Positions 1-64,000 of a stretch of DNA of 64,000 nt are shown here, in pieces (within the stretch, counting starts at the first letter, position 1; each line of letters opens with the position of its first letter). The DNA lies in the IMG/VR virus record IMGVR_UViG_3300029286_000011, one strand, 5' to 3'. Below the pieces are notes generated by a model, which ran no database searches, was not told the origin of the DNA, and saw nothing but the letters and a program-made list of their open reading frames with translations. The stretch comes from a virus. Taxonomy: Duplodnaviria > Caudoviricetes. Made by a program: the position numbers and the translations under genes.

Positions 1-447
1 GTTTGCCGAGGGCGCGTGTTTCACATAACAATCTAGGACGTCTTGTGTCCAGGTTGATCCGTCGTAATGCGTAAGGTACAACGTGCCATTGTAGTATTCG
101 CCGCCTATAAGCGTTGTGACATACACCACAACGGCAGCGCCATTTATACCGACAGCGCCAGAGGCGCCTTGAGCCCCTTGCGGACCGGCGACACCGTTCA
201 GGCCGTTTAAGCCAGGCACGCCCTGTGAACCTTGCGGGCCGGCTGCACCAGAAACAGCAGCAGCTAGATCCACAGGAGGTATGGCGCTCAGACCGCTGGC
301 GTCGCAGTCAAAGATGGCTTCTGGCGGATCGGGCAGTTCGCAATTGGTGATATCGGGAATCACCTCGATTGGCTGTACGGCAGGAACCTCACAGTCAGCC
401 GGGTCAAACACGGGATCAAAATTGTATGGTCCGCCTGTATAGCCCAT
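1..447 (-). CDS. Collagen-like virion fibre protein (3'-truncated by the window edge)
   Basis: Not in the ORF track. Hand-translated from ATG at 447: MGYTGGPYNFDPVFDPADCEVPAVQPIEVIPDITNCELPDPP...GPQGSQGVPGLNGLNGVAGPQGAQGASGAVGINGAA..., open to position 1. About 12 G-X-Y triplets. Starts 1 nt after the stop of the upstream gene. Confidence 0.8.
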   Translation of the reverse strand, partial: MGYTGGPYNFDPVFDPADCEVPAVQPIEVIPDITNCELPDPPEAIFDCDASGLSAIPPVDLAAAVSGAAGPQGSQGVPGLNGLNGVAGPQGAQGASGAVGINGAAVVVYVTTLIGGEYYNGTLYLTHYDGSTWTQDVLDCYVKHAPSAN

Positions 448-448
448 A

Positions 449-1408
449 TCAGTTCTCGCCGTAACACACTGCCATGCCCTGCATATTCACAGCCACGGTT
501 ATCGTAGCCGTTACAGGGTCGAACTCTATCTGTACACCGTCGCCGCCTACCAATGAGATAGTCCTGCCGCCCACACCATTGACGGTACGCAGGACTTCGT
601 TACACATAGGACTACCATCGAGTGTAGAGGCAAACTCTGGAGCCTGTTCTAGCTGAAATACAGGCTGTTGCTCACACGGGCTTACCTTATCGTTGTCTAC
701 GTCAGCGCTGACCGTGATGCTGTTATCAACAGAGTTCAGCTCTAGCCTGCAATAGATGCCCTCCTGCAGTCGAAGATCACCACACATGCCTATCTGTCGT
801 GGCCATATGTCTTGAGGCGTTACTGGCCATACGACAGCAGAGCAATCTTCATCAGTTTCAAATCGTGTCCTATCCTCGTTAGCTATGCTGACACTGCGAG
901 CGTAACTTGCCACAAGATTCTGAACTACACCAGGCTCTATGATCATGGTGCCTGTCAGGCTGTTACCGTCTGTCAGCAGCGCTGCCAACTCGGCAAGATT
1001 ACCAAAGACAACGAACCCTTCCCAGCGTACGTCGTCTATCGTATCGCCGGTCGATAGGACAGATTCTGAGATCTCTAGCGGCACAACCTCAGAGACAGGC
1101 TCTTCTTCGTCAGTGTCAGCTTCGACAAATACAGGCACGTACACTGGATCAGAAAGACTTCGGCTAACTTGGAACACACCTTCGTTGAGCCCAGGTGCGT
1201 CCGAGTAGAAGCTGAATACAAACGTATCACCGGTGCGTGCTACGCTTGCCAGCCATATGCTATGAACAGCGCTGTCAAATTCCGATAAGACACCAGCTAT
1301 AAAGCCTGCGTCCACTATCGTTGAATCCGGCACGAAACATGACGACACTTCTGTGAAAGGCCATGTTCGATTTGCGTTGGTGTTATACCAGCCGGCTTGT
1401 GCTTGCAT
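449..1408 (-). CDS. Tail/baseplate-associated protein, paralog family member (N-terminal W..N..R.[WY]PF motif)
   Basis: 319 aa ORF in a tightly packed operon. WYNTNANRTWPF and later blocks align by eye with ORFs at 1419, 2740, 4416 and 11097. Confidence 0.7.
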   Translation of the reverse strand: MQAQAGWYNTNANRTWPFTEVSSCFVPDSTIVDAGFIAGVLSEFDSAVHSIWLASVARTGDTFVFSFYSDAPGLNEGVFQVSRSLSDPVYVPVFVEADTDEEEPVSEVVPLEISESVLSTGDTIDDVRWEGFVVFGNLAELAALLTDGNSLTGTMIIEPGVVQNLVASYARSVSIANEDRTRFETDEDCSAVVWPVTPQDIWPRQIGMCGDLRLQEGIYCRLELNSVDNSITVSADVDNDKVSPCEQQPVFQLEQAPEFASTLDGSPMCNEVLRTVNGVGGRTISLVGGDGVQIEFDPVTATITVAVNMQGMAVCYGEN

Positions 1409-1418
1409 TGCAGAAGTC

Positions 1419-2246
1419 TCACCGAATGCTGTTTAGCTTTTCGCCCACAACCTCAATAAGTAACCCCTGCGCTGTAGAGCGGATACGCAGGATGCTATCT
1501 TCAGCGTCCTGATTGCCTACAGTGAGCTTGAAGTCGCCGTATTGATCCGGAGAACATACAAGGCTTCTCGACGCATCTTTGACAGTGATGGTCTTGATAT
1601 GCCTAGGTGCAACAAATAGCCCTGTACCTAGTCGCCTGTTGAATAACGGATCACCAACAACGTCTATACGAATCGCGCTCAACACCTGTCGGGCCGTACC
1701 ACCCACACCTGCAGGTATTACAGCCTCCTGCGCAGACAATACAATCCCAGCGCCGCCAACAAACCAGACATCGCCTGTTACCAACGTACCGTCATCCAGT
1801 AAGAAACCACGCAGGCCTATTTCTGGTGTAGGTATGCAGCAGCTGGCAACGAACTCAGTTTGATCTTGCTCAAAGCTGAATGCACCAGTACCCCAGGTCT
1901 GGAAAATGGCTAGCCTGTTGGCCTCAGATACTAGCACACCTGCAGCTCGTCCGTAGTAGTCGAACAATGGCAATACGTCAGGCGGGCTCAACAGTGTGAA
2001 GCTGCCGTAGGCTCTAGTGGCTGTAGTTGAATCACCAATAACGATGCGAACTTCCTGCTGCGTCACAACCACCTGCGATAAATACAAACCGACAGTTCCG
2101 CCTACTGGATGCAGTGCAGCATCCAGAAACGTTGTCTCTGGTATAAAGACACCGCCGTCATTAACCAATGTGGCCTTATCAGAGAACGGGTACTTGGTGT
2201 TCTCTAACGACGGACGGAACTCGGGTTGTAGTATGCGCTCACTCAT
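1419..2246 (-). CDS. Tail/baseplate-associated protein, paralog family member
   Basis: 275 aa. Blocks LENTKYPFSD, IPETTFLDAAL, LYLSQV and VTGDVWFVGG are shared with neighbouring paralogs. Confidence 0.7.
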   Translation of the reverse strand: MSERILQPEFRPSLENTKYPFSDKATLVNDGGVFIPETTFLDAALHPVGGTVGLYLSQVVVTQQEVRIVIGDSTTATRAYGSFTLLSPPDVLPLFDYYGRAAGVLVSEANRLAIFQTWGTGAFSFEQDQTEFVASCCIPTPEIGLRGFLLDDGTLVTGDVWFVGGAGIVLSAQEAVIPAGVGGTARQVLSAIRIDVVGDPLFNRRLGTGLFVAPRHIKTITVKDASRSLVCSPDQYGDFKLTVGNQDAEDSILRIRSTAQGLLIEVVGEKLNSIR

Positions 2247-2731
2247 GCAAATCGCAGGCGTTTGCGAATCTGGGCAGACCTAGCGGCCCTGGTAGTGTCC
2301 ACAACAGCAACCGCAGGCTTGAAACACAGCCCGTACCTGGCAGCCCAGACCTCAATGTCTTTGACATTGTCGGCAGTAAGCGGCCCGTGCGGTTTGATGA
2401 GCTTGGCAGGATCAGTGGCCAATAGAGCCGATATGGACTCAATGCCAGTCTCCCAGACTGCATTACGAGTTGCAGCCGTCACCGTTCGAAGCATATCGTC
2501 CCACAGCTTGTTGATGTCGCCCGGCGGCACAGGCTCACCCGGTTCATCTTCGACATCGTATGCATCCTCTTCCTCAGCCGGCTCATCATCAGCCTCATCA
2601 GCCTCTTCGTCCGCAGCAGCTTGTAGCTCGTTTCGCAACGAGTCTATAGCGTTGGCAGCGGCCTCAGCTTGATCTTCGTCAACGGGCTGTTCAGGATAGC
2701 CTTCTTCAAAATCATCTTCTTCAATTGGCAT
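2243..2731 (-). CDS. Hypothetical protein with acidic N-terminal half
   Basis: 162 aa, D/E-rich, 4-bp overlap with the downstream gene, operon-like packing. Confidence 0.65.
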   Translation of the reverse strand: MPIEEDDFEEGYPEQPVDEDQAEAAANAIDSLRNELQAAADEEADEADDEPAEEEDAYDVEDEPGEPVPPGDINKLWDDMLRTVTAATRNAVWETGIESISALLATDPAKLIKPHGPLTADNVKDIEVWAARYGLCFKPAVAVVDTTRAARSAQIRKRLRFA

Positions 2732-2739
2732 ATGTACCT

Positions 2740-4407
2740 CTACGTGTAAACAAGGTCGCCGCTGTTGGTGAAGACAAATCTGTCAAATATTGTGGTGGCC
2801 TTGTAACTCTCTACACCAAAGCGGCTAAGACTACCGTCCCAGGCTACAGCTGTCGGATCTACGCTACAAAGCAAAGCGCCAGTTCCTGCATTACGCACAT
2901 AAGCCACCACCCAGCTGTAATTGGGATCTTCTGAAGGATAGCAGGCAACGACAACTCTGTACAGCGTATCCAGCGCCATCGCGGGCAACGCCGTGAAGTT
3001 CAAAACCGATAACTGGCCTTGGCTACGTACCATCAAAACCAGTCCACGGGTTCCAACATAAAACCCGTCCCAATCCATTGTCACTTGTATCCAGCGATAG
3101 TCATCATCGACAGACTGTATGCCGAATACAACACTGCCGTTGTTTAGCGTGTTGTTGATGTCATTGGTAAGCCGCATGTCCACAACAACTTTGCGGTAAT
3201 AGGCCGTATCTAGCGGCAGATTCCTGTAGGCCAGATTACGGACGCTAAGCTGTGTTGCTTGTATCGTGCCGCTTACGACAGAGTAACCTCCTAGCAGCGT
3301 TGTCCAGCCCACCAGGGAGGAAAGGTTATCAACCAAGGGCAGCGCCGGGTCTTCCTCTGTCTCCTCCACCTCTGAGTCAATGACGAAGGGATCTAGCTCT
3401 TCTTCATCGATGATAGTGATGGACTCGTCGGATATGGACACACACAGGTCTTCGTACTCGTTGGGCAGCGTGCCGTCGTCGGTAGGTAGACGAGCAGCTG
3501 TAACACACATGTCGCCAAGCCCTAGGCCGCAGTCAACAATGACGCCGCACACATCTTCCGTGCTGACAAGTTCGCCATCGTTGTCCAGAAAGGCCTCCCG
3601 GTGTACGTCAGTGATAACACCACAGCCTGTGAACTCGATGGTAATATTGCCGCTGCAGTCTGGTGTGACGGTGCCAATAGCTTCAACAGGTATCGGATCG
3701 CCGCATGTGTTGCTCTCAGGCCTGTCACCGCACGGACCTTTGTAGATATCAAAGACATTACGCTGCTGGCTGTTGTCGGTATTCTTGAGCCTAATGACAA
3801 TAGCCTCACGCGTTGCAGGGCTCTCGCTGTCACATAGATCGCTAGCAACCGGCACATGCCCAGGTATCTCGACACACTCGCGAACTATCTCTATGTCATC
3901 GCCGCCTATGAGTTTGACAATACCGGTCAAAGCTGTTGATACACCTAGCTTGCCAAACGACTGAATTGGCAAGTCACGGTAGGCTTTGGCAATTCTAGGC
4001 AGCAGTTGTGCCTGGCCTACAGAGGAGCAACGCCATGTACGCAGACCGGACTCTGTTATGTTGTCGCCAAACACTATCCAGCCGCCGACACCGGCAGCCA
4101 GTGGTGTGAGCGCATACTGCTTGTCCTGCATAAACGGACGCAGTATCCGTATAGCAGCCAACGGCACTGGTGTTGAGGGCGCAGTCAGACTATCTACGCC
4201 CAGTATCACTGCGCTTACAACAGAGGCGCCAACGGTTATGCCACTGACATAGGCGTATCTTGCCAACGACCGTGGAAAGCAGATATGCAGATCAGAGATG
4301 ATATTGGTAGGAATGCTGACGCCGGCATCGTCCACTAGCGACGCTAGTTCATCAAACGGATAGCACCGTTGCTGATTAAGCGAGTACCATGCCACATTTC
4401 TAGACAT
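2740..4407 (-). CDS. Tail-associated paralog with acidic linker and C-terminal beta-rich (possibly lectin-like) domain
   Basis: 555 aa. WYSLNQQRCYPFD N-terminus, several Cys, aromatic beta-strand-like C-terminus. Confidence 0.65.
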   Translation of the reverse strand: MSRNVAWYSLNQQRCYPFDELASLVDDAGVSIPTNIISDLHICFPRSLARYAYVSGITVGASVVSAVILGVDSLTAPSTPVPLAAIRILRPFMQDKQYALTPLAAGVGGWIVFGDNITESGLRTWRCSSVGQAQLLPRIAKAYRDLPIQSFGKLGVSTALTGIVKLIGGDDIEIVRECVEIPGHVPVASDLCDSESPATREAIVIRLKNTDNSQQRNVFDIYKGPCGDRPESNTCGDPIPVEAIGTVTPDCSGNITIEFTGCGVITDVHREAFLDNDGELVSTEDVCGVIVDCGLGLGDMCVTAARLPTDDGTLPNEYEDLCVSISDESITIIDEEELDPFVIDSEVEETEEDPALPLVDNLSSLVGWTTLLGGYSVVSGTIQATQLSVRNLAYRNLPLDTAYYRKVVVDMRLTNDINNTLNNGSVVFGIQSVDDDYRWIQVTMDWDGFYVGTRGLVLMVRSQGQLSVLNFTALPAMALDTLYRVVVACYPSEDPNYSWVVAYVRNAGTGALLCSVDPTAVAWDGSLSRFGVESYKATTIFDRFVFTNSGDLVYT

Positions 4408-4415
4408 CAGCGCAC

Positions 4416-5924
4416 CTAACCTGTCAGATAGCCTTGAGCTGTAGCCGGTTCAGTTACAAGCCGATACTGTAGCGATTCTGCACCCGGCCCGACCCCAGGC
4501 TGATAGCCAGGAACAAGTGAGCCATACGCATTGATGACAGGGTTAGGCACAGCGTAAGCATCTACAGATATGCCAACCGTGGCTGGAAACGAGCCTGCAG
4601 CCGGTATAAGACCTAGGTTGATGTAAGGCATGCTATAGGGATCAACACGAGCTGCCACAAATCTGAAGTACGGCCACGAACCCTCCGGCGTTGCCATAGA
4701 ATACTGTGACACACGTTCTATGCTGGCCCAGTCATCACCGTAATCTCCGGCGTACCAGATGTGATAGTCCGTGAGCGCGAAGCTGCAGCCAGACAGATCA
4801 ATCTCAAACACCAAGTTGCGTATGCACTGCTGCGTATTGTTGCAGTAGGCTGCTGATAGCCACGCGTAGTTTGGTTGCTGCAGCTTGATCTCGGCTCGTA
4901 GTCGACGGTTATTTCGGCATGATAGCTGTGCATTCCAGCGAGCTACGTTAGTTGCATAGATGTCTCGCACTGATTGCGCTCGGGCTACCATGTCTGCATA
5001 ACGATCACGTAGCTTCCTGATGGCCTCGTAGCAGGCCAGGAAGTCATCGCACTCGCAACACGGCCCACAGTCGTTGTACAGCTGCAGCGTCGCCCCTCTG
5101 ATTTCAACTTGCCTAGGGTCAGCTGAAAGCAGCGTGCGTATAGGCTGCTGCGCACGATAACAAGGATCCAAGTCTATTTTGAAGTTACCTCGTGCATCGC
5201 CTTCCGCTGAGTTGAGCTGCCGCAGGTAAACACTGTCTTCGCTGCAGTCGGCTGGATAACGTCCAGCACCCGCACCGGGTGTTGCGTGCAGCGTCAGTTT
5301 ATTGCTGACTCGCAACGGCTGTGAGGCATAGCCAAATTCATTCGGCGGTGTATCAACAAGATCTACGGAGCTGGCTGTTAGGTCCAGCTTAGTGTTGTAG
5401 CCGCCACGCAGGACAACATTGCCAAAGACTGCCGTGCTGCCGATCTTAATGCTTCTGAGATCTGGCAGTACTTCTGAGCAAACACGCTCGTCTAACTGGC
5501 CTGTAGTGGGCTCGATGTATTGGTCATACGTTATGACAGTCTCGTCATCGGCCCACTCAAGGAAGACAACAAGCCTAAGAATGGTCTGACCAAGGCTCCA
5601 CTGCAAGATACGAAAGCGTGTACCCCAGTCGTTACTGCTGAACTCATCAGCTAGCAAGCTATTGAATACAACAACACCATTGGCGTCACTTATCTGGACG
5701 TCATACGTGTGCACCGGTGTAATGGGCACTGTGACGACCTGATCGCCAAAGCCGTACAGCCAATCGATCTTGAAGGGACGTTGTAACTGATGCCCATCAT
5801 CACTGTAGGCTAGATAGGCGTCTGCTATAAGCTGCTTGATATCGGCCGACGGCGCTACAAACGGGTAGTCGCTGCCGCTGAACGGCTGAATAACACCGAT
5901 GCCCTGTCTGCCGAGTGTTGTCAT
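4416..5924 (-). CDS. Tail-associated paralog with PCCxC motif and coiled coil
   Basis: 502 aa. SDYPF near the N-terminus; DCGPCCECDDF followed by a helical segment, as in 11097..12047. Confidence 0.65.
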   Translation of the reverse strand: MTTLGRQGIGVIQPFSGSDYPFVAPSADIKQLIADAYLAYSDDGHQLQRPFKIDWLYGFGDQVVTVPITPVHTYDVQISDANGVVVFNSLLADEFSSNDWGTRFRILQWSLGQTILRLVVFLEWADDETVITYDQYIEPTTGQLDERVCSEVLPDLRSIKIGSTAVFGNVVLRGGYNTKLDLTASSVDLVDTPPNEFGYASQPLRVSNKLTLHATPGAGAGRYPADCSEDSVYLRQLNSAEGDARGNFKIDLDPCYRAQQPIRTLLSADPRQVEIRGATLQLYNDCGPCCECDDFLACYEAIRKLRDRYADMVARAQSVRDIYATNVARWNAQLSCRNNRRLRAEIKLQQPNYAWLSAAYCNNTQQCIRNLVFEIDLSGCSFALTDYHIWYAGDYGDDWASIERVSQYSMATPEGSWPYFRFVAARVDPYSMPYINLGLIPAAGSFPATVGISVDAYAVPNPVINAYGSLVPGYQPGVGPGAESLQYRLVTEPATAQGYLTG

Positions 5925-5928
5925 ATAG

Positions 5929-7185
5929 CTATATGGTTACTAGGCCTGGTGTACGTCCTGAGAACTTCAGAAGATTGGCACGCACATACGGGATGTTGTT
6001 GAGCTCGTGCCATGGAGACGGGAAGTAGTTGTACTTACGCACCTCTTGGAACTTCACTGGAGTGCCTATGAAGCGTGCCTGCTCGGCATGAGTCCAATAC
6101 AGAAACGAATTGGCATTCCAGAAGCTGCAATGTGTCGGATCTTGAAACGCACCACGACCATCCGTGCTCGGTGTATCGCTTAACAACCAGCCGTTGGGCG
6201 CTAGACAGCGATAGATCTCTCGCATGGTGACCAGTGGATCGCGCAGGTGCTCAAGAGCGTCACTGGCACGGAATACACCAACAGACCCATCAGGGAATGG
6301 CCACGGTGCGCAATTAAGGTCACGCTGTATGACACCCGGCGCTGGAAGTAGATCGATGCCCGTGAATTGCGCAGCCGGCAAGGGACCACTGCACAGGTCA
6401 ATAGCTTCCAACGAATTGTCCCGACACCAGCGCATAACCAATTCTGGCAGGTAGTGATCGCACATACCTACCGTGCCCTTCTGTATCCAATCATTCAGCT
6501 CCAGCCCTGCTGAGCTATTCTCGTCATGGTGATGCTGTATGTACAGACACTTGTCGATGTGGCGTACGTTACCAGACACGTATGTGCGGCATAGAAGGTC
6601 TTGATCATCTAGCGCCGGCAGCAGCGGATCGTGTCCCATTATCGTGTTGTAAAACGAGCTACGCCAAGCTCTGACATGGTTGGGCGCATACCATATGCGC
6701 GAGAAAGACGCAGGCGATGGTGGAAACGCAACAGCCTCCGCAAGCGCACGGCCTTCCCACTCAAACTGACGATACTGCCAGCCATGCTCGCTAGGGTACA
6801 ACACAGGGCTGCCATCTTGATTGACGTCACACCAGTTCGAATAGACAAAATCGATGCCAGGTTCAAACGCCGCGTACAGCTCTGCCAGTGCATTTGGTGT
6901 CAGCTCATCATCGTGGTCGACTTCAACCAGGAATTCGCCAGAAGCTAGCTTACAGCAGAACTTCTTTAGCGAGCCTATACCTGTGTTTCCTGCCGCGTCA
7001 AAATCAATGCACTTTATGTGTTGACAACCGCTGGTCGCCAACAAGTTTCGAACATCGATTGCCTTGGCATCTTTGTTAGCAACGACAACCCACTCAAAGT
7101 CCTTGAATGTCTGTCGCGACAAGCTCTGCGCTAATCGCCGAATATTGGCAGGATTATGCGTAGGCGTAAAGATACTGAATCGCAT
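5929..7185 (-). CDS. Glycosyltransferase family 2 fused to a class I SAM-methyltransferase-like domain
   Basis: GT2 hallmarks: FSIFTPTHN, QTFKDFEWVVV, VEVDHDDEL (DxD-like), DDQDLLCR. C-terminal IDLCSG...DLN..PWPFPDGSV...DALEHL...EIYRCLAPNGWL is Methyltransf_11-like. Confidence 0.85.
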   Translation of the reverse strand: MRFSIFTPTHNPANIRRLAQSLSRQTFKDFEWVVVANKDAKAIDVRNLLATSGCQHIKCIDFDAAGNTGIGSLKKFCCKLASGEFLVEVDHDDELTPNALAELYAAFEPGIDFVYSNWCDVNQDGSPVLYPSEHGWQYRQFEWEGRALAEAVAFPPSPASFSRIWYAPNHVRAWRSSFYNTIMGHDPLLPALDDQDLLCRTYVSGNVRHIDKCLYIQHHHDENSSAGLELNDWIQKGTVGMCDHYLPELVMRWCRDNSLEAIDLCSGPLPAAQFTGIDLLPAPGVIQRDLNCAPWPFPDGSVGVFRASDALEHLRDPLVTMREIYRCLAPNGWLLSDTPSTDGRGAFQDPTHCSFWNANSFLYWTHAEQARFIGTPVKFQEVRKYNYFPSPWHELNNIPYVRANLLKFSGRTPGLVTI

Positions 7186-7212
7186 GATTTAACCCCTCAA
7201 TGTTGTTGTCGG

Positions 7213-7647
7213 TCAGTCAGGATTGACTGATTCTTCCACACCTAGCGCAGCCTCAAGACCTGCGATAGTTGCTTCTGTAGCTGCGATAGCTGCAACGTCA
7301 GGCGTTGACGCCGCCTGCAGCTTAGCAAGAACAGCAGTGTAGTAGCTGTGATAGTAGATTTTGGCAGCAAGCTCGGTCACTGTCTGAAGCATAGCCGCGA
7401 CAGCAGGAAACTTGATAGCCTCGGCGAAGATGTCATGAATAAGAACCTTCTTGGTCAGCTCGGAGTCCCAGGCAATTTCCTTGCTGGCAAAGTTATACGG
7501 CTGGAACATCAGGGACATCCGCTGTGTCAGTGGGTCTCGTTTCGACACACTTACAAGCATCGCCGTCAGATACAGCTCGTTGAACGTCTTGCTTTCGACC
7601 GCAGGCAGTACAGTCGCTTCGGCGCTCGGTATCGGCGTTAGGTCCAT
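7213..7647 (-). CDS. Hypothetical protein
   Basis: ORF track gives 7213..7692. ATG at 7647 (MDLTPIP) has a GGAG 6 nt upstream and is the preferred start. Overlaps the 3' end of the radical SAM gene. Confidence 0.6.
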   Translation of the reverse strand: MDLTPIPSAEATVLPAVESKTFNELYLTAMLVSVSKRDPLTQRMSLMFQPYNFASKEIAWDSELTKKVLIHDIFAEAIKFPAVAAMLQTVTELAAKIYYHSYYTAVLAKLQAASTPDVAAIAATEATIAGLEAALGVEESVNPD

Positions 7648-8806
7648 TAGTGGCTCCATTCTTGTTTCTAGGCTTACGTTTAGGCACGTCACGATTTGGT
7701 CTTGAATCTAGGCTTGCTTGCCACCAGTTAGGATTCAACTCACGAAGCTGTAGATCAATCCAATGTACAATCTTAGCCGACTCTTGCTTGAATCGACAGT
7801 ATACAGGGTTGGGCTTTGACATGTCGCCCGTAGTCTTATAGTTGATATGATAGCAGCCGGAATCGCAACTACGTACAGCAACGCAGCCGGCACACATGGC
7901 TGGGCGTTCTAGGCTTACGACTTTGTGTAATCCACACTTTGCAATGTTACCATAGCCTCTATCTTTGTAATCGAGTATCTCTCTTAGCGTTCCACGGCAG
8001 AACGGCCCATCAGCCGGTTCGCTGCTAAACCGATGACAAAGATAGACATTGCCTTCGCAAGATACACAAGCCATGTTACGGCCAGCGCCGCAACCCATGC
8101 GGTGTATAAAATCATGCTGTTTTGACTTGAATGTAGCGCAAGCCCTATCAATCCAGAACAGGCGAAAGCCCTTACCGGTCTTTTTGAAGTCCTCTACAAA
8201 CTCAATGCCCAGCTGCCACAGCTGTTGACAGAATATCTCTATGTTTTCAGCTGACCAGTCCGGATAGTAGTCGGGCTGTGGCGACATGCCTTTGACAAAG
8301 CCCAAGGACTGAAAGTAGTGCATAGACTCGATAATGTACTTGGCAGCCTGCGGTGCGATCGTACTGCGACGAGTCTTGCCATAGTCTTTCCACAACAGGG
8401 TGGCTTTGTTGTAGCGTTCTAGGGCTTTGACTCCTCGCCCATCTGCCACGGCAGCAGGACAGCCGTCCACAGACCGCTGCACACTCAGCTTATTACGTTT
8501 GCAGTATTCGAAGATCTCTACGTCGTCAGATAGGCCGTTACTCATAACAGAAAAATGAGTTCCAGCCCCTCTTGATTTCAATGTGTCGACAAGATACTTA
8601 AGACTGTCAAACGCCAGCAAAGGTTCCCCGCCGTACAGCTGCAACTTACCTAGACGACCGCGCATGGTTATCTCGATCACGTCGTCCAACACAGCCTTCG
8701 ACATGTCTACATTGGTTTTATGCTGTCCGAGATAGCAATAAGGGCAGTCAAGATTGCATCGCCTGGTGAGCTCGATGTCTAGTGAACGAATGCCGGAAAA
8801 ACCCAT
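7493..8806 (-). CDS. Radical SAM enzyme with SPASM domain (peptide/protein-maturase type)
   Basis: CxxxCxxC (CNLDCPYC), GGEPLL, SNG, RSVDG; SPASM cysteines CGAG..C...CHRF and CAGCVAVRSCDSGC...NPVYC. GGAGGGG RBS. Confidence 0.92.
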   Translation of the reverse strand: MGFSGIRSLDIELTRRCNLDCPYCYLGQHKTNVDMSKAVLDDVIEITMRGRLGKLQLYGGEPLLAFDSLKYLVDTLKSRGAGTHFSVMSNGLSDDVEIFEYCKRNKLSVQRSVDGCPAAVADGRGVKALERYNKATLLWKDYGKTRRSTIAPQAAKYIIESMHYFQSLGFVKGMSPQPDYYPDWSAENIEIFCQQLWQLGIEFVEDFKKTGKGFRLFWIDRACATFKSKQHDFIHRMGCGAGRNMACVSCEGNVYLCHRFSSEPADGPFCRGTLREILDYKDRGYGNIAKCGLHKVVSLERPAMCAGCVAVRSCDSGCYHINYKTTGDMSKPNPVYCRFKQESAKIVHWIDLQLRELNPNWWQASLDSRPNRDVPKRKPRNKNGATNGPNADTERRSDCTACGRKQDVQRAVSDGDACKCVETRPTDTADVPDVPAV

Positions 8807-8817
8807 AAAACCCCTCC

Positions 8818-8843
8818 AGATTTAATTAGCGCTAATTACATCT
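8818..8843. repeat. 26-bp intergenic palindrome, copy 1 (one mismatch)
   Basis: AGATTTAATTAGCGCTAATTACATCT between the fibre gene stop (8855) and the radical SAM RBS. Confidence 0.95.
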
Positions 8844-8854
8844 CCGCCGGGTCA

Positions 8855-10564
8855 CTAGTCGTCTGGATCGCAAGTGCACGCAGGATCCCTGCCGCAGCCT
8901 TCATCCTCAGGACATGGTATGTCTGCACAGTCGGGATCACAACCCTCACATGTGCAGTCTACGCAATTAGGCTCACAGCCTGTCTGTTCGCACACGCAAT
9001 CAGTACAGTTAGGCTCACATTCCTCGCAATGGCAATCTTCCGGAGATCCGCATTCGTCACCATCGCAGTCACAGTTACAGTCACCAGTACTGCAATTAGG
9101 CGAGCAGCTGCCGCCAGATTCATTGCTACAATCAGCTGCGGCGCAGTTAGGCCAACAGGCCTCCTCGTGATCGCAGTCAACCGGATCGTCTTCAGGACAG
9201 CCATCATCTGTGTCACACTGGCACGTAGGGTCAGATCCACAGTGCTGAAATGTTTGAGAGATCTCGGTAACAGAAATGCTTGCACTCCATGAATAGCGTG
9301 CAGCAGCCAAACCCTGGCACCATATCGTCAGATACGGCCCTTCTTCAGGAGTTGCTGAAGGATTAACCGGTGAGACAGTTACCTCCATCCCAAGACTTGC
9401 AACAGAGCTATCATCGGTGAACAATACTTCGTTAGTAGGCGAGCCAACAAGCTCAGCCACACCGTCACTAGCCATCTTAACCACGCCACGCATTTCCCAT
9501 ACGGTTGAGTATCGACTATAGTCGATAGCACCAGCGTGAATTACAAAAGCCCACAGCTTGTCAGCCGTCATCTGTAGTCTACTACCGTTTAGGGTTATTT
9601 CTGTCCAGTTATCATCTTCCGTCTGTGCATAGCCTACGGCTGTAAAGCGACGCACATACGGACCAATTCCCTGAGCAACTGAGGCAAAAATATCGTTTTT
9701 TGTGAATAACCCTGATGTTATCCCGTACGGTGCAGTGACATTATTGGTATAGCCGGAGACTGCAGCGTAGCGGGCCTCGCCGGCTATACTGTTAGCAAAG
9801 CCGCCCAAAACAGCACTGTAATCGCCTAGGTTTAAGTTGCTGACGCCGCCCAGGATAGCCGCATTTTCACCACTTAAGATATTTGATTGGCCTCCGAGAA
9901 TTGCAGCACTTGTTCCAGTGTTCTCGTTATAATATCCGCCCAGCAGTGCCGAATATTCGCCGCGAGCTCTTTGATTGTCGTTACCGCTTAGAAGTTGCAG
10001 ATCTACTGATCGATGACCTAGATTTGTGGTTCCGCCTGTTCTAATGCTGCCTGTGCCGTTGGGGGTTAAGATTATGTCTTTGTTGCCCGTTGTAGTGACA
10101 ATAGCGTATCCGGCTGTATTCAAGTTAGCCGTCAACGTGCTTGTCACGCCGCCTTGCGGTCCTTGTGCGCCCTGCGCACCTTGTGCGCCCTGCGCACCTT
10201 GTGCGCCGTTATTTCCCTGATTGCCTTTAAGACCCTGCACACCCTGTGTACCTTGCGTACCTTGGCTGCCCGCAGCCCCGGTAGCGCCCTGGACGCCTTG
10301 TGTGCCTGCGCCAGTGGCCCCTTGAGCCCCTTGGCTGCCTTGAGCGCCCTGTACACCTTGTGTGCCTTGAACACCCTGACTTCCAGCAGCACCACCTGCA
10401 CCCTGAGCCCCCTGCGGACCTTGCGTACCTTCGCCACCGCCACCGGACTCTAGTGCGTCAGCAATGGCTATGAAGTTGTCATTCAACGCCGAGCCGGCAG
10501 CGCCAGTGGGCGTTGGCGAGACAATGAGCAGTCCTTTGTAGTATTGCAGCGTCGGTGTAGACAT
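8855..10564 (-). CDS. Collagen-like tail fibre/adhesin with YadA-head-like repeats and a C-terminal Cys/Asp/Glu-rich domain
   Basis: About 30 G-X-Q-type triplets. Repeats of the form S/A-A-I-L-G-G-x-x-N resemble left-handed beta-roll adhesin heads. The last 128 aa contain 30 Cys. CACGGAGG RBS. Confidence 0.8.
   Translation of the reverse strand: MSTPTLQYYKGLLIVSPTPTGAAGSALNDNFIAIADALESGGGGEGTQGPQGAQGAGGAAGSQGVQGTQGVQGAQGSQGAQGATGAGTQGVQGATGAAGSQGTQGTQGVQGLKGNQGNNGAQGAQGAQGAQGAQGPQGGVTSTLTANLNTAGYAIVTTTGNKDIILTPNGTGSIRTGGTTNLGHRSVDLQLLSGNDNQRARGEYSALLGGYYNENTGTSAAILGGQSNILSGENAAILGGVSNLNLGDYSAVLGGFANSIAGEARYAAVSGYTNNVTAPYGITSGLFTKNDIFASVAQGIGPYVRRFTAVGYAQTEDDNWTEITLNGSRLQMTADKLWAFVIHAGAIDYSRYSTVWEMRGVVKMASDGVAELVGSPTNEVLFTDDSSVASLGMEVTVSPVNPSATPEEGPYLTIWCQGLAAARYSWSASISVTEISQTFQHCGSDPTCQCDTDDGCPEDDPVDCDHEEACWPNCAAADCSNESGGSCSPNCSTGDCNCDCDGDECGSPEDCHCEECEPNCTDCVCEQTGCEPNCVDCTCEGCDPDCADIPCPEDEGCGRDPACTCDPDD
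10161..10207. repeat. 18-bp tandem repeat (about 2.6 copies) inside the collagen region
   Basis: ccttgtgcgccctgcgca x2 plus a partial copy, encoding (GAQ)n on the minus strand. Confidence 0.9.
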
Positions 10565-10585
10565 CTATCAACCTCCGTGTTTAGT

Positions 10586-10870
10586 TCAAGCCAACAACTG
10601 ACACCGCAAACAAGGCGGGTGCACTTTTGCACCACATCCGGGACAACGCACAGGATCTTTGGTCGCATCAGGATAATGAATCATAACCGACGTGTCGTCA
10701 ATGACAACAACGTCCTCAACTGTGCCCAATACATCGTAGATGTCAGAGAGGTCACACAACAATTTACGCTGAATACGCACCGGCGTATAGCCTTGAGCAC
10801 TCAGGTCAACAATTGTGTACGCCATCTCCTTAGTTAAGCATTTGACGATTGCGCCGGCGGATGGGGCCAT
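10586..10870 (-). CDS. Small protein with C-terminal zinc-ribbon-like motif
   Basis: 94 aa. RCPGCG...PPCLRC; the N-terminal part is loosely HTH-like. Confidence 0.55.
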   Translation of the reverse strand: MAPSAGAIVKCLTKEMAYTIVDLSAQGYTPVRIQRKLLCDLSDIYDVLGTVEDVVVIDDTSVMIHYPDATKDPVRCPGCGAKVHPPCLRCQLLA

Positions 10871-11094
10871 GTCTGTGTTTGTCCTCTGTCTGGCGGCGGC
10901 GTGCCGTCAATGTATTCTTGTAACGTAGGCGACGGTAGTGGAGTTACTAGTGGCTGTGTGTTGAGTCGTGCCGCACCCACTTGTCGTCTAGGCTCAGGAT
11001 TTATCCACTGCGGCATAAGCCCGCGACGTTGCATGTAGTGATCCATTGCGGCAACAGACGACAAATCTAATGGAAACTCATGCACGTTGGCCAT
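10834..11094 (-). CDS. Hypothetical protein
   Basis: 86 aa. Starts 2 nt after the upstream stop and overlaps the next gene. Confidence 0.45.
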   Translation of the reverse strand: MANVHEFPLDLSSVAAMDHYMQRRGLMPQWINPEPRRQVGAARLNTQPLVTPLPSPTLQEYIDGTPPPDRGQTQTWPHPPAQSSNA

Positions 11095-11096
11095 TA

Positions 11097-12047
11097 TCAG
11101 CTACCTGTTATACAGCCTCTATCTTGCAGCTTAGATCCAAGTACGACTTGATCCATCTGAGCCACACGAGCTTCCAAACTAACCAAGAAATTCTCTAACG
11201 TGGTGGCCTGTCTGCCAAACTGTTCCATTGCCTGAGTCAACGTCTCTAGTTCACTGCAACCGCAGCAAGGTGTTGAGCACGGGTTTGTCAGCTTGAGACC
11301 ATTGATCATTGTCTCAACCTGCAAGCACTCAGAACCTAGCAGTGTTAGTCTACCGTTGGCATCAGGCCTGATACCGTTGACGTTTCTGATCGGCGGCGAT
11401 AATGCGTTACCAATGCATACGCAATCGTCATTCAGGCCTTCACCGTCTATTGCGTCTACAACTATCTCAGGATCTGCACCCTCGGCCTGTACAACAGTGA
11501 ATCGTATGTTTCTACCGGCGCTCAACACCACGGTGCCAGTCAGAACTTCACTACGCTCCTGACCATTCTGTACGATCACGCCACTGACACCACGAATACT
11601 CGGACGAACACAATCAGGCTCTATGATCGTGGCGGTAGGATTGAACGTGAATATGCCAGCAGGCTGCTGCACAATATTAGAAAGATCACCCACAACGATA
11701 TGGCCTGTGGCGTCATAGAAGTCACCTTGGCCTAGTAGTCTGTATGACTGCCCATAGGTGTGTGTCGTAGCCGCAAGCATTGCCGACGCTACAGTGGTTG
11801 TGGTCGAGCCGTTGTAGTAACCGATGACAATGTTGTAACCTGTCGTAAACGCACCAAGAGTGGATACGTAGAATCCGGCAGGATTTACAGAGACACCGGC
11901 ATTAAGCGACAGATGCAACGATAGGAGAAAGTCGTTAGGAATGCTAAACGCACCACTTTGGTCTACACCGGCAGCATCAGCCGTCAACGGATAGCGCCGG
12001 CTGGCGTTGTGATTCAACCATTCAAGATTGCGTAAACCAATGGCCAT
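11097..12047 (-). CDS. Tail/baseplate-associated paralog with PCCGC motif and coiled coil
   Basis: 316 aa. WLNHNASRRYPL, IPNDFLL, LTGTVVLSAG, VNGIRPDANG, CSTPCCGC. Confidence 0.7.
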   Translation of the reverse strand: MAIGLRNLEWLNHNASRRYPLTADAAGVDQSGAFSIPNDFLLSLHLSLNAGVSVNPAGFYVSTLGAFTTGYNIVIGYYNGSTTTTVASAMLAATTHTYGQSYRLLGQGDFYDATGHIVVGDLSNIVQQPAGIFTFNPTATIIEPDCVRPSIRGVSGVIVQNGQERSEVLTGTVVLSAGRNIRFTVVQAEGADPEIVVDAIDGEGLNDDCVCIGNALSPPIRNVNGIRPDANGRLTLLGSECLQVETMINGLKLTNPCSTPCCGCSELETLTQAMEQFGRQATTLENFLVSLEARVAQMDQVVLGSKLQDRGCITGS

Positions 12048-12055
12048 AAAGCTAC

Positions 12056-13855
12056 CTATTGGGAAATGCTCAGCACACCGGCCTGACGAATCACATGCAG
12101 TTCACCGCTGTAGGCATCTGTCGATAATCGCTGCAGCGTAAAGAACACGGTGTCGCCAGCCACAACAGAAATTGCAGCAGACTCAGCAGTAAACACCTGA
12201 TTGGACGAGGCAAGCGTAATGCCGGCATCAATCGACGACGCTGAGTCAGCCGTTGGCAGCGCAGCAGCAGTGAGCAGGGCGCTGTCCCTAGACAATACAC
12301 GATATGTGAGACTGAACACATCGTCTGGAACAGTGCCTGTCGTACGCCCAAGCAATTGAAGCCTGAGCTTGAGTACAGTGCCTTCTGGCAAGGTCTGTTT
12401 GGCAGGCACCGATATACGACCACGATAGGCAGCTTGTCTTCCGGCAGGGAAGCCAAGACCCATCACCTCTTCGTAGTACTCGTCTGTGACACCATCAAGG
12501 CGCACCGTGTCCACCTGCAGCTCAGTATTCGTCAGATCGTTATCGACGAATATGCTGACCTTACCCTGGACCGATCCATCTTCGTTAGTGACGTCACCAG
12601 TTAGAGTCACGTTGTCACTACCAGCCACGACAGATTCAACCATCGGGCCTTTAATGAACGTGCCGGCATCGGTCAGACCTTTGAGCGCCGTGTAGCCTGC
12701 AGTGTCCTCTGTCTGCACTGTCAGGGCCAGCTGCAGACCTATCACAAGATGGCCAGTTCCAGCCGTATCGTCAGTGCCGGCGCAAGTGATAGTCAGCGGA
12801 CTACCGTCTTTTACGGTTAGACTGAGTACCGCCGTCTGCAGACTGTAGAACAGCGGCAAGCTGAACCACAGCGTCATGCTAGATTGCAGCGCACGCGGGC
12901 ATTCACAGACTTCCGACACACCCTCACTGATGCTGTCAGGCACTGTAGGCCACGGCACGTCACCAAAGCAGTTGCTCATCCACCATATGCCGTTGCGATC
13001 AATGACAACAAGCTCGTCAGCGCCTGTGGGAACTAGCGTACCGAGTACAGCAAAGTCCTCACCACGATTCCACAGCAGCACAGCGCTTTCGACAGGCAGC
13101 GGCGGCCACAGGGCACTGAACGATGAGGCTGCGATGTTGTAACCAAACTGCGCACCCAGCGGGGCCAGTCCACCAAAGCTTGGATCATCAGCAGGCAGCC
13201 AACCTTCAATGTCCGTGTCTGCGGTTACAGACCATCGTGAATCAGCAAGCACGCTTTCACCAGCAGGCACACACTGCAGAGAGAACTTATGGTGCTTATG
13301 GCCATCCAGCAGTGCACGCGGCAGAGGGTTAACGTATATCAACCACGTGCTTGTTGTGGCTGACTCCATCACAGTTAGTACGGGCACGCTAACGCCGGGT
13401 TCTTGCCGTACAAGCTTGCCGGCCTGCATAGGCGACAAGTAGTAGTCGCCAGGCACTACCGTATCGTCAATCGCCAGAGACATGTCAACAATGTACATGC
13501 CAAACAAAAGAACATCACCGTTCTCGCTGCTGTTTTTGGTGATGCACACTCCGCGCACCTTGGCAGACTCGGCCAAGCTAAGCACCCCTGTAGCTGCGTC
13601 AACCGCCACAGACGCCAATGCCGGTTCGTAGCGATGGTTGGTTGTGTTGTAGTACACAGGCCGACCAACGGCTACGGCAGACGACATATTTTTGGCTCGA
13701 TCAATTACGGTGGAGCCTGCTGAAATCGTGTCTAGCAACGACTTCAGATGGTCTATGTTGCCTTTCAGCTCCAACGTGGGTCGATTTGTAACACCGCCAC
13801 GTACGGCCTCACCGTCGCGAACCGTTCTGATTAGCGTCTGATAGCTCATGGGCAT
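12056..13855 (-). CDS. Virion tail/baseplate structural protein
   Basis: 599 aa. N-terminal VRDGEAV..GVTNRP..EL..N..HLK resembles tail-fibre attachment N-termini; lies within the baseplate block. Confidence 0.55.
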   Translation of the reverse strand: MPMSYQTLIRTVRDGEAVRGGVTNRPTLELKGNIDHLKSLLDTISAGSTVIDRAKNMSSAVAVGRPVYYNTTNHRYEPALASVAVDAATGVLSLAESAKVRGVCITKNSSENGDVLLFGMYIVDMSLAIDDTVVPGDYYLSPMQAGKLVRQEPGVSVPVLTVMESATTSTWLIYVNPLPRALLDGHKHHKFSLQCVPAGESVLADSRWSVTADTDIEGWLPADDPSFGGLAPLGAQFGYNIAASSFSALWPPLPVESAVLLWNRGEDFAVLGTLVPTGADELVVIDRNGIWWMSNCFGDVPWPTVPDSISEGVSEVCECPRALQSSMTLWFSLPLFYSLQTAVLSLTVKDGSPLTITCAGTDDTAGTGHLVIGLQLALTVQTEDTAGYTALKGLTDAGTFIKGPMVESVVAGSDNVTLTGDVTNEDGSVQGKVSIFVDNDLTNTELQVDTVRLDGVTDEYYEEVMGLGFPAGRQAAYRGRISVPAKQTLPEGTVLKLRLQLLGRTTGTVPDDVFSLTYRVLSRDSALLTAAALPTADSASSIDAGITLASSNQVFTAESAAISVVAGDTVFFTLQRLSTDAYSGELHVIRQAGVLSISQ

Positions 13856-13865
13856 CCGTCCGTGT

Positions 13866-14483
13866 TTAACCGAAGGTTAGCGGCCAGTCTATTCCGATTT
13901 GCAGGCTGGGCAACTTGGTCAGTTGACTAGCAGCCTCGTAGTACCACCGACAATAGATGAGGTCTTGTGAATCGTCGGCGTAGTCAGGTGTGACAACCAA
14001 TGCACCACCATACACGCGACTCTGCTGTGTGCTGGAGAACTCCAGACCGTTGATACCAACAGTACCCGTAGTCTGCGCAAAACATGTCAGCTTATTACCG
14101 CGCGGGAATATAAGCTCATTGGTTGACTCTTTGACAGCTGCCACAAGGGGCACGCGCAAATAGTCACGCAGCCCTGACAAGTTGCGATAGTAAGACAGAG
14201 CATCGTCTCGATTGACGGTAGGCGGCGATACTTCAGCGCCGGCGTTATTCTCAAACTCAATGTACATGGCCGAGATGTTGTACGACTTGCCATCAACAGA
14301 GCCGCGAAGCAGTTCGCATTGAACTGTCGCCCAGTCGTACATTATGTCGTTGTGGTTGAACTTGCCACCAGGAAACCACAAACCTGAAACACGCAGTTGC
14401 GGACGGATGTATGTAAAACCGTTCGCTGAAAATTGTTGCCACAACCGTGCAGCGCCGGCTGCATATGTACCAGGCTTAAGCAT
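13866..14483 (-). CDS. Putative baseplate protein
   Basis: 205 aa, packed between baseplate-like genes. Assigned from context only. Confidence 0.5.
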   Translation of the reverse strand: MLKPGTYAAGAARLWQQFSANGFTYIRPQLRVSGLWFPGGKFNHNDIMYDWATVQCELLRGSVDGKSYNISAMYIEFENNAGAEVSPPTVNRDDALSYYRNLSGLRDYLRVPLVAAVKESTNELIFPRGNKLTCFAQTTGTVGINGLEFSSTQQSRVYGGALVVTPDYADDSQDLIYCRWYYEAASQLTKLPSLQIGIDWPLTFG

Positions 14484-14493
14484 AAAGGCTCCT

Positions 14494-16137
14494 TCAAGGG
14501 CAGTAGCAGTCTATATATCGAAGTCTTGGTTGTTCGACTATACGCTCAGTGACCACCGTCTCGCCTGTAGGCTCCGCAGCGTAGTAAGTGCTAGCCGATT
14601 CTAGTATGTTGCCGGCGGGCGTAATTGTGTCGCCTACGCCACTAAGCCTGAACACTAGCAACAAGGAACTAAACGACGGCAGTATGTGTCTAAGCATTCG
14701 TAGCAATGCGTAGTCTAGCCTGTTAGGCCCCAAATAGGCTGTCTTTGCCTGGATCACCAGCGCATGTCGACGTAGAACATTGGCTGCCAAGAATTCAAGA
14801 GGATTGACGGTAGCTGGCAGATTGCCTGCTCTGGGCGGATCCTCTTTGATTGTTCGCGTATCCAGCAAGTCTGCCAAGGTCTGTCCAGCGGCTAATCCAC
14901 GAGAATGTACCTCGTCCCAGAACTTGGCAATGTCCAGTGGCCAGCCACCGACTTCGAATGACACCTTGGCGATGCCTTCAACGTCAGTAACAGTTAGAGG
15001 TACGTCGGCATTACGAAACGTTATGCCGTCTAGGTAGCCTGGAGCCAGATACTCCTTGCCCAGCGTCACGGCAAATAGCGAGTCAGGCACATTTCCACGA
15101 TTAAGGTCAATCGCCTGAAAGGCTTCACCTAGCGTTTGACCTCTGTACAGCACATCGCCAATTGCGACGGTTGCTGTATCGTCGATATGCAGCTTGTAAA
15201 CGTTGTCAGACGTTATGACGAGCAGATTGCGTGAGTCTGTGACAACATCCTCAACCACTTCACCGTCCGTCTCTGCTATAGGCACATCGACAACTGCTGA
15301 CAACAGTTGCCGTATGACGTACTCGGAGCCGCCGTTGGTCAGCCCATTCCAATAGGCCTGCAGAAACCGTCGATAATTCTCACTAGTGGCTTGGCGAAGA
15401 CCTAGCTGATACCCAAGGTGATACCATGGTAAGTCTCTGTCTTCCACAGGCTGAAACATCCACAGCGTTATCTCTGTGTCTGTTACTTCGCTGCCTGTGT
15501 AAACAAGTTCACTGCTGATTCGGCTGTCATCAAACGGCTGGGTGTAGAAAACCAACTGGCCGTTAGCCGCGTCATATTCGTAATCCAGGCCAGCCACCAG
15601 TGTGATGCTAGGCGAGAAAATACGATCAGTCAGCAATAGCGGTGCTGCTGTCAGAGCCAGCGGGCATGGGAAGCTGTATGTGTGTCTGTCCAGCAGTTGG
15701 CCATAATACTTGATGTTACTTACAGCCGGGGAGCCGCCGCCGGATAGTACAAGCTCGTTCCAGTCGTCTTCTGTCAGCTCAAACCAGTCTTCAGGGTTGA
15801 ACTCAAGCCAGTCCTGCGTGATCTCAGACGGTATACCGGCATACGTGACATTCTCACCGTACCGCAGAGCGCTTATGGCGGCAGAATTGCACTCAGAGCG
15901 GCGTAGCTTGATTTGATACCATCTGTGACGTTGCCCGAGCGGCAGTGTCTCCCTGGAAAGCGAGTCCTGCAGATGTCGCAGGTTTGCCTGCGTCTGTCTA
16001 TGCAGAAGCGCCTGGCCTTCTAGTATGTCCTGTAGAAGGAAGCGGCCAGAATACTGCTCAGACCAGAAAGAGCCCAGATAAGTCAACAGGGCTTCTGGCT
16101 GGTCTAGTTCGCCAGCGGGATAGATGGTAGGGGCCAT
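14494..16137 (-). CDS. Putative baseplate wedge protein
   Basis: 547 aa. LGSFWSE N-terminus and 'YRRFLQAYWNGLTNGGSEYVIRQLLSAVVDVP' are typical of wedge subunits that partner baseplate J. Confidence 0.55.
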   Translation of the reverse strand: MAPTIYPAGELDQPEALLTYLGSFWSEQYSGRFLLQDILEGQALLHRQTQANLRHLQDSLSRETLPLGQRHRWYQIKLRRSECNSAAISALRYGENVTYAGIPSEITQDWLEFNPEDWFELTEDDWNELVLSGGGSPAVSNIKYYGQLLDRHTYSFPCPLALTAAPLLLTDRIFSPSITLVAGLDYEYDAANGQLVFYTQPFDDSRISSELVYTGSEVTDTEITLWMFQPVEDRDLPWYHLGYQLGLRQATSENYRRFLQAYWNGLTNGGSEYVIRQLLSAVVDVPIAETDGEVVEDVVTDSRNLLVITSDNVYKLHIDDTATVAIGDVLYRGQTLGEAFQAIDLNRGNVPDSLFAVTLGKEYLAPGYLDGITFRNADVPLTVTDVEGIAKVSFEVGGWPLDIAKFWDEVHSRGLAAGQTLADLLDTRTIKEDPPRAGNLPATVNPLEFLAANVLRRHALVIQAKTAYLGPNRLDYALLRMLRHILPSFSSLLLVFRLSGVGDTITPAGNILESASTYYAAEPTGETVVTERIVEQPRLRYIDCYCP

Positions 16138-16166
16138 AGGCCTATTCTACCAGGAAACCTGATAGC

Positions 16167-16502
16167 CTAAGAACGCCACTTCCGCAGCGTGTCAGGCATG
16201 GGAAAGGGGTTGTCCATCCGTAGAGGACGATAGGCGAATATCCGAAGCACCAGGATTACCGCACCGTTGATGACGAACAACACACGAGACATCAAGGGGG
16301 AACAGTGGTCCGATATGATCGGCATCAGATAGTCAGAGACCCCCAGGAACATGATGAAGACGCCGTACCAGAAGCCTGCGCTACAGTACCACGGCAGATT
16401 GCTTTGTGTGGGCTGCGTACGTTCGGCCAGAGGGCCTAGATCAGCTTGCGTCAGCTGAGGCTCTGTAGTCTCGCACGATTTGTTCTGTGTCGGCTCGGTC
16501 AC
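16167..16502 (-). CDS. Small two-TM membrane protein (holin-like)
   Basis: 111 aa with two hydrophobic helices (GFWYGVFIMFLGVS..., VLFVINGAVILVLRIF) and a basic C-terminus. Confidence 0.55.
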   Translation of the reverse strand: MTEPTQNKSCETTEPQLTQADLGPLAERTQPTQSNLPWYCSAGFWYGVFIMFLGVSDYLMPIISDHCSPLMSRVLFVINGAVILVLRIFAYRPLRMDNPFPMPDTLRKWRS

Positions 16503-16743
16503 GATTCAGCCACCATTTGAACAGCAGATTGATGACTATGGACAACGCCCACAACACAAGTATTGGACTACCGTAGGTTTCCCTGTAGTCCGCTATAGCC
16601 TGCGTCCGTATACGCTTGTCGTCGAAGCCGTTTGTGTCCCACTTGGCAACTATAAGCTTGAGCCATCGTCTGGCAGGCTTGCGTCCAGCTCGAAGTCGAA
16701 TAGATTGGCTGAATAGGGCCTCTTCGAATTCTTCAGGACGCAT
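16441..16743 (-). CDS. Membrane-associated hypothetical protein
   Basis: Likely start ATG 16743 (MRPEEF) with GGAGG RBS. One TM segment (GSPILVLWALSIVINLLFKWW). Confidence 0.6.
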   Translation of the reverse strand: MRPEEFEEALFSQSIRLRAGRKPARRWLKLIVAKWDTNGFDDKRIRTQAIADYRETYGSPILVLWALSIVINLLFKWWLNRDRADTEQIVRDYRASADAS

Positions 16744-16745
16744 GG

Positions 16746-17306
16746 CTACCTCCGACGGAAAAATAGACCTCTCGGCGCATAGCCAGTGCTCTGTTGCGGA
16801 GTGCCGCAACTGCCTGACGGGCACGAGCCAGAGGTCTGACCACCGATCGTGCAGGCTCCGTTTGCACAGTCGCTCTGCTGAAAAGGTGTCCAGGCCTTAG
16901 GCGTTTTGTTGGTCTGTACGGTGATAGACAGGCCGTTGTTCTGCACGTTGTCGAGCAGCGTGTTGATCTTCTGCGCAGTTTGCTTGGCTGTATCCGTCAG
17001 ATCCGAAATGCCTAGCCAGCTGCTGGGAGATCCAGCAGAACCGGAGCTACAATCTGGGCACGGCGTCTGGTGTCCGTCACCGTGTGTAATGTAGCCCGTG
17101 TTGTTGCAGCTAGGGCATACACCTGGAACAGGCGGCGTAGGAATAACTGGTTCGAATGAGGTCAGGCTGACCACGGTCACAGACGCTGCAGCAACATCTA
17201 GTGATATTGCGTCATGACCTCGCCAGTCGTAACGAACACCAGGCACAGTGGTCTGGCAGCCCGACAGACACAGACCAACACAGGCGGCTAACAACAATGA
17301 TCGCAT
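16746..17306 (-). CDS. Cys-rich lipoprotein
   Basis: Signal peptide with lipobox LSGC; CPSC..CPDC; CANGAC and CPSGSCG; ends RGLFFRRR. Confidence 0.7.
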   Translation of the reverse strand: MRSLLLAACVGLCLSGCQTTVPGVRYDWRGHDAISLDVAAASVTVVSLTSFEPVIPTPPVPGVCPSCNNTGYITHGDGHQTPCPDCSSGSAGSPSSWLGISDLTDTAKQTAQKINTLLDNVQNNGLSITVQTNKTPKAWTPFQQSDCANGACTIGGQTSGSCPSGSCGTPQQSTGYAPRGLFFRRR

Positions 17307-17310
17307 AGTG

Positions 17311-18261
17311 TTACCCTAACACGTCTGAGGGGGTGCCGTAGTTCGGCAGCTTCTTAGCGGGTATGCCAACGACGTCGCAGTAGAAGAACATTGAGCGTGA
17401 CCTTAGGAAATATTGAGCCCACATTTCTTCGCTCAACAGGAACGAACCCACAGGCCACGGCCCGTACAGTTCGTCAGGCCACACGCGCGGCTTGTTATTC
17501 CATTTGCCCCAGGAATTTGCGACCAGGAACACGCAGCAGGGGTAAACCTGCTTGGTGTCGTCCATGCCAATGGTGGCCATGTCATGATTCCACGACTTAC
17601 CACGCACAGCCAAGCCGCGAGCATCTGAGCTGGCCTGCACGCCGAATTGCTGGCCTGAGTGGCAGGCGTAGCCAGCTGCGAACAGGGCCTTAGCTTCGGC
17701 TATATCGCCAGGTGCCACGTAGCGTCCGACATGATGCTTCTTGCACTCGGCTATCATTTCAGCCGGCATGCCTCGGAGCCAGTTGTCACATATCCATTCG
17801 TTGAGCTTAGACAAGTCAGCGAACGGGTACTTCTCACGAAACAGGAAACCGGTGTCCACTTCGAAACGTGTAGCTACAGCCGGATCCATACCCTCGCCGC
17901 GCGAGCCACGCGCACCGTACGTAGGCTCGGTGGCTCCACGTTTGTAGTATTCCTCGGCTTCACCCTTGATGTCGATTTCTACCGAGCGAGTAGTGTCTCG
18001 GCAGTTACGAGATCCGTGGCTGACACAGCTACCTCTGACCTGGGCCTCAAGTCCAAATGCTCCTGGGTCATACTTTTCACGAGACTTCCACAGTAACGCC
18101 AAGGCCTTATCACCTATGCCACGAAGATGCGGGCAGGCCGCACCAAATGTCGTGGCCTTGCCATCGGCAAACAGCCGCTCCATCGTGGCCTTGTTGTACT
18201 GCCAACCAAGCAAGCCGCATTCGTAAGCAGACACAATGTCTTGCGGAGTCCGGAAAAGCAT
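17311..18261 (-). CDS. Papain-like cysteine peptidase (C1 family)
   Basis: Q-x4-S-C (QVRGSCVSH), catalytic His in WNHDM, Asn in FLVANSWG. Confidence 0.85.
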   Translation of the reverse strand: MLFRTPQDIVSAYECGLLGWQYNKATMERLFADGKATTFGAACPHLRGIGDKALALLWKSREKYDPGAFGLEAQVRGSCVSHGSRNCRDTTRSVEIDIKGEAEEYYKRGATEPTYGARGSRGEGMDPAVATRFEVDTGFLFREKYPFADLSKLNEWICDNWLRGMPAEMIAECKKHHVGRYVAPGDIAEAKALFAAGYACHSGQQFGVQASSDARGLAVRGKSWNHDMATIGMDDTKQVYPCCVFLVANSWGKWNNKPRVWPDELYGPWPVGSFLLSEEMWAQYFLRSRSMFFYCDVVGIPAKKLPNYGTPSDVLG

Positions 18262-18269
18262 ATATCACC

Positions 18270-18737
18270 TCACTTGGCTTGCAGACAGGCCCAAGCAACT
18301 GCGTTCAAGGCACTAACCAGAGATGCCCGCAACGTAGTGCCATCGGTACGGGGCTTATTGAGGTCAGCCACCTCTAGACCAATTTGCTGCTGCAACACTT
18401 GATCAATAGCAGCAGCAAGCCCTGGTACTTTCGGTGTCAGGATTCCTGCAAAGCGTAGCGTTACAAAACGTGTATTGGCCTCTTTGAAGTCCCTAGTCGT
18501 TTTTATAACGCCGGCATCACGCTGCACAGTATCAGCCAAGGCAGCGTAGGCATAGCCAAGCTCGGCAGCCTGAGCATGACCTTTGAGCAACGTCGTTACA
18601 GGCTTAACCGCGTCTTGCAGACCAGCTGCCGGCGCAGTAATTACCGATGGCGTAACCGTCTCCTGCGGCCCAATCACTCGCGGAGCCACAACCAGAACGA
18701 GCGCCAAAGCAAGTAAGATCCCTCGTAGCTTAGTCAC
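18270..18737 (-). CDS. Exported/membrane-anchored hypothetical protein
   Basis: The ORF-track start at 19028 looks spurious. GTG at 18737 (MTKLRGILLALALVLVVAP) follows an AAGGAGG RBS and gives an N-terminal signal/TM. Confidence 0.65.
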   Translation of the reverse strand: MTKLRGILLALALVLVVAPRVIGPQETVTPSVITAPAAGLQDAVKPVTTLLKGHAQAAELGYAYAALADTVQRDAGVIKTTRDFKEANTRFVTLRFAGILTPKVPGLAAAIDQVLQQQIGLEVADLNKPRTDGTTLRASLVSALNAVAWACLQAK

Positions 18738-18768
18738 GGCAAACCTCCTTGCCTGCACGGTTTGACCG

Positions 18769-19134
18769 TTATTCAGGCTTAGGAATGACAACGTCCGGAG
18801 CCTTTGTCCAATCAACGCGATAATGCGGCGGATCAGCGCCGACAATAAGCGCAGGTAGTACGATGTATCGCAGAGCCTCTGTGGCATTAGCACAGCCCTC
18901 GACACGGGCCATGAGCGCACGGAAGCAGCGATACAGCTCGTAGTCTTCGCCCTGCAGCTTACTGACCTTTGCAGTTTCTGCCGTAGGCACGATCCACGCC
19001 TGCTGCTCAGGCGTCGCAGCTGTGCCACTGGGCTTAATCTTGAATTTCAGCTTGCTGACTACTGCCGGAAGCCATGACGCAACCAGCAACACAACAACAG
19101 CTGCCGCTAACCAATCAGTCAGACTTAGATTCAT
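18769..19134 (-). CDS. Membrane-anchored hypothetical protein
   Basis: ATG 19134 (MNLSLTDWLAAAVVVLLVASWL) with GAGGGG RBS; N-terminal TM. Confidence 0.6.
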   Translation of the reverse strand: MNLSLTDWLAAAVVVLLVASWLPAVVSKLKFKIKPSGTAATPEQQAWIVPTAETAKVSKLQGEDYELYRCFRALMARVEGCANATEALRYIVLPALIVGADPPHYRVDWTKAPDVVIPKPE

Positions 19135-19492
19135 CTGGCCACCCCTCAGTGTTGAATTTGGTGACAAGCTTGTCGATCAGTCGACCTGCAACAGACAACA
19201 TCGTCTGTTTGATCATCGGGTCGATGACCGAAGTTTCCAGGTAGGCGGGCACCAATGGGATATCGAGAGGCTCAATGACCTCGTCGTAGAACTTCTCGAG
19301 CGTGGCGAGGACAAGCTCTTTCTTGATACGGCCAATGACTTCCCACTGCTGCGCAATGAGAACGGCCTTCTCGACCAGCTTGCAGAAGGTATCCCAGATA
19401 TGCCCGATGGCAATCTCGCCGGTCAGCTGGCCTTGAGCGTTGGTCAAAGCACCTTGTAGCTGTTCGGCGATTTTGGTGTAGAGCTGACTCAT
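19115..19492 (-). CDS. Hypothetical protein (possible holin-associated family)
   Basis: ATG 19492 (MSQLYT) with GGGAG RBS. The G..KKE.VL..L..FYD.VI.P.D.P pattern is reminiscent of small phage lysis-cassette proteins. Confidence 0.5.
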   Translation of the reverse strand: MSQLYTKIAEQLQGALTNAQGQLTGEIAIGHIWDTFCKLVEKAVLIAQQWEVIGRIKKELVLATLEKFYDEVIEPLDIPLVPAYLETSVIDPMIKQTMLSVAGRLIDKLVTKFNTEGWPDESKSD

Positions 19493-19577
19493 CTCTGTGT
19501 TCTCCCTCAAAAGTCAAGTCATTGCATGCAATCACTGCTTGTATTGTACTTTTGAGTTACAGTCAGCGTCAACAGAA

Positions 19578-19605
19578 ACGGCCAGGGGGAAAAACCCCTG
19601 GCCGT
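19578..19605 (-). terminator. Putative intrinsic terminator
   Basis: 11-bp stem ACGGCCAGGGG/CCCCTGGCCGT followed on the minus strand by TTCTGTT, just after the 19634 gene. Confidence 0.6.
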
Positions 19606-19633
19606 CGCTGCCACATCCAACCACACTCCCACA

Positions 19634-19936
19634 CTACCGGCAGCAGCGCGTCCTGCGCTCGTGCCGGGCACATCCACGCTTCACAACATGAACAATGGCC
19701 GCGCCAGTCCTGCCAACCACCTTGGCGGTTTTGACGCACAGCTCACGGCTCTCAGCCTTGATTTTGGCTACGACCGGGGCCCGACAAGCCGCAGCAGGCT
19801 CAGCCTGGGCTGCCTCCGGTGCGACAAGCCTGCAGCCGTTGGGCCCACAGACCTTGCCAGGAGCCATCGCATGGCTGTCAGTAACGAAGCTCAAAGCCAG
19901 CGACAGCAGCACAACAAGCAGTAACAGATACTTCAT
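19634..19936 (-). CDS. Small secreted Cys-containing protein
   Basis: Signal peptide MKYLLLLVVLLSLALS; VCGPNGC; Arg/Cys-rich end; GAGGAGG RBS. Confidence 0.7.
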   Translation of the reverse strand: MKYLLLLVVLLSLALSFVTDSHAMAPGKVCGPNGCRLVAPEAAQAEPAAACRAPVVAKIKAESRELCVKTAKVVGRTGAAIVHVVKRGCARHERRTRCCR

Positions 19937-19954
19937 CGGTTTTCCTCCTCGAAT

Positions 19955-19972
19955 GTAATTAGCGCTAATTAC
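19955..19972. repeat. Intergenic palindrome, copy 2 (18-bp perfect core)
   Basis: GTAATTAGCGCTAATTAC between the baseplate J stop and the RBS of the 19936 gene. Confidence 0.92.
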
Positions 19973-19978
19973 GAGCGC

Positions 19979-21640
19979 TCAAACTTCAATCATATTAGCC
20001 GTACGGACAGAAATTGCAATATCGTCTTCGCTGATGAACAGGGCAATGGTCCGACCACTGGACATATTGTCGTCGTCGGCAGGCAATTCCAGCACATCCG
20101 TAGTGGCCGTGTACTGCAGTTCTCCGTTAGGCTTACGAATCACTGCCAATAGCTCTAGCGCCCGAACATGGGCTGGAGAGGACAGATAGGCGTGTATGAC
20201 ATCGGTCAGAGCCGATGTAGACAGCACATTGGTGAAACCAAGGTTGTGGATGTATGCCGCCAGATCGCTACGGATCGCTGCAACGTCTGGCGTTGTTTGC
20301 CCTGGCGACAGTTCTATGGTGAACGACATGTGCAGGAAGCACGGTATCGGGGCTTTGATCAATATGTCGCCAGCGCCATTCAAAAAGCTGCGACGTGAAG
20401 CCCAATCCTGAATGGCAGCAATATCCGGCATACGCTCCACAGTTACATCGTAGTCCTGCGTCGACACGTATGGCGTTAGTGACGCTGTCGGTGTGGTCGA
20501 ATCAACGAACTGGATAACGGCGGTCTGGAATCGACTGTACGTTGACTCTAGGGCTGTAGCAATGTCGGGAAGTAACCCACCGGATTCAAGTGCGCTTATA
20601 TCAGTGCCGCGCACGTCGCTGTAGACTGCGAACGTACCGCTATCTGTGCTGCCAGAAGCCACAATACGTGAGGCATAGTAGAAGCCTGGGGCCTCTTCAC
20701 GATCAATCGAAAACTGCCACAGGCCGCCGCTTCCGTCGCTAGCACGTCCAACATATGTGGCTGTCTTGGCTAGCATAGTGCTGAGTGGTCGGATACGTGT
20801 ACGTACGTACCAGTCTGTGCAGCCACCAACAGAGCACGGCATAAGGCTATGCTGATCTCGCAGCATTCCAGCATCGCCCATTCCAAGTATCGAGTCCGAC
20901 AGTATCTGCGGAAAGGCAGAAGCATCCCTGATCGCGGCACTCATATGGGCGCGACCACCACAGGTCTTAACTGTCAGACCATCGGACAGTCGAGCGATAA
21001 GATCCGTATTGGTCTCCTCGTCGCGGCCATCAGAAAAGTCTGAAGTGACGTAGGCTTTGACAAAGTACGACGGCTGCGGAATGACACTCAACTCAGTGCC
21101 ACGCAACAGCATGTAGCTACTGCCGACTGAGGCAGCCACAAGCTCAATAGTAAAGCTGTAGTTGCCGTCACTCAACTCCTGCAACACGCGGTCCTGATCA
21201 GACACAACATTATCAACAGATGTGCGCGCAGAGAAACTAGCGGCAGTGGTAAACTGCAGACCATTGGCCTCAAAGAGCGTACCCGCCGCTATTGTTACTG
21301 GCTGCAATGCATTGAGCTGAATGGTGACTGTGCCGCCAGCGAAGCTACCTGCACTTCTTACAACGCCGTGGTTGTAGAGTACGGCATCCACCAGATCGTC
21401 TGAGACGAGTGAAGGATTCTCCACCAGGCGTTGCAGGCTCAGAGCATCAGACATGTTTGTCAGCTCGGTCTGGTGCTTAGCTGCAAACATAGCCCCAGGA
21501 ACCAGTAGAAGGCTGCGCAATACGCCTGACCGTAGATCCAGACTAGGATTGTATTCAGCCAGTAGCGCTGTCAGCAATTCAAGCTGCTGCTCAACTAGCG
21601 TAGGATCAAGATCAGAAAAGCTGGCAACATCAGTACCCAT
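19979..21640 (-). CDS. Baseplate J-like wedge protein
   Basis: 553 aa. 'P.LDLRSGVLRSLL', 'GVVRSAGSFAGGTVT', 'IELVAASVG', 'GRDEETNTDLIARL' match the baseplate J/gp6-like layout. Confidence 0.8.
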   Translation of the reverse strand: MGTDVASFSDLDPTLVEQQLELLTALLAEYNPSLDLRSGVLRSLLLVPGAMFAAKHQTELTNMSDALSLQRLVENPSLVSDDLVDAVLYNHGVVRSAGSFAGGTVTIQLNALQPVTIAAGTLFEANGLQFTTAASFSARTSVDNVVSDQDRVLQELSDGNYSFTIELVAASVGSSYMLLRGTELSVIPQPSYFVKAYVTSDFSDGRDEETNTDLIARLSDGLTVKTCGGRAHMSAAIRDASAFPQILSDSILGMGDAGMLRDQHSLMPCSVGGCTDWYVRTRIRPLSTMLAKTATYVGRASDGSGGLWQFSIDREEAPGFYYASRIVASGSTDSGTFAVYSDVRGTDISALESGGLLPDIATALESTYSRFQTAVIQFVDSTTPTASLTPYVSTQDYDVTVERMPDIAAIQDWASRRSFLNGAGDILIKAPIPCFLHMSFTIELSPGQTTPDVAAIRSDLAAYIHNLGFTNVLSTSALTDVIHAYLSSPAHVRALELLAVIRKPNGELQYTATTDVLELPADDDNMSSGRTIALFISEDDIAISVRTANMIEV

Positions 21641-21649
21641 GGCTTTACC

Positions 21650-22120
21650 TCAAACCGTAACCGGAATAGGCAGTAGAATTCGTTGATCGCTGCCGGCTTT
21701 ACTAATGAGCCGAATCACAATGATCAGTCGACCGTGCTGTAGCGTTGTTGATAGAAGTTCAGCAGATTCGAAGCATTCGTCAGCAGGATCGGTGTCGGTC
21801 TCTTCTTTTTGAAACAGTATAGCTATGTCTGATACGGCTGCAGCAAACGCCGTTTCAACGTCACCTTCTGTTTGCAGATAGCCGCCTTCAGCCTCAGTCA
21901 TGAAGTACGAGCCATCCTGCATATCGAATGGGCAGGAGCCACGCTTCTGAAACAAGCGGATCAGAAACTTCTGCGCCAGCTTTTGAGGCCCAGCACAGAT
22001 CTTGCCAGAGTTGCCTTGGCTAGCCAACGTCATCACCAACGGAGTTTCGCCGTACGGTTTGACGTCATCAAAGGCAAACAGGTCCACAGTCCTGCCGGCA
22101 TAGTCTGCTATTGTTGTCAT
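21650..22120 (-). CDS. gp25/W-like baseplate wedge initiator
   Basis: 156 aa. 'GPQKLAQKFLIRLFQKRGS.PFD..DGS' pattern; immediately upstream of baseplate J. Confidence 0.7.
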   Translation of the reverse strand: MTTIADYAGRTVDLFAFDDVKPYGETPLVMTLASQGNSGKICAGPQKLAQKFLIRLFQKRGSCPFDMQDGSYFMTEAEGGYLQTEGDVETAFAAAVSDIAILFQKEETDTDPADECFESAELLSTTLQHGRLIIVIRLISKAGSDQRILLPIPVTV

Positions 22121-22560
22121 TCAGAGCTATCCTTGTTAGCTTTCTCAATACGCTCTAGATAGCCTCGCAGCAGCATCTGGATAGGCCCGCCACTATTACC
22201 ATGACCTGCGGCCCGCCCTGCTGACATAGCCATACAGCGACAGAAGGAACTGTGTCGCAATCTATAGGCTCGCTCCAGCACAGCTATGAAGTCGTGTTGA
22301 AGCTGTACAAGTGCATAATCTCCATCCACACCGATGCTGGACTTACTCTCCAGAATAGACGCCATATCCTGCACTAGCGCGGTTCTGTCGAAGCTGTCGC
22401 TAAGCGACTCCCAGTCCTGCAGATCCGGGGCCTCCCCAGGCGGAACATACCAATCCGACTGACCATTATTGGTCGTCTCTTTACCAAAGGCAGTAGACCA
22501 TTCGCATAAACGGTCTATCTGCTTCAGAAATTCATCTCGCAGTTTGCCTTTGGCCGTCAT
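22117..22560 (-). CDS. Hypothetical protein
   Basis: 147 aa with 4-bp overlaps on both sides. Confidence 0.6.
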   Translation of the reverse strand: MTAKGKLRDEFLKQIDRLCEWSTAFGKETTNNGQSDWYVPPGEAPDLQDWESLSDSFDRTALVQDMASILESKSSIGVDGDYALVQLQHDFIAVLERAYRLRHSSFCRCMAMSAGRAAGHGNSGGPIQMLLRGYLERIEKANKDSSE

Positions 22561-23300
22561 TGGAATAGTCCAAGCTGTTCTTGTTGATCTAGCATGGCCT
22601 GAATCTTAGCACGCCGCTGACTAATAGCGCCAGGAGACAGCTTAAGCTTAGTTGCAATCTGTTGTGTAGATAGCGGCCTATGCCCGTACATACCTAGCGA
22701 GTGTTCCAGTATCAGTTTGTCTTGATCCGGCAGGCTGGAATACACAGCTTCCAACCAAGGCTGGTCGCTGCTGGCTATAGTGGGCGAATGACCAGCTCCG
22801 CTTCCGGACTCATCGCGCTCTATGAAGTACCCCTCAGACACCGGAGGCTTGTACTGTCTTACACGAGCAATACGGGCAACAGACAAGCCGGTACTGTCAG
22901 CTAGTTCTTCGGTAGTAGGGTCGCGACCATACCTGTCACGAAGATCATTCTCTGCAGAGCTCAGATGGGCCTGATCTAGAGACACACGCTCAGGTGTTCG
23001 AATTATCTGCTGCTGTTCTCTAGACACTCGACGCAGGCCTTGCAGCGAATTGATAACAAACGTGCTCAGCTTAGACTCGGCAGGATCGTATCGTTGCAGT
23101 GACTGCAGAAGGATGCGCTTTGCGTGGCCTTGTATGGTCGGCCCGGCGTCTGATCCGACATGGGCCTGTATGCCCTTATCAATACTAGGCTGTATGGCCC
23201 GCAGCATTCTATTGGCGCTCTCAGGCGTCGGCATTTTACGCCACTCAGAGAACTCAGCCGGCGTATCGGTCTTTGTGCTGAACTGCTGTCTAGTAGGCAT
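22557..23300 (-). CDS. Sigma-70-family RNA polymerase sigma factor (FliA/SigF-like architecture)
   Basis: Region 2 (LQRYDPAESKLSTFVINSLQGLRR), region 3 (GRDPTTEELADSTGLS), region 4 HTH (LPDQDKLIL..SLGMYGHRPLSTQQIATKLKLSPGAISQ). ATG 23300 with GGAGG RBS. Confidence 0.85.
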   Translation of the reverse strand: MPTRQQFSTKTDTPAEFSEWRKMPTPESANRMLRAIQPSIDKGIQAHVGSDAGPTIQGHAKRILLQSLQRYDPAESKLSTFVINSLQGLRRVSREQQQIIRTPERVSLDQAHLSSAENDLRDRYGRDPTTEELADSTGLSVARIARVRQYKPPVSEGYFIERDESGSGAGHSPTIASSDQPWLEAVYSSLPDQDKLILEHSLGMYGHRPLSTQQIATKLKLSPGAISQRRAKIQAMLDQQEQLGLFQ

Positions 23301-23304
23301 GAGC

Positions 23305-24957
23305 CTAGCCTCCAAAATGATACGCATCGACAAGCGGAGCACCTACAAAGGCTGACTTGTACAGCGGGTGGTCTGCTGTTGATGTTCTATCACTACTATT
23401 CTCGTCAATTGTGCGAAGCTGTGATAGCTGCATTGTTGTTCCGGCATACAGCGGCGCTGCATTGATCTGTGTAGAGACACGAGCCACGGTGCCAATAAGA
23501 TCACCCGCAAGCACGTCGGATTCACCGATATGCACGTCACCAGTATTCTCTACTTTTATGTTGGATCCAGGCGCTATGTCGAATCGCAGCTTACCCTGCA
23601 CTATGCCAGACCTGCCACGCAATGCCTCTTCAACATAGATAGCTTTTGCCAATTTCTCGTACAGCTCAGGCAATGACTTATAGATCTCTGCGGCTGTAAT
23701 ACCGTCGTCATTTCCGGTTGTTGACTGTCGTGCACTTGCAGGTGTTGTGGCTGTAGCGATGGTGACATCGCCAAAGCCTACTGTTCGTCTGAAGTCACTC
23801 GTATACCCTGGTGCTGTGCCCATCCAAGACGGAACACGTTTGACCAGCAGCATTCCTTTGGCGGCAGGGTCAGGGCAGTAACACCCGCCGTCGTCCCAGG
23901 CAATCTCGTGAAATGCACCTGTGTCGTCGGTAGTCGGCGATATGAGCTGCACGCCGCGAACAGGTCGATTTATCATCCCCGATATCTTGATATCGTCTAC
24001 ATCACGAGAATATATCTGTTTGTCGAATAGCTTTCGCATACCGGCAAGTCTAGGCACGATCATGACTGTACTAGCGCGTGGCACGACTGACAGCATGAAA
24101 GCCGGGCATATGTTGTTGATCAACACATCCCATAGCGTAGTGCTCCACATGGACTGCACTGTCATGCTCTTTATGGCACCGCCAATGGCCTCTGCCAGCG
24201 GCATACGCGAGTTACCAACAGCCAAAGCTGCTGGCACATGCCATTTGCTTTTCTTTACGCTGCCGGCATCACCCTCTATATGATCCAACGCAGCCAACGA
24301 CTGTGAGTTCTTCTTCTCAGTGCCAAAGCAACCACTGTCACCGCTGGTGCCAAGCTGCAAGATGTCGAAGTTGGCAACTGATCTAAAGAATGGAGCCAGG
24401 CACTTACCCCACAGGTCGTCCTGTATGTTATCTTCCGAGAACACCTCGGCATCACCGGCAATACTGAGCAACGTCATCTGGTTGGCCTTCAGAGAGGCCA
24501 TTGTCGCTATGCCGCCAGCGAACCCTGCACTAAACCTATAGTTGAAGGGATTACTGGGATGACTCTGATTGCTGAACACAGATGAGAATGCCAGGTTGGA
24601 CAACCAATGGATCACAGGTATCTGTAGCTGGATCTCTCCATGCCGTTTGTGAAACATTGCGCCAGTCATGTAGCCTTCAAACAATGTTTGTCGACCGGCA
24701 TCTGACCAATCATCACTGCTGCCAGGCTCCCAGGGACCTTCAGCCTGCATACGAATAATAACAGGCAGCATGAAGCCAAACTTACCTGAATGCACTTTCG
24801 AAGCTACGGTGGATCTTATGTCTCGACCAACGGCTAATGACACTGCAGCTTCAGGTACCGCATTGAGCCCGTAGTGCATCGCTACATTGCTGCAGGTGTA
24901 CTCGGTACCGCCTATAGACACTGTAGTTTTGAGCTTAACCCTGTTAGATCTAGCCAT
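23305..24957 (-). CDS. Putative baseplate hub (gp27/VgrG-N-like) protein
   Basis: 550 aa from MARSNR. N-terminal 'MHYGLNAVPEAAVSLAVG' and C-terminal 'LRFDIAPGSNIKV...GTVARVSTQI' are hub-like; position fits. Confidence 0.55.
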   Translation of the reverse strand: MARSNRVKLKTTVSIGGTEYTCSNVAMHYGLNAVPEAAVSLAVGRDIRSTVASKVHSGKFGFMLPVIIRMQAEGPWEPGSSDDWSDAGRQTLFEGYMTGAMFHKRHGEIQLQIPVIHWLSNLAFSSVFSNQSHPSNPFNYRFSAGFAGGIATMASLKANQMTLLSIAGDAEVFSEDNIQDDLWGKCLAPFFRSVANFDILQLGTSGDSGCFGTEKKNSQSLAALDHIEGDAGSVKKSKWHVPAALAVGNSRMPLAEAIGGAIKSMTVQSMWSTTLWDVLINNICPAFMLSVVPRASTVMIVPRLAGMRKLFDKQIYSRDVDDIKISGMINRPVRGVQLISPTTDDTGAFHEIAWDDGGCYCPDPAAKGMLLVKRVPSWMGTAPGYTSDFRRTVGFGDVTIATATTPASARQSTTGNDDGITAAEIYKSLPELYEKLAKAIYVEEALRGRSGIVQGKLRFDIAPGSNIKVENTGDVHIGESDVLAGDLIGTVARVSTQINAAPLYAGTTMQLSQLRTIDENSSDRTSTADHPLYKSAFVGAPLVDAYHFGG

Positions 24958-25748
24958 TAGTGAGCCCTCTGATAGAGCGCCCACAGGCGATACAACAGTG
25001 CTAACAAGAAGCCGCTGAATCGATACGGAAATTCAGCATGACTTGTCCACAGCTGATAGAAAGTTCTATACGGCTCGGACTTAATGTCATTGTCTGCTAG
25101 GCCGAATAGCGGCATTGTCATGTTACTGCCCACGGACTGCAGCTGTGCAGCAATATCACCCAATGATCGTGTCGGCTTGGCGTACGCCTCAACACGCCAT
25201 GAATCCCCAGGGTCTGCACTAAACACCGCACGAAGTTCATCGCCGGATATGTCAAATACAGAGCTAAGGTCATCAGTGTAGCTGTAATCATAAGTGACGC
25301 TTGCGATAGGGGCCGTCTGTCTGGATACGGCTACTCGCGACTCGTCTATAACGCTGACCAACCAACGATGATAAATGCCTATGTCGTCAGCGGCAGGCAT
25401 ACTGCCCAGCAGTGTCAACGTACCAGTGCCTTCTCTGGCTGCCACGTATGTGCCAAACAGACCGGCAAAATCTGAATCAGCTAGCCCAGGTGAATATGTG
25501 AACCTGTGATCGAGATCGGTCACATACTCCACAAACTCTGTCGAGTGTAACACGGTCAAAAGCTGTCGTACCCGATAGAACTTCAGCATGTCGTCAGGTC
25601 TGGGGCCGTACAAATAGCCAAAGATTGACGATATGTAGCTAGGCAACACAAGCGGCTGGAAGTCCGGCGGCATATACTCTTCGCCAGGACGGCCAGTAGC
25701 TTTCTGCGAAGGCATATTGAGCAGAAGTTGTCGTGCTACATTTATCAT
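24957..25748 (-). CDS. Putative baseplate/tail protein
   Basis: 263 aa; assigned from context only. Confidence 0.5.
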   Translation of the reverse strand: MINVARQLLLNMPSQKATGRPGEEYMPPDFQPLVLPSYISSIFGYLYGPRPDDMLKFYRVRQLLTVLHSTEFVEYVTDLDHRFTYSPGLADSDFAGLFGTYVAAREGTGTLTLLGSMPAADDIGIYHRWLVSVIDESRVAVSRQTAPIASVTYDYSYTDDLSSVFDISGDELRAVFSADPGDSWRVEAYAKPTRSLGDIAAQLQSVGSNMTMPLFGLADNDIKSEPYRTFYQLWTSHAEFPYRFSGFLLALLYRLWALYQRAH

Positions 25749-25757
25749 CGGGCTATC

Positions 25758-26228
25758 TCACGGTACTAGCATGAAGCTCAGCTGAAACTGAAACATCCTG
25801 GTTGCTGGATCTACAAGCTCACCGCGCAGACCTATTAAGTAGCCCCGCAGTATTGATGATGGGCTGATGCGTATCTGTAGTGGTTCCGCGCGAGCAACAA
25901 TTCGATTGGCTTTGTAAAACTCCAATACACGTCCAAAGCCACTTCCTGAGCCATTGCAGTCGTTAGCAACGCTTATACCCTCAACGGCAACTTCGCCAAC
26001 CTTGTCGCCTGTGACGTAGACGTAGATATCGTTGCCAATAGTGTGTTGTACGAATACATTGCACGACGCAGACATCACCAGTCGCTGAAACATGCTGCGC
26101 ATGGATTCAAAACCACCCCATCCATCCACAGACACGATGCTTCCAGACACTAGTGGACCTGCCAAGGCTTTGACGACGCCCATGTTAGATGAGCCGCGTC
26201 CACCGTTGGTGTATAGAACTACGCTCAT
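25758..26228 (-). CDS. Putative tail tube initiator/baseplate-tube junction protein
   Basis: ATG 26228 with GAGGTG RBS. 'HTIGNDIYVYVTGDKVGEVAVEG' is tube-fold-like; directly downstream of the tape measure gene. Confidence 0.55.
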   Translation of the reverse strand: MSVVLYTNGGRGSSNMGVVKALAGPLVSGSIVSVDGWGGFESMRSMFQRLVMSASCNVFVQHTIGNDIYVYVTGDKVGEVAVEGISVANDCNGSGSGFGRVLEFYKANRIVARAEPLQIRISPSSILRGYLIGLRGELVDPATRMFQFQLSFMLVP

Positions 26229-26235
26229 AGGCACC

Positions 26236-28941
26236 TCACGTCGCGCTTGGCGAACTGTCCATTTGTGCACCGCCGCTGACTTCGTTCTTGCCGTCGGACT
26301 TCAACTCTAGCGTGCCCGATAACACCAGCTTACCACCACCGCCTACGCCACCAGCGGATTGCGCAGCGGCGGCTGATTCTGCCTGCCTTCCGGCTGCTTC
26401 GAGTCTTGGTATCAATTCACCATAGAAGTCATTAGGCGATCTGGCGCTGTCTGCCAGCCTACCAAAGTCAGAATCGGCGCCGGCGTCACGAAGAGCATCG
26501 CGATCACCCTGGGACAGCTTATCAACGACTTGTGCGTAAGTGGCATTATCATCAACACCGGTTCTGGACCGCATGCTCTGATAAAGCTGCATCCGCCTAG
26601 ATACGTCATTCAGGTATTTAAGCTGGCCTGTACGAGAGGCCCCCTTCTTCATGACGGCGTCTATGGACGACTTGCCCTTGGCATCAGCGCTGACACCAAA
26701 CGCACCTAGAGCTTTGTCGCGTGCAGTTTCGTTGGCTTTAACAGCGTCCAAGAAACTATCCGAGGCCGGGCCACCTACGTCTAGATTGGCGGAATGAGAT
26801 ATGTCATTCAATGCGGCTACAGCATCGTCAAAGCCCTTGGCCGAAGCTGCGGTATCACCGCCAGCTCGCATGGCTGACGCCTGTGTTCGTAGGTTGGTAA
26901 GCGTAGACTCAAGCCTCGCCTTATCACCCTCGCTTACAGTGACACCACCCAGTGCGCGAGCCACCAGATCTGGAATTGATGTCGAAGGATCTGAGCTAAT
27001 CACAGCCTCGGCCAGATTTCTGGTTATGCTGTTGCTGCCTAATGGCGCTAGCGCACTCTCTAGCTTGGCACCGGCACTGGCAGCGGCATACGCCCGACGA
27101 CCGCCGTCGCGAACACGGCCATTTGTTAAAGCCCAAGCATCAACTAGGCTGCTGTTGAATTGTGAGCCTTGCAATGAGTTGTTCATGCTGCCAGTGACAA
27201 CACTGGACAGACCCATCAATCCTTCCTCTAGCTTGTCCCTACCGCCGTACCTGTTAATCATCTGACGAGCTGCAGCGGCATTTGGCCCGTTGCCATCAGC
27301 GATTGCAGTCAGGTTAGCGGCCATGGAGCTGGCCATGTACTTGTCTCGGTCAGCATCGCCTAACTTAGCATTGTCACTCAACGCTGAGGCAGCTTGTCGG
27401 GATGATAGTTCAGCGGCCAATGCACCTCGCTGCTGGGCGCTACCACCGACACCGGCAGAGTCCAGGGCACCGGCAATAGCCGTACGACCAGCACCGCCAA
27501 TCTGTTTAAGCACAGCCTGTTTCTGCAGTGTGCCCTGCACATAGCCTTGGACATTGTTCTCGTGAACGTACTGTTGATTGCTAGACCGCTGGCTGTACAT
27601 GCGGTCTATATCACCAGCAGCTAGCCCGAGTGTATTGCCGCTGGCTAGAATGGATGTCATTCGGTCAGAACCAATGTCGCTGATATTAACGTCCCTACCA
27701 CCAAGCCGCACTGTTCCCTGTCCGGCCTGTACAGCCTGCATAAGCTTGGCCGCGTCAGAGCCTGCAGTAAATGTTCCAGCGCCGCCCAGGGACTGCATAC
27801 GATACATTACACCCAGCCTATTGCTTATGCCGGATGCCGCCGCATTAGCTGACAGGGCCTGGGCAGACTGTGTAAGCTGGCTTAGACCAGACATACCCCA
27901 CGCCTGCATACCGCCGAGACCAGCAGAGCTATATCCCGCCATGAATTGCATGCCTGACATCGCTGTGCTGGCCGAGAAGGCTGGGTTTAGGCCTAATGAG
28001 CCTGTCATCTGTATGGCTGACTGCTGTAACGCCACAGCGCCTTCTAGGCCTATGCCTACGTGCTGTGCCATTCTGTTTGTGGTTCGAACTAGCATCTCAG
28101 CGCTGCCAGTCGACATCTGCTGCATGCCACCACCGGTCAGGCCGTCCAGAGCTTTCAGCAGCTGCCCCATAGGTGCGTTGGGCTTGCCGGCCTCGCCAAA
28201 AATCTCGGACATAGCCGAGACGACTTTCTCGTAACCCTTCAACGTTCGAATGACTTTACCGGAATCAATCGATCCAGCCTTGTCTCCACCTACCCCGCCA
28301 GACAAGTCGCCAAATACACCTCGCTGCTGCTGTGCGCCAAACAGGGCACCCTGCTGACCCATACTTAACGTACGGTCCCTGTAGTTGTCTCCAGCATACA
28401 TGCTCTGCTGGATTTGGTTGCCTAACGTCGTAACAGTCTCGACGCCTAGCCCCAATCGTCCGGTCATCGGATCTATCATGTTCTGACCGGCTGTCATCAG
28501 ATGACTAGCCAGCACAGTACGACTACCGCGACGACCACCAAAGCTATCAAGGAAGTTAGGCGACATTCGCGCCATCATTGGCGCTGCGCCGGCAGCTGTA
28601 TCTGCCAGCGTGTTGGCTGCTGCTTCTGTCTGGTCATTCCAGGCAATGCCGGCGATATTGGCACTACCGCGCAACCAGCCCCTGAACATCGCACGTTCGT
28701 CAGGAGCAGCCGCACGCATGGCAGCGTCGTGCATCAGCGAGAAGCGCTGCTGCTCCATACGCCGATACGGATTCCGACCAGTTAGCCCGCCAAGGAATAG
28801 ACCGTGGTTGTTGGCGTAGCCTGATAACAGCGCGCCACCAATGGCCTGTATGCCCATGGCCATAGGGTCACCACCGCCATCAAGGCCTTCAAGACCGTTG
28901 TATGACGGGCTCATGCTGAACGGCCAGTTATCGCTTGCCAT
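26236..28941 (-). CDS. Tape measure protein
   Basis: 901 aa, Ala/Gly/Met-rich and helical, downstream of the tail chaperone pair. Confidence 0.8.
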   Translation of the reverse strand: MASDNWPFSMSPSYNGLEGLDGGGDPMAMGIQAIGGALLSGYANNHGLFLGGLTGRNPYRRMEQQRFSLMHDAAMRAAAPDERAMFRGWLRGSANIAGIAWNDQTEAAANTLADTAAGAAPMMARMSPNFLDSFGGRRGSRTVLASHLMTAGQNMIDPMTGRLGLGVETVTTLGNQIQQSMYAGDNYRDRTLSMGQQGALFGAQQQRGVFGDLSGGVGGDKAGSIDSGKVIRTLKGYEKVVSAMSEIFGEAGKPNAPMGQLLKALDGLTGGGMQQMSTGSAEMLVRTTNRMAQHVGIGLEGAVALQQSAIQMTGSLGLNPAFSASTAMSGMQFMAGYSSAGLGGMQAWGMSGLSQLTQSAQALSANAAASGISNRLGVMYRMQSLGGAGTFTAGSDAAKLMQAVQAGQGTVRLGGRDVNISDIGSDRMTSILASGNTLGLAAGDIDRMYSQRSSNQQYVHENNVQGYVQGTLQKQAVLKQIGGAGRTAIAGALDSAGVGGSAQQRGALAAELSSRQAASALSDNAKLGDADRDKYMASSMAANLTAIADGNGPNAAAARQMINRYGGRDKLEEGLMGLSSVVTGSMNNSLQGSQFNSSLVDAWALTNGRVRDGGRRAYAAASAGAKLESALAPLGSNSITRNLAEAVISSDPSTSIPDLVARALGGVTVSEGDKARLESTLTNLRTQASAMRAGGDTAASAKGFDDAVAALNDISHSANLDVGGPASDSFLDAVKANETARDKALGAFGVSADAKGKSSIDAVMKKGASRTGQLKYLNDVSRRMQLYQSMRSRTGVDDNATYAQVVDKLSQGDRDALRDAGADSDFGRLADSARSPNDFYGELIPRLEAAGRQAESAAAAQSAGGVGGGGKLVLSGTLELKSDGKNEVSGGAQMDSSPSAT

Positions 28942-29413
28942 ATCGGCGCTTCCTTGCTGGTGTCACAGGCCTGCTAACCGGCCGACGCTGCTTACTCTCT
29001 CTGGCCTCTTTATGTCGGGCCAACATGGCAGCGGCAGCTGCTTCGATCTTTTTGCGAACTTCAGGATCGTTGCTATCACCGAAGCGTTTGTTCCAGCCAC
29101 CGACCATGGCCTTAACTGAACGCCTATTAGCATCTTCCCTGTTTTTGGTTGTTTCAGGGAAGTACATATTCTGCAGTTCATTCAACAGATCGAATGATCC
29201 GTCTCGCGCATAGTTGAAATAGCTGTCCTCCAGGTGATTGATTTGTAGAAACGCTAGATTATGCTGCAGCAGCAGTTTCAGCATTTCTACCTTTTGCTGC
29301 CTATCGAATTCGCGCAACACTAGCGATTTATGAAGCCCCCACTGTTGATCAAACGGCTTGCATTTGCTGACATCTAAGCGCCCGGCTACGGCGGCCCTTA
29401 CAAGTAGGCTCAA
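28928..29413 (-). CDS. Tail assembly chaperone, frameshifted C-terminal part (GT-like)
   Basis: Only a TTG start. It is exactly the -1 frame of the upstream gene from the A_AAT_TTC slippery site. Confidence 0.65.
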   Translation of the reverse strand: MSLLVRAAVAGRLDVSKCKPFDQQWGLHKSLVLREFDRQQKVEMLKLLLQHNLAFLQINHLEDSYFNYARDGSFDLLNELQNMYFPETTKNREDANRRSVKAMVGGWNKRFGDSNDPEVRKKIEAAAAAMLARHKEARESKQRRPVSRPVTPARKRRYGKR

Positions 29414-30471
29414 CCCTGGCCGGGTTTCCAGAAATTTGCGTTTCTGACATTCTCCTCCATGCGCTTAGCAAGCAGTTCGAAGTCATTGATCAGCTGACCG
29501 ACAATACGATGTAGACCCTCAGACTTGAAAATCCGGTCATACACGTATTGCTGTATGGCAACCAACGGGGACTCAACGTCGCCAATCTTCTGTTTCCAAG
29601 CCTCGATAGACTGAGGGAAGTCGGCGCTCCACTCAGTAGTGCGAATGTCTACAAGCTGCATACAGGCTTTGTAGCGTGTTAGCTGCTCGTAGGGGTCCAT
29701 TGTCTTGTTAGCACGTTGTTCGCTGTGCACCTGATTGAAGCACAGGTCGAGTTCCGCCGGTGACACCTGCCGAATGGTTACCTGCAGCTTACCACCAAGA
29801 CATGAGTAGCATTTCTGCCACGGTGTCAGCGCCAGTGTCGATTCAACAAACGACTCAAGATCCTCGGCTGACGGCTTAATAGGGTCGGCAGCCAAGTCGC
29901 TGAATCCGCAATTCCGACACTTGGTTACCTTATCTAACGCGCCGGTCTGATCTTTCTCTTCAGTAGTGCCTTCAGCAATCTCCGCAGCAAGCTTGTTAGG
30001 CTCAACATCCATGTCGACTTCTATGTTGGGCTGCGAAGATGCCTGGATAGCTGCCATCACACCTGGGGCGATAGGCCCTTGTGCAGGCCTAATCGGATCC
30101 TCGGCTACTGTGCTTGTCTGTGCTGCTTCTGCAAACAGGGAACGAACACGACGCATTCGTTCAGGCGTAGCTTGCTCAAGCGGAACAGACGGCGGCTGTC
30201 GTAGTGGTGGCTGATCTGGCGACACAGGCAAAGGCATTTGGCCGATATCGTACGCCGATGTCTGCGCTTCGGCCATGGCTTCGGCTAGCAGCTGTGGCAG
30301 GTTCTCAGGAATAGGCTCTCCATCGCGCCAGCCCAGCTCCTCCAGCTGCTCTCGTTCGGTATCAGTCAAACGCTGCACACGCATAGGCCGTCCTGGCGGC
30401 AACGGCAGATTAGAGCCCGACAGTTCCTTCAGTGACGGCATTGGACGATTTCTAACTGGTTTATCTTGCAT
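29410..30471 (-). CDS. Tail assembly chaperone (G-like)
   Basis: 353 aa. Pro-rich N-terminus and helical C-terminal domain; upstream of the tape measure gene; slippery heptamer 5 codons before the stop. Confidence 0.65.
   Translation of the reverse strand: MQDKPVRNRPMPSLKELSGSNLPLPPGRPMRVQRLTDTEREQLEELGWRDGEPIPENLPQLLAEAMAEAQTSAYDIGQMPLPVSPDQPPLRQPPSVPLEQATPERMRRVRSLFAEAAQTSTVAEDPIRPAQGPIAPGVMAAIQASSQPNIEVDMDVEPNKLAAEIAEGTTEEKDQTGALDKVTKCRNCGFSDLAADPIKPSAEDLESFVESTLALTPWQKCYSCLGGKLQVTIRQVSPAELDLCFNQVHSEQRANKTMDPYEQLTRYKACMQLVDIRTTEWSADFPQSIEAWKQKIGDVESPLVAIQQYVYDRIFKSEGLHRIVGQLINDFELLAKRMEENVRNANFWKPGQG
29431..29437 (-). promoter_or_regulatory. -1 ribosomal frameshift slippery site A_AAT_TTC
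   Basis: Minus strand GCA AAT TTC TGG AAA CCC GGC CAG GGT TGA. The -1 frame reads AAA TTT CTG GAA ACC CGG CCA GGG TTG AGC CTA CTT GTA into ORF 28928..29413. Confidence 0.7.
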
Positions 30472-30481
30472 CGCTTTCCCC

Positions 30482-33295
30482 TCAAGAGTTAACTGACTTG
30501 GCTATTACCTTGTAGCCCGAGTCAAATGACTTCGGATCCCAGCCTTCCCATTGCGGGTCCGTATAAGCGTCATCGGCACGTGACTTGTCGTAGCCTTCTT
30601 TGACGATGTAATACTTGTGCTGAAGCTGTAGAAAAGAACTGTCGTCAGTCCAGGCCTCACGGCCAGGATGTGGCTGCATCTTCTCTCCGTGATACTCGAC
30701 GTCCTGCTCTTTCCAGGCCGTTCCACCAGACGAGGCGTCAGCAATACACTGCCACCAAGCCTGAGGTAGCTTGAAGCTGGCCGTATTCATTTGATCTGCT
30801 GTACGCAGACTGAACTGCAGCTTCTCTTGCAAAATGCTACTACCAATGCCGTTGTCCGAATAGAGCTCGTCTGTGAACGTAGCAGCGAATATGTCGCTCA
30901 TCGTGGTCTTTATACGCGACATGTAGTCATCTTGTGTCGCCATGTCGCTTGTATAGTCCCGGCCCTTCTCCATCTCACCGATACGACCTTCGTAGATTCT
31001 GGATTTGGCCGAGGCATAGTGGCCATCAACGGACAACGAATAACCACGGAATAGATGACCGCCTCGTAGGTTGCACAGCATGCCATTGATGATTAGCGGT
31101 GAGCCTATGCGACAGCAAGCAGGATGCCACGAATTAACAGCTGTCGGAGTGCCCTTCTGTTTCTGTGAGGCTCCGCTCCAGAAAGCATCGGCTGCATACG
31201 AGCTAATGAACCTGAATACCTTGTCGGCAACAACGTTTACAGTCTGTTGACCTTGATCGGCATCTATAGTGATAGGACCTGCATCTATCTTGCCATCCGT
31301 GCTGCCTGTGCGTAGATATAGCTCTTTGCCCATCAGCGCTACCTTACTGTGCGCTGCTTTGAACAAAATGCCTGATCCTCGTATCTCTTCGCCGGCAGCG
31401 TCTGTCCATTCTTGCAGATCGGACGCTGCCCTGTTCTCAAACAGCATGCGTCCTTGTTTTCCACCGTTACCGGCCAGGAATTCTGTGTTGTACTGAGCTT
31501 TAATGCGTACATCGGCATTAGAGCTCGTCACATCAACAGAATTCTGAGCACGAAGCACAATATCGTCGCCGCTCCAGACTATCAGGCTCTTGCCAGGCAT
31601 AAGCATGACGTCACCGGCTGGTCGCAGCAGTATATTGCCGCCGGTCATCAAGATTTCGCTGCCGTAGGCATCTCTGAACACCAAACCGCCGTCAGGTGTC
31701 TGCCAGAAGCCTGAAGTAGACTCGAAATACTCTGTTTCTCCGTATCGACCGTCAATACGCACAGATTTCTTGTCTGGTGGAGGCAGCCAAGTGTCAGATT
31801 CTAGTGAAGAGAACTCTGGAGGGGACGCTAGAACGCTAAGAGGCGAGTCTCCAGACTCAGAATGCTCTTCAGGCAGCGAAAAGTCCTTGTTGTGGTAGTG
31901 AAAAGGATGCAACATCTTCCAATTGAAGTTATGTGCGTCCGAATCAGCCACATGCTGCGCCTGCAAGACGTGCGGTAGCTCGTCGTCAGGCATAGGCATA
32001 GCTTTGACTTTATGTTCTTCATCGCCAATGCCAGAGAAAGAATAGCCACCGGTATCTGTGTATCTATCTCCTTGCGGATCTTCAGGTAGCCTGAGTTGCT
32101 TAGCTATGGGTATCAGCGCACGCTTTGTAATCGAGATACTGTGCGCGCTGGTAAGCGAATACGACCCATCAAGGCCCACGCTCTCTCGAAATAGACCTAT
32201 AGGCGTGCTTTCCGTGTCGGAAAACGTCCACGGACCCTTGGCATTAGCCGGCGGGGCCATCAATTCACGCAAATAGCCCTGCCCTAGGTAGCCACGCCAC
32301 TCACGCCAGCGGAAGAATGGGCTCTGATCGTCCTCTTTTGGCTCGTACGCAGCCCATATAGCCTGCTTATGTACGTCATCAGCAGACTTTTCGTCGATAG
32401 ACCGTTCGTCTTGTTCGAAATACCCTGCGGCTTCCCACGGATACACCGCCGAAGCATAGCAGTTGTAGGCTTCACCACTGTCGTTTCGTACCTGCCACTG
32501 ACTGTTTGCAGTGTTCCAGTCCAGGTTGTAGGTCGACAGGCGGGCAAAACGGTCTGCGTAGAACAAAAACAGGCCACAGATCTCGTCGATGCTTAGCTGG
32601 ATGTGTGCATCGTCAATGAAAACGCTGCCACCAAGGTCACTAATGCGTCCCCACTCGCCAGCAACAGTGGCATCTAGCGGTCGTGAGTCAGAATAGTCAC
32701 GCACACCACAGTTTTTGGACAGCATCGAGAACAGCTGCTTGTACAAGCCACCCTCAGCCACGAGGCATGATCCACCACCCTGGACAATCCAGTCAGGTTG
32801 AGACAGATCGCCACACTGCACAAGCCCAGGCACAGCACAAAGTATGATGCCAGTGGTGGACTCAGCGGGTCGATGGACAAGTACGAACTGCCCAGGCCCT
32901 AGTGGAGATGTTTCGCGTACTGAGAACGGGTAGAGACCCGTTTCAGAGCCCTTGCTACAGCCTATATCGCCTCCACCGTCAGATAACTGCACTTTGTACC
33001 AGTTGCAGTACGGTATGGCTATGACGATACGGCCCAGACACAGTAAGCCTTGCTTGCCCAGGCTCATCTGGTGCAAGCCAGCAGACTCACGTGTGTTACT
33101 GGCCAAAGTAGCCTGCGAAGCCATCTCAGGGGCCGTAGACGAGTCTATTCGAAGCTCGTTGGCTCTGAGTCTGGCTTGCAGGTTTTGAATTTGGTCAGTT
33201 GTAAGGGCACGCTCAGAAAAAGGAGGCTCGGGCATTAGTAATGGCCTATTGGTATGGGCTCTAGGTCCCTCGGGTGGCAGTCCGCTGTCACCCAA
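30482..33295 (-). CDS. Baseplate central spike (gp5/VgrG-like)
   Basis: 937 aa. OB-fold-like N-terminus (LGRIVIAIPYCNWYKVQL...FVLVHRP) and beta-helix-like repeats (GLVFRDAYGSEILMTGGNILLRPAGDVMLMPGKSLIVWSGDDIVLRAQNSVDV). Confidence 0.7.
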   Translation of the reverse strand: MGDSGLPPEGPRAHTNRPLLMPEPPFSERALTTDQIQNLQARLRANELRIDSSTAPEMASQATLASNTRESAGLHQMSLGKQGLLCLGRIVIAIPYCNWYKVQLSDGGGDIGCSKGSETGLYPFSVRETSPLGPGQFVLVHRPAESTTGIILCAVPGLVQCGDLSQPDWIVQGGGSCLVAEGGLYKQLFSMLSKNCGVRDYSDSRPLDATVAGEWGRISDLGGSVFIDDAHIQLSIDEICGLFLFYADRFARLSTYNLDWNTANSQWQVRNDSGEAYNCYASAVYPWEAAGYFEQDERSIDEKSADDVHKQAIWAAYEPKEDDQSPFFRWREWRGYLGQGYLRELMAPPANAKGPWTFSDTESTPIGLFRESVGLDGSYSLTSAHSISITKRALIPIAKQLRLPEDPQGDRYTDTGGYSFSGIGDEEHKVKAMPMPDDELPHVLQAQHVADSDAHNFNWKMLHPFHYHNKDFSLPEEHSESGDSPLSVLASPPEFSSLESDTWLPPPDKKSVRIDGRYGETEYFESTSGFWQTPDGGLVFRDAYGSEILMTGGNILLRPAGDVMLMPGKSLIVWSGDDIVLRAQNSVDVTSSNADVRIKAQYNTEFLAGNGGKQGRMLFENRAASDLQEWTDAAGEEIRGSGILFKAAHSKVALMGKELYLRTGSTDGKIDAGPITIDADQGQQTVNVVADKVFRFISSYAADAFWSGASQKQKGTPTAVNSWHPACCRIGSPLIINGMLCNLRGGHLFRGYSLSVDGHYASAKSRIYEGRIGEMEKGRDYTSDMATQDDYMSRIKTTMSDIFAATFTDELYSDNGIGSSILQEKLQFSLRTADQMNTASFKLPQAWWQCIADASSGGTAWKEQDVEYHGEKMQPHPGREAWTDDSSFLQLQHKYYIVKEGYDKSRADDAYTDPQWEGWDPKSFDSGYKVIAKSVNS

Positions 33296-33335
33296 GCCTT
33301 AACCGCGCTGTGGGCCAGTCAGCGCGGCAATGTCA

Positions 33336-33827
33336 TCAGGTGCTGTAAATCAGCGAACTGAACATGAGTCGCAACGACTCATTGATCAACATGTCCGCTG
33401 AAGTAACACCGACGCCGACAGTCGTAATGACGCAGAAGTAGCATTCATACGACACCGTGGACATCGACGTGGTATCACAGCCGCTGGTAAGTTCCATGTG
33501 CACAGTGTTTCCATCCGCAGCGCAGATGTCGCCGTACGTCTGGTAGAAGGCTGCCGTGATGGTCTTCGGGCCGATAACGCGCTCGATAGACACCTCGCCA
33601 GCCGTTCGGCCGCCCACGTAGTATATGCGCGGCTGTCCGACCTCGTAAAGCCTGGTGATCTGCTGTTGATAGCTCAGCTGCAGGCGCTGAACAAGCAGTC
33701 CAACATCGGCACCAAGCTGAATGTCGGCAGACCCGTCGGTAATACGAGGAAACGTCAGTGTGGCCTGCTCTGCAGAGAAAGCACCACCGAACGTATCAGA
33801 GTTGCGATTGAAGACGTCTCTACTCAT
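33336..33827 (-). CDS. Tail tube protein
   Basis: 163 aa directly after the sheath. 'QRLQLSYQQQITRLYEVG...YYVGGRTAGEVSIERVIG'. CACGGAGG RBS. Confidence 0.8.
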   Translation of the reverse strand: MSRDVFNRNSDTFGGAFSAEQATLTFPRITDGSADIQLGADVGLLVQRLQLSYQQQITRLYEVGQPRIYYVGGRTAGEVSIERVIGPKTITAAFYQTYGDICAADGNTVHMELTSGCDTTSMSTVSYECYFCVITTVGVGVTSADMLINESLRLMFSSLIYST

Positions 33828-33848
33828 TTTTTGCCTCCGTGCTGGGTT

Positions 33849-33876
33849 GAGATGTAATTAGCGCTAATTACATCTC
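33849..33876. repeat. Intergenic palindrome, copy 3 (28-bp perfect)
   Basis: GAGATGTAATTAGCGCTAATTACATCTC between the sheath stop and the tube RBS. Confidence 0.97.
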
Positions 33877-33883
33877 GTCCCGG

Positions 33884-36685
33884 TTAGCCGACAACCAAGT
33901 GCGATTCGATATTGTTCAAGGCATGCGGCAGTGACAGCGTAGTGTCGATCACGATACGGTTGGCCAGCGTGCTGTGCCGACGGATATCGTCAATCGTGCC
34001 TTCGATAAGCTGCGCACCAAGATGTCGGACGTAATTACGTCCAGTCAACACCTTGAACGCGGCCTTGAGCTCGCTGCGTATCTTGGTGATCAGCGAGTCG
34101 GAAACATTCGAGATACCGACGTACGGATTGTACACTTCGTCCAAGAAGTACGAGATGGAGTCCAAGTTACGGGTGATGGACTCTTCTCGCTCGTTGTCGT
34201 CGTCCGTACTGCCGGTAGTGACAGCATGTCGCGTGTAGACCGCGCCACTACGCGGATTGGCAGTCACAAGCCACACACCGTTTCCAGCCATCGAGTTCAA
34301 CTGCGTGTAACTGAACGCAGTCGTACGCGACATGTCGTCGAATCCAGCCAACGAGACACGCGTCATCGGTTGGTGCGGCAAGATACCGCCGGACTGTGCG
34401 GACAAGGCCGCGCACAAATGGTATCCGGCAAACGTGTAACCGCTGCCACCAACAGAATCAGGCCACACAGCGCGGACACGGCGAGTGCTGAATCCGTGCT
34501 GCAGAGGAATCTCGATAGCCCGCTGCGTGTTGTTAAGTGAGCGCCAAATCTCAATCTTCTGCGGCGTGTTCACTGCAACGGTATTGCCGGAATACAGACG
34601 AATGGTGTCCTCGTTGATGACGGCATCAACAATGAACTCCGTGTAGCTGACGTTGTCCCAGCCGTCCGTCGTATACAGGTAACGGACCACATCGCCGGCA
34701 GTGACGTTATTGGCAACAAAGTTACCGTTGCCCGCAGGCACTTCCAGCCACGTGTATTGCGTGCTGGTTGTGTACGGGTCATCACTGAGCTTGGCCAAGA
34801 CCTCTTCGCCATCCTCAGAGGTGGCAGTGCTGACCACAGCCTTCTCAGCCACATCGTCCAGATTGATCCACAACACGCGCCAGCGGGCGTATTCAGGAGT
34901 GGACATTGTGGCCACGTGAGCGGCAAACAAGCCCCACACGGTGGCGTTACGGGTCAGAGGGACGAGGCCATACAGCCTGTCTTCTCCACCGATCACGTCC
35001 AGCGCCTGAGCCCAGCTGTCGACATCGGACGGGTCACTGACAGCCGTGAAATAGACCGGCACGCCGTTGTTGTTCTGCAGGCCCATGTACAAGGCCCACT
35101 TCAACTCGTTGTCAGGGTGAGTAGCGCCGGAAACAGCGGTGTCCAGATCTTCAGGATCTGCCACGTTGTACACAGCGTCCACCAGATCGGCCAGCCATGC
35201 ACGATACTCCACAAACAGCTGACCGTAGCCCTTGCTGGACTCAGAGATGACGTCCAAGGCCATAGCCGTTCCGCCATCCGTCCAGGTCTCGTCGTAAGCC
35301 ACGAGAGAGTCGTTGACGGTAAGCTGCGTCGCAGACTGCTCCCAATTGACCAGAGGGGCAAATCCAGTTCGTTGTTCACCGATCTGGATGTCCTTCATGA
35401 TGTACAACGACAGATCAAGTTCGACTGCCGTGCCAGAGCTGGCAATTGCGCTGGGCAGGTTATGCCCGAGCACCAGGGTCCTGTAGGCCCCATTGCTTTC
35501 AGCTGTGGCTTCGATGGAATAGCGGTCACCCTTGCGCAGACCAGCTTGGCTGAACGCAACGGTGATGCCCTTCGTTCCAACAACAACAGCAGAACCAGCC
35601 GCCGTGACATTGGTCGGACCACTGATATCAACACCACGGTCGGTGGTGACAGTAATCTGCGGAACATCGACCCACAGGCCACCCTTCGTGACTTCGATGA
35701 TGTAAGTCACGTCTTGCGTACCTGTGTAGTTTCCACCCGACGTAGCCACAGGTGCCGTCCAGGCTTGTCCAACGACAACTTCCCACTCCTGGCCGACAAC
35801 AAAGTCTGAAGGCGACACGCCATCGACGTCAGCCGACAACGAGCACTCTTCACTGCCGGTGTTGTCCCAGGTGACGGTGACACCACGGTCACCAATCGTT
35901 GTCGGAACACCAAAGGCCGACGGAGTAACGTCGGAGTCATTGTCACGGCCAGACAGCGAGGTCACGCGAAGCTTGGCAGTCGTGGCGTCACCATCAATCG
36001 AGCCTTCAATGACACGAATCGTGTAAGTCTCGTTGATGTCGCCATCGGCAAGACCATCGTAAGCTGCCGAAGACGTAGCCGTAACGGTGACACAGTTCTC
36101 TGCGCCATCTTCCTGGGTGGTAGCGGCAACAGGGGCAGACTGCGTGCTAACATTACTGGCGTCTGCAACTGCAGAGCCGATAACATCGGCAACAGTCTCG
36201 GCCACAAAGTCCTTGACGTACGTCCACAGCTCGTAATCGACATCGGCAACCACGGCACGAACCTTGACGATATCGCCAGGCGTGACATCGCGGTCGTAGA
36301 AGTCGGCAGAACGAGGATAGGACACGCCATTCGACTTGAAGCTCAGCGTCGGGCTGGTGATACGGCTGGCTCGCGACGGCACGGATTCAATGGTATCGCC
36401 GCCACCGATGGTGTCGGTGAAGTAGCGCAGCAAGGCATTGTCCATGTACAGCTTGGTATAGGCCGCATCAATCACACCGCCGGCAGGGCGGTTAGGCCAA
36501 GCGTAATCCGTATCGGTCAACGGATCGTAGTAGCCAAGATAACCCTCTTGCTTCTCATCACTCTCAGCATAGCGAACGAGCTTGGCATGCCCGCCCGTGT
36601 AGTGTGCGGGTAGTTCCGGCGTGGTCGCCGAGACAGACTTGTTGAAGTCCTGGTAAATCAGATTGCCGGGGACGATGTACGCCAT
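33884..36685 (-). CDS. Contractile tail sheath protein
   Basis: 933 aa. C-terminal sheath core (HLCAALSAQSGGILPHQPMT...YTRHAVTT...EESITRNLDSISY...NRIVIDTTLSLPHALNNIESHLVV). CACGGAGG RBS. Confidence 0.88.
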   Translation of the reverse strand: MAYIVPGNLIYQDFNKSVSATTPELPAHYTGGHAKLVRYAESDEKQEGYLGYYDPLTDTDYAWPNRPAGGVIDAAYTKLYMDNALLRYFTDTIGGGDTIESVPSRASRITSPTLSFKSNGVSYPRSADFYDRDVTPGDIVKVRAVVADVDYELWTYVKDFVAETVADVIGSAVADASNVSTQSAPVAATTQEDGAENCVTVTATSSAAYDGLADGDINETYTIRVIEGSIDGDATTAKLRVTSLSGRDNDSDVTPSAFGVPTTIGDRGVTVTWDNTGSEECSLSADVDGVSPSDFVVGQEWEVVVGQAWTAPVATSGGNYTGTQDVTYIIEVTKGGLWVDVPQITVTTDRGVDISGPTNVTAAGSAVVVGTKGITVAFSQAGLRKGDRYSIEATAESNGAYRTLVLGHNLPSAIASSGTAVELDLSLYIMKDIQIGEQRTGFAPLVNWEQSATQLTVNDSLVAYDETWTDGGTAMALDVISESSKGYGQLFVEYRAWLADLVDAVYNVADPEDLDTAVSGATHPDNELKWALYMGLQNNNGVPVYFTAVSDPSDVDSWAQALDVIGGEDRLYGLVPLTRNATVWGLFAAHVATMSTPEYARWRVLWINLDDVAEKAVVSTATSEDGEEVLAKLSDDPYTTSTQYTWLEVPAGNGNFVANNVTAGDVVRYLYTTDGWDNVSYTEFIVDAVINEDTIRLYSGNTVAVNTPQKIEIWRSLNNTQRAIEIPLQHGFSTRRVRAVWPDSVGGSGYTFAGYHLCAALSAQSGGILPHQPMTRVSLAGFDDMSRTTAFSYTQLNSMAGNGVWLVTANPRSGAVYTRHAVTTGSTDDDNEREESITRNLDSISYFLDEVYNPYVGISNVSDSLITKIRSELKAAFKVLTGRNYVRHLGAQLIEGTIDDIRRHSTLANRIVIDTTLSLPHALNNIESHLVVG

Positions 36686-36718
36686 GGATTGTGCCTCCGT
36701 GCGACAGGCAGAAAGGTT

Positions 36719-37345
36719 TTAAGGATTCAGCAGTACGTTGAGCGAGACGCGCTTCAGGCGAGGTGCCTGCTGTCTAAGTGACCAGCGCTCTGAGAACGCA
36801 TAGCCTACATTGACAGGAACAACAAAGTTTTCAGTAGACTCCTCGAGTTTAGCTACGGCTCCAACCTCAAGTACTGCGAACCGGTATAGACCAAGTTCTT
36901 TGCTGATCTGCTGGCCAAATTCGTGAATTTGTCGACTGACTTCCGTTGCCAGTAGGTCAGCCTGCGATCCTGTGCCGCCTATGCAAAACAACGAATGGCT
37001 ACCAATCCAAAACGTCTCGAAATGGGTGAAGCCAAACTTGTCCGAGGCAGGTCCTTGGCGCTTATCCCCAATACCAACACGGTGATTGGTGTAAGCGTTA
37101 CGTTTGATTAAAACCGCTGGACGCTTGCCAGTCGTGGCAGGATTCCAGCGCCAAACACTCTCTATCAGTATATTTGTTCGCTCACCGTCACGCCATACAA
37201 GGTGACGTAGGTCTGGGTTCTCTATAAGGTCTTCGGCGGCAAAATGCCTGGTAAGTTCGTCTCTGAAGCAGCCAGTTAGCGTCTGTGCCGCTGAGTACAG
37301 CGAACAGATGGAACTAAGGGTAATTGGATCAAAGTCAGTGCTCAT
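36719..37345 (-). CDS. Putative tail terminator/sheath stabiliser
   Basis: 208 aa. 'PAVLIKRN...CIGGTGSQADLLATEV' pattern; between neck and sheath genes. Confidence 0.6.
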   Translation of the reverse strand: MSTDFDPITLSSICSLYSAAQTLTGCFRDELTRHFAAEDLIENPDLRHLVWRDGERTNILIESVWRWNPATTGKRPAVLIKRNAYTNHRVGIGDKRQGPASDKFGFTHFETFWIGSHSLFCIGGTGSQADLLATEVSRQIHEFGQQISKELGLYRFAVLEVGAVAKLEESTENFVVPVNVGYAFSERWSLRQQAPRLKRVSLNVLLNP

Positions 37346-37353
37346 GGCTAATC

Positions 37354-37506
37354 CTACAGGCCCAGTAGACGCCGGATACGCTTATGATTTGGCTCATAGT
37401 CCGTGACACTAAGCGTTCGGATCATCTGCCGTTCCTTCGGCTTATCTTTACGCTCAGGCTTTTGCACAGGGGCGCCTGAACCCTTTTTGGGTGGAATATA
37501 GGGCAT
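37354..37506 (-). CDS. Small basic protein, 50 aa (below the ORF-track cutoff)
   Basis: Hand translation MPYIPPKKGSGAPVQKPERKDKPKERQMIRTLSVTDYEPNHKRIRRLLGL*. Fills the gap, starting 1 nt after the upstream stop and ending 8 nt before the next start. Confidence 0.55.
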   Translation of the reverse strand: MPYIPPKKGSGAPVQKPERKDKPKERQMIRTLSVTDYEPNHKRIRRLLGL

Positions 37507-37507
37507 A

Positions 37508-38347
37508 CTAGGTCCTATCTATTGCCAGACCGTAGATGGTGTGACTGAACGGGGCGTGTCGAAGCTCAGCCTCAACAATAACCGGTACACCGCGATACTC
37601 GGCAACATGCTTGATGCTCTGTATGAACCAGCGCATGTCCGATTCGTCCTGCACCCACACGTCCTCTGTATCTAATTGCGGTACGGACAGAAACTTACCG
37701 GAGATGACGATGTTGTTTGTTGTAGCTGTGGGCTCCTGCACCTGCTCTCTACGCACTTTCTGGGACAGCTCGGCCCATATGCAAGGTGTGGCTGCAAAGT
37801 AGCCGCCCTCGAAGCCTGTTCCAAAACACAGCGGACAGTCTGGGTTAAGGTTCTCGCCAGTTTGGTAGTCTATATGGCCGGCAGAACATGCAGCACCGTA
37901 TAGCTTACGTTTGAGCAGATAGCCACGACAACCGGCATGAGTAGCCTGATAGCGAACACGCCACTGGCGCTGAATCTCACGCACTAGCCTGTTGTCACGA
38001 ACATCTAGACCACCGTAGCAAGAGGCAGGCTGTGAGTAGTACGTGCCAAGGCTGGTTACAAGCTTAACACGATAGTGTGTCCACTGTGTTTGGCCAAAAA
38101 CTCGTTGCGTGTCATCGACAAGATAGAAAGTGTCTTGGGCCGTTGCGCCCACATTTGTCCAATCATCGGCAGTAGACGTGCCTGTACGGCCAATCTGTAA
38201 TTGGAACGTATGAGGGGCCGGGTCATGAAACGTAGGGACCAATGCCCATTCAACGACAGTGCCGCCCTGTATGACCACAGATACGCGTACATACTGGAAC
38301 ACTGCCTCGCAGACATTTCCGCAAGACGCTGTGCAGGATTCAGGCAT
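37508..38347 (-). CDS. Neck/head-closure protein
   Basis: Likely start ATG 38347. 'CSAGHIDYQTGENLNPDCPLCFGTGFEGGY' Zn-like insert and 'DTEDVWVQDESDMRWFI' are typical of large-phage head-tail connectors. Confidence 0.65.
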   Translation of the reverse strand: MPESCTASCGNVCEAVFQYVRVSVVIQGGTVVEWALVPTFHDPAPHTFQLQIGRTGTSTADDWTNVGATAQDTFYLVDDTQRVFGQTQWTHYRVKLVTSLGTYYSQPASCYGGLDVRDNRLVREIQRQWRVRYQATHAGCRGYLLKRKLYGAACSAGHIDYQTGENLNPDCPLCFGTGFEGGYFAATPCIWAELSQKVRREQVQEPTATTNNIVISGKFLSVPQLDTEDVWVQDESDMRWFIQSIKHVAEYRGVPVIVEAELRHAPFSHTIYGLAIDRT

Positions 38348-38363
38348 ATTGCGACCTGTGATA

Positions 38364-38403
38364 GCTAAAAGAAACGACAGGGGCCGAAGGCACCCCTGTC
38401 GTT
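38364..38403 (-). terminator. Intrinsic terminator closing the 38427-39281 accessory module
   Basis: Stem AACGACAGGGG/CCCCTGTCGTT (38373-38403) followed by TCTTTTAG on the minus strand. Confidence 0.7.
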
Positions 38404-38426
38404 CATTGTACATCTACCTACGGCCC

Positions 38427-38711
38427 TCAGCGAGGGCTAGCGACGCCAACGAGCGTCCGCGTTGCATAACTGGGCTCCGCCGGGAGCCTGTCAACTTTCG
38501 GCAACACACGTGGCAACACACGAAACCTGCACCTGTCTTGGGCGATCACCCTACAGACAGCCAGGCTGTTCATGTGTCGACACCGTTCACAAAAGTTCAG
38601 TCGCCCGACGCGACTGCGCAAGATCCGGATCGGTTCCCCACAAACACCACATGTGTCTGCGAAGAACTGAGAGTCATGACCAACCCTACGCGGAACTTGA
38701 CTGACGATCAT
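38427..38711 (-). CDS. Small zinc-ribbon-like hypothetical protein
   Basis: ATG 38711 with AAGGA RBS; CGVC...CERC. Confidence 0.45.
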   Translation of the reverse strand: MIVSQVPRRVGHDSQFFADTCGVCGEPIRILRSRVGRLNFCERCRHMNSLAVCRVIAQDRCRFRVLPRVLPKVDRLPAEPSYATRTLVGVASPR

Positions 38712-38792
38712 CACGGTTTCCTTTACATCCCTGAGAAACAAAAAACGCCAAGACAAACAGCTTGGCGTATCCTACCGACGCTAATCACGCAA

Positions 38793-39281
38793 CTATCTAC
38801 CGTTTGGGGTTGTGGAGTACCTCAGTCCACCTCCATTTCCAAAGACATTGGTGCTTCCAAACGGATTTGGCACTGTATAAGTGCCGCCGCTGGTCGTCTG
38901 ACCGCCAAACGAATTTGGCGTTGTCCGGCCTTGGTACATACCGGAGCTACTATGGAAATTCTGACCCCCAGAGAAGTTGGGAGTGCTGCTGCCCTGGTAC
39001 ATTCCAGAGCTGCCATAGAAGTTTTGCCCGCCGGAGGAGTTGGGCGTGCTGCGACCTTGGTACATTCCTGAACTTCCGTAGAAGTTCTGGCCCCCGGCCG
39101 AGTTGGTTGTTGTCTGGCCCTGGTACATCCCAGAACTTCCGTAGAAGTTCTGCCCGAAGGACCCACTGTTTCCGAACGCGCTTTGCTGCCCGTTCGCCGT
39201 CGGCAGCAGGACCGTGACCGCAGCCACAACTAATGCAAAGATCGCCAACACACACACCATTCTCAAAACAGAGCCAACCAT
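38793..39281 (-). CDS. Exported protein with four 21-aa Gly/Ser/Tyr-rich repeats
   Basis: ATG 39281 with AGGAGG RBS. Signal/TM, then (GQNFYGSSGMYQGxxTxNSxG) x4 at a 63-bp period. Confidence 0.75.
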   Translation of the reverse strand: MVGSVLRMVCVLAIFALVVAAVTVLLPTANGQQSAFGNSGSFGQNFYGSSGMYQGQTTTNSAGGQNFYGSSGMYQGRSTPNSSGGQNFYGSSGMYQGSSTPNFSGGQNFHSSSGMYQGRTTPNSFGGQTTSGGTYTVPNPFGSTNVFGNGGGLRYSTTPNGR

Positions 39282-39340
39282 GACAAACCCTCCTGAGTTA
39301 AAGAAATAGTGGCCCACCAAAACTAAGCACTACCTATAGG

Positions 39341-39350
39341 ATTATGCCAC
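39341..39350 (-). promoter_or_regulatory. Putative extended -10 promoter GTGGCATAAT
   Basis: TG-n-CATAAT-like. An identical 10-mer occurs at 43709-43718. Sits just after the stop of the neck gene and upstream of the accessory module. Confidence 0.55.
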
Positions 39351-39370
39351 GGTAAGCCACAATCTTTTAC

Positions 39371-40282
39371 TCAGGCATAGCCAGATCCAAGAGATCCTCG
39401 GAATAGCTTGGCATTAAGCTCGACCTTTTTGTAGCGAACAAAGTCGTGCCATTCTGACTTGAGGGCAGAGGCCAGCTGAATATACTCTCCGTTCTTGTCC
39501 TTGTCATTGATGACAACACCGGAGGCACTGGCACCAAGCTTATTGCGCATATAGTGGTGTACGGCAATCATCAGAAGCTCAGCAACAATGGCCTTAAGCC
39601 AATGTTCTCTGAACGGAAAGTTCTTGCAGTTGTAACGGGCAATCGGCGGGGGCTCTTCATTCCAATATCGAATAGGTCCTAGAATAGCCGACACGATCTC
39701 GTTGTCATCGAACTCAACGTCTTGCAGAAGATCGTTCTCAACACCTGTGTCCCGCATCCGTATACGAATCTCTGACAATGACGGCGGTCCTACTCGTTGT
39801 TGAATATCACCGAAGAGTGACTCTTCAATCGACAGCAAACCACTGTTCAAGACAACAATATCACCGGCAGCATTCTTGACGGCCACATTGACCCTATAAA
39901 TACCAGCGATGTCGTAGATGGCCCTAGGTATGGCAAAACTGATCTGTCCGGAAGAAGCAGCTGAGAACTCACCAGTTGCAGCGATTATGCGACCACCTGC
40001 GCAATCGGCAATTCGCACATCAACACTTGCCGTATCGGCATCTTCCGATTCGCTAATAGAATCGGACACTGTAATCAAGCTAGACAGATCGACAGGTGCA
40101 CCGCTCTTGTCACGTACTAGCCAGGTAACAGTGCTAGCTACGCCTTTATCACCAAGGACAACGGGCCGTTTTGTGTTGATAGGGCAGCCTTCGTGCGTTG
40201 GCACATTAGGCTGTATCGTAGACGACAGCGGAAGACCTGCATCATCAGACGGCTGCGTTACCTGTGTACCTGTGACGGGCAT
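39371..40282 (-). CDS. Head-tail adaptor/neck protein
   Basis: 303 aa. Ig/BppU-like N-terminus and 'SEIRIRMRDTGVENDLLQDVEFDDNEI...YWNEEPP...NFPFR' C-terminal adaptor-like domain. Confidence 0.6.
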   Translation of the reverse strand: MPVTGTQVTQPSDDAGLPLSSTIQPNVPTHEGCPINTKRPVVLGDKGVASTVTWLVRDKSGAPVDLSSLITVSDSISESEDADTASVDVRIADCAGGRIIAATGEFSAASSGQISFAIPRAIYDIAGIYRVNVAVKNAAGDIVVLNSGLLSIEESLFGDIQQRVGPPSLSEIRIRMRDTGVENDLLQDVEFDDNEIVSAILGPIRYWNEEPPPIARYNCKNFPFREHWLKAIVAELLMIAVHHYMRNKLGASASGVVINDKDKNGEYIQLASALKSEWHDFVRYKKVELNAKLFRGSLGSGYA

Positions 40283-40291
40283 GCTGTGTTC

Positions 40292-42412
40292 CTAGCTGAC
40301 AGTGAGTGACTTGTAATCAGGCCCGTAATAACCCTGTTTGAAATACAGCAGGACATAGTTGCCTGGATCAAGCATCATGGGCGTTACCCATCGACCAAGC
40401 AGGGTTGTAACGCTGCGCGCGACGGCGTATGCCGCTGTTCGATTTCCAGCTTCCCAGTCGGACTGTGTAAATGCCCATATTGTCGCGTTATCAATTCCAG
40501 CGCCATTAGCAGCGGCATAAGCCAATGCGTCATCGCTGCCATAGTTGTGATCAACAGATACAGCATCATCGCTGGAAGTATCTACAACAATCGTATCAGT
40601 CTTGGCCTGAATGTCTTCCAGGTACTTGTCGATACTGCCGTCTGCCGAGGTGGTGCCTGTGGCTGCAAGCTGTAGGGCGTTACGGAAGTCCTGAGGATCA
40701 AATGACACAGAGACAGAGCTAATTGCCTCTGGCAAAGTTGTGCCTGTGTCTTCGCTGATCTGCGCTAGCAACGAGCCCTCAGCCTCCATAGCTGTTTTCA
40801 CATCTGAGGCTGAATGAGTAGAAAATCCAGCGGCAGTTACCCAGTGTATGTCGCCATAAGCTGCCAGCGCAGTTATTGCTGCATCCATCTCAGCCTTGGT
40901 TGGTCCGGCATAAGTGCTAAATGCCGCAGTCAGGTCGTTAGTTGTCAGTGTGCTGGTGCCTATGGTGGGCGGATTAGATACGTCTGCAGCCCAATTTAGC
41001 GTTGCTGGCGATTTGGCAACTGCCGCGCCGGCAGCGTGTCGACTTGTTATCGTCGTATCCAAGTATCCGGCCTTGGTGTTTGTCCATACAGCTGTACTGA
41101 GCGCTGTAGACGCCAGGGCCAGCGGGCTAACCGCTGAATCCAACTCGGCCTTCGTAGGCGGGCGGTAGGCCGTAATCGCGGCGGCGCAGGCGGCTTGCGT
41201 TTCGGCCTGGTTCAACCCGCTTTCGACGGCCGTTTCCAATTGCACAAGTACCGGCTGCGCGGAGTAGGTTGCCGTCTTAACTAATGCGACGATGAGACTC
41301 TTAGCGCCGGCTATAGCTGCGATAGTAGGATGCAGGCTGATTGAGTACGCGCCAGGGTGATTGGTATGCTCGATTTCAGTAATGCGACACCGCGAGTTGT
41401 CCACTGATGCGTTGTATTGGACGGCTGCGCCGACAACGAGCGTGTCATTGGTTGTGGCATACGTCCATGAATCGCCGGTTTCTGGGCACAGAATGTGTAT
41501 TTCAGCGTTAGCGTCAAGAGCGCTGGCACCTGTCTGCTCCTCGCTGAATGCAAATGATCCTTCACCCTGAATCATGGTCACGGTCATTAGTGGTTGTGGC
41601 ATACCAGCTAGCGCCCCCGTGAATTCCACCAACACATCGGATTGATCCATTGAGCAAGACACATCTCCAACGCCGATGTTTGGCAGCGCCTCTAAGGCTA
41701 TTTGCATCGACGCACTGTCACGGCCATAAAGCGAAACGGTAGTCTCGCCGTCAAAAGTGACCGTAAATTCCTGCGGTTCGCCAGGGTCGGATACCTCGTA
41801 AAGTCGCTGGATGGCATTGGCTTGCACGCCGGTCATCAGCGTCGTGGCGTCCCCGGCCGGATCGACCACAAACAACGGCACCATCGGCTCCGTCTCACCG
41901 TGCGGCATCACAATCGTGATCATGTCGCCTGTCGGTCTAGCTACGGAACTCGCCGCCAAGACCGCGTCTAGTTGGGTGTCCAGATCATCGTCGGCCATGC
42001 CCAACGCCGTGCGGATGTCGGCGGAACTGAGCGTCGATGCAGCGGCATCGAACCAATCGACCTGCCATGAGGCGTTGGTGTCGCTGGCGTTGCTGCTCAG
42101 GACTTGGATCGTGTAATCGGTGGCCGTAGCCGAACCGCCGGCCAGGTAGTACGGGCCGAGGTGCAACGTCACGCCCGTATCGGTCGCAACATCCTTCGCC
42201 ACCGCGAACTGATCGAGCGTTCGGCTGTCGGTCGTGTTGCGGATCTTGACCGTGATCGTCGCCGCCGTGTTGGTCAGTCCGGTCAGCATGACCTTCGCCG
42301 CCACCCGCAGCGTCGTGGCTGCACTGACCGTTAGTTTGGCTGTTGCCAGGGACTGCAACGTGGTCACGTTCAACGCGCTGCCGGTCGTGCTCTGTAGTGC
42401 TGTTACTGCCAT
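40292..42412 (-). CDS. Mosaic virion accessory/fibre-like protein
   Basis: 706 aa. 'FTVTFDGETT...IALEALPNIGVGDV...VEFTGALAG' module, two PTKAE[LM]D repeats, visibly patchy GC content. Confidence 0.6.
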   Translation of the reverse strand: MAVTALQSTTGSALNVTTLQSLATAKLTVSAATTLRVAAKVMLTGLTNTAATITVKIRNTTDSRTLDQFAVAKDVATDTGVTLHLGPYYLAGGSATATDYTIQVLSSNASDTNASWQVDWFDAAASTLSSADIRTALGMADDDLDTQLDAVLAASSVARPTGDMITIVMPHGETEPMVPLFVVDPAGDATTLMTGVQANAIQRLYEVSDPGEPQEFTVTFDGETTVSLYGRDSASMQIALEALPNIGVGDVSCSMDQSDVLVEFTGALAGMPQPLMTVTMIQGEGSFAFSEEQTGASALDANAEIHILCPETGDSWTYATTNDTLVVGAAVQYNASVDNSRCRITEIEHTNHPGAYSISLHPTIAAIAGAKSLIVALVKTATYSAQPVLVQLETAVESGLNQAETQAACAAAITAYRPPTKAELDSAVSPLALASTALSTAVWTNTKAGYLDTTITSRHAAGAAVAKSPATLNWAADVSNPPTIGTSTLTTNDLTAAFSTYAGPTKAEMDAAITALAAYGDIHWVTAAGFSTHSASDVKTAMEAEGSLLAQISEDTGTTLPEAISSVSVSFDPQDFRNALQLAATGTTSADGSIDKYLEDIQAKTDTIVVDTSSDDAVSVDHNYGSDDALAYAAANGAGIDNATIWAFTQSDWEAGNRTAAYAVARSVTTLLGRWVTPMMLDPGNYVLLYFKQGYYGPDYKSLTVS

Positions 42413-42418
42413 GCTGGC

Positions 42419-42754
42419 TTACTCCTGGCTCGGCTGCGGTTCGGGCTCGACGGCCTCGGGCTGTTCTGGCATCGGCGGGAACTGATACGGGCTGTTCGCC
42501 TCCCAGAACGCTTGCGTACTGTCGAACGTCGCGGACAGTGCGGCGGCCACTTCGACCGGCAGCGCAGCCAGGATGTTGGCCTTGCCGTGCGCCTTGCAGC
42601 GATCGGAAATCATGGAACACTGATAGGCCATCTCGCTCCAGGTCCGTTCGATACCCTGGAGGATGTCGGCCACCGCCGTTGCGATCTCGCTGGTCGTCTG
42701 CGCCTGCCGCGCGAACTCGACGAGCACCGCCGCGGGTTTGGCTTCTTCGGGCAT
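42419..42754 (-). CDS. Hypothetical protein (GC-rich cassette)
   Basis: 111 aa, tightly packed between neighbours, GC-rich codons. Confidence 0.65.
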   Translation of the reverse strand: MPEEAKPAAVLVEFARQAQTTSEIATAVADILQGIERTWSEMAYQCSMISDRCKAHGKANILAALPVEVAAALSATFDSTQAFWEANSPYQFPPMPEQPEAVEPEPQPSQE

Positions 42755-42755
42755 G

Positions 42756-43517
42756 TTAGCACCTCGTATGGGCTAGGCCGTTTTTTCCGGCCAGGTAGTG
42801 GTATTGGATGCGGGCCGCGGCCAGGGCGTAGGTGTAGAGGGCCACGCCGAAGATCCGGCCATCGTAATAGGACGTGGCCCCGGCGCCATTGGCCGCAGCG
42901 CCGATTTTCAGCGGACACGTCGCGTTGTAGATCGCGGCGATCGCACCAGCAGCAACCTTCGCGGGCGTTTGCAATACACCATTCACATAGAGCGCGAGGG
43001 TCGTACCGTTCCACGTAAACGCAACGTGGCTCCACTCGCCAACCGTCAGGCTGGCGGTGCTGTTGTACCGCTTGACGTTACTCCCGTAGAGCCCATCAGC
43101 GGAAATGGTCACTTGAAGTTTCGGCGGATTCGACGTCTCGACCTGCATCAGCCAGGACCGCTGATTGATGCTTGAATCGTATTGTCCGCAGATCGACCGA
43201 TTGAAGGTGCTGCCCTGCCTCACCCAGGCTTCCACGGTCATCGCCGAGGATACAGCGATCGCGGCGGAATCGGCGATCGAGACGCATTGGCTCGACCCGT
43301 TGAACGTCGGTGCGCCGGAAGCACTACGGTTGATCGGTCCCGGCATGACGCCCAGAGTTGGCGAACCCACATATGTGCCAGCATTGTTGGTCCCGCGCGC
43401 GGCCAGCATCAGATCCGCAGCCGCTATTCCACTGACCTCGTCGAGCATCCATGCAGCGACCGGCAGACCGCCGTAGGCGGCCTCGCTCAAGATCACGTTG
43501 CGGTAGTCTAGATACAT
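42756..43517 (-). CDS. LamG/concanavalin-A-like jellyroll protein
   Basis: VAAWMLDE, FNGSSQCVSI, MTVEAWV, GEWSHVAFTWNGTTLALYVNG, LKIG, YYDGRIFGVALYTYAL are the Laminin_G_3 signature. Confidence 0.85.
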   Translation of the reverse strand: MYLDYRNVILSEAAYGGLPVAAWMLDEVSGIAAADLMLAARGTNNAGTYVGSPTLGVMPGPINRSASGAPTFNGSSQCVSIADSAAIAVSSAMTVEAWVRQGSTFNRSICGQYDSSINQRSWLMQVETSNPPKLQVTISADGLYGSNVKRYNSTASLTVGEWSHVAFTWNGTTLALYVNGVLQTPAKVAAGAIAAIYNATCPLKIGAAANGAGATSYYDGRIFGVALYTYALAAARIQYHYLAGKNGLAHTRC

Positions 43518-43548
43518 CTGCTGCCTCGTTGTGACGCTATCTCAACAC

Positions 43549-43554
43549 ATTATA
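43549..43554 (-). promoter_or_regulatory. Perfect -10 hexamer TATAAT upstream of the LamG cassette
   Basis: TATAAT about 30 nt upstream of ATG 43517, just after a terminator. The -35 match is poor (TTTAGC). Confidence 0.5.
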
Positions 43555-43574
43555 AGCAATAACCCCTGATAGCT

Positions 43575-43602
43575 AAAGAAAAGGCCATGCGACTGCATGG
43601 CC
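43575..43602 (-). terminator. Intrinsic terminator
   Basis: GGCCATGC-AGTC-GCATGGCC then TTTTCTTT on the minus strand. Confidence 0.75.
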
Positions 43603-43708
43603 CCTTCTACACTTGTGACTCATCCATGAGACTAGCCTCCATGCTAAAACAAATGACGTACAGGTAGGACAGGAGCGTATTAGGTTCCGTACGCCTAGTC
43701 TCCTACCT

Positions 43709-43718
43709 ATTATGCCAC
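43709..43718 (-). promoter_or_regulatory. Putative extended -10 promoter GTGGCATAAT (second copy)
   Basis: Identical to 39341-39350; points into a short non-coding segment ending at the 43575 terminator. Confidence 0.5.
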
Positions 43719-43979
43719 CTAAACGGTCTGCCGTTCAGGGGCCGTCGTGTGACCGTACTGCTCCAGCAGCGCGGTCAGCGCCTGTCGCGACGCAAGCTGC
43801 AGGCTCCGAGTCTCCTCGAAGACCTCCGGCTCGCTCATCGCCAGATCGGCCAGCTCGTCGATGTTGATGACAAGCTGAGTGACCTTCACGACGACGTCGT
43901 TCGGGACGTCGTCACAAAGTGCCACCTGCCAGTGCCTATGATCGGCGTCTGGCATTTCGCAGTAAACGTCGAGTAGCAT
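43719..43979 (-). CDS. Hypothetical protein, 86 aa
   Basis: True start likely ATG 43979 (MLLDVYCEM) with AGGAG RBS and an ACTAGCC motif upstream. Confidence 0.65.
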   Translation of the reverse strand: MLLDVYCEMPDADHRHWQVALCDDVPNDVVVKVTQLVINIDELADLAMSEPEVFEETRSLQLASRQALTALLEQYGHTTAPERQTV

Positions 43980-44101
43980 CGTGTTTTCTCCTATTACGAG
44001 GCTAGTTATGCGACACGAAAACGCTGCGTCCCCCATATTCTTTCGGAGGACGCAGCGTATTGGAAGAGAATTTCGCCAGAAAAGTACACAATCTGACGAA
44101 A

Positions 44102-44572
44102 TTATTCTTTGCCAGCTGCCGATTTGGCCCGCTTTGTGATCACGGACCACGCAAAATTGGACAATGCTTTTCCTATGTGCCAGCAAACGAATACCGACAC
44201 CAGTAAGGCACCTAGAGTGCATAGCGAATCGTCACGATTCGAGCCCTCGTTACGCACTACGGCTCGCGTACGAAGGCCGTCCTCCTCTGTTAGAGCCTTG
44301 ACGCTAGAGAAGCGTCCGTTCAGCTCTTGGTTGTTGCTGCTGACGTCAGTAGACAAGTTGTCTAACTTGGCCGATAGGGTGACCAGTCGAGCATCTAGCC
44401 CGCTCATGCGGGCTGCCAAAACGTTGGCCTCATCGCTGATCTTGCCCATCAGCACGTTCTGACCGGACACGACTTGCCCGGTTGTGCGGCCAATGTAGCT
44501 TGCCAGCAGCACAGAGAACAACGCAACAACAACGAGAATTACGGTGGTGTGAATAGCGGACTTGTCATTCAT
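44102..44572 (-). CDS. TM-coiled coil-TM membrane protein
   Basis: 156 aa with hydrophobic N- and C-terminal helices, a heptad-like middle and a basic tail. Confidence 0.7.
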   Translation of the reverse strand: MNDKSAIHTTVILVVVALFSVLLASYIGRTTGQVVSGQNVLMGKISDEANVLAARMSGLDARLVTLSAKLDNLSTDVSSNNQELNGRFSSVKALTEEDGLRTRAVVRNEGSNRDDSLCTLGALLVSVFVCWHIGKALSNFAWSVITKRAKSAAGKE

Positions 44573-44608
44573 CTTGAATCCCCTTGGCTAGTTAGGGCTA
44601 GAGCAAAC

Positions 44609-45184
44609 TCACGAACGTACGGTCAGCTTCTTAATAAGCTGCCATATCTTACGCGACAAGAACTTTAGTGCGTGCCAGCTAACTAGCACGCCGATAAGCA
44701 CGGCAACAGTGAACCATGGAATCTCTTCCGTGCAGGTAACGACATGGTATCTCAGATTGCTTATCGAATCCTTCTGAGACACCAGTCGGTCCAGAATCCG
44801 GTAGTCATGCTCATGAGCCTCCTTCGAAAGAGTCTCGACCGATTTCTGCAGCTGCATGATCATGTCGACCGGAGGTCGTTGATCACGGAGAAGCTTTTTC
44901 ATCTCCTCGTGATCCTCGGCGTATACGCGCGCCGAGTTCTTCAGAAGGTTCTCTAATGCCGTCAACCGGCCTAGGACACTGTACACCTCGTCCAGCACTT
45001 TTTGATTATCGCTGGTAGGTGCTTTGACCGTGTCCGACGGCGCAAACACAGCCGGTGTGATGCAGTCCACGGCGCGATGTTCGCTCTGCTTGAGCCTTTC
45101 AGGCTCACTAGGTGCCAGGGCGTAAAAGCCCACGGCCACCAGTGCCATGACCAACACGACGAACAAGATCTTTTGAGTCTTCAT
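44609..45184 (-). CDS. TM-coiled coil-TM membrane protein
   Basis: Start ATG 45184 (MKTQKILF) with AAGGA RBS; same architecture as its neighbours. Confidence 0.7.
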   Translation of the reverse strand: MKTQKILFVVLVMALVAVGFYALAPSEPERLKQSEHRAVDCITPAVFAPSDTVKAPTSDNQKVLDEVYSVLGRLTALENLLKNSARVYAEDHEEMKKLLRDQRPPVDMIMQLQKSVETLSKEAHEHDYRILDRLVSQKDSISNLRYHVVTCTEEIPWFTVAVLIGVLVSWHALKFLSRKIWQLIKKLTVRS

Positions 45185-45226
45185 GAAACATTCCTTTTGG
45201 CTAGTGACGTGATGACAAAACATACG

Positions 45227-45616
45227 TTACGCTGATTGCTTTGCTGCCAACTCTGCTCGTGCCGCCTTCCAGGCACGAATTATGTTGCGTATGCACAGGT
45301 ATACGCCCATAGCAGATAGTATCAACACGGCCGTATTCCATGTCGATTCCTGTACGATCGTGCGTGTATACACATGATCCGATGTCGCCTCCTTAGAGGC
45401 ATTGGATTGTATCTCGCGCCACTTGGCGGCTGTGCTGTGTGTATCTGCCTGCAGCGTTGTAAGCTGCATTCGCACCTCGTTGATGACCTTGTCTCGCTGA
45501 CGTTCAGCGGACATGATCGAATTCAGTGTACTGGTGTTCGACGACACCAACAGCAGTGTACACAAACTCATGGAGACAGTTGCCGTCATGCAGACGGACA
45601 TGTATTTGCTAATCAT
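45227..45616 (-). CDS. TM-coiled coil-TM membrane protein
   Basis: 129 aa, AGGAG RBS, same architecture. Confidence 0.7.
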   Translation of the reverse strand: MISKYMSVCMTATVSMSLCTLLLVSSNTSTLNSIMSAERQRDKVINEVRMQLTTLQADTHSTAAKWREIQSNASKEATSDHVYTRTIVQESTWNTAVLILSAMGVYLCIRNIIRAWKAARAELAAKQSA

Positions 45617-45649
45617 GACATCTCCTAAGGCTAGTTAGGTGGTGAAAAA

Positions 45650-45772
45650 CTACTGGCTGAGGGACAGCAGGGCCTGCGCCCCGCAGTAAACCGTCCCGGC
45701 CAGAATCAGAAGCTTGACCACCGACATGGCGATCACAGACACCACGCTATCTACGTGAGCTGACTTACGCAT
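45650..45772 (-). CDS. 40-aa single-TM small protein (not in ORF track)
   Basis: MRKSAHVDSVVSVIAMSVVKLLILAGTVYCGAQALLSLSQ*. AAGGAG RBS overlapping the upstream stop. Confidence 0.6.
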   Translation of the reverse strand: MRKSAHVDSVVSVIAMSVVKLLILAGTVYCGAQALLSLSQ

Positions 45773-45774
45773 GT

Positions 45775-46764
45775 TTACTCCTTAAAGAGGGCGGGTAGTA
45801 ACTGAACGGCTAGCTCCCGGCTGAGATGCAGCCGGAAGGGTTCGTTGCTGATGATCCCATGTTGAGGGCCGCGCCCAGGGATCTCAGCGACAGTTTCACG
45901 CAGGTCGATACCGTCGTGTAGGGCGGTGAATATGACCTGCTTGGTAGACAGTCGGGATGCAATTGCACCCTTTGTGCTGATGACGACCAGCACATCTGCA
46001 TTCAGGTCGACAGCCGTGGCCTGTAGAATGTGGCTGTCGAACTTGTCGCTGACGTTGGATACGTCCAGCACGGCCCATCGGCGGTCGTACACCGTCGAGA
46101 TGCGCATGCTGTCCAACACGTCTAACGTGTCCCGCACCACAACGTCGTGGTTCAGCGCCATGACATTCAGACGCTTCTCAGCTTCGCGGCCAACCAACAT
46201 GTCCACAAACAGCTGGTAGGCTTCCTGATGGCCGCGCGCATCTTCGCGCTGCAATACGGCCGTCGACCTAACGAATAGCTGGCCGATATCTGAGAAGAGA
46301 TGCAGCTTGGCCGCATAAGACGGCCCGTCCAGCCGCATCGCATCCTCAACCAAATCGACGTAGGTGAGGCCTACGGCGCGCAGTGCTGCAAACAGTCCAT
46401 CGCCGTCGGCGTGAGCGATGATCACATCTTTGTCGCCGATGCAGCCGATATCGATCAGCTGGGCACAGGCTAGAGCGTTCTTACGGGTGACACACAACGC
46501 GTCTACTAACGGCCGTGCCCGTATTAGCTCGTATACGTCATCGTACAACTCGCTGCCGGTATCTGGTTTGTGATGGTCACGTACCATCACCTTGTGCTTC
46601 ATCGCTAGGTCTGAAATCAGATCATGGCACACCACTGGCGACAGATCGGCTATCAGAACCTTGGAGGCACCCTGGCAGCATCGGATCAGTACCGACGATA
46701 TCTGTTCGATTTCAGACGGCTGGACGAACATCGCCAGCGTCTTACGAAGCATTAACGAAAACAT
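45775..46764 (-). CDS. DHH-family phosphoesterase-like protein with rearranged motif order
   Basis: VLIADL, VRDHHK, then IIAHADGDGL. TAGGAG RBS. Confidence 0.55.
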   Translation of the reverse strand: MFSLMLRKTLAMFVQPSEIEQISSVLIRCCQGASKVLIADLSPVVCHDLISDLAMKHKVMVRDHHKPDTGSELYDDVYELIRARPLVDALCVTRKNALACAQLIDIGCIGDKDVIIAHADGDGLFAALRAVGLTYVDLVEDAMRLDGPSYAAKLHLFSDIGQLFVRSTAVLQREDARGHQEAYQLFVDMLVGREAEKRLNVMALNHDVVVRDTLDVLDSMRISTVYDRRWAVLDVSNVSDKFDSHILQATAVDLNADVLVVISTKGAIASRLSTKQVIFTALHDGIDLRETVAEIPGRGPQHGIISNEPFRLHLSRELAVQLLPALFKE

Positions 46765-46795
46765 GAAAAACTCCTAGGCTAGTGTTGCGATACAT

Positions 46796-46836
46796 AAAAA
46801 AGAAAGACCGACCGGCGTTTGCCAAGTCGGTCTTTC
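46796..46836 (-). terminator. Intrinsic terminator
   Basis: 11-bp stem GAAAGACCGAC/GTCGGTCTTTC followed by TTTTTT on the minus strand. Confidence 0.8.
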
Positions 46837-46857
46837 CGTGGCGACCTCTGAGTCGGC

Positions 46858-47691
46858 CTACAAGTCGGAATACTTATAGTCGGCTAAGAACGCCAACGCC
46901 GCCTCGCGGCGTTGCGTAGTCGGTTCGTACAGGAACCGGTGCGCCGGACTATCCGACGAAGTATTATGGTTCGACCAGAACGTCCTCAGGTCGAATCCAG
47001 ACTCGGCCATAATGGCTATGTAGTCGTCTAGCCACAAGCCTGCACGCCAGCAGGCTAGCGCATGTGACGATACGCCGTCGCCGGTGTAAATGGCCGGCAT
47101 CATGATGCCTCCATCTTGCTGACGAATAGCCAGCAAAGGGAAGGCCGAAAACGACGTCATGGCCGTCAGAAGAATCTGACAGAGCCCGGCTGCTGGCAAT
47201 GTTGTAGACGCCGGCAGCTGCGCTCCAATGGCCCACAGATCGTTCTGAAGACGGGCCATTGGGTTGTCCTCGAACTTGACCTCGTCGGTTTCCGGGTCAA
47301 GTAGCATGGCATGGCCGTCCGTGACCACCGCATGTACCTGATTGCCAATCAGGCACACCTGTCGCTCTTCCGCCGTCATGGCAGCCAGCTTGGCCATCAG
47401 CTGCTCATGATCATCGAGCCTGTCATGCGACGGCACGGACCCCGTAAGGTCCGTCAGCGGAATGTCCAGACAGGACCAGTTGTTCTGATCCATTGTACGG
47501 ACAACGTCCAGTGAACGACTGCGCATGACAGCCCTGGACAAAGCTGTCAGCGCTTTTGGCAGCATGGTCCTTGGCGCTTGCTGCTGGCTTCTTTCCAAGC
47601 CAACGAGCTTCTCCACCAGCACCGGCATATTGACGATGCTGATGTTCCAGGGCCACCCAAACGGGCGTTCCTTCGCAAGCTTCATACTCAT
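46858..47691 (-). CDS. Hypothetical protein
   Basis: 277 aa, AAAGGA RBS, no recognisable family. Confidence 0.65.
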   Translation of the reverse strand: MSMKLAKERPFGWPWNISIVNMPVLVEKLVGLERSQQQAPRTMLPKALTALSRAVMRSRSLDVVRTMDQNNWSCLDIPLTDLTGSVPSHDRLDDHEQLMAKLAAMTAEERQVCLIGNQVHAVVTDGHAMLLDPETDEVKFEDNPMARLQNDLWAIGAQLPASTTLPAAGLCQILLTAMTSFSAFPLLAIRQQDGGIMMPAIYTGDGVSSHALACWRAGLWLDDYIAIMAESGFDLRTFWSNHNTSSDSPAHRFLYEPTTQRREAALAFLADYKYSDL

Positions 47692-47715
47692 TCCTTTACA
47701 CTAGTGAGGGCTAGT

Positions 47716-47760
47716 AAAAATGGCCTCCGGACGGATCACTAGCCTAATCCGCCGGAGGCC
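47716..47760 (-). terminator. Long hairpin plus U-tract (terminator-like) with GGCTAG in the loop
   Basis: Minus strand GGCCTCCGG-CGGAT-TAGGCTAGTG-ATCCG-T-CCGGAGGCC-ATTTTT. Confidence 0.7.
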
Positions 47761-48020
47761 CCACACCACAAAACTCAATAATAGCGCCCTGTTCTGGCTC
47801 CTATGGCCAGCACTCAGGGTCTGTTACCACGGAGTAAAACTGCAAGTTAAGAACGAAGCTAACACACTGGATACCTGTAGGGCAGGCCGGTCAACCGCAA
47901 GCGGTCCACATTTATCGGCGTTCGTTGCCCTAACAGGCTCCAGTGCCAGCGGCAGGAGCCACCGCCGTTGCGACCCCTGTGTAACTTTTTTGCCGAATTA
48001 CACAGAGGTAAGCGCTCCTG
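47761..48020. ncRNA. Candidate structured non-coding RNA (continues into the 47716-47760 hairpin)
   Basis: About 300 nt with no credible ORF and five further hairpins (47787-47819, 47874-47886, 47894-47905, 47936-47960, 47977-48005). Confidence 0.4.
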
Positions 48021-48022
48021 AA

Positions 48023-48319
48023 CTACACTCCGTCGTTCCACCAGGCCTGCTGGCTCGGTAGCCACGTGGCCTCCTCGCGCCACGTCCGTCCACCGTTGAC
48101 GTTATCACCGCCCCTGGCCACAAAGTGCGCCGACTTTGACGGGTCGATCACGCGAACAAGGTCCGGACCCGAAACGAATCCGTTGTCGCGGACTCCTTCG
48201 GTGACGCAGTTGATGCAGCAGAACACTTGACCCCAGCAGGCACCGCTGCCGAAGTAGGAGCGGCCGTAGATGTGCCCTAACTCCCGCGTCAGGACTACCT
48301 CTTGTACGTTCGTTGACAT
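48023..48319 (-). CDS. Hypothetical protein, 98 aa
   Basis: Start ATG 48319 (MSTNVQ) with AAAGGA RBS and ACTAGCC motif. Confidence 0.6.
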   Translation of the reverse strand: MSTNVQEVVLTRELGHIYGRSYFGSGACWGQVFCCINCVTEGVRDNGFVSGPDLVRVIDPSKSAHFVARGGDNVNGGRTWREEATWLPSQQAWWNDGV

Positions 48320-48357
48320 CGCAAAATTCCTTTGGCTAGTGACTATAAACACAAAAC

Positions 48358-48556
48358 AGACCGAAAGGTCTGATAATTGGCGCCTGCCGCAAGTAGGGAG
48401 ACCTACGGCAGGTTCGTTGCACAGGTACCGTAGCAGGCCTGGAGTTATCCAAGCCTCCACAGCGTAAAAGCAACGAAGGACTGCAATGCCGGACTGCAGT
48501 CATAAGATGGCAGCGACCTCAGAACTATGTCCGGTCGCCGCGTATTAAGGCGGTAC
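48358..48556. ncRNA. Candidate structured RNA or leader
   Basis: Hairpins at 48358-48371, 48383-48412, 48435-48456 (enclosed by an 8-bp helix 48413-48420/48470-48477), 48479-48501 and 48513-48538. Confidence 0.45.
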
Positions 48557-48588
48557 TAAGCTAAAGTCGATATGCCAAGGAGATTGGA

Positions 48589-48614
48589 AGATGTAATTAG
48601 CGCTAATTACATCT
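48589..48614. repeat. Intergenic palindrome, copy 4 (26-bp perfect)
   Basis: AGATGTAATTAGCGCTAATTACATCT between the capsid-operon terminator and the accessory region. Confidence 0.97.
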
Positions 48615-48691
48615 CTGATCCGTGGCAGCGACGATAGCTAGTTAGCGCCTCCAATATAGTATGACGCGTTTTGGGCCTTTATTTACCAATG

Positions 48692-48729
48692 AAAAAAGCC
48701 GGCAGGTGCCTCATGCACCCACCGGCTTT
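48692..48729 (-). terminator. Intrinsic terminator of the capsid operon
   Basis: AAAGCCGG..GGTGC/GCACC..CCGGCTTT followed by TTTC on the minus strand, just after the 48748 gene. Confidence 0.8.
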
Positions 48730-48747
48730 GCCAACCTTCCGTGGTTG

Positions 48748-49101
48748 TCAGACGCGGTATTCCATCTCCGAATCGGTCAGGCTCGTAAGCCAGCACGGTG
48801 CGGCGACAGCCAGCGTGTTGTTATTCAGCACGAGCATCTGGGACTGATCCAGAGTAGCATCGTACAGAATAGGAGCAGGAGTCGACACAAGCTCAAGCCA
48901 CCCAGCTTCGAGGGCCTCGAAGAACTTCTGCACGCCACGGGCGCCGAAGATCCGACCAATGGTATCGACGACATGGCCGCTAATCGAGACTTCCTCGTTG
49001 TTGTCCAGCTCAGCCCCGTGGGGCGGCACAATGCTAATCTTGCGCTTCGAGCCGGCAACATTGCGAATGGTGGACACCAAACAGCTGATATCAACAGCCA
49101 T
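48748..49101 (-). CDS. Small virion-associated protein
   Basis: 117 aa, CACGGAGG RBS, last gene of the capsid operon. Confidence 0.65.
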   Translation of the reverse strand: MAVDISCLVSTIRNVAGSKRKISIVPPHGAELDNNEEVSISGHVVDTIGRIFGARGVQKFFEALEAGWLELVSTPAPILYDATLDQSQMLVLNNNTLAVAAPCWLTSLTDSEMEYRV

Positions 49102-49166
49102 GGTTTTCCTCCGTGATCATCCACACTTGCTAACAGCCTCGCGGCCGTTCGAAAAAGCTGGCAATG

Positions 49167-49607
49167 TTACTGGCCAGCCGCCAAAAGTTCTTCCTGCGCA
49201 GTCTTGAGCAACAGTGCCGAATTGTAGATGGTCGGGTTCTGGGCGAGTTCCCAGGCAGCGGCCATCGCAGCATCCGTACGATTGGTCTCGTTAGCGCTCT
49301 TGATAGCGCCCGACACAGGGCTGTCTTGCAGCACATTGTGCAGAGCTTGCTCGGCCACGGCGAACGGGTCAGCCTGGGCCGGCGCTGTCTCAGCAGTCTT
49401 GGTCGCCAGCATCAACGTGGCGGCAGTATTCATCATGCGCTGAACCTGCTCCTCGTTCTCCGGCTGGTACCCTCGACTGGCGAGTTTGGAAAAGAAGACG
49501 CGCTTGTGCACACCTTCCATGACGTTATGGAAAGCCACTTTGATAAGCTCTTCGCTATTCGGAGCTTCCTTCGGAGTGACTTCCGTATTGCTGTTCGCAG
49601 TCGACAT
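49167..49607 (-). CDS. Putative internal head protein (K-x-A motifs)
   Basis: Likely start ATG 49607 with GGAG RBS; KTAE, KSAN, KTAQ. Confidence 0.6.
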   Translation of the reverse strand: MSTANSNTEVTPKEAPNSEELIKVAFHNVMEGVHKRVFFSKLASRGYQPENEEQVQRMMNTAATLMLATKTAETAPAQADPFAVAEQALHNVLQDSPVSGAIKSANETNRTDAAMAAAWELAQNPTIYNSALLLKTAQEELLAAGQ

Positions 49608-49688
49608 GAGTTTCTCCGCAGTCGATAGCACAACGAGATCCGCCAAGGCTGATTTACATCAGCCAAGGCGGACTCGCGAGGGGTGTCA

Positions 49689-50630
49689 TCAGATGAACTC
49701 GGCTCGGGCCACGGCGTTGGTATTGCCGATGGTGCAGCCGTTCTCTTCGTACGCAAAGAACTCAATCATGAAGGCTTTGCGCTCGATGAACATCGTGACC
49801 GGTTCCAACTCAAAATGCTTGCCAAGGAACTTCGGGTCGGCAAACAGGTAGATGTTGTTCGTCTCGACGATGTCCTTCTTGATCGTGACGATCCAGTCGA
49901 TGCCCATGAAACGCTGCAGCGACCAACCATCACGCATCACATCCATCGACAAGTCGCCGCCCATTTCGTCTCGGCGGAACTTACCAACTTCCTTGATGGT
50001 CAGCATATTGCAGACCGCCAACTTGGTCTCAAGGCAGCTGGGCGTCGAAGGCAGAATCTTCAGCATGTCCCAGAGGCTGTCGCGGTTGATCCCGCCGCCG
50101 ATCTGTTCGTACTGAGCCACACCGGACGTGGGCAAAATGACACCAGGGCCAACAATAGCGTTGTTGACGGCCCGGAACCATTTGGCGTCCTCTTCCGCCA
50201 ACATGTCCTTGATAGCATTATCAGAGAACACCTGGCGAATATCCATGACCCAAGTACGCAACTCGGACACGTCCTTGGTGAAGCGGGTCGTCATGATCCG
50301 CTCGAAACCAACGGGGTAGCGAGGTCCCTTGATGTACATGTTGCTGGGCAACATGGCGAAAGGAACGCTGACAGCCGCCGGAGAATCCGGTTCCTTGTCG
50401 ATGATCTTGATCGGCTTGTCGTCTTCGATCATGCGGTCAAGGTCGTCGGTGATAGTCACCGGCGGGAGAATCTTTCGGAGGACGCCATCTTCACGCATCT
50501 TGTAACGCGTGTAGTCGTTGGCGGCATCCACAGCTTCTTTGCGCTGTTGCCAATCGGTAGAACCGAGCTTTTCGCAAAGCACCCGGTTGACCACCTTCGG
50601 GTCCAGGCCTTCTTCCAAAAGGGCGCTCAT
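49689..50630 (-). CDS. Major capsid protein (HK97-fold inferred)
   Basis: 313 aa from ATG 50630 with CACGGAGG RBS. Strongly biased codons. Order is protease-scaffold-decoration-MCP. 'DMLAEEDAKWFRAVN', 'FLGKHFELEPVTMFIERKAFMIEFFAYEE'. Confidence 0.8.
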   Translation of the reverse strand: MSALLEEGLDPKVVNRVLCEKLGSTDWQQRKEAVDAANDYTRYKMREDGVLRKILPPVTITDDLDRMIEDDKPIKIIDKEPDSPAAVSVPFAMLPSNMYIKGPRYPVGFERIMTTRFTKDVSELRTWVMDIRQVFSDNAIKDMLAEEDAKWFRAVNNAIVGPGVILPTSGVAQYEQIGGGINRDSLWDMLKILPSTPSCLETKLAVCNMLTIKEVGKFRRDEMGGDLSMDVMRDGWSLQRFMGIDWIVTIKKDIVETNNIYLFADPKFLGKHFELEPVTMFIERKAFMIEFFAYEENGCTIGNTNAVARAEFI

Positions 50631-50675
50631 ATGCACCTCCGTGTTAGCTAAGTTTCAGTGGTGTCCGTACCAATA

Positions 50676-51266
50676 TCAGCTTTCGAGACCGCTGACGCTA
50701 GTCGTCAGCTTCGGCAGCCAGACAGGCCAGAAGGCCAGGACATTGCGACGGAAAGTGTTCGCACGAACGGCGCGGCTGACCACACCGCAAATCGGCTTCT
50801 CGTAAGCAGCGGCCCTGGTAATACGGCCACCAGTAGCGGCATCCGTGTTGCTAGCAACGGCCGTGAGGCAGTCACCAGGAGCATAGGTGTCGCCAAGAGA
50901 CGACTCGGGTTCGAACTCCGTGGTCTCCAGCTCCATGGCCGCAGCGGCGGCAAAGCCACCGATGTTGCCAGAGGGCGTGGCCGCCACGTAGACGTCGGCC
51001 TCGGTGGCCGGATCGCCGCCACCGACGGTGACGTCGTTGTCGGTCGAGGTCTGGAAGAGGAAGATCGCCATGTGACCAGCCTGCACAACGTCAGGCAGCC
51101 CCATCTCGTAGTCCCCGTCCGCATTCAAGTGAGCCACGCGACCGCCCCACACTTGGTCGATGGTCACAACAGACGCAAGCTTCGCCACGAAGTCCACCGC
51201 TTGCTGGCTCGGCCAGCCCTTCAGCGGGTTCAGACCGTGGACAGTCATTTGGGTAGGAGTCTTCAT
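50676..51266 (-). CDS. Head decoration/cement protein
   Basis: 196 aa, beta-rich, immediately upstream of the MCP, CACGGAGG RBS. Confidence 0.65.
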   Translation of the reverse strand: MKTPTQMTVHGLNPLKGWPSQQAVDFVAKLASVVTIDQVWGGRVAHLNADGDYEMGLPDVVQAGHMAIFLFQTSTDNDVTVGGGDPATEADVYVAATPSGNIGGFAAAAAMELETTEFEPESSLGDTYAPGDCLTAVASNTDAATGGRITRAAAYEKPICGVVSRAVRANTFRRNVLAFWPVWLPKLTTSVSGLES

Positions 51267-51309
51267 ACTGCTGTTCCTCCGTGAAAAGAAATCGTCGGTG
51301 GACGAAAGG

Positions 51310-51756
51310 TCAGCTCGTCAGACCAAGCTTAGACAGGAAAGCTTGATCAGCCGCGCTGGGAGCTCCACGCTCACCGATGTAGTTAGGGTTGGTTCGACCA
51401 ACAGCTGAGGCGCTCTTTTCGGGAACGCCACGGCCCTGCTGAAGCATGGCCACTTTTTGCTGCAGCTCAGTAATCTGAGCGGCGTGTGCCGTACGTTCGG
51501 CTGCCAACTTTTGGCAAATACGGCGAATGACACGTAGCGTCCCAGGATGCTGGTTCAGGGTCTCTTCGGCCAGCTTCGATTCCTTCTCAGGGTCGAACAA
51601 CTGCACGGAGACCATCGCCTTGAGCGCCTCAGGGATGGCCGAGGTAACTTCCGCAGCTTGCTTCTCTTGTTGAGCAACAAGGTCCGAAGCCGCAGCAGCA
51701 ATCTTTCCCGTAGTCTCGACATAGCCGAGCACTTGGGTAGTCAATGCTTTATCCAT
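51310..51756 (-). CDS. Putative internal head/scaffold-associated protein
   Basis: 148 aa, helical; EKQAA, EKSAS. Confidence 0.6.
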   Translation of the reverse strand: MDKALTTQVLGYVETTGKIAAAASDLVAQQEKQAAEVTSAIPEALKAMVSVQLFDPEKESKLAEETLNQHPGTLRVIRRICQKLAAERTAHAAQITELQQKVAMLQQGRGVPEKSASAVGRTNPNYIGERGAPSAADQAFLSKLGLTS

Positions 51757-51779
51757 GGAATCCTCCGCAATATCGATGC

Positions 51780-53027
51780 TTACTTACCGCACAGGTCAGT
51801 AATAGACTTGAGAATGGCCTGAAACTGTTGAGCCTGTGCCGCATTCTTCGGTTGCCACTTGGGCTTAGCCGAAGCCTGCTTGTTGGCCATTTGAACGAGT
51901 TTGGCAGCTGCCTTGGCCTGAACCGCAGCAGGATCAACGTTGGCCTGCGACAAGGCTTCCTGCAGCATTGCAAGCAGATCGGCTTGCTGACCTTCACCGC
52001 CGGCCATGCCGGCAAGAGCAGCGTCGCCACCTACGTCGCCCATCGGGGGCATTCCCTCAGGGCCTGCGCCCATCGGAGGCTCTCCCATCGGAGGAGCGCC
52101 ACCACCGCCGGCCCCGCCAGCGCCCTGCAGAAGCTGCAGCAGGAGCTCAGGAGGGATCTCGTCGCCGCCACCGGCCATTCCCGCAGGAGCAGCGCCTGGC
52201 ATGTCGCCCATCGGGGCTTCCGCCGCAGGATCTTCCGTCATCGAAGGCTCAGACGACTCGGTCTCTTCCTTCGGAGGCTTCGGATCCTCTTCTTCGGAGT
52301 CTTCACACTCCTCGGCCTGCTTCTGCGCTTGTGCGAAAAAAGCATCGTAGTAGTCTGCCAGCTTGGTAGCAGCTTCGTCGGCTATCAAGATGGTGTCGCG
52401 CAGAGACGTGACAACACCAGCCACTTCGGCTTGCTTGTCATTGGCCGCAGCACCAACAACGGCTTGAGCCAAGGCGGCACCGGCCTGAGAAGCAGCCTTG
52501 GAAGGCTGAGCCGGCTTCTGAGCTTCCTTGTTCGAGGAGTCAAACGCCACAGCCAGCTTCGCAAGGATGCTTGTCCCCTGCGCATTGGCCTGATTGATAA
52601 GCGTTCGAAGCTCAGCAAACTTCTTCCCGTCTAACGAACTGTTGTCGGTACGGGCGGGGTGGCTGGATCCGGGATCGTCCTTCTCGGATTTGGCCGAGGA
52701 GGTTTCGTTGCTCGGATCTTCGCCAGTGGCCGCAACGGTAGCTCCGATATTCATCTGGAACTGATCCTGCGTACCAGGCGTGTTTTCCTTGGCGTTGTTG
52801 ACGCCAATGGGTTGATCATCCTTGTTGTCCTTTTCGTTCTCCGAAGAACGAGCACCTTCTTGCGCAGGTGCAGTTCCATCATCGACGTTCTTGGACGGAT
52901 GGGTCGTAGCGCCGCCAATGTTAGCGGGCTCACTGTTTGCCGAAGCCGACTTCTCCGGATTAACTTGCTGCAGCAAAGCAGCAATGCTGTTCCGAAGACT
53001 GGCTTGCTTATTGAACAAAGTAGTCAT
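51780..53027 (-). CDS. Putative scaffolding/inner-body protein
   Basis: 415 aa. Acidic and Gly/Pro/Met low-complexity blocks, at least eight K-x-A motifs, between protease and capsid genes. Confidence 0.6.
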   Translation of the reverse strand: MTTLFNKQASLRNSIAALLQQVNPEKSASANSEPANIGGATTHPSKNVDDGTAPAQEGARSSENEKDNKDDQPIGVNNAKENTPGTQDQFQMNIGATVAATGEDPSNETSSAKSEKDDPGSSHPARTDNSSLDGKKFAELRTLINQANAQGTSILAKLAVAFDSSNKEAQKPAQPSKAASQAGAALAQAVVGAAANDKQAEVAGVVTSLRDTILIADEAATKLADYYDAFFAQAQKQAEECEDSEEEDPKPPKEETESSEPSMTEDPAAEAPMGDMPGAAPAGMAGGGDEIPPELLLQLLQGAGGAGGGGAPPMGEPPMGAGPEGMPPMGDVGGDAALAGMAGGEGQQADLLAMLQEALSQANVDPAAVQAKAAAKLVQMANKQASAKPKWQPKNAAQAQQFQAILKSITDLCGK

Positions 53028-53072
53028 CCTTGAAATCTCCGTAGGATGATGAATGTGCTGTCTCGCAAAGTG

Positions 53073-54596
53073 TTACGCGACAACCTTATTTTGCAGGACT
53101 ACACATTCAAGTGTCAACGGTAATAGTTCTTCGGGCGTAGCCATACTGGCCAGGGCAGACAACTGATACAGGGCATACTGCTCTGCAATCTTCTGCGCCA
53201 ACTCTCCACATGCCCCTGATTTGATCAACGTACTTTTGGAGCGCAAACGTGTTTCTGCGTCCTTATACAAGGCAGCTCGTTGCGCACGATCTACGATTGA
53301 AGACAGCTCAAGCGAATGATCTCGGGTGAACTTATCAGCCCAGCTGCGCCGTTGTGCTGAGACCGGACCAACAGTAACGGCAAACGCACTTGAGGCAATC
53401 TTCGTGTAAACCACTGGATCCGAAGCCAGTCGGCCAAAAACACCAGGCAGTTCGTCTTCCGACAGCGATAAAAGCTGTGCTGTCTTTTCACGGTTATCTC
53501 CGGTTAACAACCGGACAAAATCGCGGAACGGCAAAAGTACTCTCCGGCTAGCCATGGCTGCTAGCTTCAAGTTTACCTCACCGGTATCCAGCGGTCCCAA
53601 TTCTCGAATCTCTATCGGGCGCTGCTTACTCTCAGCTAGACCCAGGGCAAGAGCCTTGTGTCGTTCCGTCGTGTTTCCTTCCATAGCCGTCTCAAGCTGC
53701 GCCAGTTTGTGCAGCAAGACAGCCTGCTTCTGCGATGCCTTCTGATCGTTAAGGCGCAGTATTGTTCCGTAGCCGTTCTGATTGGCGTATATCTCGGCCA
53801 GTTCGGCACCACCGATAACATGACCAGCGCTGGCTGCCTTTGTCATGTAGTCGGCTTTAGCACCCCAGGCACTAGGATCGGCAGGACGCCCGACCTTGGA
53901 TATATCGAACCATCCGGGATTGGGATTGTCCACAAATTGCTGCAGACCGTCCCATGCCAATTTGGTGAGTCCGTCACGGCAGCCAAACATACGTCGGCCA
54001 GTTTCCGGACTGATGCACGTATCTTCAGTGCAGTACTCACTTCGATTGGCTGCCTTGTTATGGCAGTTTTGGCAGACATCGTAGTCGATTGTAGTGGCCA
54101 TGCTCCACGGCAGGGCGTCACCACGGTTCAAGGCATGCAGGTCGTCGTCAGGCATCACAAGACCGCCGTTACGTTCGGCAGCTTCCTTGGTGCCATTGCC
54201 GACAACTAGCAGCTCAATCCTGCGCATTGGCTCGTTGTATGCGGATGCAGCAACCTTGCCATAGCTCTTGTCAGGATCTTTGTTTTTGTGATTTCGGTAG
54301 TAACGGGCCTTAGTAACAAAGCGACCATGATGCTCACGGCAATCAGCTTCCTTGAAGCCATCGCCATTGCGATTAGATCCAAAGCCCTCGGTGGCACAGA
54401 CAGCGATCAAATGTATAGGAATGTCGCCACGGGCAATCTTGACGTTCTCAAGTGCCTTCGTCAGGGCATGATCAGCGCGCTTTAAGAATACGGCGCGGTC
54501 ATGATTGGCAAGGCCACCGCTGGCCATCTTTACCAGTTGAGCGGGTTCTTCCGTCAACCTATCCCATGAGCCTACGCCTACAATTTTGTGCATCAT
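53073..54596 (-). CDS. Prohead maturation protease
   Basis: GSNRNGDGF, RNHKNKD (putative His), IELLV, WSM (putative Ser), DVCQNC...YC Zn-like insert. This is the pattern of large-phage prohead proteases; a C-terminal extension follows. Confidence 0.75.
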   Translation of the reverse strand: MMHKIVGVGSWDRLTEEPAQLVKMASGGLANHDRAVFLKRADHALTKALENVKIARGDIPIHLIAVCATEGFGSNRNGDGFKEADCREHHGRFVTKARYYRNHKNKDPDKSYGKVAASAYNEPMRRIELLVVGNGTKEAAERNGGLVMPDDDLHALNRGDALPWSMATTIDYDVCQNCHNKAANRSEYCTEDTCISPETGRRMFGCRDGLTKLAWDGLQQFVDNPNPGWFDISKVGRPADPSAWGAKADYMTKAASAGHVIGGAELAEIYANQNGYGTILRLNDQKASQKQAVLLHKLAQLETAMEGNTTERHKALALGLAESKQRPIEIRELGPLDTGEVNLKLAAMASRRVLLPFRDFVRLLTGDNREKTAQLLSLSEDELPGVFGRLASDPVVYTKIASSAFAVTVGPVSAQRRSWADKFTRDHSLELSSIVDRAQRAALYKDAETRLRSKSTLIKSGACGELAQKIAEQYALYQLSALASMATPEELLPLTLECVVLQNKVVA

Positions 54597-55828
54597 TTCG
54601 GTTGTACCTTATCCTTAAATCGCTGCGCAAAATTAGACGAACCGCCCCATATCGCCGGCAAAACGAGACCAAGCAAGCTGGGCAATTTCTTTACCATGCC
54701 GGCACGCCCGACCCTAGACAGGCCACGTACCTGGGAATTCGAAAGGGTCGGCATATATTTGTTGGGCAGTGAGGGATCGTGCTGATCGGCCACGGCAGAC
54801 AGCTGCGCCCTTAGTCGCGTAAACCACGAGGCATTCGTTAGTTCTTGCTTGAGCAATGCCTGAGCTTCGGTTGCCAGTCGTTGTTCTTCTACTAGCGACT
54901 TGATCCTATCATTAACGTGCTTCACGTTATCAGAGACAGTCTTACCCATACTGTGATAATCTGCCAAGATCTTAGGATCATTCACTTTGGCATCTTGCAG
55001 CTTCTTTATCAGGCCGTTGGTGTCCTTGTGCAGGGTCGAAAAAAGGCCTTCGTTTGTACTTGCTGCCGCTAGATCACTGGCAATTTCGGCAGACGACCGC
55101 AGGGGTATGCCTTCTGTAGGGTTAAACACGTCGAAACGATGTGTAGGCTGTGTTAACCAAGACTTGCCAAATTCAAAAGGCTTTTCGGCAGTACCTGTTA
55201 TAACATTTGAAATATTACTTGGGTTGAATCTGCGAATCATCTCGGCCAAACCAAACAAGCCTGCACCGATTGGCATTTTTCTAGCCACATCGCCCACCAA
55301 CGTAGGCTGTGCTTGTGCTGCCTCCTGGCTACGTCTAGTCAGCTCGTCAACCGCTGGATTGCCTGTGGTGGCATTTGGAGCCGCAGCAGGTGCAGCCGGT
55401 GTTACAGGTGCTGCTGGAGCTGCCGGGCCGCTAGAGGCAGCAGGAGCCGATGCTGACTCCTCAAGCTTCCTCTTGATAACCTCGTTCCAGTCCTTGCCTG
55501 TAGGCGTGCCAGGAAGCCCTTGGTAGGCCTTATACGCCAAACCAGCGCCACCACCAAGCAATCCACCGGACAGCGCCCCAGTCAGCATGGACTTGGGCAT
55601 ATTACGTTCTTCCTCGTCGCCCGCCAGGCCGGTGAGTCCACCAAGCAACGCCCCGCCACCAGCGCCCAGCAAAGCGCCGGCAATAGGCGTATGGTTTGTG
55701 GCAAACTCTTTGAGCTGTTCTATAGCATCAGCCTGCTTCTCTGCCCGTAAGGCTTGGGCCGTAGATGCAATAGCCGCCAACTTGCGTGCCGCGTCTTGAA
55801 CGCTGCCTTCAAACAAAGATTGAATCAT
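54593..55828 (-). CDS. Putative internal/ejected virion protein with glycine-zipper segment
   Basis: Likely start ATG 55828. GALLGAGGGALLGGLTG and GALSGGLLGGGAG glycine zippers after EKQA; Pro/Ala linker. Confidence 0.6.
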   Translation of the reverse strand: MIQSLFEGSVQDAARKLAAIASTAQALRAEKQADAIEQLKEFATNHTPIAGALLGAGGGALLGGLTGLAGDEEERNMPKSMLTGALSGGLLGGGAGLAYKAYQGLPGTPTGKDWNEVIKRKLEESASAPAASSGPAAPAAPVTPAAPAAAPNATTGNPAVDELTRRSQEAAQAQPTLVGDVARKMPIGAGLFGLAEMIRRFNPSNISNVITGTAEKPFEFGKSWLTQPTHRFDVFNPTEGIPLRSSAEIASDLAAASTNEGLFSTLHKDTNGLIKKLQDAKVNDPKILADYHSMGKTVSDNVKHVNDRIKSLVEEQRLATEAQALLKQELTNASWFTRLRAQLSAVADQHDPSLPNKYMPTLSNSQVRGLSRVGRAGMVKKLPSLLGLVLPAIWGGSSNFAQRFKDKVQPK

Positions 55829-57173
55829 CGTGCAGTACCTCGGCACCCTTGGTTCTATCTAGCCCGATGGCTTCCGTCTGCCGCATCGTTTTCTCGATGT
55901 TGGCAATCTGCTCAGCCTCAAACGGCGCGACAGCGCCTTGTGTCAGCCGCTGACGTAACAAAGGTCGCATAATAGCTGGCTGGCTCGATACGTGCTGGCC
56001 CAGCTGAGCGATCTCGTTGTAGGCCGACAACACTTCATCAGGCTCGTGGCTGCTGATAACTTCATCGTTGTCCAGAAAGTCCTGCAACATGGCTCGCGCA
56101 TAGATCTGGCGTATCTCATTCTGATCGCCAGGAGTCGCAAGCTCGTCTGCAATAGACGAAGACATTTCACCAGGAGTCTTATCAGCGCCAGTCTGTCGGC
56201 CCCAGTTAGCTACGCCCGCCGTCATACCGCCCATCAGAGCCGGAAAAAAGTTCGCTTCTTTCATCGTCGAAGAGTCCTGAAAGACAGACGAGCATATCTC
56301 GGCGTGTGATGGGCTCAACACAAAAGGGCGCAATTCGTCCTCCGCTACGTTGAACATAGCCATCTTGCAGTGTCGCTTTTCGGCTTCGGCCTTGTTGACG
56401 GCCTGGGCGCACTTGATCACATTGTGAATCAAGTTGTACGGCTCTTGTGTTTCAGCCACAGCAGTCAGCCTTGGCTTGAATGCAGCCTTACGCAACTCAA
56501 GATATTCGTTGCTCGCGTAGGCAATATCCATAGCTAGCTTGGCTGGAGGGCCAAACAACTGACAGGCATAGTATTCAACTTCCGGTGTCTGAAGCCGGGC
56601 TATAGACGACTTTCGGAAGTAGTCATTCATCTCTTTTACCGACTCTCGGAAGTTATCGGTAAACCTGGCGGCAACAGAGCTCGCGTATTCGTAAGCCTGC
56701 TTGGCCTTCGTAATGGCCTTCATCGGCTGCTTCTTTGCCGCCGGCTTCTTATTGGCGCAGGCTGCTTCCTTCTCAGTAAGCAACGACGGCAGCTTGGTTG
56801 ACCATACGCCTGTTGAAGACTCAGGCCACGGATCAGGCGGTCGATCATACTCATCGGACACAGACAGAGCCGGCTCAGCTGAGGCGATCTTTTCCGGGTA
56901 CAGTCTGGCCATGATGTTCTCGATACGAGCAATCGGGAACTCGGCCAATTTCTCAAGAACACCGGTGTTCTGTTCACGCTGATACGCAGACCGGCCGACG
57001 TTGAAGGATCGAACAAGCAGTGGAATGTACGTGGAAGGTAGCCTGTGATCGGTGGCCACCTTAACAATGGCGTCATCAGGCGACACACCGTCGTCTGTGA
57101 TAGACGCCATGCATTCTCGCACAGCTCCAACTAGCCGATCTTCAGCGGCCTTATCAAAGGGGGCAACCGCCAT
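55809..57173 (-). CDS. Putative internal head protein (K-x-A motifs)
   Basis: ATG 57173 with AAGGAG RBS; DKAA, EKIA, EKEA, MKEA. Confidence 0.6.
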   Translation of the reverse strand: MAVAPFDKAAEDRLVGAVRECMASITDDGVSPDDAIVKVATDHRLPSTYIPLLVRSFNVGRSAYQREQNTGVLEKLAEFPIARIENIMARLYPEKIASAEPALSVSDEYDRPPDPWPESSTGVWSTKLPSLLTEKEAACANKKPAAKKQPMKAITKAKQAYEYASSVAARFTDNFRESVKEMNDYFRKSSIARLQTPEVEYYACQLFGPPAKLAMDIAYASNEYLELRKAAFKPRLTAVAETQEPYNLIHNVIKCAQAVNKAEAEKRHCKMAMFNVAEDELRPFVLSPSHAEICSSVFQDSSTMKEANFFPALMGGMTAGVANWGRQTGADKTPGEMSSSIADELATPGDQNEIRQIYARAMLQDFLDNDEVISSHEPDEVLSAYNEIAQLGQHVSSQPAIMRPLLRQRLTQGAVAPFEAEQIANIEKTMRQTEAIGLDRTKGAEVLHDDSIFV

Positions 57174-57174
57174 G

Positions 57175-58125
57175 TCACGCTCCTTGCTTAACGAATATCT
57201 CGGCACCGGGCATCGGCTCTAGCGTAATAGTCTGATCATTACTGATCAGCAGCGTTTCTTCGGCCCGCAACTCAGCAGCCGTTTCGGCAAATGGCTGCAG
57301 CGACTTGATCTGATTCTTCAGCGCTTCCTGACCGATCAACCACGGCAATGTGGTTAGGGACGCATGAACATTGGCACCCAGGTTCTGCCGTTGTGTATCG
57401 ACGTGACCAATACGATCATCATAGGCCTGTTTGAGCCGCGCTGTAATGTCAAACAACTGCATCACATTCAGACGGTTCACCTGAAACACACGGGCGGCTA
57501 TAGTCGATTTCCTAAGGAGGTAACGTTCCCAACAACGAAACATCCAGTCGTGGACCTGATGCTGCGTTGTTGGGAGTCCTTCGTGTGTGCCGGCAAAAAT
57601 GATTGCGTCGAGTACAACAGGCCCGCCAAAATAGCCAAACAGCTTATACAGCATTCCAGCGTAAGCGACGTCACTTTCAGTCGGCGCTTGGTGAATGGCA
57701 AAGTCACGAAGCACCGTGGTGAAGATGTAGTCTTTGAACGGCAGCCTGTCTCTAACATTGAAATATAGCTTCTCATACCAGTCCACGGAGGCTAGCGGCA
57801 GGCCGCTGTAGCTGTAAATTGAGTAATCATCCTGACCAGCCAAGATACGGGCCTGTAACACCTCACGCTTCAGCACATCCGGCCCAAAATGCATGTTGTA
57901 TGCTAGGGCTATCGGAATGAAGCGACCCAGTACAGCGTCCTGTGCCTCAGCCGTAGCTGCGTCCCTGTACTGCTTGAGGAATCGGTTGTATTGCCGTATA
58001 GAATCGTCGTCGCCACGGCGAGAAGGATTACCACGAGGCGAACGCTCTACCAGCTGGGCAACACGCTGATGCCGCCAGGAAGGGTTGCGAAACGGGTTCA
58101 GTTGTTGGAATTCTGAAGTGAGCAT
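57175..58125 (-). CDS. Hypothetical protein
   Basis: 316 aa. Its ATG abuts palindrome copy 5. Confidence 0.65.
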   Translation of the reverse strand: MLTSEFQQLNPFRNPSWRHQRVAQLVERSPRGNPSRRGDDDSIRQYNRFLKQYRDAATAEAQDAVLGRFIPIALAYNMHFGPDVLKREVLQARILAGQDDYSIYSYSGLPLASVDWYEKLYFNVRDRLPFKDYIFTTVLRDFAIHQAPTESDVAYAGMLYKLFGYFGGPVVLDAIIFAGTHEGLPTTQHQVHDWMFRCWERYLLRKSTIAARVFQVNRLNVMQLFDITARLKQAYDDRIGHVDTQRQNLGANVHASLTTLPWLIGQEALKNQIKSLQPFAETAAELRAEETLLISNDQTITLEPMPGAEIFVKQGA

Positions 58126-58151
58126 AGATGTAATTAGCGCTAATTAAATCT
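58126..58151. repeat. Intergenic palindrome, copy 5 (one mismatch)
   Basis: AGATGTAATTAGCGCTAATTAAATCT, the exact reverse complement of copy 1. Fills the whole gap between the TAG (58150-58152) and the ATG (58123-58125). Confidence 0.95.
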
Positions 58152-58581
58152 ACATGCCAGATTCGGTAAGAATCGTGTATCCGATGTGGAATGTAGCGGC
58201 GCTAACAGACTCCAATTCGATGTAAAGGGCTCCGGTCTGCCGAATGGTTACCGGACTTCGTTCGTCCATGTTCTCGTAGGCCCTGTCCAGCCCAAGGTCG
58301 GTGACGACCGTAGCTCCAGCGGCGGCAACGCCGTTATGCACAACGTGCACGTCAGGGTGGTGCAGGCTGATGAGGTCATCCGGATTGTCACTATCTTCAG
58401 AAATAGACGAACAGGCGTCTTCTCTGTCGAAAATAGAGAACGTGAAACCCTCGGCCGTACCGTCAATCTGCTTAATAATGAAGCGGTTGATGACACCGCG
58501 AATCGGTGCGCGAACAGCGAAGCACGATTTGATACCGGCCTCTACCTCCACGCTTGTTACGTAGCTGATGGGCAGACCCAT
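58150..58581 (-). CDS. Hypothetical beta-rich protein
   Basis: 143 aa, operon packing. Confidence 0.6.
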   Translation of the reverse strand: MGLPISYVTSVEVEAGIKSCFAVRAPIRGVINRFIIKQIDGTAEGFTFSIFDREDACSSISEDSDNPDDLISLHHPDVHVVHNGVAAAGATVVTDLGLDRAYENMDERSPVTIRQTGALYIELESVSAATFHIGYTILTESGM

Positions 58582-58592
58582 GTGTCACCTTT

Positions 58593-61088
58593 CTATATCG
58601 AAGCAACGTCTTCAAGACTGGGTGCGGTCATCGAGCTGCCTAGCAGCGGCGATGCGTCCTTCTCTTGCAGATAAAGCGTGGTATCGCCAAGCGATTCGAA
58701 CGAGTTGCGCAAGGTATCTTCCAGCTCAGGCAGGTCTGCCTTGCCGTACTGATCCATGAACTCTTCGTTGTGCCAGTAGAACATGAAAAGGATACGGCCA
58801 AGCCTGTCCAACGCCTTGAGCAAGTCAGGGATGAACTTTTTGACCAACGAATCCTTATGCACAGCCTTTACAAGGCCGGAGATCATGGACGTATCCATAA
58901 CCTCTTTCTGGCCGGTCTGCGCTGCCTGCATAGCAGACTGCATAGCATACGGATCAGGTAGAGCTTCGGGGCTCTGGTCGTATACCGACGGATCTGTATT
59001 TCCGGCTGAGAAGGCATCTACCGGCAGCAATTCCTGCTGTGGCATGATCGACGGCGCATAGTTGCTGGCCTGACTTACGTCGTACACCGGCGCAGGAAAG
59101 GACGGGGCAACCATGCCAGGGTCTTGGGCGTACTTGATGAAGACCGTTGCAGACAGGCCATGAATGGCGGCCTTTTCTGCCTTGGCCATCAGCGCCCGTG
59201 CAGCCTTCTCACGCAAGCCGTGACGCCAGATCAGGTCAAACAACGTGGCTTTCTTCGTCTTGCGCACGCTGTCGTTAATGACGGCCTCAGAGCCCAGAAC
59301 GCTTACCCTGAGCATCGGGAAAAGAGACTTGGCAGCATCTTTGATAAGTGTGCTGCTTCCAAGCTCAAATCCAGATTTGTACTGCAGCTTCAGTTCAATG
59401 TCGGGCAAACCAGACAAGATGAACGGCGCATTCTTACTCTCCCACGAGCTGCCGTATGGACCTGACATCGAAGTGCCCGGTTCATGGTCTGCGCCAGACT
59501 TGGAGATGCGCAGAACCTTGGAGTCCTCTGGGACATACAACGTGTCTCCTAGAACCCTGAAGGACGACCCGCGATGCTCGTTGAATATAACGTGCTTACG
59601 GCCATAGGAGCATTCACCCACCGGGTAAGAACTGTCCATGGATTTGGGCGTCCATGACGGTTGAGGCTCGCCATAGTCCTGCCAATCAACAACGCATGTA
59701 TTGCCGTTCGGCTTGTCGTCGATACGGAACGGACAAGTAGCGTCACCATTCTTGGTTACGACTATATATCTGTGGTCGTAGCCTGCCGTGAGCTCGGCAG
59801 ACGACAGACCTTCGTACCATTTGCCAAAGTCCTTGTCGTCGTCCTTGGCAGCTTCTCCGGTGCGCACGAAAATGTTGTTACGGTGCGTGTTCTTCCAATC
59901 GCGTGGATCCAGCTGGACAACAACAGACAAAGGCTTGTGTCCGCCGGCAGCCATTGGCTGGGAGGCAACAAAGCAGCGCTTGAAGACGCCAGGCTGCATC
60001 AACACGTCGTACAATCCGGTCTTATCCGGGTTTGTAAGCTGTATCGGACTGGTGGTTTCGTAGGCGGTGGAAACTTCGTCAGCCGCACGCTTGTCCTGAA
60101 CGATATAGCCGTTGCGTACGATACGCTCACGGTCTGCATCGTTCAACCATTGCGGGCAGTAGTCTAGCGTTGACGAATCGTACGTCAGAATGCGCAGCTT
60201 AGTCTCGGCACTCTTCTGTCCGAAAATGCCTTCCAGCTCGTCGCTGTCAGGCAGATCGCCAAATACGCTATCATCGGCGGCAGACTTGTTATCGACGGCG
60301 TTAAGCAGCGTCTCCAGCGCTGTTTTAATGAGGTCAGGGCCGTAATGCGTGTCAAGCATATGCTTGACAGCTGGGTACTTTTTGTAGGCCGCATATGCCA
60401 GCTTGCAGAACTCAATGTCCTGAGCCAACACACACGGCAACGACAGCCGGTCATCCAAACCGGCATACTTAGCAAGTTTCCACGGGTCATCGACGGTCAG
60501 GCTGCCGTACACAGGCAGGAAGTCCAAAGACCAATCGCGGAAATGCTTCGGAAGTTCTTCTGAGAACTTACCAAACGGCGGCGTCGAAAGACGAGTGAGG
60601 TCCGGTTGGCGAACGCCAAGCTGCTGCGCAGACCTTGAATCGCCTTCACCAAGAATGTGCGGACGCTGCGCCAGAATGTAATTGATCCAGTTTTCCTTCA
60701 GCGGCACGAACTGGTCTTTGCCCTTGAGATACAACAGCTCGTGGCCCTTCATGTCGCCATTCATGAACATGACAGGCGCATAGGCCCACTGCTCACCGAT
60801 CTTGAATCCGAAGATACCAACAGCCTTGGTGGAATCTTCGTTACGATCAACAAGCTGGAAGCCTATAAGGAAGTCAAGCAGACGAGGGGCCTTATCACGA
60901 ATGTGCGTATAGGCCAGGCTTGCAAAGGCCTGCTCGAATGACTGTTCCTGATCTCCACCAAGCGATGCCGCCTTGGCCAGACCTGCGGCCACTGCGACTA
61001 ATGTCTCACGTTGACGCTTAGCTTCCGCAGCGAGCTTCACGTTACGAAAACGATAAGATAGCTGTCGGTTGAAAGCAGGGGCAACCAT
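58593..61088 (-). CDS. Large putative internal head protein (K-x-A motifs)
   Basis: About 831 aa from ATG 61088. KLAA, KAAS, KSAA, KSAE, KYAQ; globular N-terminal block; Pro/Gln-rich linker before a helical C-terminus. Confidence 0.6.
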   Translation of the reverse strand: MVAPAFNRQLSYRFRNVKLAAEAKRQRETLVAVAAGLAKAASLGGDQEQSFEQAFASLAYTHIRDKAPRLLDFLIGFQLVDRNEDSTKAVGIFGFKIGEQWAYAPVMFMNGDMKGHELLYLKGKDQFVPLKENWINYILAQRPHILGEGDSRSAQQLGVRQPDLTRLSTPPFGKFSEELPKHFRDWSLDFLPVYGSLTVDDPWKLAKYAGLDDRLSLPCVLAQDIEFCKLAYAAYKKYPAVKHMLDTHYGPDLIKTALETLLNAVDNKSAADDSVFGDLPDSDELEGIFGQKSAETKLRILTYDSSTLDYCPQWLNDADRERIVRNGYIVQDKRAADEVSTAYETTSPIQLTNPDKTGLYDVLMQPGVFKRCFVASQPMAAGGHKPLSVVVQLDPRDWKNTHRNNIFVRTGEAAKDDDKDFGKWYEGLSSAELTAGYDHRYIVVTKNGDATCPFRIDDKPNGNTCVVDWQDYGEPQPSWTPKSMDSSYPVGECSYGRKHVIFNEHRGSSFRVLGDTLYVPEDSKVLRISKSGADHEPGTSMSGPYGSSWESKNAPFILSGLPDIELKLQYKSGFELGSSTLIKDAAKSLFPMLRVSVLGSEAVINDSVRKTKKATLFDLIWRHGLREKAARALMAKAEKAAIHGLSATVFIKYAQDPGMVAPSFPAPVYDVSQASNYAPSIMPQQELLPVDAFSAGNTDPSVYDQSPEALPDPYAMQSAMQAAQTGQKEVMDTSMISGLVKAVHKDSLVKKFIPDLLKALDRLGRILFMFYWHNEEFMDQYGKADLPELEDTLRNSFESLGDTTLYLQEKDASPLLGSSMTAPSLEDVASI

Positions 61089-61236
61089 GGCGTCGTCCGT
61101 GAACAAAGGTGATGAAACGTCCGTGCTGTATTGCGCAGTGTACAGTTTACGGCTTCAGTTGTTCTGCAAGTGCTGTCCCGATCATGACTACGGAACAGCC
61201 CCTTACTAAAATTCTATTCGCTTTTCGACGAAGCTG

Positions 61237-63999
61237 CTACCCAATTCGGCCGATGGGCTTCGGCGCCTCGGGCAACTTTGGCTTAGCAGCAACCTGTGTA
61301 GCAGGCGCCGTAGTAGGTGCAGACATAGGCTTCGGTGCAGCAGGAGCCACCCAACCTTGTGGGGCTGTCTGGGCAAATCTGGCCTGAAAATCTGTATCCG
61401 GATTGGCCTTCAGAAACTCCTGCGTAGGCATATGTTGCTGCAACTTGTTGTCGTAATACCAGCTATCGTCTGGAGCTGTGTTGTAGAAACCTTGCAGCGC
61501 TTCTCGTGAATATGGTGTTCCACGCTGCTGTTGCACATGCTGTAACTGTGCTTGCCCTTGCTGCACGCCCCTAGCTGCCCCAACGGCATTTCCAACCTCT
61601 TTGCTAGCTGCGTACGCCTCTCCAGGCAAATTGATCAAGGAGCGTATGGGCTTCATATTGGCGTTTATCGCTGCGCCTGCGTAGCTGAGCAAACCATTAG
61701 TTGGATCCTTGAAACCTAGAATAGTATTGTCTGGTGTCACATCATTCATAAACTTCTTGTGATCGCTCCAGCCAAATCCTGTTTCTCTCTTGCCGCCGAG
61801 CATCTCCGGTAACAAACCAACACCGTCGACAAGTTCCAACGCACCATTTATAGGCGTAGCCCATAAACTAGCCGTGCCACCAATTCTTTTAGCAGCGGCT
61901 TGTCCAAGTAAGCCCATGCCAGTTGAGGCTGCCGCCGATGGAGCAACAGCCGCAGTCACAGGCAGAATGTAATCAGTGAAGCCCGGCTTAGGCGGTGGCA
62001 CAGTAGGAGGCGGCACAGGAGCAACGGATTGCTCAGCTGGCGACTGTGGTGCATCGGACTGCTCGTTTATAGGTTGCCTTGGTTGCACAGGTTGTGGCTG
62101 CGCAGGTGCGGGCTGAGGCTGTACGGGGGCTGGCTGTGCCACTGGCTGAGCAGCAGGTTGTGCGGGTGCCGGCGGCTGTACAGGTGCTGCAGGTTGCGTA
62201 GTGTCAGGTGTTAACGGCTCTGTCGGCGTAGCCGGATTACCGCTAAACAGCATATCTTGAGCTGCAGACGGGTTCATCATGGCCATGAATAGCATCTGGC
62301 CTAGTGGTCCCATCTTCTCTAGCAAAGGCAACAGCATCGGCATAATGCCGGCCATTGAGAAGCCCTGGCCGTCATTTTGTTCCGGCATCAACTCTGCAGC
62401 AGTCTTTGGTGCAGCCAGTTCCGCAGGTGTGTAATCTCTTGGCGTTCGTACCTTGCCCTTGCCGATTTGACCTGTGGCCAGCGCAGGTACAAAGCTAGTG
62501 CCCATAGGATCGCTGATAGCACCTCGTTGCGCACCCTCAAGTACGCTGCCCTTCAGACCGCTGCCAAACATGCGTGTAAGCCAGTCTGGATCATGCTGCA
62601 AATTAGCCATGCCGCGAATCATCTCTGGTTCAAACGGCGGCGGATCGGCATGAACGTCGATGTTCTCCACGCCAAACTTCTTCAGCTGTTTGACAACACT
62701 TGGTCGTATCTTGGTGCCAATCGAATAATGCAGATATGGGCGTTCTAGATACTTACCAACTGCTCGTGCGGTTGGCAAACTATCGTAGCCATCTCGTGGC
62801 CGATACTTCTTCTCAACAACGTCATAAGGCACAACGTCATCAGGAGCCAAGTCGTCGAGTTCGTCAGTCAGTCTGACGTGATTTATGAGACCCTTGGCCA
62901 ACAGCTCTATGTTTCGACGATGCCCGCCGATACGGGCATTGGCATAGGCCTTCCTGAAGGCATCAAGAAAGTAACGTCTGCCTTCACCAACACCTTTATG
63001 CTCTGTAATGACAGCTGGGTTGGGCTCACCCTCGCTAAGCATGTCACCGGCTTCTATGTTATCGCCAGGCTTAACGACAGGTTCGAAGCCTTCGCCTACA
63101 TAGTGCTTGGTGCCATCGACGGATATGTACTTACCACCGGCTGGTGCAGGGTCGATGGACTCAACATGACCATCAACAGTGGCATGTACAGCGCCGCCTT
63201 TGAAGGTCTTAGGAACCTGCACAAGCTGATTGATCCAATCAAAACCGGAGATAGCTGCAGAGCCACCAGCACCAGCTACACCGCCCGTATGCTTGCTCGA
63301 ATTAGACACAATCAGACCATTGGCAAGTACGAAAAGGTGATCTTCGTGTGCCACTTCTAGGTCATGTGTATACTGATGACCGATAGCAATCTGCTCTTTC
63401 CTGTACAGTCTGTTACGCGACGCAGTAGGTCTAGGTCTCCATGTGGCCAAACAAGCTACCAGCGTGTGTCTCTTAACACCGTACAACGGGATATTAGCGG
63501 CAAACTTTAGCAGGCTGTCACGAAATGTGATTACGAAGCTGTAAAGAACGTGCTTTCGCTTATCCGCCCCGCTAGGTTTTGGTATAGAGGCATATATGCC
63601 AAAACGCCATTCCAGCAGCTCTTTGACCTGCTCTACAAGTCTTAGTGATGTTGATCCGAATGAGATATGTACGGCCCCTCCTTTTGCTTTATTTTGCTCG
63701 GATACGTACACAGACCCATCTGTCACCATCAGTCCGGCTATCAGCTCTGCCACAGACGCATTGTTCCAGCTGTAAGCCTCGTGAGGTATGATCTTTTCGT
63801 AGGCATATTTACCTGCCATTCCGTACCGCACCAGCATTTGCATTGCTGGATTTCTATACGATCCGTTAAATCGACCAGTTGTGGCATCCTGAGCTGTACG
63901 TGCTTGGTCAATCTGACTTACTCGATAATAGCCTCGCTGACCGGCCAATAGGGTAGTCTTCAAGTTCAGCGCGGATAGGCGTGGCGCTATATCGGTAAT
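61237..63999 (-). CDS. rpoC: DNA-directed RNA polymerase beta-prime subunit, C-terminal part, intein-containing, with about 390-aa low-complexity extension (5'-truncated)
   Basis: Frame is open to the window edge. After the intein: SKHTGGV (trigger-loop His region), VKPGDNIEAGDMLSEGEPNP..ITEHKG, RRNIELLAKGL and DWLTRMFGSGLKGSVLEGAQRG. These align by eye with bacterial beta-prime regions G and H. Confidence 0.85.
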   Translation of the reverse strand: MTDIAPRLSALNLKTTLLAGQRGYYRVSQIDQARTAQDATTGRFNGSYRNPAMQMLVRYGMAGKYAYEKIIPHEAYSWNNASVAELIAGLMVTDGSVYVSEQNKAKGGAVHISFGSTSLRLVEQVKELLEWRFGIYASIPKPSGADKRKHVLYSFVITFRDSLLKFAANIPLYGVKRHTLVACLATWRPRPTASRNRLYRKEQIAIGHQYTHDLEVAHEDHLFVLANGLIVSNSSKHTGGVAGAGGSAAISGFDWINQLVQVPKTFKGGAVHATVDGHVESIDPAPAGGKYISVDGTKHYVGEGFEPVVKPGDNIEAGDMLSEGEPNPAVITEHKGVGEGRRYFLDAFRKAYANARIGGHRRNIELLAKGLINHVRLTDELDDLAPDDVVPYDVVEKKYRPRDGYDSLPTARAVGKYLERPYLHYSIGTKIRPSVVKQLKKFGVENIDVHADPPPFEPEMIRGMANLQHDPDWLTRMFGSGLKGSVLEGAQRGAISDPMGTSFVPALATGQIGKGKVRTPRDYTPAELAAPKTAAELMPEQNDGQGFSMAGIMPMLLPLLEKMGPLGQMLFMAMMNPSAAQDMLFSGNPATPTEPLTPDTTQPAAPVQPPAPAQPAAQPVAQPAPVQPQPAPAQPQPVQPRQPINEQSDAPQSPAEQSVAPVPPPTVPPPKPGFTDYILPVTAAVAPSAAASTGMGLLGQAAAKRIGGTASLWATPINGALELVDGVGLLPEMLGGKRETGFGWSDHKKFMNDVTPDNTILGFKDPTNGLLSYAGAAINANMKPIRSLINLPGEAYAASKEVGNAVGAARGVQQGQAQLQHVQQQRGTPYSREALQGFYNTAPDDSWYYDNKLQQHMPTQEFLKANPDTDFQARFAQTAPQGWVAPAAPKPMSAPTTAPATQVAAKPKLPEAPKPIGRIG

Positions 64000-64000
64000 T
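63301..64000 (-). mobile_element. Intein with LAGLIDADG homing endonuclease (C-terminal part)
   Basis: ELIAGLMVTDGSV (LAGLIDADG), QVKELLEWRFGI, block F/G THDLEVAHEDHLFVLANGLIVSN, followed by extein Ser at 63298-63300. Confidence 0.9.

Follow-up and report, generated by a model that had tools for sequence, protein, structure and literature searches.

Radical SAM/SPASM enzymes catalyze many types of reactions. One of them, PapB, acts on the peptide PapA and forms the Cys-to-Asp beta-carbon thioethers of the ranthipeptide freyrasin. PapB requires an acidic acceptor C-terminal to the Cys, accepts Glu, works independently of spacing, and recognizes the leader peptide via an RRE domain (PMC12373016). 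QhpD introduces one Cys-Glu and two Cys-Asp thioethers into the protein subunit QhpC (as summarised in PMC13692751), and NxxcB links Cys to the beta-carbon of Asn, with Asp tolerated (PMC9389541). CrpC of Methanococcus voltae, described in 2026, is a radical SAM/SPASM enzyme that carries three [4Fe-4S] clusters and is encoded beside the Cys-rich protein CrpA. The C-terminal repeats of CrpA carry C-X-X-Q/D, and ranthionine links were detected by mass spectrometry at C-A-V-D and C-A-G-D (PMC13692751). Phages are not mentioned in that paper.

We analysed a 64,000-nucleotide stretch (hereafter the window) from the 185-kb record of an uncultured lake-water giant phage. In a search of sequencing runs, the source DNA was matched by lake-water and freshwater metagenomes only, and no RNA runs were listed. 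The window encodes a tail fibre with a Cys-rich acidic end and, next to it on the same strand, a radical SAM/SPASM enzyme. The features of the locus are as follows:

5929..7185, minus strand: fusion of glycosyltransferase family 2 and methyltransferase (PF00535, PF13489/PF08241), a neighbour for which membership in the system is not claimed
7493..8806, minus strand: radical SAM/SPASM enzyme, presumed thioether (ranthionine) synthase; intact ORF of 437 aa
7496..7720, minus strand: enzyme residues 363-437, a C-terminal extension with predicted disorder (pLDDT <50)
7796..8092, minus strand: SPASM domain (residues 239-337), two auxiliary [4Fe-4S] clusters; from the alignment of 15 sequences
8735..8758, minus strand: CX3CX2C motif of the SAM-binding [4Fe-4S] cluster, Cys 17/21/24; invariant in 15/15 family members
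8807..8854, minus strand: intergenic spacer between the fibre and enzyme genes, from the sequence
8813-8817, minus strand: GGAGG ribosome-binding site, 6 nt upstream of the enzyme ATG
8823-8838: 16-bp palindrome TAATTAGCGCTAATTA in the spacer
8855..10564, minus strand: tail-fibre gene, carrier and presumed substrate; ORF of 569 aa, phrog_6320 tail fiber (E 2e-24)
8858..9241, minus strand: Cys/Asp/Glu tail (residues 442-569, 128 residues), by composition count
9242..10150, minus strand: fibre body (residues 139-441), YadA-head type repeats followed by a distal domain; homologues P0023-P0039
10151..10438, minus strand: collagen-like Gly-X-Y repeats (residues 43-138); PF01391 Collagen, 44.9 bits vs cut-off 27.2

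A baseplate wedge gene (19979-21640, phrog_6) lies in the same-strand gene block as the fibre gene. The entire 185-kb record contains a single Cys-dense long ORF and a single radical SAM gene, and these two are adjacent. No terminator-like site was found between the fibre and enzyme genes. The palindrome occurs in five copies in the window vs. zero expected, and the copy in the spacer may serve separate regulation of the two genes. At one related locus (L009), GT1 and DegT aminotransferase genes were located directly upstream of a Cys-tailed collagen fibre.

Models of the Lcl/Scl collagen-like adhesins also matched fibre residues 43-138. The Gly-X-Y repeats above the Pfam threshold, the tail-fibre family match, and the location among tail genes are those of a collagen-like phage tail fibre, and the repeats imply that the fibre is probably trimeric. 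Recounting of the 128-residue tail agreed with the original prediction: 30 Cys, 38 Asp/Glu (24 Asp and 14 Glu), and five C-x-P-[ND]-C motifs (residues 470, 487, 516, 530, and 542). The tail contains 1 Lys/Arg and terminates in C-T-C-D-P-D-D. No match to it was found in Pfam, NCBIfam, or the Atlas families, and the ESM Atlas yielded no usable structural look-alike. Homologues of the fibre body stop where the tail starts, and their final 120 residues contain 0-2 Cys. The homologue P0034 (614 aa) aligns to fibre residues 191-435 and ends 2 residues further on; judging from these alignments, the distal domain is complete without the Cys tail.

The enzyme gene had been described as intact, with both radical SAM and SPASM regions, and this was borne out. 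The 437-aa product scored 45.3 bits with Pfam Radical_SAM (cut-off 29.5) and contains CX3CX2C as well as the SPASM Cys. The latter are invariant in 15 aligned sequences (239, 257, 270, 305, 308, 314, 318, and 337) and are arranged as C239-x12-G252-x4-C257, C305-x2-C308-x5-C314-x3-C318, and C337, in line with the superfamily pattern CX9-15GX4C ... CX2CX5CX3C ... C. The AF2 model (pLDDT 80.8) had CteB as the top fold match (E 8e-16, TM 0.63), followed by anSME, and the fold match does not separate thioether formers from the sulfatase maturase. The best PDB sequence match was also CteB (5WGG, E 3.4e-12). The C-terminal extension contains 14 Lys/Arg and four Cys, the latter in C-x-x-C and C-x-C motifs that resemble those of the substrate, and a net-positive stretch was present downstream of a conserved W-W motif in all 11 clade enzymes examined. 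The C-terminal end of the enzyme is uncertain because it overlaps an ORF (7213-7692) in another frame.

Placement of the enzyme was a check proposed in the original prediction. Among curated families, it grouped with thioether formers (PapB, QhpD, nif11-type, and SCIFF) and not with sulfatase maturases. The PapB family NF047865 ranked first for 15/15 clade enzymes (best E 2e-53), followed by QhpD (1.4e-39), the nif11-type maturase (1.5e-39), and then the SCIFF maturase. The sulfatase maturase family TIGR03942 matched 12 of the 15 members (best 5.9e-16) and was not among the best 25 family matches of the window enzyme. An identity as anaerobic sulfatase maturase was rejected on the basis of this rank and the absence of a target motif from the tail.

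The window enzyme aligned with NF047865 over model positions 2-330 of 330 (E 9.3e-39). Its score of 133.6 bits was below the curated equivalog cut-off of 340, so that function is not transferable by family membership. The N-terminal leader-binding (RRE) domain is absent, as CX3CX2C is found already at residue 17. Among clade members recovered by an exhaustive search, some of them truncated, the motif lies at residues 12-42, mostly 12-25, wherever it was located; in the alignment, all 15 clade enzymes are without an N-terminal leader-binding domain. The missing RRE and the score far under the PapB cut-off point to a clade separate from PapB. No clade member was detected in phage GenBank, where the best matches were 20-25% identical and belonged to gut phage contigs and Campylobacter phages.

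Co-occurrence of Cys-tailed genes with adjacent SPASM genes, the check suggested at the outset, was confirmed. Of 14 independent loci encoding a clade enzyme (31-46% identity), 13 had a Cys-rich tail encoded upstream on the same strand; carrier and enzyme genes were adjacent in 11 loci and separated by one gene in 2. The Cys-rich stretch ends 4-7 residues ahead of the carrier's C-terminus in these 13 loci, tail lengths across the family are 60-400 residues, and the end motif C-x-C-[D/N]-x-[D/E] is conserved. The exception, enzyme P0007 (L372), lies on a 7.3-kb contig whose genes look cellular and which lacks a Cys-rich ORF. The carriers are mutually unrelated, as are the fibre or adhesin domains at their N-termini. 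Examples are collagen fibres (window and L009), baseplate-module proteins of about 2000 residues with discoidin (F5/8 type C) domains (L002 and L014), lectin-like proteins, and a Laminin_G/DUF2341 protein (L013). Since the carriers are unrelated, tail and enzyme appear to travel together as a cassette. The reverse check gave a consistent result: no radical SAM gene was found near two tail-less fibre relatives, the two contexts examined. A DNA-pattern search of IMG/VR for (C-x-x-[D/E])x4 gave mostly 12-nt microsatellites and giant-virus repeats; the 2 true tails among the matches both adjoin radical SAM genes. Searches with tail sequences, the fibre body, the window enzyme, and two new clade members, as well as a metagenome scan, yielded no new contexts. 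Judging from the 14 loci, the pairing of tail and enzyme is not due to chance, and the acidic-tail enzyme clade looks phage-only.

The spacing of Cys and acidic residues differed from the one proposed initially. The original prediction had counted 12 of the 30 Cys in a PapB-like C-x3-[D/E] register; the count stands, but this register is not enriched in the window tail (z about +1.2) and is depleted across the family (66 vs. 109 expected). Instead, D/E is enriched at Cys+3, with 311 observed vs. 109 expected in 11 pooled tails (z +24.8, a value that overstates independence because repeats in one tail share ancestry). The enrichment was significant in 11/11 tails tested, despite their differing repeat units, and positions Cys+2, +4, and +6 were depleted in D/E. 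The commonest residues at Cys+3 were D, N, and E; with Asn included, about 77% of the approximately 545 Cys having a +3 residue fit. The conserved register is C-x-x-[D/E/N]. The window tail is the least regular in the family (z +3.2): 15/30 Cys have D/E at +3, a number reached in 1/2000 shuffles, and 4 more have N, which gives 19/30 for D/E/N and leaves 11/30 outside the register. Asn-rich tails (L012, L013, and L373) go with one enzyme subclade and Glu-rich tails (L002 and L014) with another, both with support of 100/100.

Compared by description only, CrpC/CrpA resembles the phage pair in the adjacent Cys-rich protein, which in the phages is adjacent or one gene away, and in the acceptor at a fixed offset, Cys/+3. 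CrpC possesses an RRE and CrpA a 47-residue leader-like N-terminus, whereas the phage pair has neither; the setting of the former is archaeal, and the phage substrate would be the end of a 569-residue virion fibre, with carriers of up to 2018 residues in relatives. PapB is the top curated family with full-length alignment, but it natively acts on C-x3-D in a short, leader-bearing peptide bound via the RRE, in contrast to the leaderless C-x-x-[D/E/N] structural proteins of the phages. QhpD/QhpC (quinohemoprotein amine dehydrogenase maturation, TIGR03906) is the second-best family (69.5 bits vs. cut-off 453) and likewise has a protein subunit, not a secreted peptide, as substrate; it differs in the RRE, the QhpC leader, and the number of links, only three, which span 6-9 residues within a small enzyme subunit. 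The SCIFF maturase CteB (substrate CteA; PDB 5WGG/5WHY) is a thioether former with SPASM and the best solved relative by sequence and fold. However, identity is 20%, CteB has no Cys at the position of the invariant Cys270, and its extra N-terminal domain is absent from the phage enzyme, as the alignment begins at CteB residue 95. The NxxcB/NxxcA, CXXX-repeat, and Cys-every-fifth systems (TIGR04115, NF038107) also combine SPASM enzymes with Cys-repeat substrates, with a weak match to TIGR04115 (51.8 bits vs. 350). The Asn chemistry of NxxcB bears on the Asn-rich tails, although the acceptor in NxxC is N-terminal to the Cys and the substrates are short peptides.

We consider it probable that the adjacent radical SAM/SPASM enzyme acts on the fibre tail and installs many small Cys-to-Asp/Glu/Asn thioether rings. 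All checks from the original prediction that sequence analysis allows came out in its favour. The recurrence of this pair in phages that are unrelated makes it very probable that the phage chemically cross-links its own fibre tip. The reaction would take place late in infection in the host cytoplasm. As the enzyme has no RRE domain, it would bind the unfolded acidic tail in a leader-free manner, possibly with participation of its positive surface, its C-terminal stretch, and the end motif of the tail; we know of no tested precedent for recognition with neither RRE nor leader. SAM would be cleaved reductively, and the 5'-deoxyadenosyl radical would take a side-chain hydrogen from Asp/Glu/Asn at Cys+3. 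Activation on an auxiliary Fe-S cluster would then let the Cys sulfur close the thioether (ranthionine) ring, each ring lowering the mass by 2 Da. Up to approximately 15-19 repeats in the window tail could thus give a stack of four-residue rings at the distal tip of the trimeric collagen-like fibre, which would be non-reducible and would withstand proteases.

The same pairing evidence also fits with modification of the tail by another radical chemistry: sactionine formation (alpha-carbon thioether), conversion of Cys to formylglycine in the manner of anaerobic sulfatase maturases, epimerisation, or C-C/C-O links. The variety of SPASM reactions, the rank of anSME straight behind CteB, and the eight invariant SPASM Cys are compatible with this; eight is also the number of Cys in the canonical SPASM motif, so that the enzyme may have full ligation of both auxiliary clusters. 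Also, the five C-x-P-x motifs of the window tail recall the sulfatase motif C-x-P-x-R. Yet the tail sequence contains neither C-x-P-x-R nor C-x-A-x-R, C-x-P is not kept in other tails, and the HMM scores clearly favour PapB and QhpD over anSME. The coupling of Cys with D/E/N at +3 is predicted by a Cys-to-side-chain link and needless for a Cys-only modification, and we regard these other chemistries as unlikely.

Cys and Asp/Glu are classic metal ligands, and the tail is rich in both. It might be an ordinary adhesion domain that takes up its fold after lysis, either binding metal (Zn, Fe, Ca) or knotted by disulfides, with the enzyme acting elsewhere or on nothing in the virion. The D-x-D-G-like stretches in the L006 and L009 tails recall Ca-binding repeats, enzyme P0007 has no Cys-rich neighbour, and the tail alone has no predicted fold (pLDDT 0.55 for the Atlas model of the whole fibre protein). 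This explanation leaves unaccounted for the clade enzymes behind such tails on unrelated carriers, the enzyme-less tail-less relatives, and the match between subclades and +3 residues. With no other candidate substrate in the 185-kb record, it seems quite improbable.

The Cys repeats of other viral radical-SAM clades are followed by an S-D-x-R-x-K motif, which is typical of self-cleaving fibre chaperone domains. Despite this motif, the extreme C-terminal position of the Cys-rich part, as in RiPP cores, and the loss of C-terminal chaperone domains by many phage fibres, it is very hard to credit that the fibre is an oversized leader from which a RiPP-like core is cleaved off as a free peptide or a removable assembly chaperone, as no protease, cleavage motif, or exporter was found beside the pair in the window or the relatives examined, tails of 60-400 residues far exceed RiPP cores, and the C-terminal end of such adhesin-like carriers is normally the working tip.

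The comparison suggests, at about even odds, that ranthionine synthases without leader or RRE form a clade confined to phages. Each enzyme would share a two-part cassette with a portable C-x-x-[D/E/N] tail at the C-terminus of a carrier and would set thioether micro-rings by the tens on the tips of otherwise unrelated receptor-binding proteins. A literature search on radical SAM, SPASM, thioether, and ranthipeptide chemistry in phages, tail fibres, or structural proteins turned up no such paper, subscription journals being mostly outside its coverage. The idea is new for virions but not for proteins generally, given the precedent of CrpC/CrpA with thioethers on a large Cys-rich protein (PMC13692751). 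For enzymology, these would be thioether synthases that apparently need neither leader nor RRE to act on the termini of large folded proteins, a property wanted for peptide and protein stapling, and a natural leader-free system for cross-linking full-size proteins. To our knowledge, covalent reinforcement of phage particles is either autocatalytic (capsid isopeptide bonds) or due to disulfides and metals. If true, our reading would be the first case of enzymatic, radical-based covalent hardening of a virion part. With a non-reducible cross-link made by an enzyme on a fibre for host recognition, virion maturation would gain a new layer, and a cross-linked fibre tip could affect both stability in lake water and recognition of the host.

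The window belongs to an IMG/VR virus record of 185 kb (89% complete), and almost all of its genes are carried by the minus strand. The only metagenomes containing the stretch were from lake water and freshwater. In the whole 185-kb record, a single long ORF was Cys-dense and a single gene encoded a radical SAM enzyme; the two are neighbours, organized as follows:

8855–10564, minus strand: fibre ORF, 569 residues
fibre N-terminus: short region common to phage tail fibres (phrog_6320, E 2e-24)
fibre residues 43–138: collagen Gly-X-Y repeats (PF01391 above threshold)
fibre residues 139–441: body of the fibre (YadA-head-like repeats, then a distal domain)
fibre residues 442–569 (8858–9241): tail, 128 residues with 30 Cys, 38 Asp/Glu, and 1 basic residue
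between the two genes: 48-nt spacer that includes the ribosome-binding site GGAGG
7493–8806, minus strand: radical SAM/SPASM enzyme, 437 residues, all cluster-binding Cys present

A perfect 16-bp palindrome, TAATTAGCGCTAATTA, was present in the window in five copies vs. 0 expected (8823–8838, 19956–19971, 33855–33870, 48594–48609, and 58131–58146). Every copy was intergenic, one of them separating the fibre stop from the radical SAM start, and the palindrome may be bound by a phage regulator or form an RNA hairpin. A GT2/methyltransferase fusion (5929–7185) flanks the fibre, and at L009, a locus of a relative, a DegT aminotransferase and GT1 are encoded (region 2074–4988) directly upstream of the Cys-tailed fibre; with sugar-modifying genes flanking both, the fibre may also be glycosylated. 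Two neighbouring fibre-like proteins (4416–5924 and 11097–12047), for which no family match was found, each contained a C-x(2-3)-C-C-x-C cluster: CGPCCEC (residue 286) in the former and CSTPCCGC (residue 257) in the latter.

A search of 5.8 billion proteins yielded 14 relatives of the enzyme with 34–46% identity, all metagenomic, and three further relatives came from IMG/VR. When 1.84 billion cluster representatives were searched exhaustively with HMMER, the clade amounted to roughly 25–35 clusters at 50% identity. The surroundings were readable for 14 independent clade loci. The co-occurrence of Cys-rich-tailed genes with a SPASM neighbour, proposed as a check in the original prediction, was observed in 13 of these loci: a Cys-rich stretch was located upstream of the enzyme on the same strand and ended 4–7 residues short of the C-terminus of its carrier. 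Enzyme and carrier were adjacent in 11 loci and separated by one gene in 2; in three loci, the Cys-rich frame was absent from public gene calls and was recovered by all-frame translation. The sole exception was the enzyme P0007 (locus L372), whose 7.3-kb contig contained no Cys-rich ORF and had a cellular-looking gene content. The enzyme gene of L372 (1147–2334) had an RND efflux pump on one side and an SBP_bac_10 (DUF1559-type) gene on the other; the locus is probably a bacterial chromosome, and its setting may hint at the host group. No clade members were detected among the genomes of 185,579 species, in which the best matches were 24–26% identical. On present data, the clade appears phage-borne.

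The carriers of the Cys-rich tail were mutually unrelated. They included collagen-like fibres (window, L009), baseplate-module proteins of ~2000 residues containing F5/8 type C domains (L002, L014), a DUF2341/Laminin_G protein (L013), and a protein consisting almost entirely of repeats (L006). Homologues of the window fibre body in other phages stop where the tail would start and have 0–2 Cys within their last 120 residues; one of them, P0034, aligned to fibre residues 191–435 and ended 2 residues further. The tail is thus a portable module. Separate occurrence of tail and enzyme among relatives was to count against the original prediction; in the two contexts examined, no radical SAM gene was found within 6 kb of the tail-less homologues, which indicates that tail and enzyme were gained together and are absent together.

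The composition of the tails revealed a register other than the one first suggested. Recounting confirmed five C-x-P-[ND]-C motifs and 12 matches to C-x3-[D/E]; however, the latter register was not enriched in the window (11 of 30 Cys, z +1.2), and it was depleted family-wide. Instead, in 11 tails, Asp or Glu occurred at Cys+3 in 311 cases vs. 109 expected from shuffles (z +24.8, a pooled value of limited meaning since repeats within one tail are not independent) and was depleted at Cys +2, +4, and +6. What counts here is therefore that the tails agree with one another: the enrichment was significant in 11/11, despite unlike repeat units (CPEEC, CxCDGD, CxCNTD, CESDC, and others). Of ~545 Cys having a +3 residue, ~77% had D/E/N there, the commonest residues being D (221), N (111), and E (90). 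The five motifs of the window also read as C-x-x-[N/D]. Nine of 13 carriers ended in C-x-C-[D/N]-x-[D/E] plus 1–4 residues. Asn-rich and Glu-rich tails were each paired with their own enzyme subclade (support 100/100), a match which could also be explained by shared descent of the cassette.

The best family for all 15 aligned clade members was NCBIfam PapB (best E 2e-53, full-length alignment), followed by QhpD (1.4e-39), the nif11-type maturase (1.5e-39), and then the SCIFF maturase. Formation of Cys-to-Asp/Glu thioethers has been characterised for two of these, PapB and QhpD. The anaerobic sulfatase maturase (anSME), given in the original prediction as an example of a refuting placement, reached at best 5.9e-16. 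The window enzyme is not a PapB family member, since it scored 133.6 bits, far under the cut-off of 340. Its best solved relative, both by sequence and by fold, was the thioether former CteB, with anSME a close second in fold. Because the alignment to CteB begins only from CteB residue 95 and CX3CX2C is located near the N-termini of the clade enzymes (residues 12–42, mostly 12–25, where located), the N-terminal leader-binding RRE is absent, in contrast to PapB, QhpD, CteB, and CrpC. The clade enzymes were mostly net positive, and in 11/11 examined the conserved W-W motif was followed by a basic stretch; as a basis of leaderless recognition, this stretch together with the common tail end motif is only suggestive. 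Residues 363–437 of the window enzyme (7496–7720) form a C-terminal extension, predicted to be disordered, with substrate-like C-T-A-C and C-K-C-V-E, and share DNA with an ORF in a different frame (7213–7692). The extension of the L004 enzyme had C-H-A-C-D-L-E, C-H-V-C-D-F-D, and C-S-C-D-Q; such motifs could be pseudo-substrates or self-modification sites. Some relatives of the enzyme (P0059, P0063, P0065, P0066, P0070, and P0074) were 700–1300 residues long, with two or three radical SAM/SPASM units per chain.

Radical-SAM thioethers are already known on peptides, on QhpC, and on CrpA. In PapB substrates, the carboxylate acceptor must be C-terminal to Cys, at a spacing that does not matter to the enzyme (PMC12373016); NxxcB joins Cys to the Asn beta-carbon and tolerates Asp (PMC9389541). 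CrpC, a SPASM enzyme of Methanococcus voltae, was shown in September 2026 to cross-link CrpA, a Cys-rich protein whose C-terminal repeats bear C-X-X-Q/D, by ranthionine formation, the modified motifs including C-A-V-D and C-A-G-D (PMC13692751); the positions of the links were established with MS/MS and with nickel boride desulfurisation using deuterated reagents. This is the same Cys/+3 register as in the phage tails. We consider it very probable that the clade enzyme acts on the tail at all. It would bind the unfolded acidic tail and form many small thioether rings from Cys to the side chain of the +3 residue, a chemistry we regard as more likely than not. A different radical chemistry on the same tail is unlikely, given the +3 register and the nearest families. 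A domain that binds metal or is held by disulfides, with no relation to the enzyme, is improbable beside the 13 paired loci. A cleaved RiPP-like product is very doubtful.

Other viral radical-SAM clades accompany C-N-C-N-Y and C-Q-x-C-Q tails in the loci read. At L027–L056 and other IMG/VR loci, enzymes with ~25% identity were located 2–3 kb from small fibre proteins, some with three or four in tandem, in which (C-x-C-N-Y) repeats abut S-D-x-R-x-K, the motif at which self-cleaving chaperone domains of fibres are cut. In bacterial MAGs (one unclassified, a Myxococcales, and a Vicinamibacteria), proteins of 420 to 1340 residues ending in C-S-S-D-C/C-S-W-D-C or C-Q-x-x-C-E repeats had a distant radical SAM gene immediately downstream (L242 ~4430–5000, L277 ~4480–5000, and L267 ~4450–5000); these appear to be cellular equivalents of what the phages have. 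On the viral contig L015 (3702–7122), three tandem radical SAM/SPASM genes were followed by a small protein and a DUF1566-like protein, and no Cys-rich partner was found within 6 kb. In the literature, most subscription journals being outside the search, no paper was found tying radical-SAM thioethers to phage structural proteins; a radical SAM maturase is entered in one cyanophage study under the label "antibiotic synthesis gene", its substrate not given (PMC12801897). The acidic-tail, RRE-less clade with its upstream-adjacent tail is one distinct branch of viral Cys-tail/radical-SAM pairing, and the proposed reaction would make the tip of a trimeric fibre resistant to proteases and impossible to reduce.

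Follow-up and report, generated by a model that had tools for sequence, protein, structure and literature searches.

The Cluster O mycobacteriophages (Corndog) carry a 17-bp dyad-symmetric repeat at about 34 sites per genome; neither their host nor other phages contain it (Cresawn et al. 2015, PMC4351075). This repeat is G+C-rich (TGTTCGGNNNCCGAACA), has a 3-bp spacer and is the same in all members of the cluster; it is found in a 70-kb siphovirus without an RNA polymerase (RNAP) of its own. Many copies occupy short gaps between genes or lie close to gene starts, others are intragenic, and the asymmetry at the centre of the repeat is independent of transcription direction; the authors propose a dimeric binding protein (PMC4351075). 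Other conserved phage motifs are transcription signals, such as the 20-bp phage-RNAP promoter motif of LUZ19 and the 61 sequence-conserved intrinsic terminators of phiKZ, which are directional and combine a G+C-rich stem with a downstream TTAT (Putzeys et al. 2024, PMC10914365).

Here we examine a palindrome that recurs in a 64,000-nucleotide stretch of phage DNA (the window) and in the 185-kb record of the same phage (G000). The phage is uncultured, comes from lake water and has genes for an RNA polymerase of its own. As a dispersed dyad-symmetric repeat the palindrome belongs with that of Cluster O, in a class that is descriptive and implies no mechanism: both are invariant inverted repeats that are private to a lineage, located mostly at gene junctions and independent of orientation. 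Unlike the Cluster O repeat, it is A+T-rich, differs between lineages, is regularly spaced and occurs in the order terminator, palindrome, start codon.

Promoters for the phage RNAPs of the T7 group are 23 bp long. The palindrome resembles phage-RNAP promoters in that it spans about 20–26 bp, is nearly invariant and lineage-specific, occurs only a few times per genome, occupies short gaps before genes and is A+T-rich around the start. Those promoters, however, are asymmetric, directional and served by single-subunit RNAPs, whereas here a palindrome accompanies a multisubunit RNAP. The virion RNAP of phage N4 uses three early hairpin promoters with a stem of 5–7 bp and a 3-nt loop, where the extruded hairpin is read by a single-subunit enzyme. 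N4 thus shares with our phage an inverted repeat in a (putative) phage promoter, but here the genome has at least 14 copies, and pairing shows no sign of being selected.

The KorB operator OB of the IncP plasmid RK2 is a palindrome of 13–16 bp that is read by a dimer at about 12 sites, some promoter-proximal and others distant or intragenic. Its half-site style (TTTAGC...GCTAAA) and the spread of its copies over the replicon are similar to what we observe; our copies lie at a much shorter distance from start codons than class I OB sites do from their genes, and a ParB or KorB gene was detected neither in G000 nor in three relatives out of the four with complete or near-complete genomes. REP/REPIN elements are species-specific extragenic palindromes that are G+C-rich and imperfect, number in the hundreds and are linked to a RAYT gene. 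They are likewise dispersed between genes, but G000 has no RAYT gene. Like phiKZ, our phage has a jumbo genome, encodes a multisubunit RNAP and carries one conserved hairpin-forming intergenic motif; unlike the phiKZ terminators, this motif is A+T-rich, lacks a T-run, varies in stability and is placed after canonical terminators.

A palindrome dispersed between genes

The exact 16-bp core TAATTAGCGCTAATTA occurs five times in the window (8823–8838, 19956–19971, 33855–33870, 48594–48609 and 58131–58146), once at each of the sites named in the original prediction. The expected number is 0, and 100 dinucleotide shuffles yield no match. The perfect 26-bp form is present at 33850–33875 and 48589–48614, whereas copies 1 and 5 (8818–8843 and 58126–58151) each carry a single mismatch, the two being mirror images, and the palindromic span of copy 2 is just 18 bp (19955–19972). 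The copies were also said to be A+T-rich in G+C-richer DNA; indeed, the core is 75% A+T in a window that is 50–61% G+C.

Open reading frames (ORFs) on the minus strand flank all five copies on both sides, and the copies themselves are mapped without a strand. Copy 1 (8818–8843; core and palindrome search, ORF map) lies 11 nt past the stop of a collagen-repeat tail-fibre-like gene (8855–10564, minus strand); on that strand, GGAGGGG and then the start codon (ATG, 8806) of a radical SAM gene follow. Copy 2 (19951–19976; core search, ORF map) lies 7 nt past the stop of a Baseplate_J-like gene (19979–21640, minus strand), and GAGGAGG and the ATG (19936) of a 100-aa ORF follow. Module boundaries had been proposed for three copies; of the two copies compared with their neighbours, copy 1 directly precedes the radical SAM gene and copy 2 comes directly after the Baseplate_J-like gene. 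Copy 3, a perfect 28-bp palindrome (33849–33876; core and palindrome search, folding, ORF map), separates a 933-aa ORF upstream (33884–36685, minus strand) from a 163-aa ORF downstream (start 33827, GGAGG ribosome-binding site). Copy 5 (58126–58151; palindrome search, ORF map, homologue alignments) constitutes, as had been claimed, the entire gap between two genes: it overlaps the TAG of a 143-aa ORF (58150–58581, minus strand) and abuts the start codon (ATG, 58125) of a 316-aa conserved ORF, where alignments to homologues start from residue 1 and so back this assignment. A Shine-Dalgarno sequence has no room there.

Extending the search to the rest of the genome, as the original prediction proposed, reveals 14 copies in the 185-kb record (13 exact cores and one with one mismatch), which mark gene junctions about every 12 kb; a reversed-pattern control gives 0 matches in this record. 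The claim of strictly intergenic placement is accurate for the five copies in the window, but genome-wide it applies to 13 of 14, with one copy inside a 934-aa ORF. Such placement in G000 could simply reflect the motif's stop codons, which on either strand fall in two of the three frames. Nearly all G000 genes share one direction. Sequence conservation is symmetric out to 26 bp, with no further conserved position within 30 nt on either side, and positions +18 and +19 from the core start are A and T in all 14 copies. Eight of 12 copies overlap the upstream stop codon or begin at most 11 nt from it, and the distance from the core end to the start codon ranges from 1 to 44 nt.

The palindrome is the sole word family strongly enriched in G000 intergenic DNA and, single chance matches aside, is absent from unrelated phages and bacteria. 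The prediction was to fail if the sequence proved to be an assembly or adapter artefact. It is not an assembly artefact because contigs from three lake-water sequencing runs, which may include the source sample and are not fully independent, span copies 4 and 5 and carry the palindromes without differences. A search for RNA runs that contain this phage gave none.

Palindromes of related phages

A search of related phages, also part of the original proposal, uncovered four relatives of about 200 kb that have the same multisubunit RNAP. Each carries a different A+T-rich (quasi-)palindrome at similar places, with 42 copies in G002, 25 in G003, 18 in G004 and 22 in G006 (fewer than 0.2 expected in each). 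The genomes have 50–69% G+C, and most of the copies lie just upstream of a start codon and its ribosome-binding site. Because each relative likewise uses its own palindrome, the motif is a real lineage-specific DNA signal, and palindrome use is a property of the whole phage group.

Spacing is more regular than chance in all five genomes (CV 0.42–0.65 versus about 0.95 for random placement, P ≤ 0.03), and motif positions are not significantly shared between distant relatives. Junctions hold 57% of the G002 copies versus roughly 6–8% non-coding DNA, and about 18 of the 42 lie mid-gene in long genes such as that for RNAP β. The G006 motif has a fixed asymmetric centre that occurs in both orientations (14 versus 8) before co-directional genes, and the G003 motif exists in two mirror forms.

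G000 encodes its own RNAP β and β′ genes as well as a sigma-70-like protein. The NADFDGD catalytic motif is located at residue 2103 of a 2197-aa ORF (G000:138306–144899), and an 1804-aa ORF downstream carries the remainder of β′ (PF04998 in homologues). Caudovirales that encode a multisubunit RNAP with β and β′ homologues and NADFDGD have been described as mReC-type phages (PMC7481178), to which G000 can be assigned by gene content and motif.

Half-sites and transcription context

Over the whole genome, seven of the 28 half-sites have T in place of the G beside the core, and no copy has it on both sides. The mirrored substitution in copies 1 and 5, previously taken to suggest copying between sites, is therefore real but is a common half-site variant, and copying is not needed to explain it. 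In none of the four genomes tested does the complementarity of left and right halves exceed that of halves re-paired at random (P = 0.14, 0.064, 0.999 and 0.82), and the G003 halves exhibit anti-correlation instead. For G000, 78.1% of cells are paired versus 76.5% in shuffles, a level that 115 out of 500 shuffles attain. The core-adjacent pair, 8/25, is broken in seven of 14 copies without a compensating change, and only pair 4/29 covaries; the covarying outer pair is A–U in seven copies and G–C in five (one-sided P of about 0.02 before correction). Predicted hairpin energies differ about three-fold among copies (−4.8 to −14.2 kcal/mol), the perfect copies folding well (−14.2 kcal/mol, z-score −6.3), and copy 2 prefers a different fold.

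A hairpin of RNA or DNA selected for pairing does not match this pattern, since there is no excess complementarity and stability is not conserved; the cruciform and mRNA-hairpin options raised earlier are weakened accordingly. Independent half-sites, varying hairpin strength and the use of both orientations in one relative instead point to duplex DNA read by a symmetric protein. What the data show is a real palindrome that is invariant and A+T-rich, bound to junctions, regularly spaced and specific to each lineage, and constrained in sequence rather than in pairing.

Copy 4 (48589–48614; palindrome search, folding, terminator scan) lies, on the minus strand, about 80 nt past a strong intrinsic-terminator-like hairpin of 15 pairs (nine G–C) with a T-run (48695–48729, minus strand), which closes the gene at 48748–49101. 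Directly after this copy comes a structured stretch of about 240 nt (48347–48588, minus strand; z-score −8.6, no shuffle equally stable), a candidate stand-alone non-coding RNA unit that ends in a terminator-like hairpin (48357–48372) and T-run; the next ORF starts at 48319. This unit matches no Rfam family and has no homologue in the relatives.

Three copies have an intrinsic-terminator-like hairpin and T-run that end 6–14 nt upstream of the palindrome, and a start codon 17–20 nt downstream of it, although the third such hairpin was seen by eye and by script only. Another promoter has no space at these copies because terminator and start codon are too close. In several copies that directly follow an intrinsic terminator, the start codon is 0–31 nt from the palindrome. 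By a crude count over the five genomes, 31 terminator-like hairpins lie upstream and 18 downstream of copies, and the copy at G000:61381 is a counter-example with a terminator-like hairpin 15 nt downstream.

The palindrome itself is not an intrinsic (Rho-independent) terminator: its stem is A+T-rich, and its downstream flank, (C/A)AT(C/T)(T/C), lacks a T-run. A terminator scan calls none of the copies covered, yet it does call true terminators beside three. Nor does it resemble a sigma-70-type promoter, given that its TAATTA hexamers are symmetric, without flanking conserved positions and 4 bp apart, compared with the 16–18 bp between −35 and −10 hexamers; a sigma-70-like promoter scan calls no site at copies 4 and 5.

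Candidate functions of the palindrome

Because terminators precede the palindrome, start codons follow closely and one copy heads a non-coding unit, we favour a phage-private promoter or transcription-unit start signal, with a probability of roughly 0.4. The palindrome would be a phage-private cis signal in double-stranded DNA. Its reader, a phage-encoded factor that is symmetric and probably a dimer, would bind two TAATTAGC half-sites with centres about one helical turn apart. The palindrome would mark the starts of transcription units as a promoter or promoter-core element for the phage multisubunit RNAP, with DNA opening in the A+T-rich arms and RNA starting in or just past the downstream arm, near the A/T at +18/+19. 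The resulting leaders would be 0 to about 45 nt long, leaving two or three copies nearly leaderless. The variable distance between core and start codon fits leaders of varying length and does not fit an upstream activator site or a translational element at a fixed place. Each lineage's palindrome presumably co-evolves with its reader. Protein binding, the phage origin of the protein and transcription start at the palindrome are all three what we infer from sequence features. Among the functions originally listed, a dimeric-factor site or a phage-RNAP promoter fits best with the symmetric independent half-sites, the lineage-specific versions, the terminator–palindrome–start order and the non-coding unit. 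Against a promoter, perfect symmetry gives no direction whereas the genes run nearly one way, and G006 uses both orientations, G003 has mirror forms and G002 has mid-gene copies.

Regular spacing in all five genomes would suit a DNA-organising role equally well. A global operator, or a site at which a dimeric DNA-binding regulator or clamp loads, like KorB–OB or ParB/Noc–parS/NBS, would repress, insulate or organise DNA without acting as a promoter, and would accommodate the independently varying half-sites, the irrelevance of orientation in G006 and G003 and the mixture of junction and mid-gene sites in G002. The KorB OB site (TTTAGCSGCTAAA) and the Noc site have A/T-rich arms and a 4–6 bp G/C or mixed centre, a style that the palindrome resembles, and in G006 two motif copies 1 kb apart flank the gene for a genuine ParB (ParB_N and HTH_ParB domains). 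We nevertheless consider this reading somewhat unlikely. ParB_N (PF02195) has no match in G000 (89% complete), G002, G004 or G005, no KorB-like protein is found, and a ParB–parS or KorB–OB system is recognizable only in G006; among 150 G000 proteins, the sigma-like one alone belongs to a helix-turn-helix family. Furthermore, the sites lack a separate promoter motif, for which three copies have no room, and the junction enrichment in G000 and G002 exceeds what purely organisational sites would be expected to show.

An RNA hairpin between cistrons, acting as a phage-specific terminator, an endoribonuclease processing site or a stabilising or coupling hairpin, would explain why all copies are intercistronic on the transcribed strand, mostly near or over the upstream stop, why perfect copies fold well and why one outer pair covaries, and phiKZ provides a precedent (PMC10914365). 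It is distinctly unlikely given the absence of a T/U-run, the canonical G+C-rich terminators directly upstream of several copies, the A+T-rich stems in genomes of up to 69% G+C, and the failure of stability and pairing to be conserved, as seen in copy 2, the re-paired and G003 halves and the core-adjacent mismatches. We judge very unlikely a selfish or copy-paste repeat (REP/REPIN- or MITE-like), or a recombination or nicking site of a phage enzyme, with no role in gene expression. Fourteen identical copies of 16–26 bp at positions mostly unshared with distant relatives are easier to reach by insertion than by point mutation, and two copies 1.1 kb apart flank the gene for a conserved 298-aa zinc-cysteine protein for which a language-model search gives a weak placement near clusters of replication initiators (REP_ORF2-G2P). 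This family, however, has no invariant HUH motif and no Pfam family, and the relatives' genes are not motif-flanked. G000 has no match to PF01797 (Y1 transposase/RAYT) or PF23343, and thus no REP/REPIN–RAYT system; nothing is conserved beyond 26 bp, and target duplications are absent. Matches in unrelated phages and bacteria stay at chance, and selfishness predicts neither regular spacing nor A+T-richness kept in five lineages. The earlier suggestion of a mobile element or recombination site thus gains no positive support, yet positions do turn over between relatives.

Literature searches covering promoter motifs of phages and the group itself turned up no published account of how transcription starts are chosen in these phages, and the paper that defines the group does not mention promoters. 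The RNAP of the group branches deep in the polymerase tree. The palindrome family is an obvious entry point because it is the sole strong non-coding signal in five genomes. If it is a promoter, it is of an unusual symmetric kind and, because its sequence differs per lineage, would offer a compact set of orthogonal parts. A new promoter class for deep-branching multisubunit RNAPs is a tentative and doubtful proposition: a short A+T-rich palindrome, a dimeric specificity factor and a per-lineage code would yield very short or leaderless messages and a re-start every 5–12 kb in an almost one-directional 200-kb genome. If the palindromes instead form an operator or organiser network, KorB/ParB-like genome-wide control would extend to phages without a recognisable ParB. 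Either way, the motif would delimit transcription units and help to spot members of this group in metagenomes.

Palindrome copies in the window and the phage genome

The 16-bp palindromic core TAATTAGCGCTAATTA occurs exactly five times in the window, within copies 1 to 5 at positions 8818-8843, 19951-19976, 33849-33876, 48589-48614 and 58126-58151. All five copies claimed in the original prediction are thus present at their sites with exact cores, and 100 dinucleotide-preserving shuffles of the window yielded no match, even with up to two mismatches permitted. The perfect 26-bp form, in which the core is extended by symmetric conserved flanks, is seen in copies 3 and 4. Copies 1 and 5 each carry one mirrored mismatch, which bears out the claim that two copies share a single substitution in opposite orientations, and the palindromy of copy 2 spans only 18 bp. 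The G+C content of the window is 50-61%.

An assembly artefact had been raised as one way in which the observation could fail. Contigs from three lake-water runs, possibly including the source sample, span copies 4 and 5 and show palindromes identical to those of the window, and therefore the palindrome is no assembly artefact. Strain variation within the lake population is seen at window 58290-58312, where the contigs from runs X2 and X3 differ from the window by a cluster of six SNPs; these lie in the 143-aa ORF immediately upstream of copy 5. The listed runs that contain window stretch 48400-58399 are all DNA, with no RNA run among them.

The window corresponds to 70258-134257 in a virus record of 185 kb (G000) with an estimated completeness of 89%. 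This record contains 13 exact core copies and one copy with a single mismatch. Most crude ORF calls (177 of 199) lie on the minus strand, and 13 of the 14 copies reside at junctions between minus-strand ORFs. The description of the palindrome as strictly intergenic therefore holds for all five window copies but not genome-wide, where one of the 14 (G000:151559) is intragenic. This copy lies inside a 934-aa multi-enzyme (repair) ORF at 149950-152754 (L021:15950-18754), in the linker between a kinase-like module and a LigD phosphoesterase module, and uses its only open frame, which is translated as DVISANYI. Because at least the N-terminal part of this ORF matches a separate, much shorter 184-aa ORF in the relative G003, the sequence comparison suggests that genes fused across a former junction.

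Written in gene orientation, the conserved sequence is (A/G)(G/A)A(T/C)(G/T), core, (C/A)AT(C/T)(T/C). Conservation is symmetric around the centre and has sharp edges, the flanking 30 nt on each side showing no further conserved position, and G000 carries no isolated half-sites. The word family of the palindrome is the sole family strongly enriched in the intergenic DNA of this genome.

Placement at gene starts, terminators and a non-coding unit

The copies are fitted closely between genes. On each strand the core contains stop codons in two reading frames out of three, and in 8 of 12 junction copies the upstream stop codon is overlapped by the start of the copy or lies no more than 11 nt from it. 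The distance from the core end to the start codon is 1-44 nt, usually with a GGAG-type ribosome-binding site in between. The original prediction had noted that copy 5 stands where a ribosome-binding site would be; indeed, the ATG follows its core by 5 nt, and that after the copy at G000:174376 by 1 nt, leaving no space for such a site. Homology backs both start assignments, as judged from alignments of homologues that begin at residue 1 downstream of copy 5 and from a Pfam epimerase domain that extends from residue 11 downstream of G000:174376. No tRNA gene is directly preceded by a copy. Among the relatives, ARAGORN called a tmRNA beside two tRNAs at G002:23302-23661 and, at G004:89121-89193, a tRNA whose anticodon is CTA.

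Several copies adjoin putative transcription terminators. Tool-called hairpins with T-runs that resemble intrinsic terminators end 6-14 nt upstream of the palindromes at G000:11583 and G000:33372, and a third upstream hairpin of this type, at G000:165402, was identified only by visual inspection and our own script. The reverse case is found at G000:61381, where a terminator-like hairpin lies 15 nt downstream of the copy.

Copy 4 heads a stand-alone, highly structured non-coding unit of about 240 nt (window 48347-48588, minus strand) situated between two terminator-like hairpins. The gene upstream is closed by a terminator of 15 pairs (48729-48695, minus strand), which copy 4 follows by about 80 nt; the unit itself ends in a hairpin and T-run (48372-48357, minus strand), and the next gene starts at 48319. 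The unit contains no ORF and has a folding z-score of -8.6 relative to shuffles; it is a candidate phage small RNA. It matches no Rfam family and has no sequence homologue in the four relatives described below, and a promoter-calling tool called no sigma-70-like promoter near copy 4. The 225-nt gap that follows the variant copy shows no significant structure (z-score -1.6).

Counterparts in RNAP-encoding relatives

G000 encodes a multisubunit RNA polymerase (RNAP) on the minus strand at G000:131494-144899 (L024:7494-20899), a region that reaches window 61237-64000. A 2197-aa ORF carries the NADFDGD catalytic motif near its end and, on account of this position, is read as a fusion of beta with the N-terminal part of beta'. 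Downstream, an 1804-aa ORF encodes the C-terminal part of beta' (beta'C), whose homologues in many relatives carry intein and LAGLIDADG domains. An IMG/VR search with an alignment of beta'C homologues returned 80 loci, most of them in phages of 100-230 kb; four of the phages were taken whole. A megablast search of 20 kb against GenBank phages and a locus search with a single baseplate protein gave no match.

Each of the four relatives has its own hugely over-represented A+T-rich palindrome or quasi-palindrome, for which fewer than 0.2 copies are expected by chance. These motifs are WAGATATCTW in G002 (42 copies; genome G+C 58%), AAACCGGTTT in G003 (25 copies; 69%), AAAACGTTTT in G004, where it extends to about 24 bp (18 copies; 50%), and GGTAATTAAGCACC with at most one mismatch in G006 (22 copies; 57%). 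Thus, the search of the remaining genome and of related phages proposed in the original prediction raised the count to 14 in the record, but the relatives carry their own motifs instead. By beta'C identity, G006 ranks among the nearest relatives, and a TAATTA-GC half is common to its motif and that of G000. More broadly, of the 80 loci (about 22 kb each), 25 contain a repeated A+T-rich palindrome of 10 bp, compared with 7 loci in shuffles. The exact G000 motif is found elsewhere in 12 IMG/VR and 9 bacterial contigs, as single occurrences in sequences unrelated to the phage, which we treat as chance.

The majority of copies in G003, G004 and G006 lie just upstream of a ribosome-binding site and start codon. 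The G002 motif is free of stop codons, and about 18 of its 42 copies are mid-gene, for instance in the gene for RNAP beta. Copies in all five genomes are spaced more regularly (coefficient of variation 0.42-0.65) than under random placement at gene junctions (about 0.95; P values from <0.0002 to 0.03). The positions of the copies mostly differ among these distant relatives: slots common to at least two genomes number 2 against 1.19 expected, which is not significant (P = 0.34). Orthologous slots are confined to the closely related AAAGATATCTTT group and to a few cases, namely the beginning of beta'C (G003, G004 and G006) and that of the 316-aa gene downstream of copy 5 (G000, G002 and G003).

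Candidate readers and possible function

If pairing between the two halves were selected, as for an RNA hairpin, halves within a copy should match better than halves drawn from different copies. No such excess is observed (P = 0.14 for G000, 0.064 for G002, 0.82 for G004 and 0.999 for G003), and in G003 the two halves of a copy tend to differ. Covariation in the G000 palindrome is confined to one outer pair; the core-adjacent position is G-C in seven copies, T/C in four and G/A in three, with no compensated T-A. Predicted RNA hairpin energies vary between -14.2 and -4.8 kcal/mol, with copy 2 adopting a different fold. The G006 motif has a fixed asymmetric centre that occurs in both orientations ahead of co-directional genes, and the motif of each genome is A+T-rich irrespective of overall G+C content. 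Because the halves show no excess of pairing, hairpin strength varies, both G006 orientations occur and A+T-richness is constant, these sequence patterns favour two half-sites in duplex DNA that would be recognized by a symmetric protein, and we consider a hairpin role unlikely.

A Pfam scan of 150 G000 ORFs revealed sigma-70-like, alpha-CTD-like, CsrA (small ORF; E-value 2e-22), PAS and cold-shock domains, the PAS-domain protein also being encoded by a small ORF. The scan found neither a classical repressor-type helix-turn-helix protein nor ParB, and yielded no palindrome-binding protein (reader). The 261-aa sigma-70-family protein (window 22557-23342, minus strand) contains Sigma70_r3 and Sigma70_r4 domains above the Pfam cut-offs; its gene lies within the baseplate/tail block, and the protein shares 40% identity with a G002 ORF.

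Candidates suggested by their position were rejected as readers. The gene for a 134-aa alpha-CTD-like protein with a helical tail (G000:50015-50415, L105:1325-1728, minus strand; PF03118, E-value 5e-12) lies directly after the copy at G000:50451 and starts 31 nt past the palindrome, but this family is absent in G002, G003 and G006, and in G004 the motif stands after the gene rather than before it. Two copies 1.1 kb apart flank the gene for a 298-aa zinc-cysteine protein (G000:50460-51356, L105:1769-2665, minus strand). The family has four invariant cysteines (NCPP ... C ... CPFCW) and homologues in all four relatives, but these are not flanked by the motif, and the protein can be assigned to no family: it has no match in Pfam or PDB or to PF23343, a language-model atlas links it weakly to replication-initiator clusters, and its AlphaFold model (mean pLDDT 52) is too poor for a fold search. 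A fast-evolving specificity factor between the two RNAP genes was also discounted, since the Pro/Gly/Met-rich proteins and small conserved protein encoded there have no DNA-binding signature.

The best single reading, to which we assign a probability of roughly 0.4, is that the palindrome serves as a phage-specific promoter or transcription-unit start signal. Several observations recommend it: the succession of terminator, palindrome and start leaves no space for another promoter, copy 4 heads a non-coding unit, leaders are short and variable, the motif is lineage-specific as well as A+T-rich, and the RNAP is private to the phage. The main objections are the symmetry of the motif, its indifference to orientation, the mid-gene copies of G002 and the regular spacing, all of which fit a KorB/ParB-like operator or organizer network nearly as well as a promoter. 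G006 encodes a genuine ParB protein (ParB_N and HTH_ParB; L166:919-1857, G006:106552-107490, minus strand) whose gene is bracketed by two one-mismatch copies of the G006 motif, 35 nt upstream of its start and 19 nt downstream of its stop. However, ParB is present in G006 only and was rejected as the reader, and such a network is the less probable of the two. The original prediction's proposals of a dimeric-regulator site or a phage RNAP promoter element are preferred over a cruciform or an mRNA hairpin. Its recombination site or mobile element, here a copy-paste repeat or nicking site, seems more doubtful still, and a restriction site was dismissed, as the central hexamers AGCGCT, GATATC, ACCGGT and AACGTT show no avoidance in the rest of their respective genomes.

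The closest descriptive match is a 17-bp dyad repeat of Cluster O mycobacteriophages, which is likewise private, junction-biased and orientation-free, and whose function is unknown (PMC4351075). The terminators of phiKZ are also conserved in sequence, but these are G+C-rich with a TTAT tail (PMC10914365), whereas the motifs of the G000 group are A+T-rich. Promoters are unmentioned in the paper that defines RNAP-encoding phages of the G000 kind (PMC7481178). The palindrome is well established as a feature, and the foremost of its candidate mechanisms is that it would mark, for the private RNA polymerase of the phage, where transcription units start.

Follow-up and report, generated by a model that had tools for sequence, protein, structure and literature searches.

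An insert between the head and tail modules

The DNA analyzed here is a stretch of 64,000 nucleotides (the window) from the genome of an uncultured lake phage (209,449 bp), whose clade probably infects Planctomycetota. Between the head and tail modules lies a 5-kb insert, hereafter the island, with strong terminators on both sides. It comprises eight genes, all on the minus strand (43719..48319), which are listed here with the non-coding features at its borders in the direction of transcription:

48695..48729, minus strand: strong terminator ending the head operon, upstream boundary of the island
48591..48612: copy of a 22-bp palindrome that recurs genome-wide, core TAATTAGCGCTAATTA, approximately 270 nt upstream of g98
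48023–48319, minus strand: g98, first island gene
46858–47685, minus strand: g275
45775–46764, minus strand: g329
45650–45772, minus strand: g40, adjoining g329
45227–45616, minus strand: g129
44609–45184, minus strand: g191
44102–44572, minus strand: g156
43719–43979, minus strand: g86
43567..43717, minus strand: island trailer, in the order -10-like box, 5' hairpin, single-stranded stretch, terminator, TTTAGCTATCA
43709–43717, minus strand: extended -10-like sequence of the trailer, TGGCATAAT
43631–43637: antisense heptamer within GAGGCUAGU, the second antisense copy, in the single-stranded stretch of the trailer, overlapping GGAGG and a 6-codon mini-ORF
43583–43604, minus strand: strong terminator of the trailer
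43567–43577, minus strand: trailer copy of TTTAGCTATCA
43549–43554, minus strand: TATAAT box after the trailer, just ahead of the tail-gene restart

Behind the palindrome copy lie about 200 nt of structured, non-coding sequence. The start of g275 was previously placed at 47691; position 47685 is more likely, since it gives a Shine–Dalgarno (SD) spacing of 6 nt instead of 0 and agrees with an external gene call.

The island proteins are mutually unrelated, except for a weak match between g156 and g191. Searches of the eight proteins against Pfam and PHROGs gave no match beyond one weak PHROG of unknown function (g191, E 0.0012), with no helix-turn-helix or other DNA-binding domain and no recognizable RNA-binding protein or nuclease; a homologue of RegA or RegB was likewise not detected among them. 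The predicted structure of g275, the only island protein modeled, had no fold match, and Rfam returned no family match. There is no recombinase among the island proteins or the called genes on either side, and no integrase in the flanking 20 kb.

The island occupies a variable slot as a lineage-specific insertion. Its genes have a counterpart in none of three related phages (nearest relatives at 35–53% protein identity), each of which carries different genes in the head–tail slot; for the head and tail genes on either side, counterparts are present. Strains from several samples show no differences over 18 kb.

A 22-nt element in front of seven island genes

A preliminary description of this region reported ACTAGCC 12–20 nt upstream of seven starts, usually with an AGGA-type SD beside it and mostly with a T-rich run further upstream. 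We could confirm this arrangement at all seven sites, and it proved stronger than stated. The minus-strand copies lie at 44000, 44586, 45199, 45629, 46777, 47709, and 48334, and the SD follows the heptamer by 1–4 nt in six of the seven. The T-rich run is part of a fixed bipartite element of 22 nt, with TTT at -15 to -13, C at -4, and T at -2, directly followed by ACTAGCC. The elements and the features associated with them are as follows:

48357–48372, minus strand: small hairpin and T-run, directly preceding the g98 element
48334..48355, minus strand: g98 leader element, 24.2 bits; start codon 48319
47716..47760, minus strand: terminator hairpin before g275, its T-tail forming the T-run of the g275 element; the 10-nt loop UAGGCUAGUG carries the antisense heptamer (47738–47744)
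47699..47720, minus strand: g275 leader element, 24.5 bits; in-register core ACTAGTG at 47699–47705
47709–47715, minus strand: extra ACTAGCC of g275, 10 nt upstream of the in-register core
46799..46840, minus strand: terminator hairpin and T-tract before g329
46777..46798, minus strand: g329 leader element, 28.0 bits, directly 3' of the terminator hairpin; start codon 46764
45629..45650, minus strand: g129 leader element, 28.6 bits, T-run shifted by 1 nt; start codon 45616
45199..45220, minus strand: g191 leader element, 30.5 bits, no upstream terminator hairpin; start codon 45184
44586..44607, minus strand: g156 leader element, 27.2 bits; start codon 44572; a second CTAGCC core lies 10 nt upstream in the spacer, CTAGCCCTAACTAGCC (minus strand)
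44021..44058, minus strand: strong terminator hairpin of 15 bp, its T-tail forming the T-run of the g86 element
44000..44021, minus strand: g86 leader element (TTT, 8 nt, C-N-T-N, ACTAGCC), 28.8 bits; start codon 43979; SD 11 nt downstream of the element

The TTT is in register in six of the seven elements and displaced by 1 nt in the seventh, against a background frequency of 0.015. As it is retained at the three sites that lack a hairpin (in register at all three, P ~3e-6; C at -4 and T at -2, each ~1e-3), the T-run belongs to the element itself. In the leaders of g156 and g275 two CTAG cores are directly repeated at a distance of 10 nt, which equals one helical turn.

The window holds 15 copies of ACTAGCC (7.2 expected). 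Across the full 209,449 bp, in which 24.2 kb supplement the sequence record, 17 copies lie on the coding strand and 17 are antisense, and seven of the coding-strand copies cluster in one stretch of 4.3 kb (P ~1e-6 after correction; P ~2e-12 against an intergenic Markov background), in line with the earlier view that the regularity exceeds chance. All coding-strand copies that precede a ribosome-binding site (7 of 7) fall within positions 44000–48340. In a weight-matrix scan the seven sites score approximately 24–30 bits; because the next best position in the genome, on either strand, reaches only 12.8, they constitute a closed class, which is confined to a single island and supports the proposal of a private regulon. 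A bipartite pattern (T-run, 9–13 nt, [AC]ACTAG[CT][CG]) likewise matches the genome at these seven loci only. All seven elements are co-oriented with their genes, g40 is the sole island gene without its own, and the genome scan found no element at the starts of other genes. Enrichment upstream of genes genome-wide had been suggested as a check: the motif is absent elsewhere, and this absence defines its privacy instead of refuting it. No ACTAGCC leaders occur in the related phages L133–L135, and pattern scans of viral contigs gave, among the matches listed, single chance matches only.

No shared RNA secondary structure was found around the motif across the sites, and the heptamer is mostly unpaired in RNA-fold predictions. 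The aligned seven-site profile contains no -35 or -10 hexamers. The antisense heptamer GGCTAGT has only two intergenic copies in the 209-kb genome, both inside the 1.4 kb of non-coding DNA of the island (P ~3e-3, a post hoc statistic).

Terminators, other signals, and the phage RNA polymerase

Four of the seven elements (g86, g329, g275, and g98), and not two as first described, directly follow a terminator hairpin whose T-tail runs into the element; the remaining three have no hairpin. At the four hairpin sites the element is the only conserved sequence in the 24–29 nt that separate the terminator stem from the SD. Genes behind such terminators had seemed to need expression signals of their own. 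This argument is weakened, since start codons 20–50 nt beyond a terminator are common genome-wide and carry no ACTAGCC there, and transcriptional read-through seems to be normal in this phage. As integron attC cassettes, the hairpins were rejected: they differ in sequence, no integrase lies within the flanking 20 kb, and the T-runs read GTTTTCG, GTTTGCT, and GTTTTGT and not GTTRRRY (attC core RYYYAAC / GTTRRRY).

A consensus scan of the block gave one sigma-70-like promoter where 3.5 were expected, and none at the elements. The preliminary description saw no such arrangement before structural genes; ACTAGCC is indeed absent there, but structural and other genes carry different SD-proximal signals, namely the 22-bp palindrome and TTTAGCTATCA.

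The phage encodes a multisubunit RNA polymerase (RNAP), as shown by a PF00562 match in a 2206-aa ORF (genome positions 138306–144899). A sigma-70-family domain (Sigma70_r2) was not detected in the phage, nor was a T7-like RNAP, and the phage appears to have one RNAP set and not two.

Comparison with known systems and possible roles of the element

Among known systems, T4-like phages (PeSLs) and Cluster K mycobacteriophages (start-associated sequences) offer the closest analogues. PeSL/PmSL are composite terminator-promoter cassettes (Arbiol 2010, PMC2839356; Comeau 2014, PMC4122927), repeated intergenic modules of stem-loop, promoter, SD, and start codon. They precede orphan genes one after another without a break, mainly in the hyperplastic regions that separate conserved modules, and few of them occur in structural operons. 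The island likewise holds variable orphan genes (counterparts in 0 of 3 relatives) between conserved flanks. PeSL promoters, however, are of the sigma-70 type (-35, N17, -10) or the MotA type, whereas no sigma-70 or Mot box is present here; their modules are 50–70 nt long and recombination-capable, against 22 conserved nt in the island, where three of the seven sites lack a stem-loop and neither recombination products nor variants were seen.

The start-associated sequences (SAS/ESAS; Pope 2011, PMC3203893), whose role is still hypothetical (PMC12699233), are similar in that the motif is short, asymmetric, uniformly oriented, and placed a few nt ahead of the starts of a subset of non-structural genes from unrelated families, and in that it is absent elsewhere; about half have an inverted repeat immediately upstream, and the few copies in reverse orientation are not associated with gene starts. 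Yet the SAS (GGGATAGGAGCCC) includes the SD (AGGAG core), whereas ACTAGCC is unrelated in sequence, precedes an SD distinct from it, and is itself preceded by a T-run at a fixed distance of 11 nt. SAS number 11–19 copies across half a genome and are conserved cluster-wide; the present element has seven copies in one 5-kb island, and its leaders are absent from L133–L135.

Known promoters of the sigma-less RNAPs of jumbo phages comprise the phiKZ late motif T-3ATG+1, the AR9 late motif A-11ACA-N6-TA/G+1, and AT-rich early motifs (PMC7598289, PMC11512511); 201phi2-1 has an early class of no more than six sites, each of them in front of a hypothetical protein (PMC7598289; PMC11512511). These too are short, phage-private, repeated intergenic words that overlap or abut the start site, including a small early class before hypothetical proteins, and such an RNAP is encoded here as well. 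The early motifs described are AT-rich and centered near -10, unlike the element, whose class is island-confined in a phage with apparently one RNAP set and whose start sites are inferred.

Most probably, the 22-nt signal serves as an expression switch dedicated to the insert. As to its mechanism, we tentatively prefer to read the seven sites as a compact, island-specific promoter and leader cassette. The element would be recognized as DNA, with the T-run, C(-4), and T(-2) as upstream contacts and ACTAGCC as the start-site-proximal core, so that transcription would begin within or just 3' of the heptamer and each mRNA would have a leader of 12–20 nt holding little beyond the SD. The reader may be the sigma-less multisubunit RNAP of the phage, or a polymerase redirected by a putative phage factor. 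The layout would then be terminator, promoter, SD, and orphan gene, with the hairpin T-tails doubling as T-run, following the logic of the PeSL cassettes, and might allow a block inserted between head and tail operons to be expressed on its own schedule.

Several observations argue for a promoter. Conserved positions in fixed register extend to 15 nt upstream of the heptamer, as is typical of a phage promoter of 20–23 bp; the elements are strictly co-oriented, and four are squeezed between a terminator stem and the SD. Sigma-70-like sites are below chance in an island insulated by terminators upstream and downstream, in a phage with its own multisubunit RNAP and no detected sigma-70-family domain. 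The only island gene without an element, g40, abuts g329. The class is closed and has no shared RNA structure, and since the island proteins are mutually unrelated, the common leader points to selection and not to a remnant of duplication. Against it stand the apparent read-through at terminators noted above and three further points: a pure promoter leaves the near-constant SD gap of 1–4 nt and the two island-confined antisense copies unexplained, the ACTAGCC core is not AT-rich as in the described jumbo-phage early promoters, and a temporal promoter class limited to one 5-kb block is unusual.

The preliminary description had favored an RNA-level role because of the short distance to the SD. 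We consider this argument weak, as the known promoters of jumbo-phage RNAPs are compact and extend across the start site (PMC7598289), and transcription starting at or after ACTAGCC would give ordinary leaders of 12–20 nt. DNA-level recognition fits at least as well, given the T-run, C(-4), and T(-2) in fixed register and the lack of a shared RNA fold. An RNA-level operator is nevertheless a serious, if less probable, alternative. Here ACUAGCC would be a linear single-stranded mRNA site whose occupancy blocks the 30S subunit and shuts off the seven genes together, the partner being a phage or island protein (a repressor or endonuclease of the RegA/RegB kind) or two island RNAs displaying GGCUAGU. 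The SD gap and the mostly unpaired heptamer agree with this, as does the confinement of the only two intergenic GGCTAGT copies to the island, but that statistic is post hoc. The antisense copy in the 10-nt terminator loop shares a 10-nt match with the g329 leader, and the one in the trailer, which is sRNA-like with its -10-like box and strong terminator, a 9-nt match with the g86 leader. Against this, the trailer RNA is not complementary to the T-run, C(-4), and T(-2), and the loop only partly so, and by unconstrained duplex energy the island leaders rank 13th–147th of 205 initiation regions with either RNA. SAS elements have been proposed to act in translation initiation (PMC3203893), and T4 RegA and RegB shut off early mRNAs in a coordinated way through linear, unstructured determinants at or beside the SD or AUG (PMC3014915); RegA sites show little conservation and are A/U-rich, and RegB cleaves within GGAG, unlike the pattern found here, and no RNA-binding protein, nuclease, or Rfam family was recognized in the island. 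It is unlikely that the island forms a self-contained post-transcriptional regulon, in which ACUAGCC beside the SD would be a seed-match and two GGCUAGU-bearing RNAs would switch all seven genes off, or on; its candidate RNAs would be the sRNA-like trailer (43567–43717) and, within the 3'-terminal part of the g98 transcript, the loop at 47738–47744.

An asymmetric DNA site resembling the stoperators of Cluster A mycobacteriophages, through which a monomeric DNA-binding repressor or activator silences or licenses the island by acting on transcription that passes each short intergenic space, appears quite improbable. Stoperators of the L5 type are asymmetric 13-mers in short intergenic spaces with an orientation locked to transcription (PMC9283540), a likeness to which the paired direct-repeat cores of g156 and g275 and the inverted copies within the same block may be added. 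True stoperators, though, occur genome-wide at more than 20 sites, serve also as operators at promoters, and belong to temperate phages with a known immunity repressor, whereas the present sites are SD-locked and span 5 kb, neither a repressor candidate nor a DNA-binding domain was found in the island proteins (the modeled g275 having no fold match), and the parts of the phage examined show no sign of a temperate lifestyle. We regard it as still more doubtful that the element, as a scar of recombination or a junction between cassettes, was left by or served the piecemeal capture of orphan genes into the head–tail slot and has no regulatory role, an option that the preliminary description had raised as a relic of gene capture. 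The idea is supported in part: the insertion is lineage-specific, the slot holds different genes in each of three relatives, the element marks the 5' edge of every independent cistron, and PeSLs are thought to mediate such shuffling (PMC4122927). But homologous recombination requires more than an identity of 7–10 nt, neither an integrase nor a recombinase lies nearby, and the hairpins are unlike integron attC architecture; the identical strains show no ongoing shuffling, and the fixed relation to the SD, together with the closed, high-information 22-nt profile, suggests selection for expression.

Large uncultured phages carry blocks of orphan genes. The present case is exceptionally clear-cut: one inserted block, and no other, bears a closed-class signal of high information content, and the genome around it has two or more further kinds of intergenic signal and encodes an RNA polymerase. 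A promoter function would open a way to the promoter grammar of this new clade of phages with an RNAP of their own, and would make the element a compact orthogonal part for gene expression. An RNA operator would be a second independent example beside the long-unexplained SAS of mycobacteriophages, with candidate trans-acting partners, and a true antisense regulon would mean a phage-encoded antisense RNA with a multi-target regulon of phage genes. The eight island genes are flagged as a co-regulated unit and, under either reading, are worth testing together.

An ACTAGCC leader signal confined to one gene island

The ACTAGCC element is a real and statistically solid leader signal, private to a lineage-specific island of orphan genes. 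The window holds 15 copies of ACTAGCC, against 7.2 expected. As reported in the preliminary description, seven minus-strand copies are confined to 44000–48340, each with an AGGA-type Shine-Dalgarno sequence (SD) adjacent and a start codon 12–20 nt on. On the coding strand of the whole genome, 7 of 17 copies fall within one 4.3-kb stretch (P ~1e-6, corrected for window choice), and the clustering has a P of ~2e-12 under an intergenic Markov model. When every heptamer enriched 6–45 nt upstream of gene starts was ranked without bias, ACTAGCC came first apart from SD variants and the words of a palindrome found genome-wide. A weight matrix covering positions -17 to +8 relative to ACTAGCC scored the seven sites at 24–30 bits, and the best other genome position, on either strand, reached 12.8; the element class is closed, without weaker members. 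The bipartite ACTAGCC pattern gave single chance matches per contig among the matches listed from viral contigs.

Outside the island, one or two intergenic copies of ACTAGCC were found, equal to the chance expectation of 1.6. One such copy lies in a segment absent from the IMG/VR record (L140:15836–15842), where a 160-aa gene has its ATG 26 nt further on. This copy has the T at -2 and lacks the T-run in register, and is either a chance occurrence or a decayed eighth member, the number of such copies being within chance expectation.

When the sites were registered on ACTAG, the conserved span was approximately 22 nt. It includes TTT at -15 to -13 (background frequency 0.015; exact in all sites but one, where it is displaced by 1 nt), as well as a C at -4 and a T at -2, each present in 6/7 sites. 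The gap between heptamer and SD is 1–4 nt in six sites and 11 nt in g86, the last gene of the island. For g275, ACTAGTG occupies the register and ACTAGCC is an additional copy lying 10 nt further upstream; doubling of the same kind is seen in the g156 leader (CTAGCCCT[A/C]ACTAG). At four sites (g98, g275, g329, and g86) the T-runs of the elements are the T-tails of hairpins, and a T-run in register is just as present at the three hairpin-less sites.

The island and its genomic context

The IMG/VR virus record comprises 185,248 bp, of which the window spans bases 70258–134257, and the same phage is present in other assemblies as a 209.6-kb contig; its source samples, from a lake, include ERZ27250635 and SRR8536341/2. 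We recovered 24.2 kb missing from the record and rebuilt a circular genome of 209,449 bp in coding orientation, with a GC content of 0.53 and approximately 87% coding sequence. Almost all genes lie on the minus strand of the window, which contains tail and baseplate genes, the head module and part of the phage RNA polymerase (RNAP); the beta-like RNAP module is encoded in a 2206-aa ORF just outside it. The RNAP ORFs are assigned as beta/beta'N (2206 aa) and beta'C (1804 aa), with an intein. Neither a sigma-70 region 2 nor a T7-like RNAP was found in the phage.

The island block of 5.2 kb (43517–48748) consists of the seven element genes and a 40-codon gene abutting g329. Upstream it is preceded, in order, by a strong head-operon terminator (48695–48729), a copy of the palindrome, a structured non-coding RNA of ~200 nt and a small hairpin; downstream, a non-coding trailer leads to a strong terminator, and the conserved word TTTAGCTATCA and then a TATAAT box precede the restart of the tail genes. 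Within the block, terminator hairpins stand before g98, g275, g329, and g86, which divides it into the units g98, g275, g329-g40-g129-g191-g156, and g86. The trailer begins with an extended -10-like TGGCATAAT directly after the g86 stop, followed by a 5' hairpin, a single-stranded stretch that holds GGAGGCUAGU and a 6-codon mini-ORF, and the strong terminator. Two long hairpin-rich stretches were also observed, which is unusual in a genome with so high a coding fraction.

Non-coding stretches of the island
43567–43717, minus strand: trailer after g86, sRNA-like layout, fold z-score -2.1
47716–48022, minus strand: hairpin-rich stretch of ~300 nt inside the island, 3' region of g98
48373–48590, minus strand: hairpin-rich stretch of ~200 nt at the head of the island

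Comparison of the gene starts at 49101, 50630, 51266, 33827, and 36685 with the island starts revealed two SD dialects, (C)ACGGAGG for the head and some tail genes and (A)AAGGA or TAGGAG for the island genes.

No close relative was found among cultured phages by megablast, and a search of viral contigs with two flanking proteins yielded no syntenic loci. Over 18 kb, the island-bearing assemblies other than the IMG/VR record show 100% identity, which leaves no strain variation to use. Three related phages, at 35–53% identity (35–65% for the head proteins), share the head genes up to a 117-aa protein (48748–49101), and sharing resumes at a 303-aa gene (39371–40282); all genes between differ, and these phages have neither ACTAGCC leaders nor the palindrome. 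With the flanks shared and the interior different, the island is an insertion specific to this lineage, set in a slot of variable content that separates the head module from the tail module.

The island proteins are mutually unrelated, except that g156 and g191 match weakly in their C-terminal membrane segments, and a recent duplication of gene plus leader was rejected for this reason. None matches Pfam or PHROGs, bar a weak g191 hit to a PHROG of unknown function (E 0.0012), and g329 and g191 have zero relatives among 5.8 billion protein clusters. The g275 protein (46858–47685) belongs to an uncharacterised family of 13 representatives, itself counted in, at ~30% identity. Next to the two homologues examined (loci L143 and L144) lies either an integrase of phage type or a DUF1580 gene, and the short contigs that carry them are without the motif. 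DUF1580 is a domain known mainly from Planctomycetes, and the neighbourhood is consistent with a mobile-element origin and a host among the Planctomycetota. The AlphaFold model of g275 (pLDDT 74.5) gave no fold match in the PDB; on these grounds (remote homologues beside integrase or DUF1580, motif absent, no fold match) g275 was rejected as a regulator.

Other intergenic signals of the genome

That nothing comparable stands before structural genes, as previously described, holds for ACTAGCC; the genome does, however, have at least two other intergenic signals. The perfect 22-bp palindrome (core TAATTAGCGCTAATTA; core 16-mer GATGTAATTAGCGCTAATTACATC) occurs in 14 exact copies and one with one mismatch in the full 209-kb genome, mostly with an SD 5–20 nt after it. 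At 58146 it adjoins the ATG of the gene starting at 58125, with no SD, an arrangement that suggests a leaderless or very-short-leader transcript. No exact copies were found in viral contigs, and metagenome contigs held it in three single copies, all unrelated.

In the second signal, TTT(C/T)TTTAGCTATC(A) comes directly after a terminator hairpin, an arrangement with about five occurrences. It is kept in phages only ~45% identical in protein, being found in two of the three related phages (L134 and L135). The window's 301-aa gene has its orthologue directly behind this signal in L135, and in both phages the start codon lies 12–23 nt further on, with no SD. The arrangement has the look of a terminator-restart signal that is part of the core of the whole clade.

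Positions of intergenic signals (window positions unless stated)
8823–8838: palindrome
19956–19971: palindrome
33855–33870: palindrome
48594–48609: palindrome
58131–58146: palindrome (more copies genome-wide)
43567–43577: terminator and TTTAGCTATC
38361–38371: terminator and TTTAGCTATC
genome 154991 and 18439: terminator and TTTAGCTATC
L134:18709 and L135:19163: terminator and TTTAGCTATC
51291: terminator close before a start codon
104829, 97341, 89406, and 79663 (outside the window): terminators close before start codons

In total, approximately 29 intergenic hairpin and T-run terminators lie on the coding strand, with the next start codon within 4–103 nt, and the tail TTTCTTTA-NN-TATC is common to many of them. 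After many of them a start codon that carries none of the known signals lies within 20–50 nt, and most show no recognisable promoter-like word. The terminators probably act as attenuators, and read-through or attenuation seems normal in this phage. Terminators so close before signal-less genes weaken, and do not remove, the argument that genes behind a terminator require promoters of their own.

A YTAGC core is common to the palindrome (TAATTAGC, then GC), TTTAGCTATCA and ACTAGCC. As a general initiator YTAGC was rejected, since CTAG and TAGC are only 1.6–1.8-fold enriched upstream of genes once known instances are masked, in a test that is confounded by TAG stop codons. Outside the window, genome positions 749–2070 hold an array with a 35-nt period (units AGTAAYCA-N9-GACAACAKCA-N9), one unit of which contains TTAGCGCT of the palindrome. 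TIGR guide targeting of the leaders was rejected, as the guides of this array match no leader and no unit matches ACTAGCC.

Recognition of the element at the DNA or RNA level

The closest match in layout and genomic setting comes from T4-like phages, whose PeSL cassettes, composites of terminator and promoter, line up in series ahead of orphan genes within hyperplastic regions (PMC4122927). The island elements lack the sigma-70 or MotA promoter that defines a PeSL, and the element is therefore not one. In formal properties it comes closest to the start-associated sequences (SAS) of Cluster K mycobacteriophages, which are asymmetric, keep to one orientation, precede the start codons of some of the non-structural genes by a few nt, and have a frequent upstream inverted repeat, rare reverse copies and a function still untested (PMC3203893, PMC12699233). 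However, SAS include the SD itself and are kept across the phage cluster, neither of which is true of the element. The element is a new variant of these known phage cassette and start-associated signals; stoperators (PMC9283540) and the RegA/RegB targets (PMC3014915) offer a functional analogy only.

The mechanism is inferred: the look-up of RNA runs for 43400–49200 listed none, and the relatives found were too distant for footprinting. Our leading, though tentative, reading is that the element may be a compact promoter recognised at the DNA level, with the start site within or just after the heptamer. It is favoured by a conserved register that reaches 15 nt upstream of the heptamer, by the strict orientation, by the element being, in four cases, the sole conserved sequence in the 24–29 nt between terminator stem and SD, by the depletion of sigma-70-like sites in the block, by the lack of a common RNA fold among the sites, and by the phage's own sigma-less RNAP. 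Related phage RNAPs recognise short, start-site-proximal motifs, and the early class of 201phi2-1 comprises just six, each ahead of a hypothetical protein (PMC7598289, PMC11512511). Transcription from within or just after the heptamer would give leaders of 12–20 nt; the short distance to the SD, earlier taken to favour an RNA-level role, does not count against a promoter, as it only predicts leaders of that length. A sigma-70 promoter was rejected by a promoter scan of the block and the aligned site profile. The T7/T3 sequence TCACTA is present at three sites; a T7-like promoter was rejected, given no PF00940 match, an unsuitable T-run register, and ORFs all <430 aa in the missing 24 kb.

The main rival, which we consider somewhat less likely than the promoter, takes the element for a linear operator in the RNA, next to the SD. 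The nearly fixed gap of 1–4 nt between heptamer and SD speaks for it, as does the placing of the antisense copies (GGCTAGT in the coding sense): just two are intergenic in the whole genome, and both lie in the island (P ~3e-3, post hoc). The first sits in the terminator ahead of g275, within its 10-nt loop, and has 10 nt of complementarity to the g329 leader; the second, in the single-stranded portion of the sRNA-like trailer, has 9 nt of complementarity to the g86 leader. Such an operator leaves the T-run, C(-4) and T(-2) without explanation, however, and naive duplex energies place the island leaders only 13th–147th among 205 initiation regions. Whole-molecule duplex ranking with both antisense RNAs did not single out the island leaders, and neither a fold common to the sites nor a match to known RNA families was found. 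A stoperator-like repressor site is improbable, and a recombination scar slightly less probable still; an integron attC was rejected.

The promoter and RNA-operator models are compatible: if the first transcribed bases are ACUAGCC, every island mRNA would carry an identical 5' tag.
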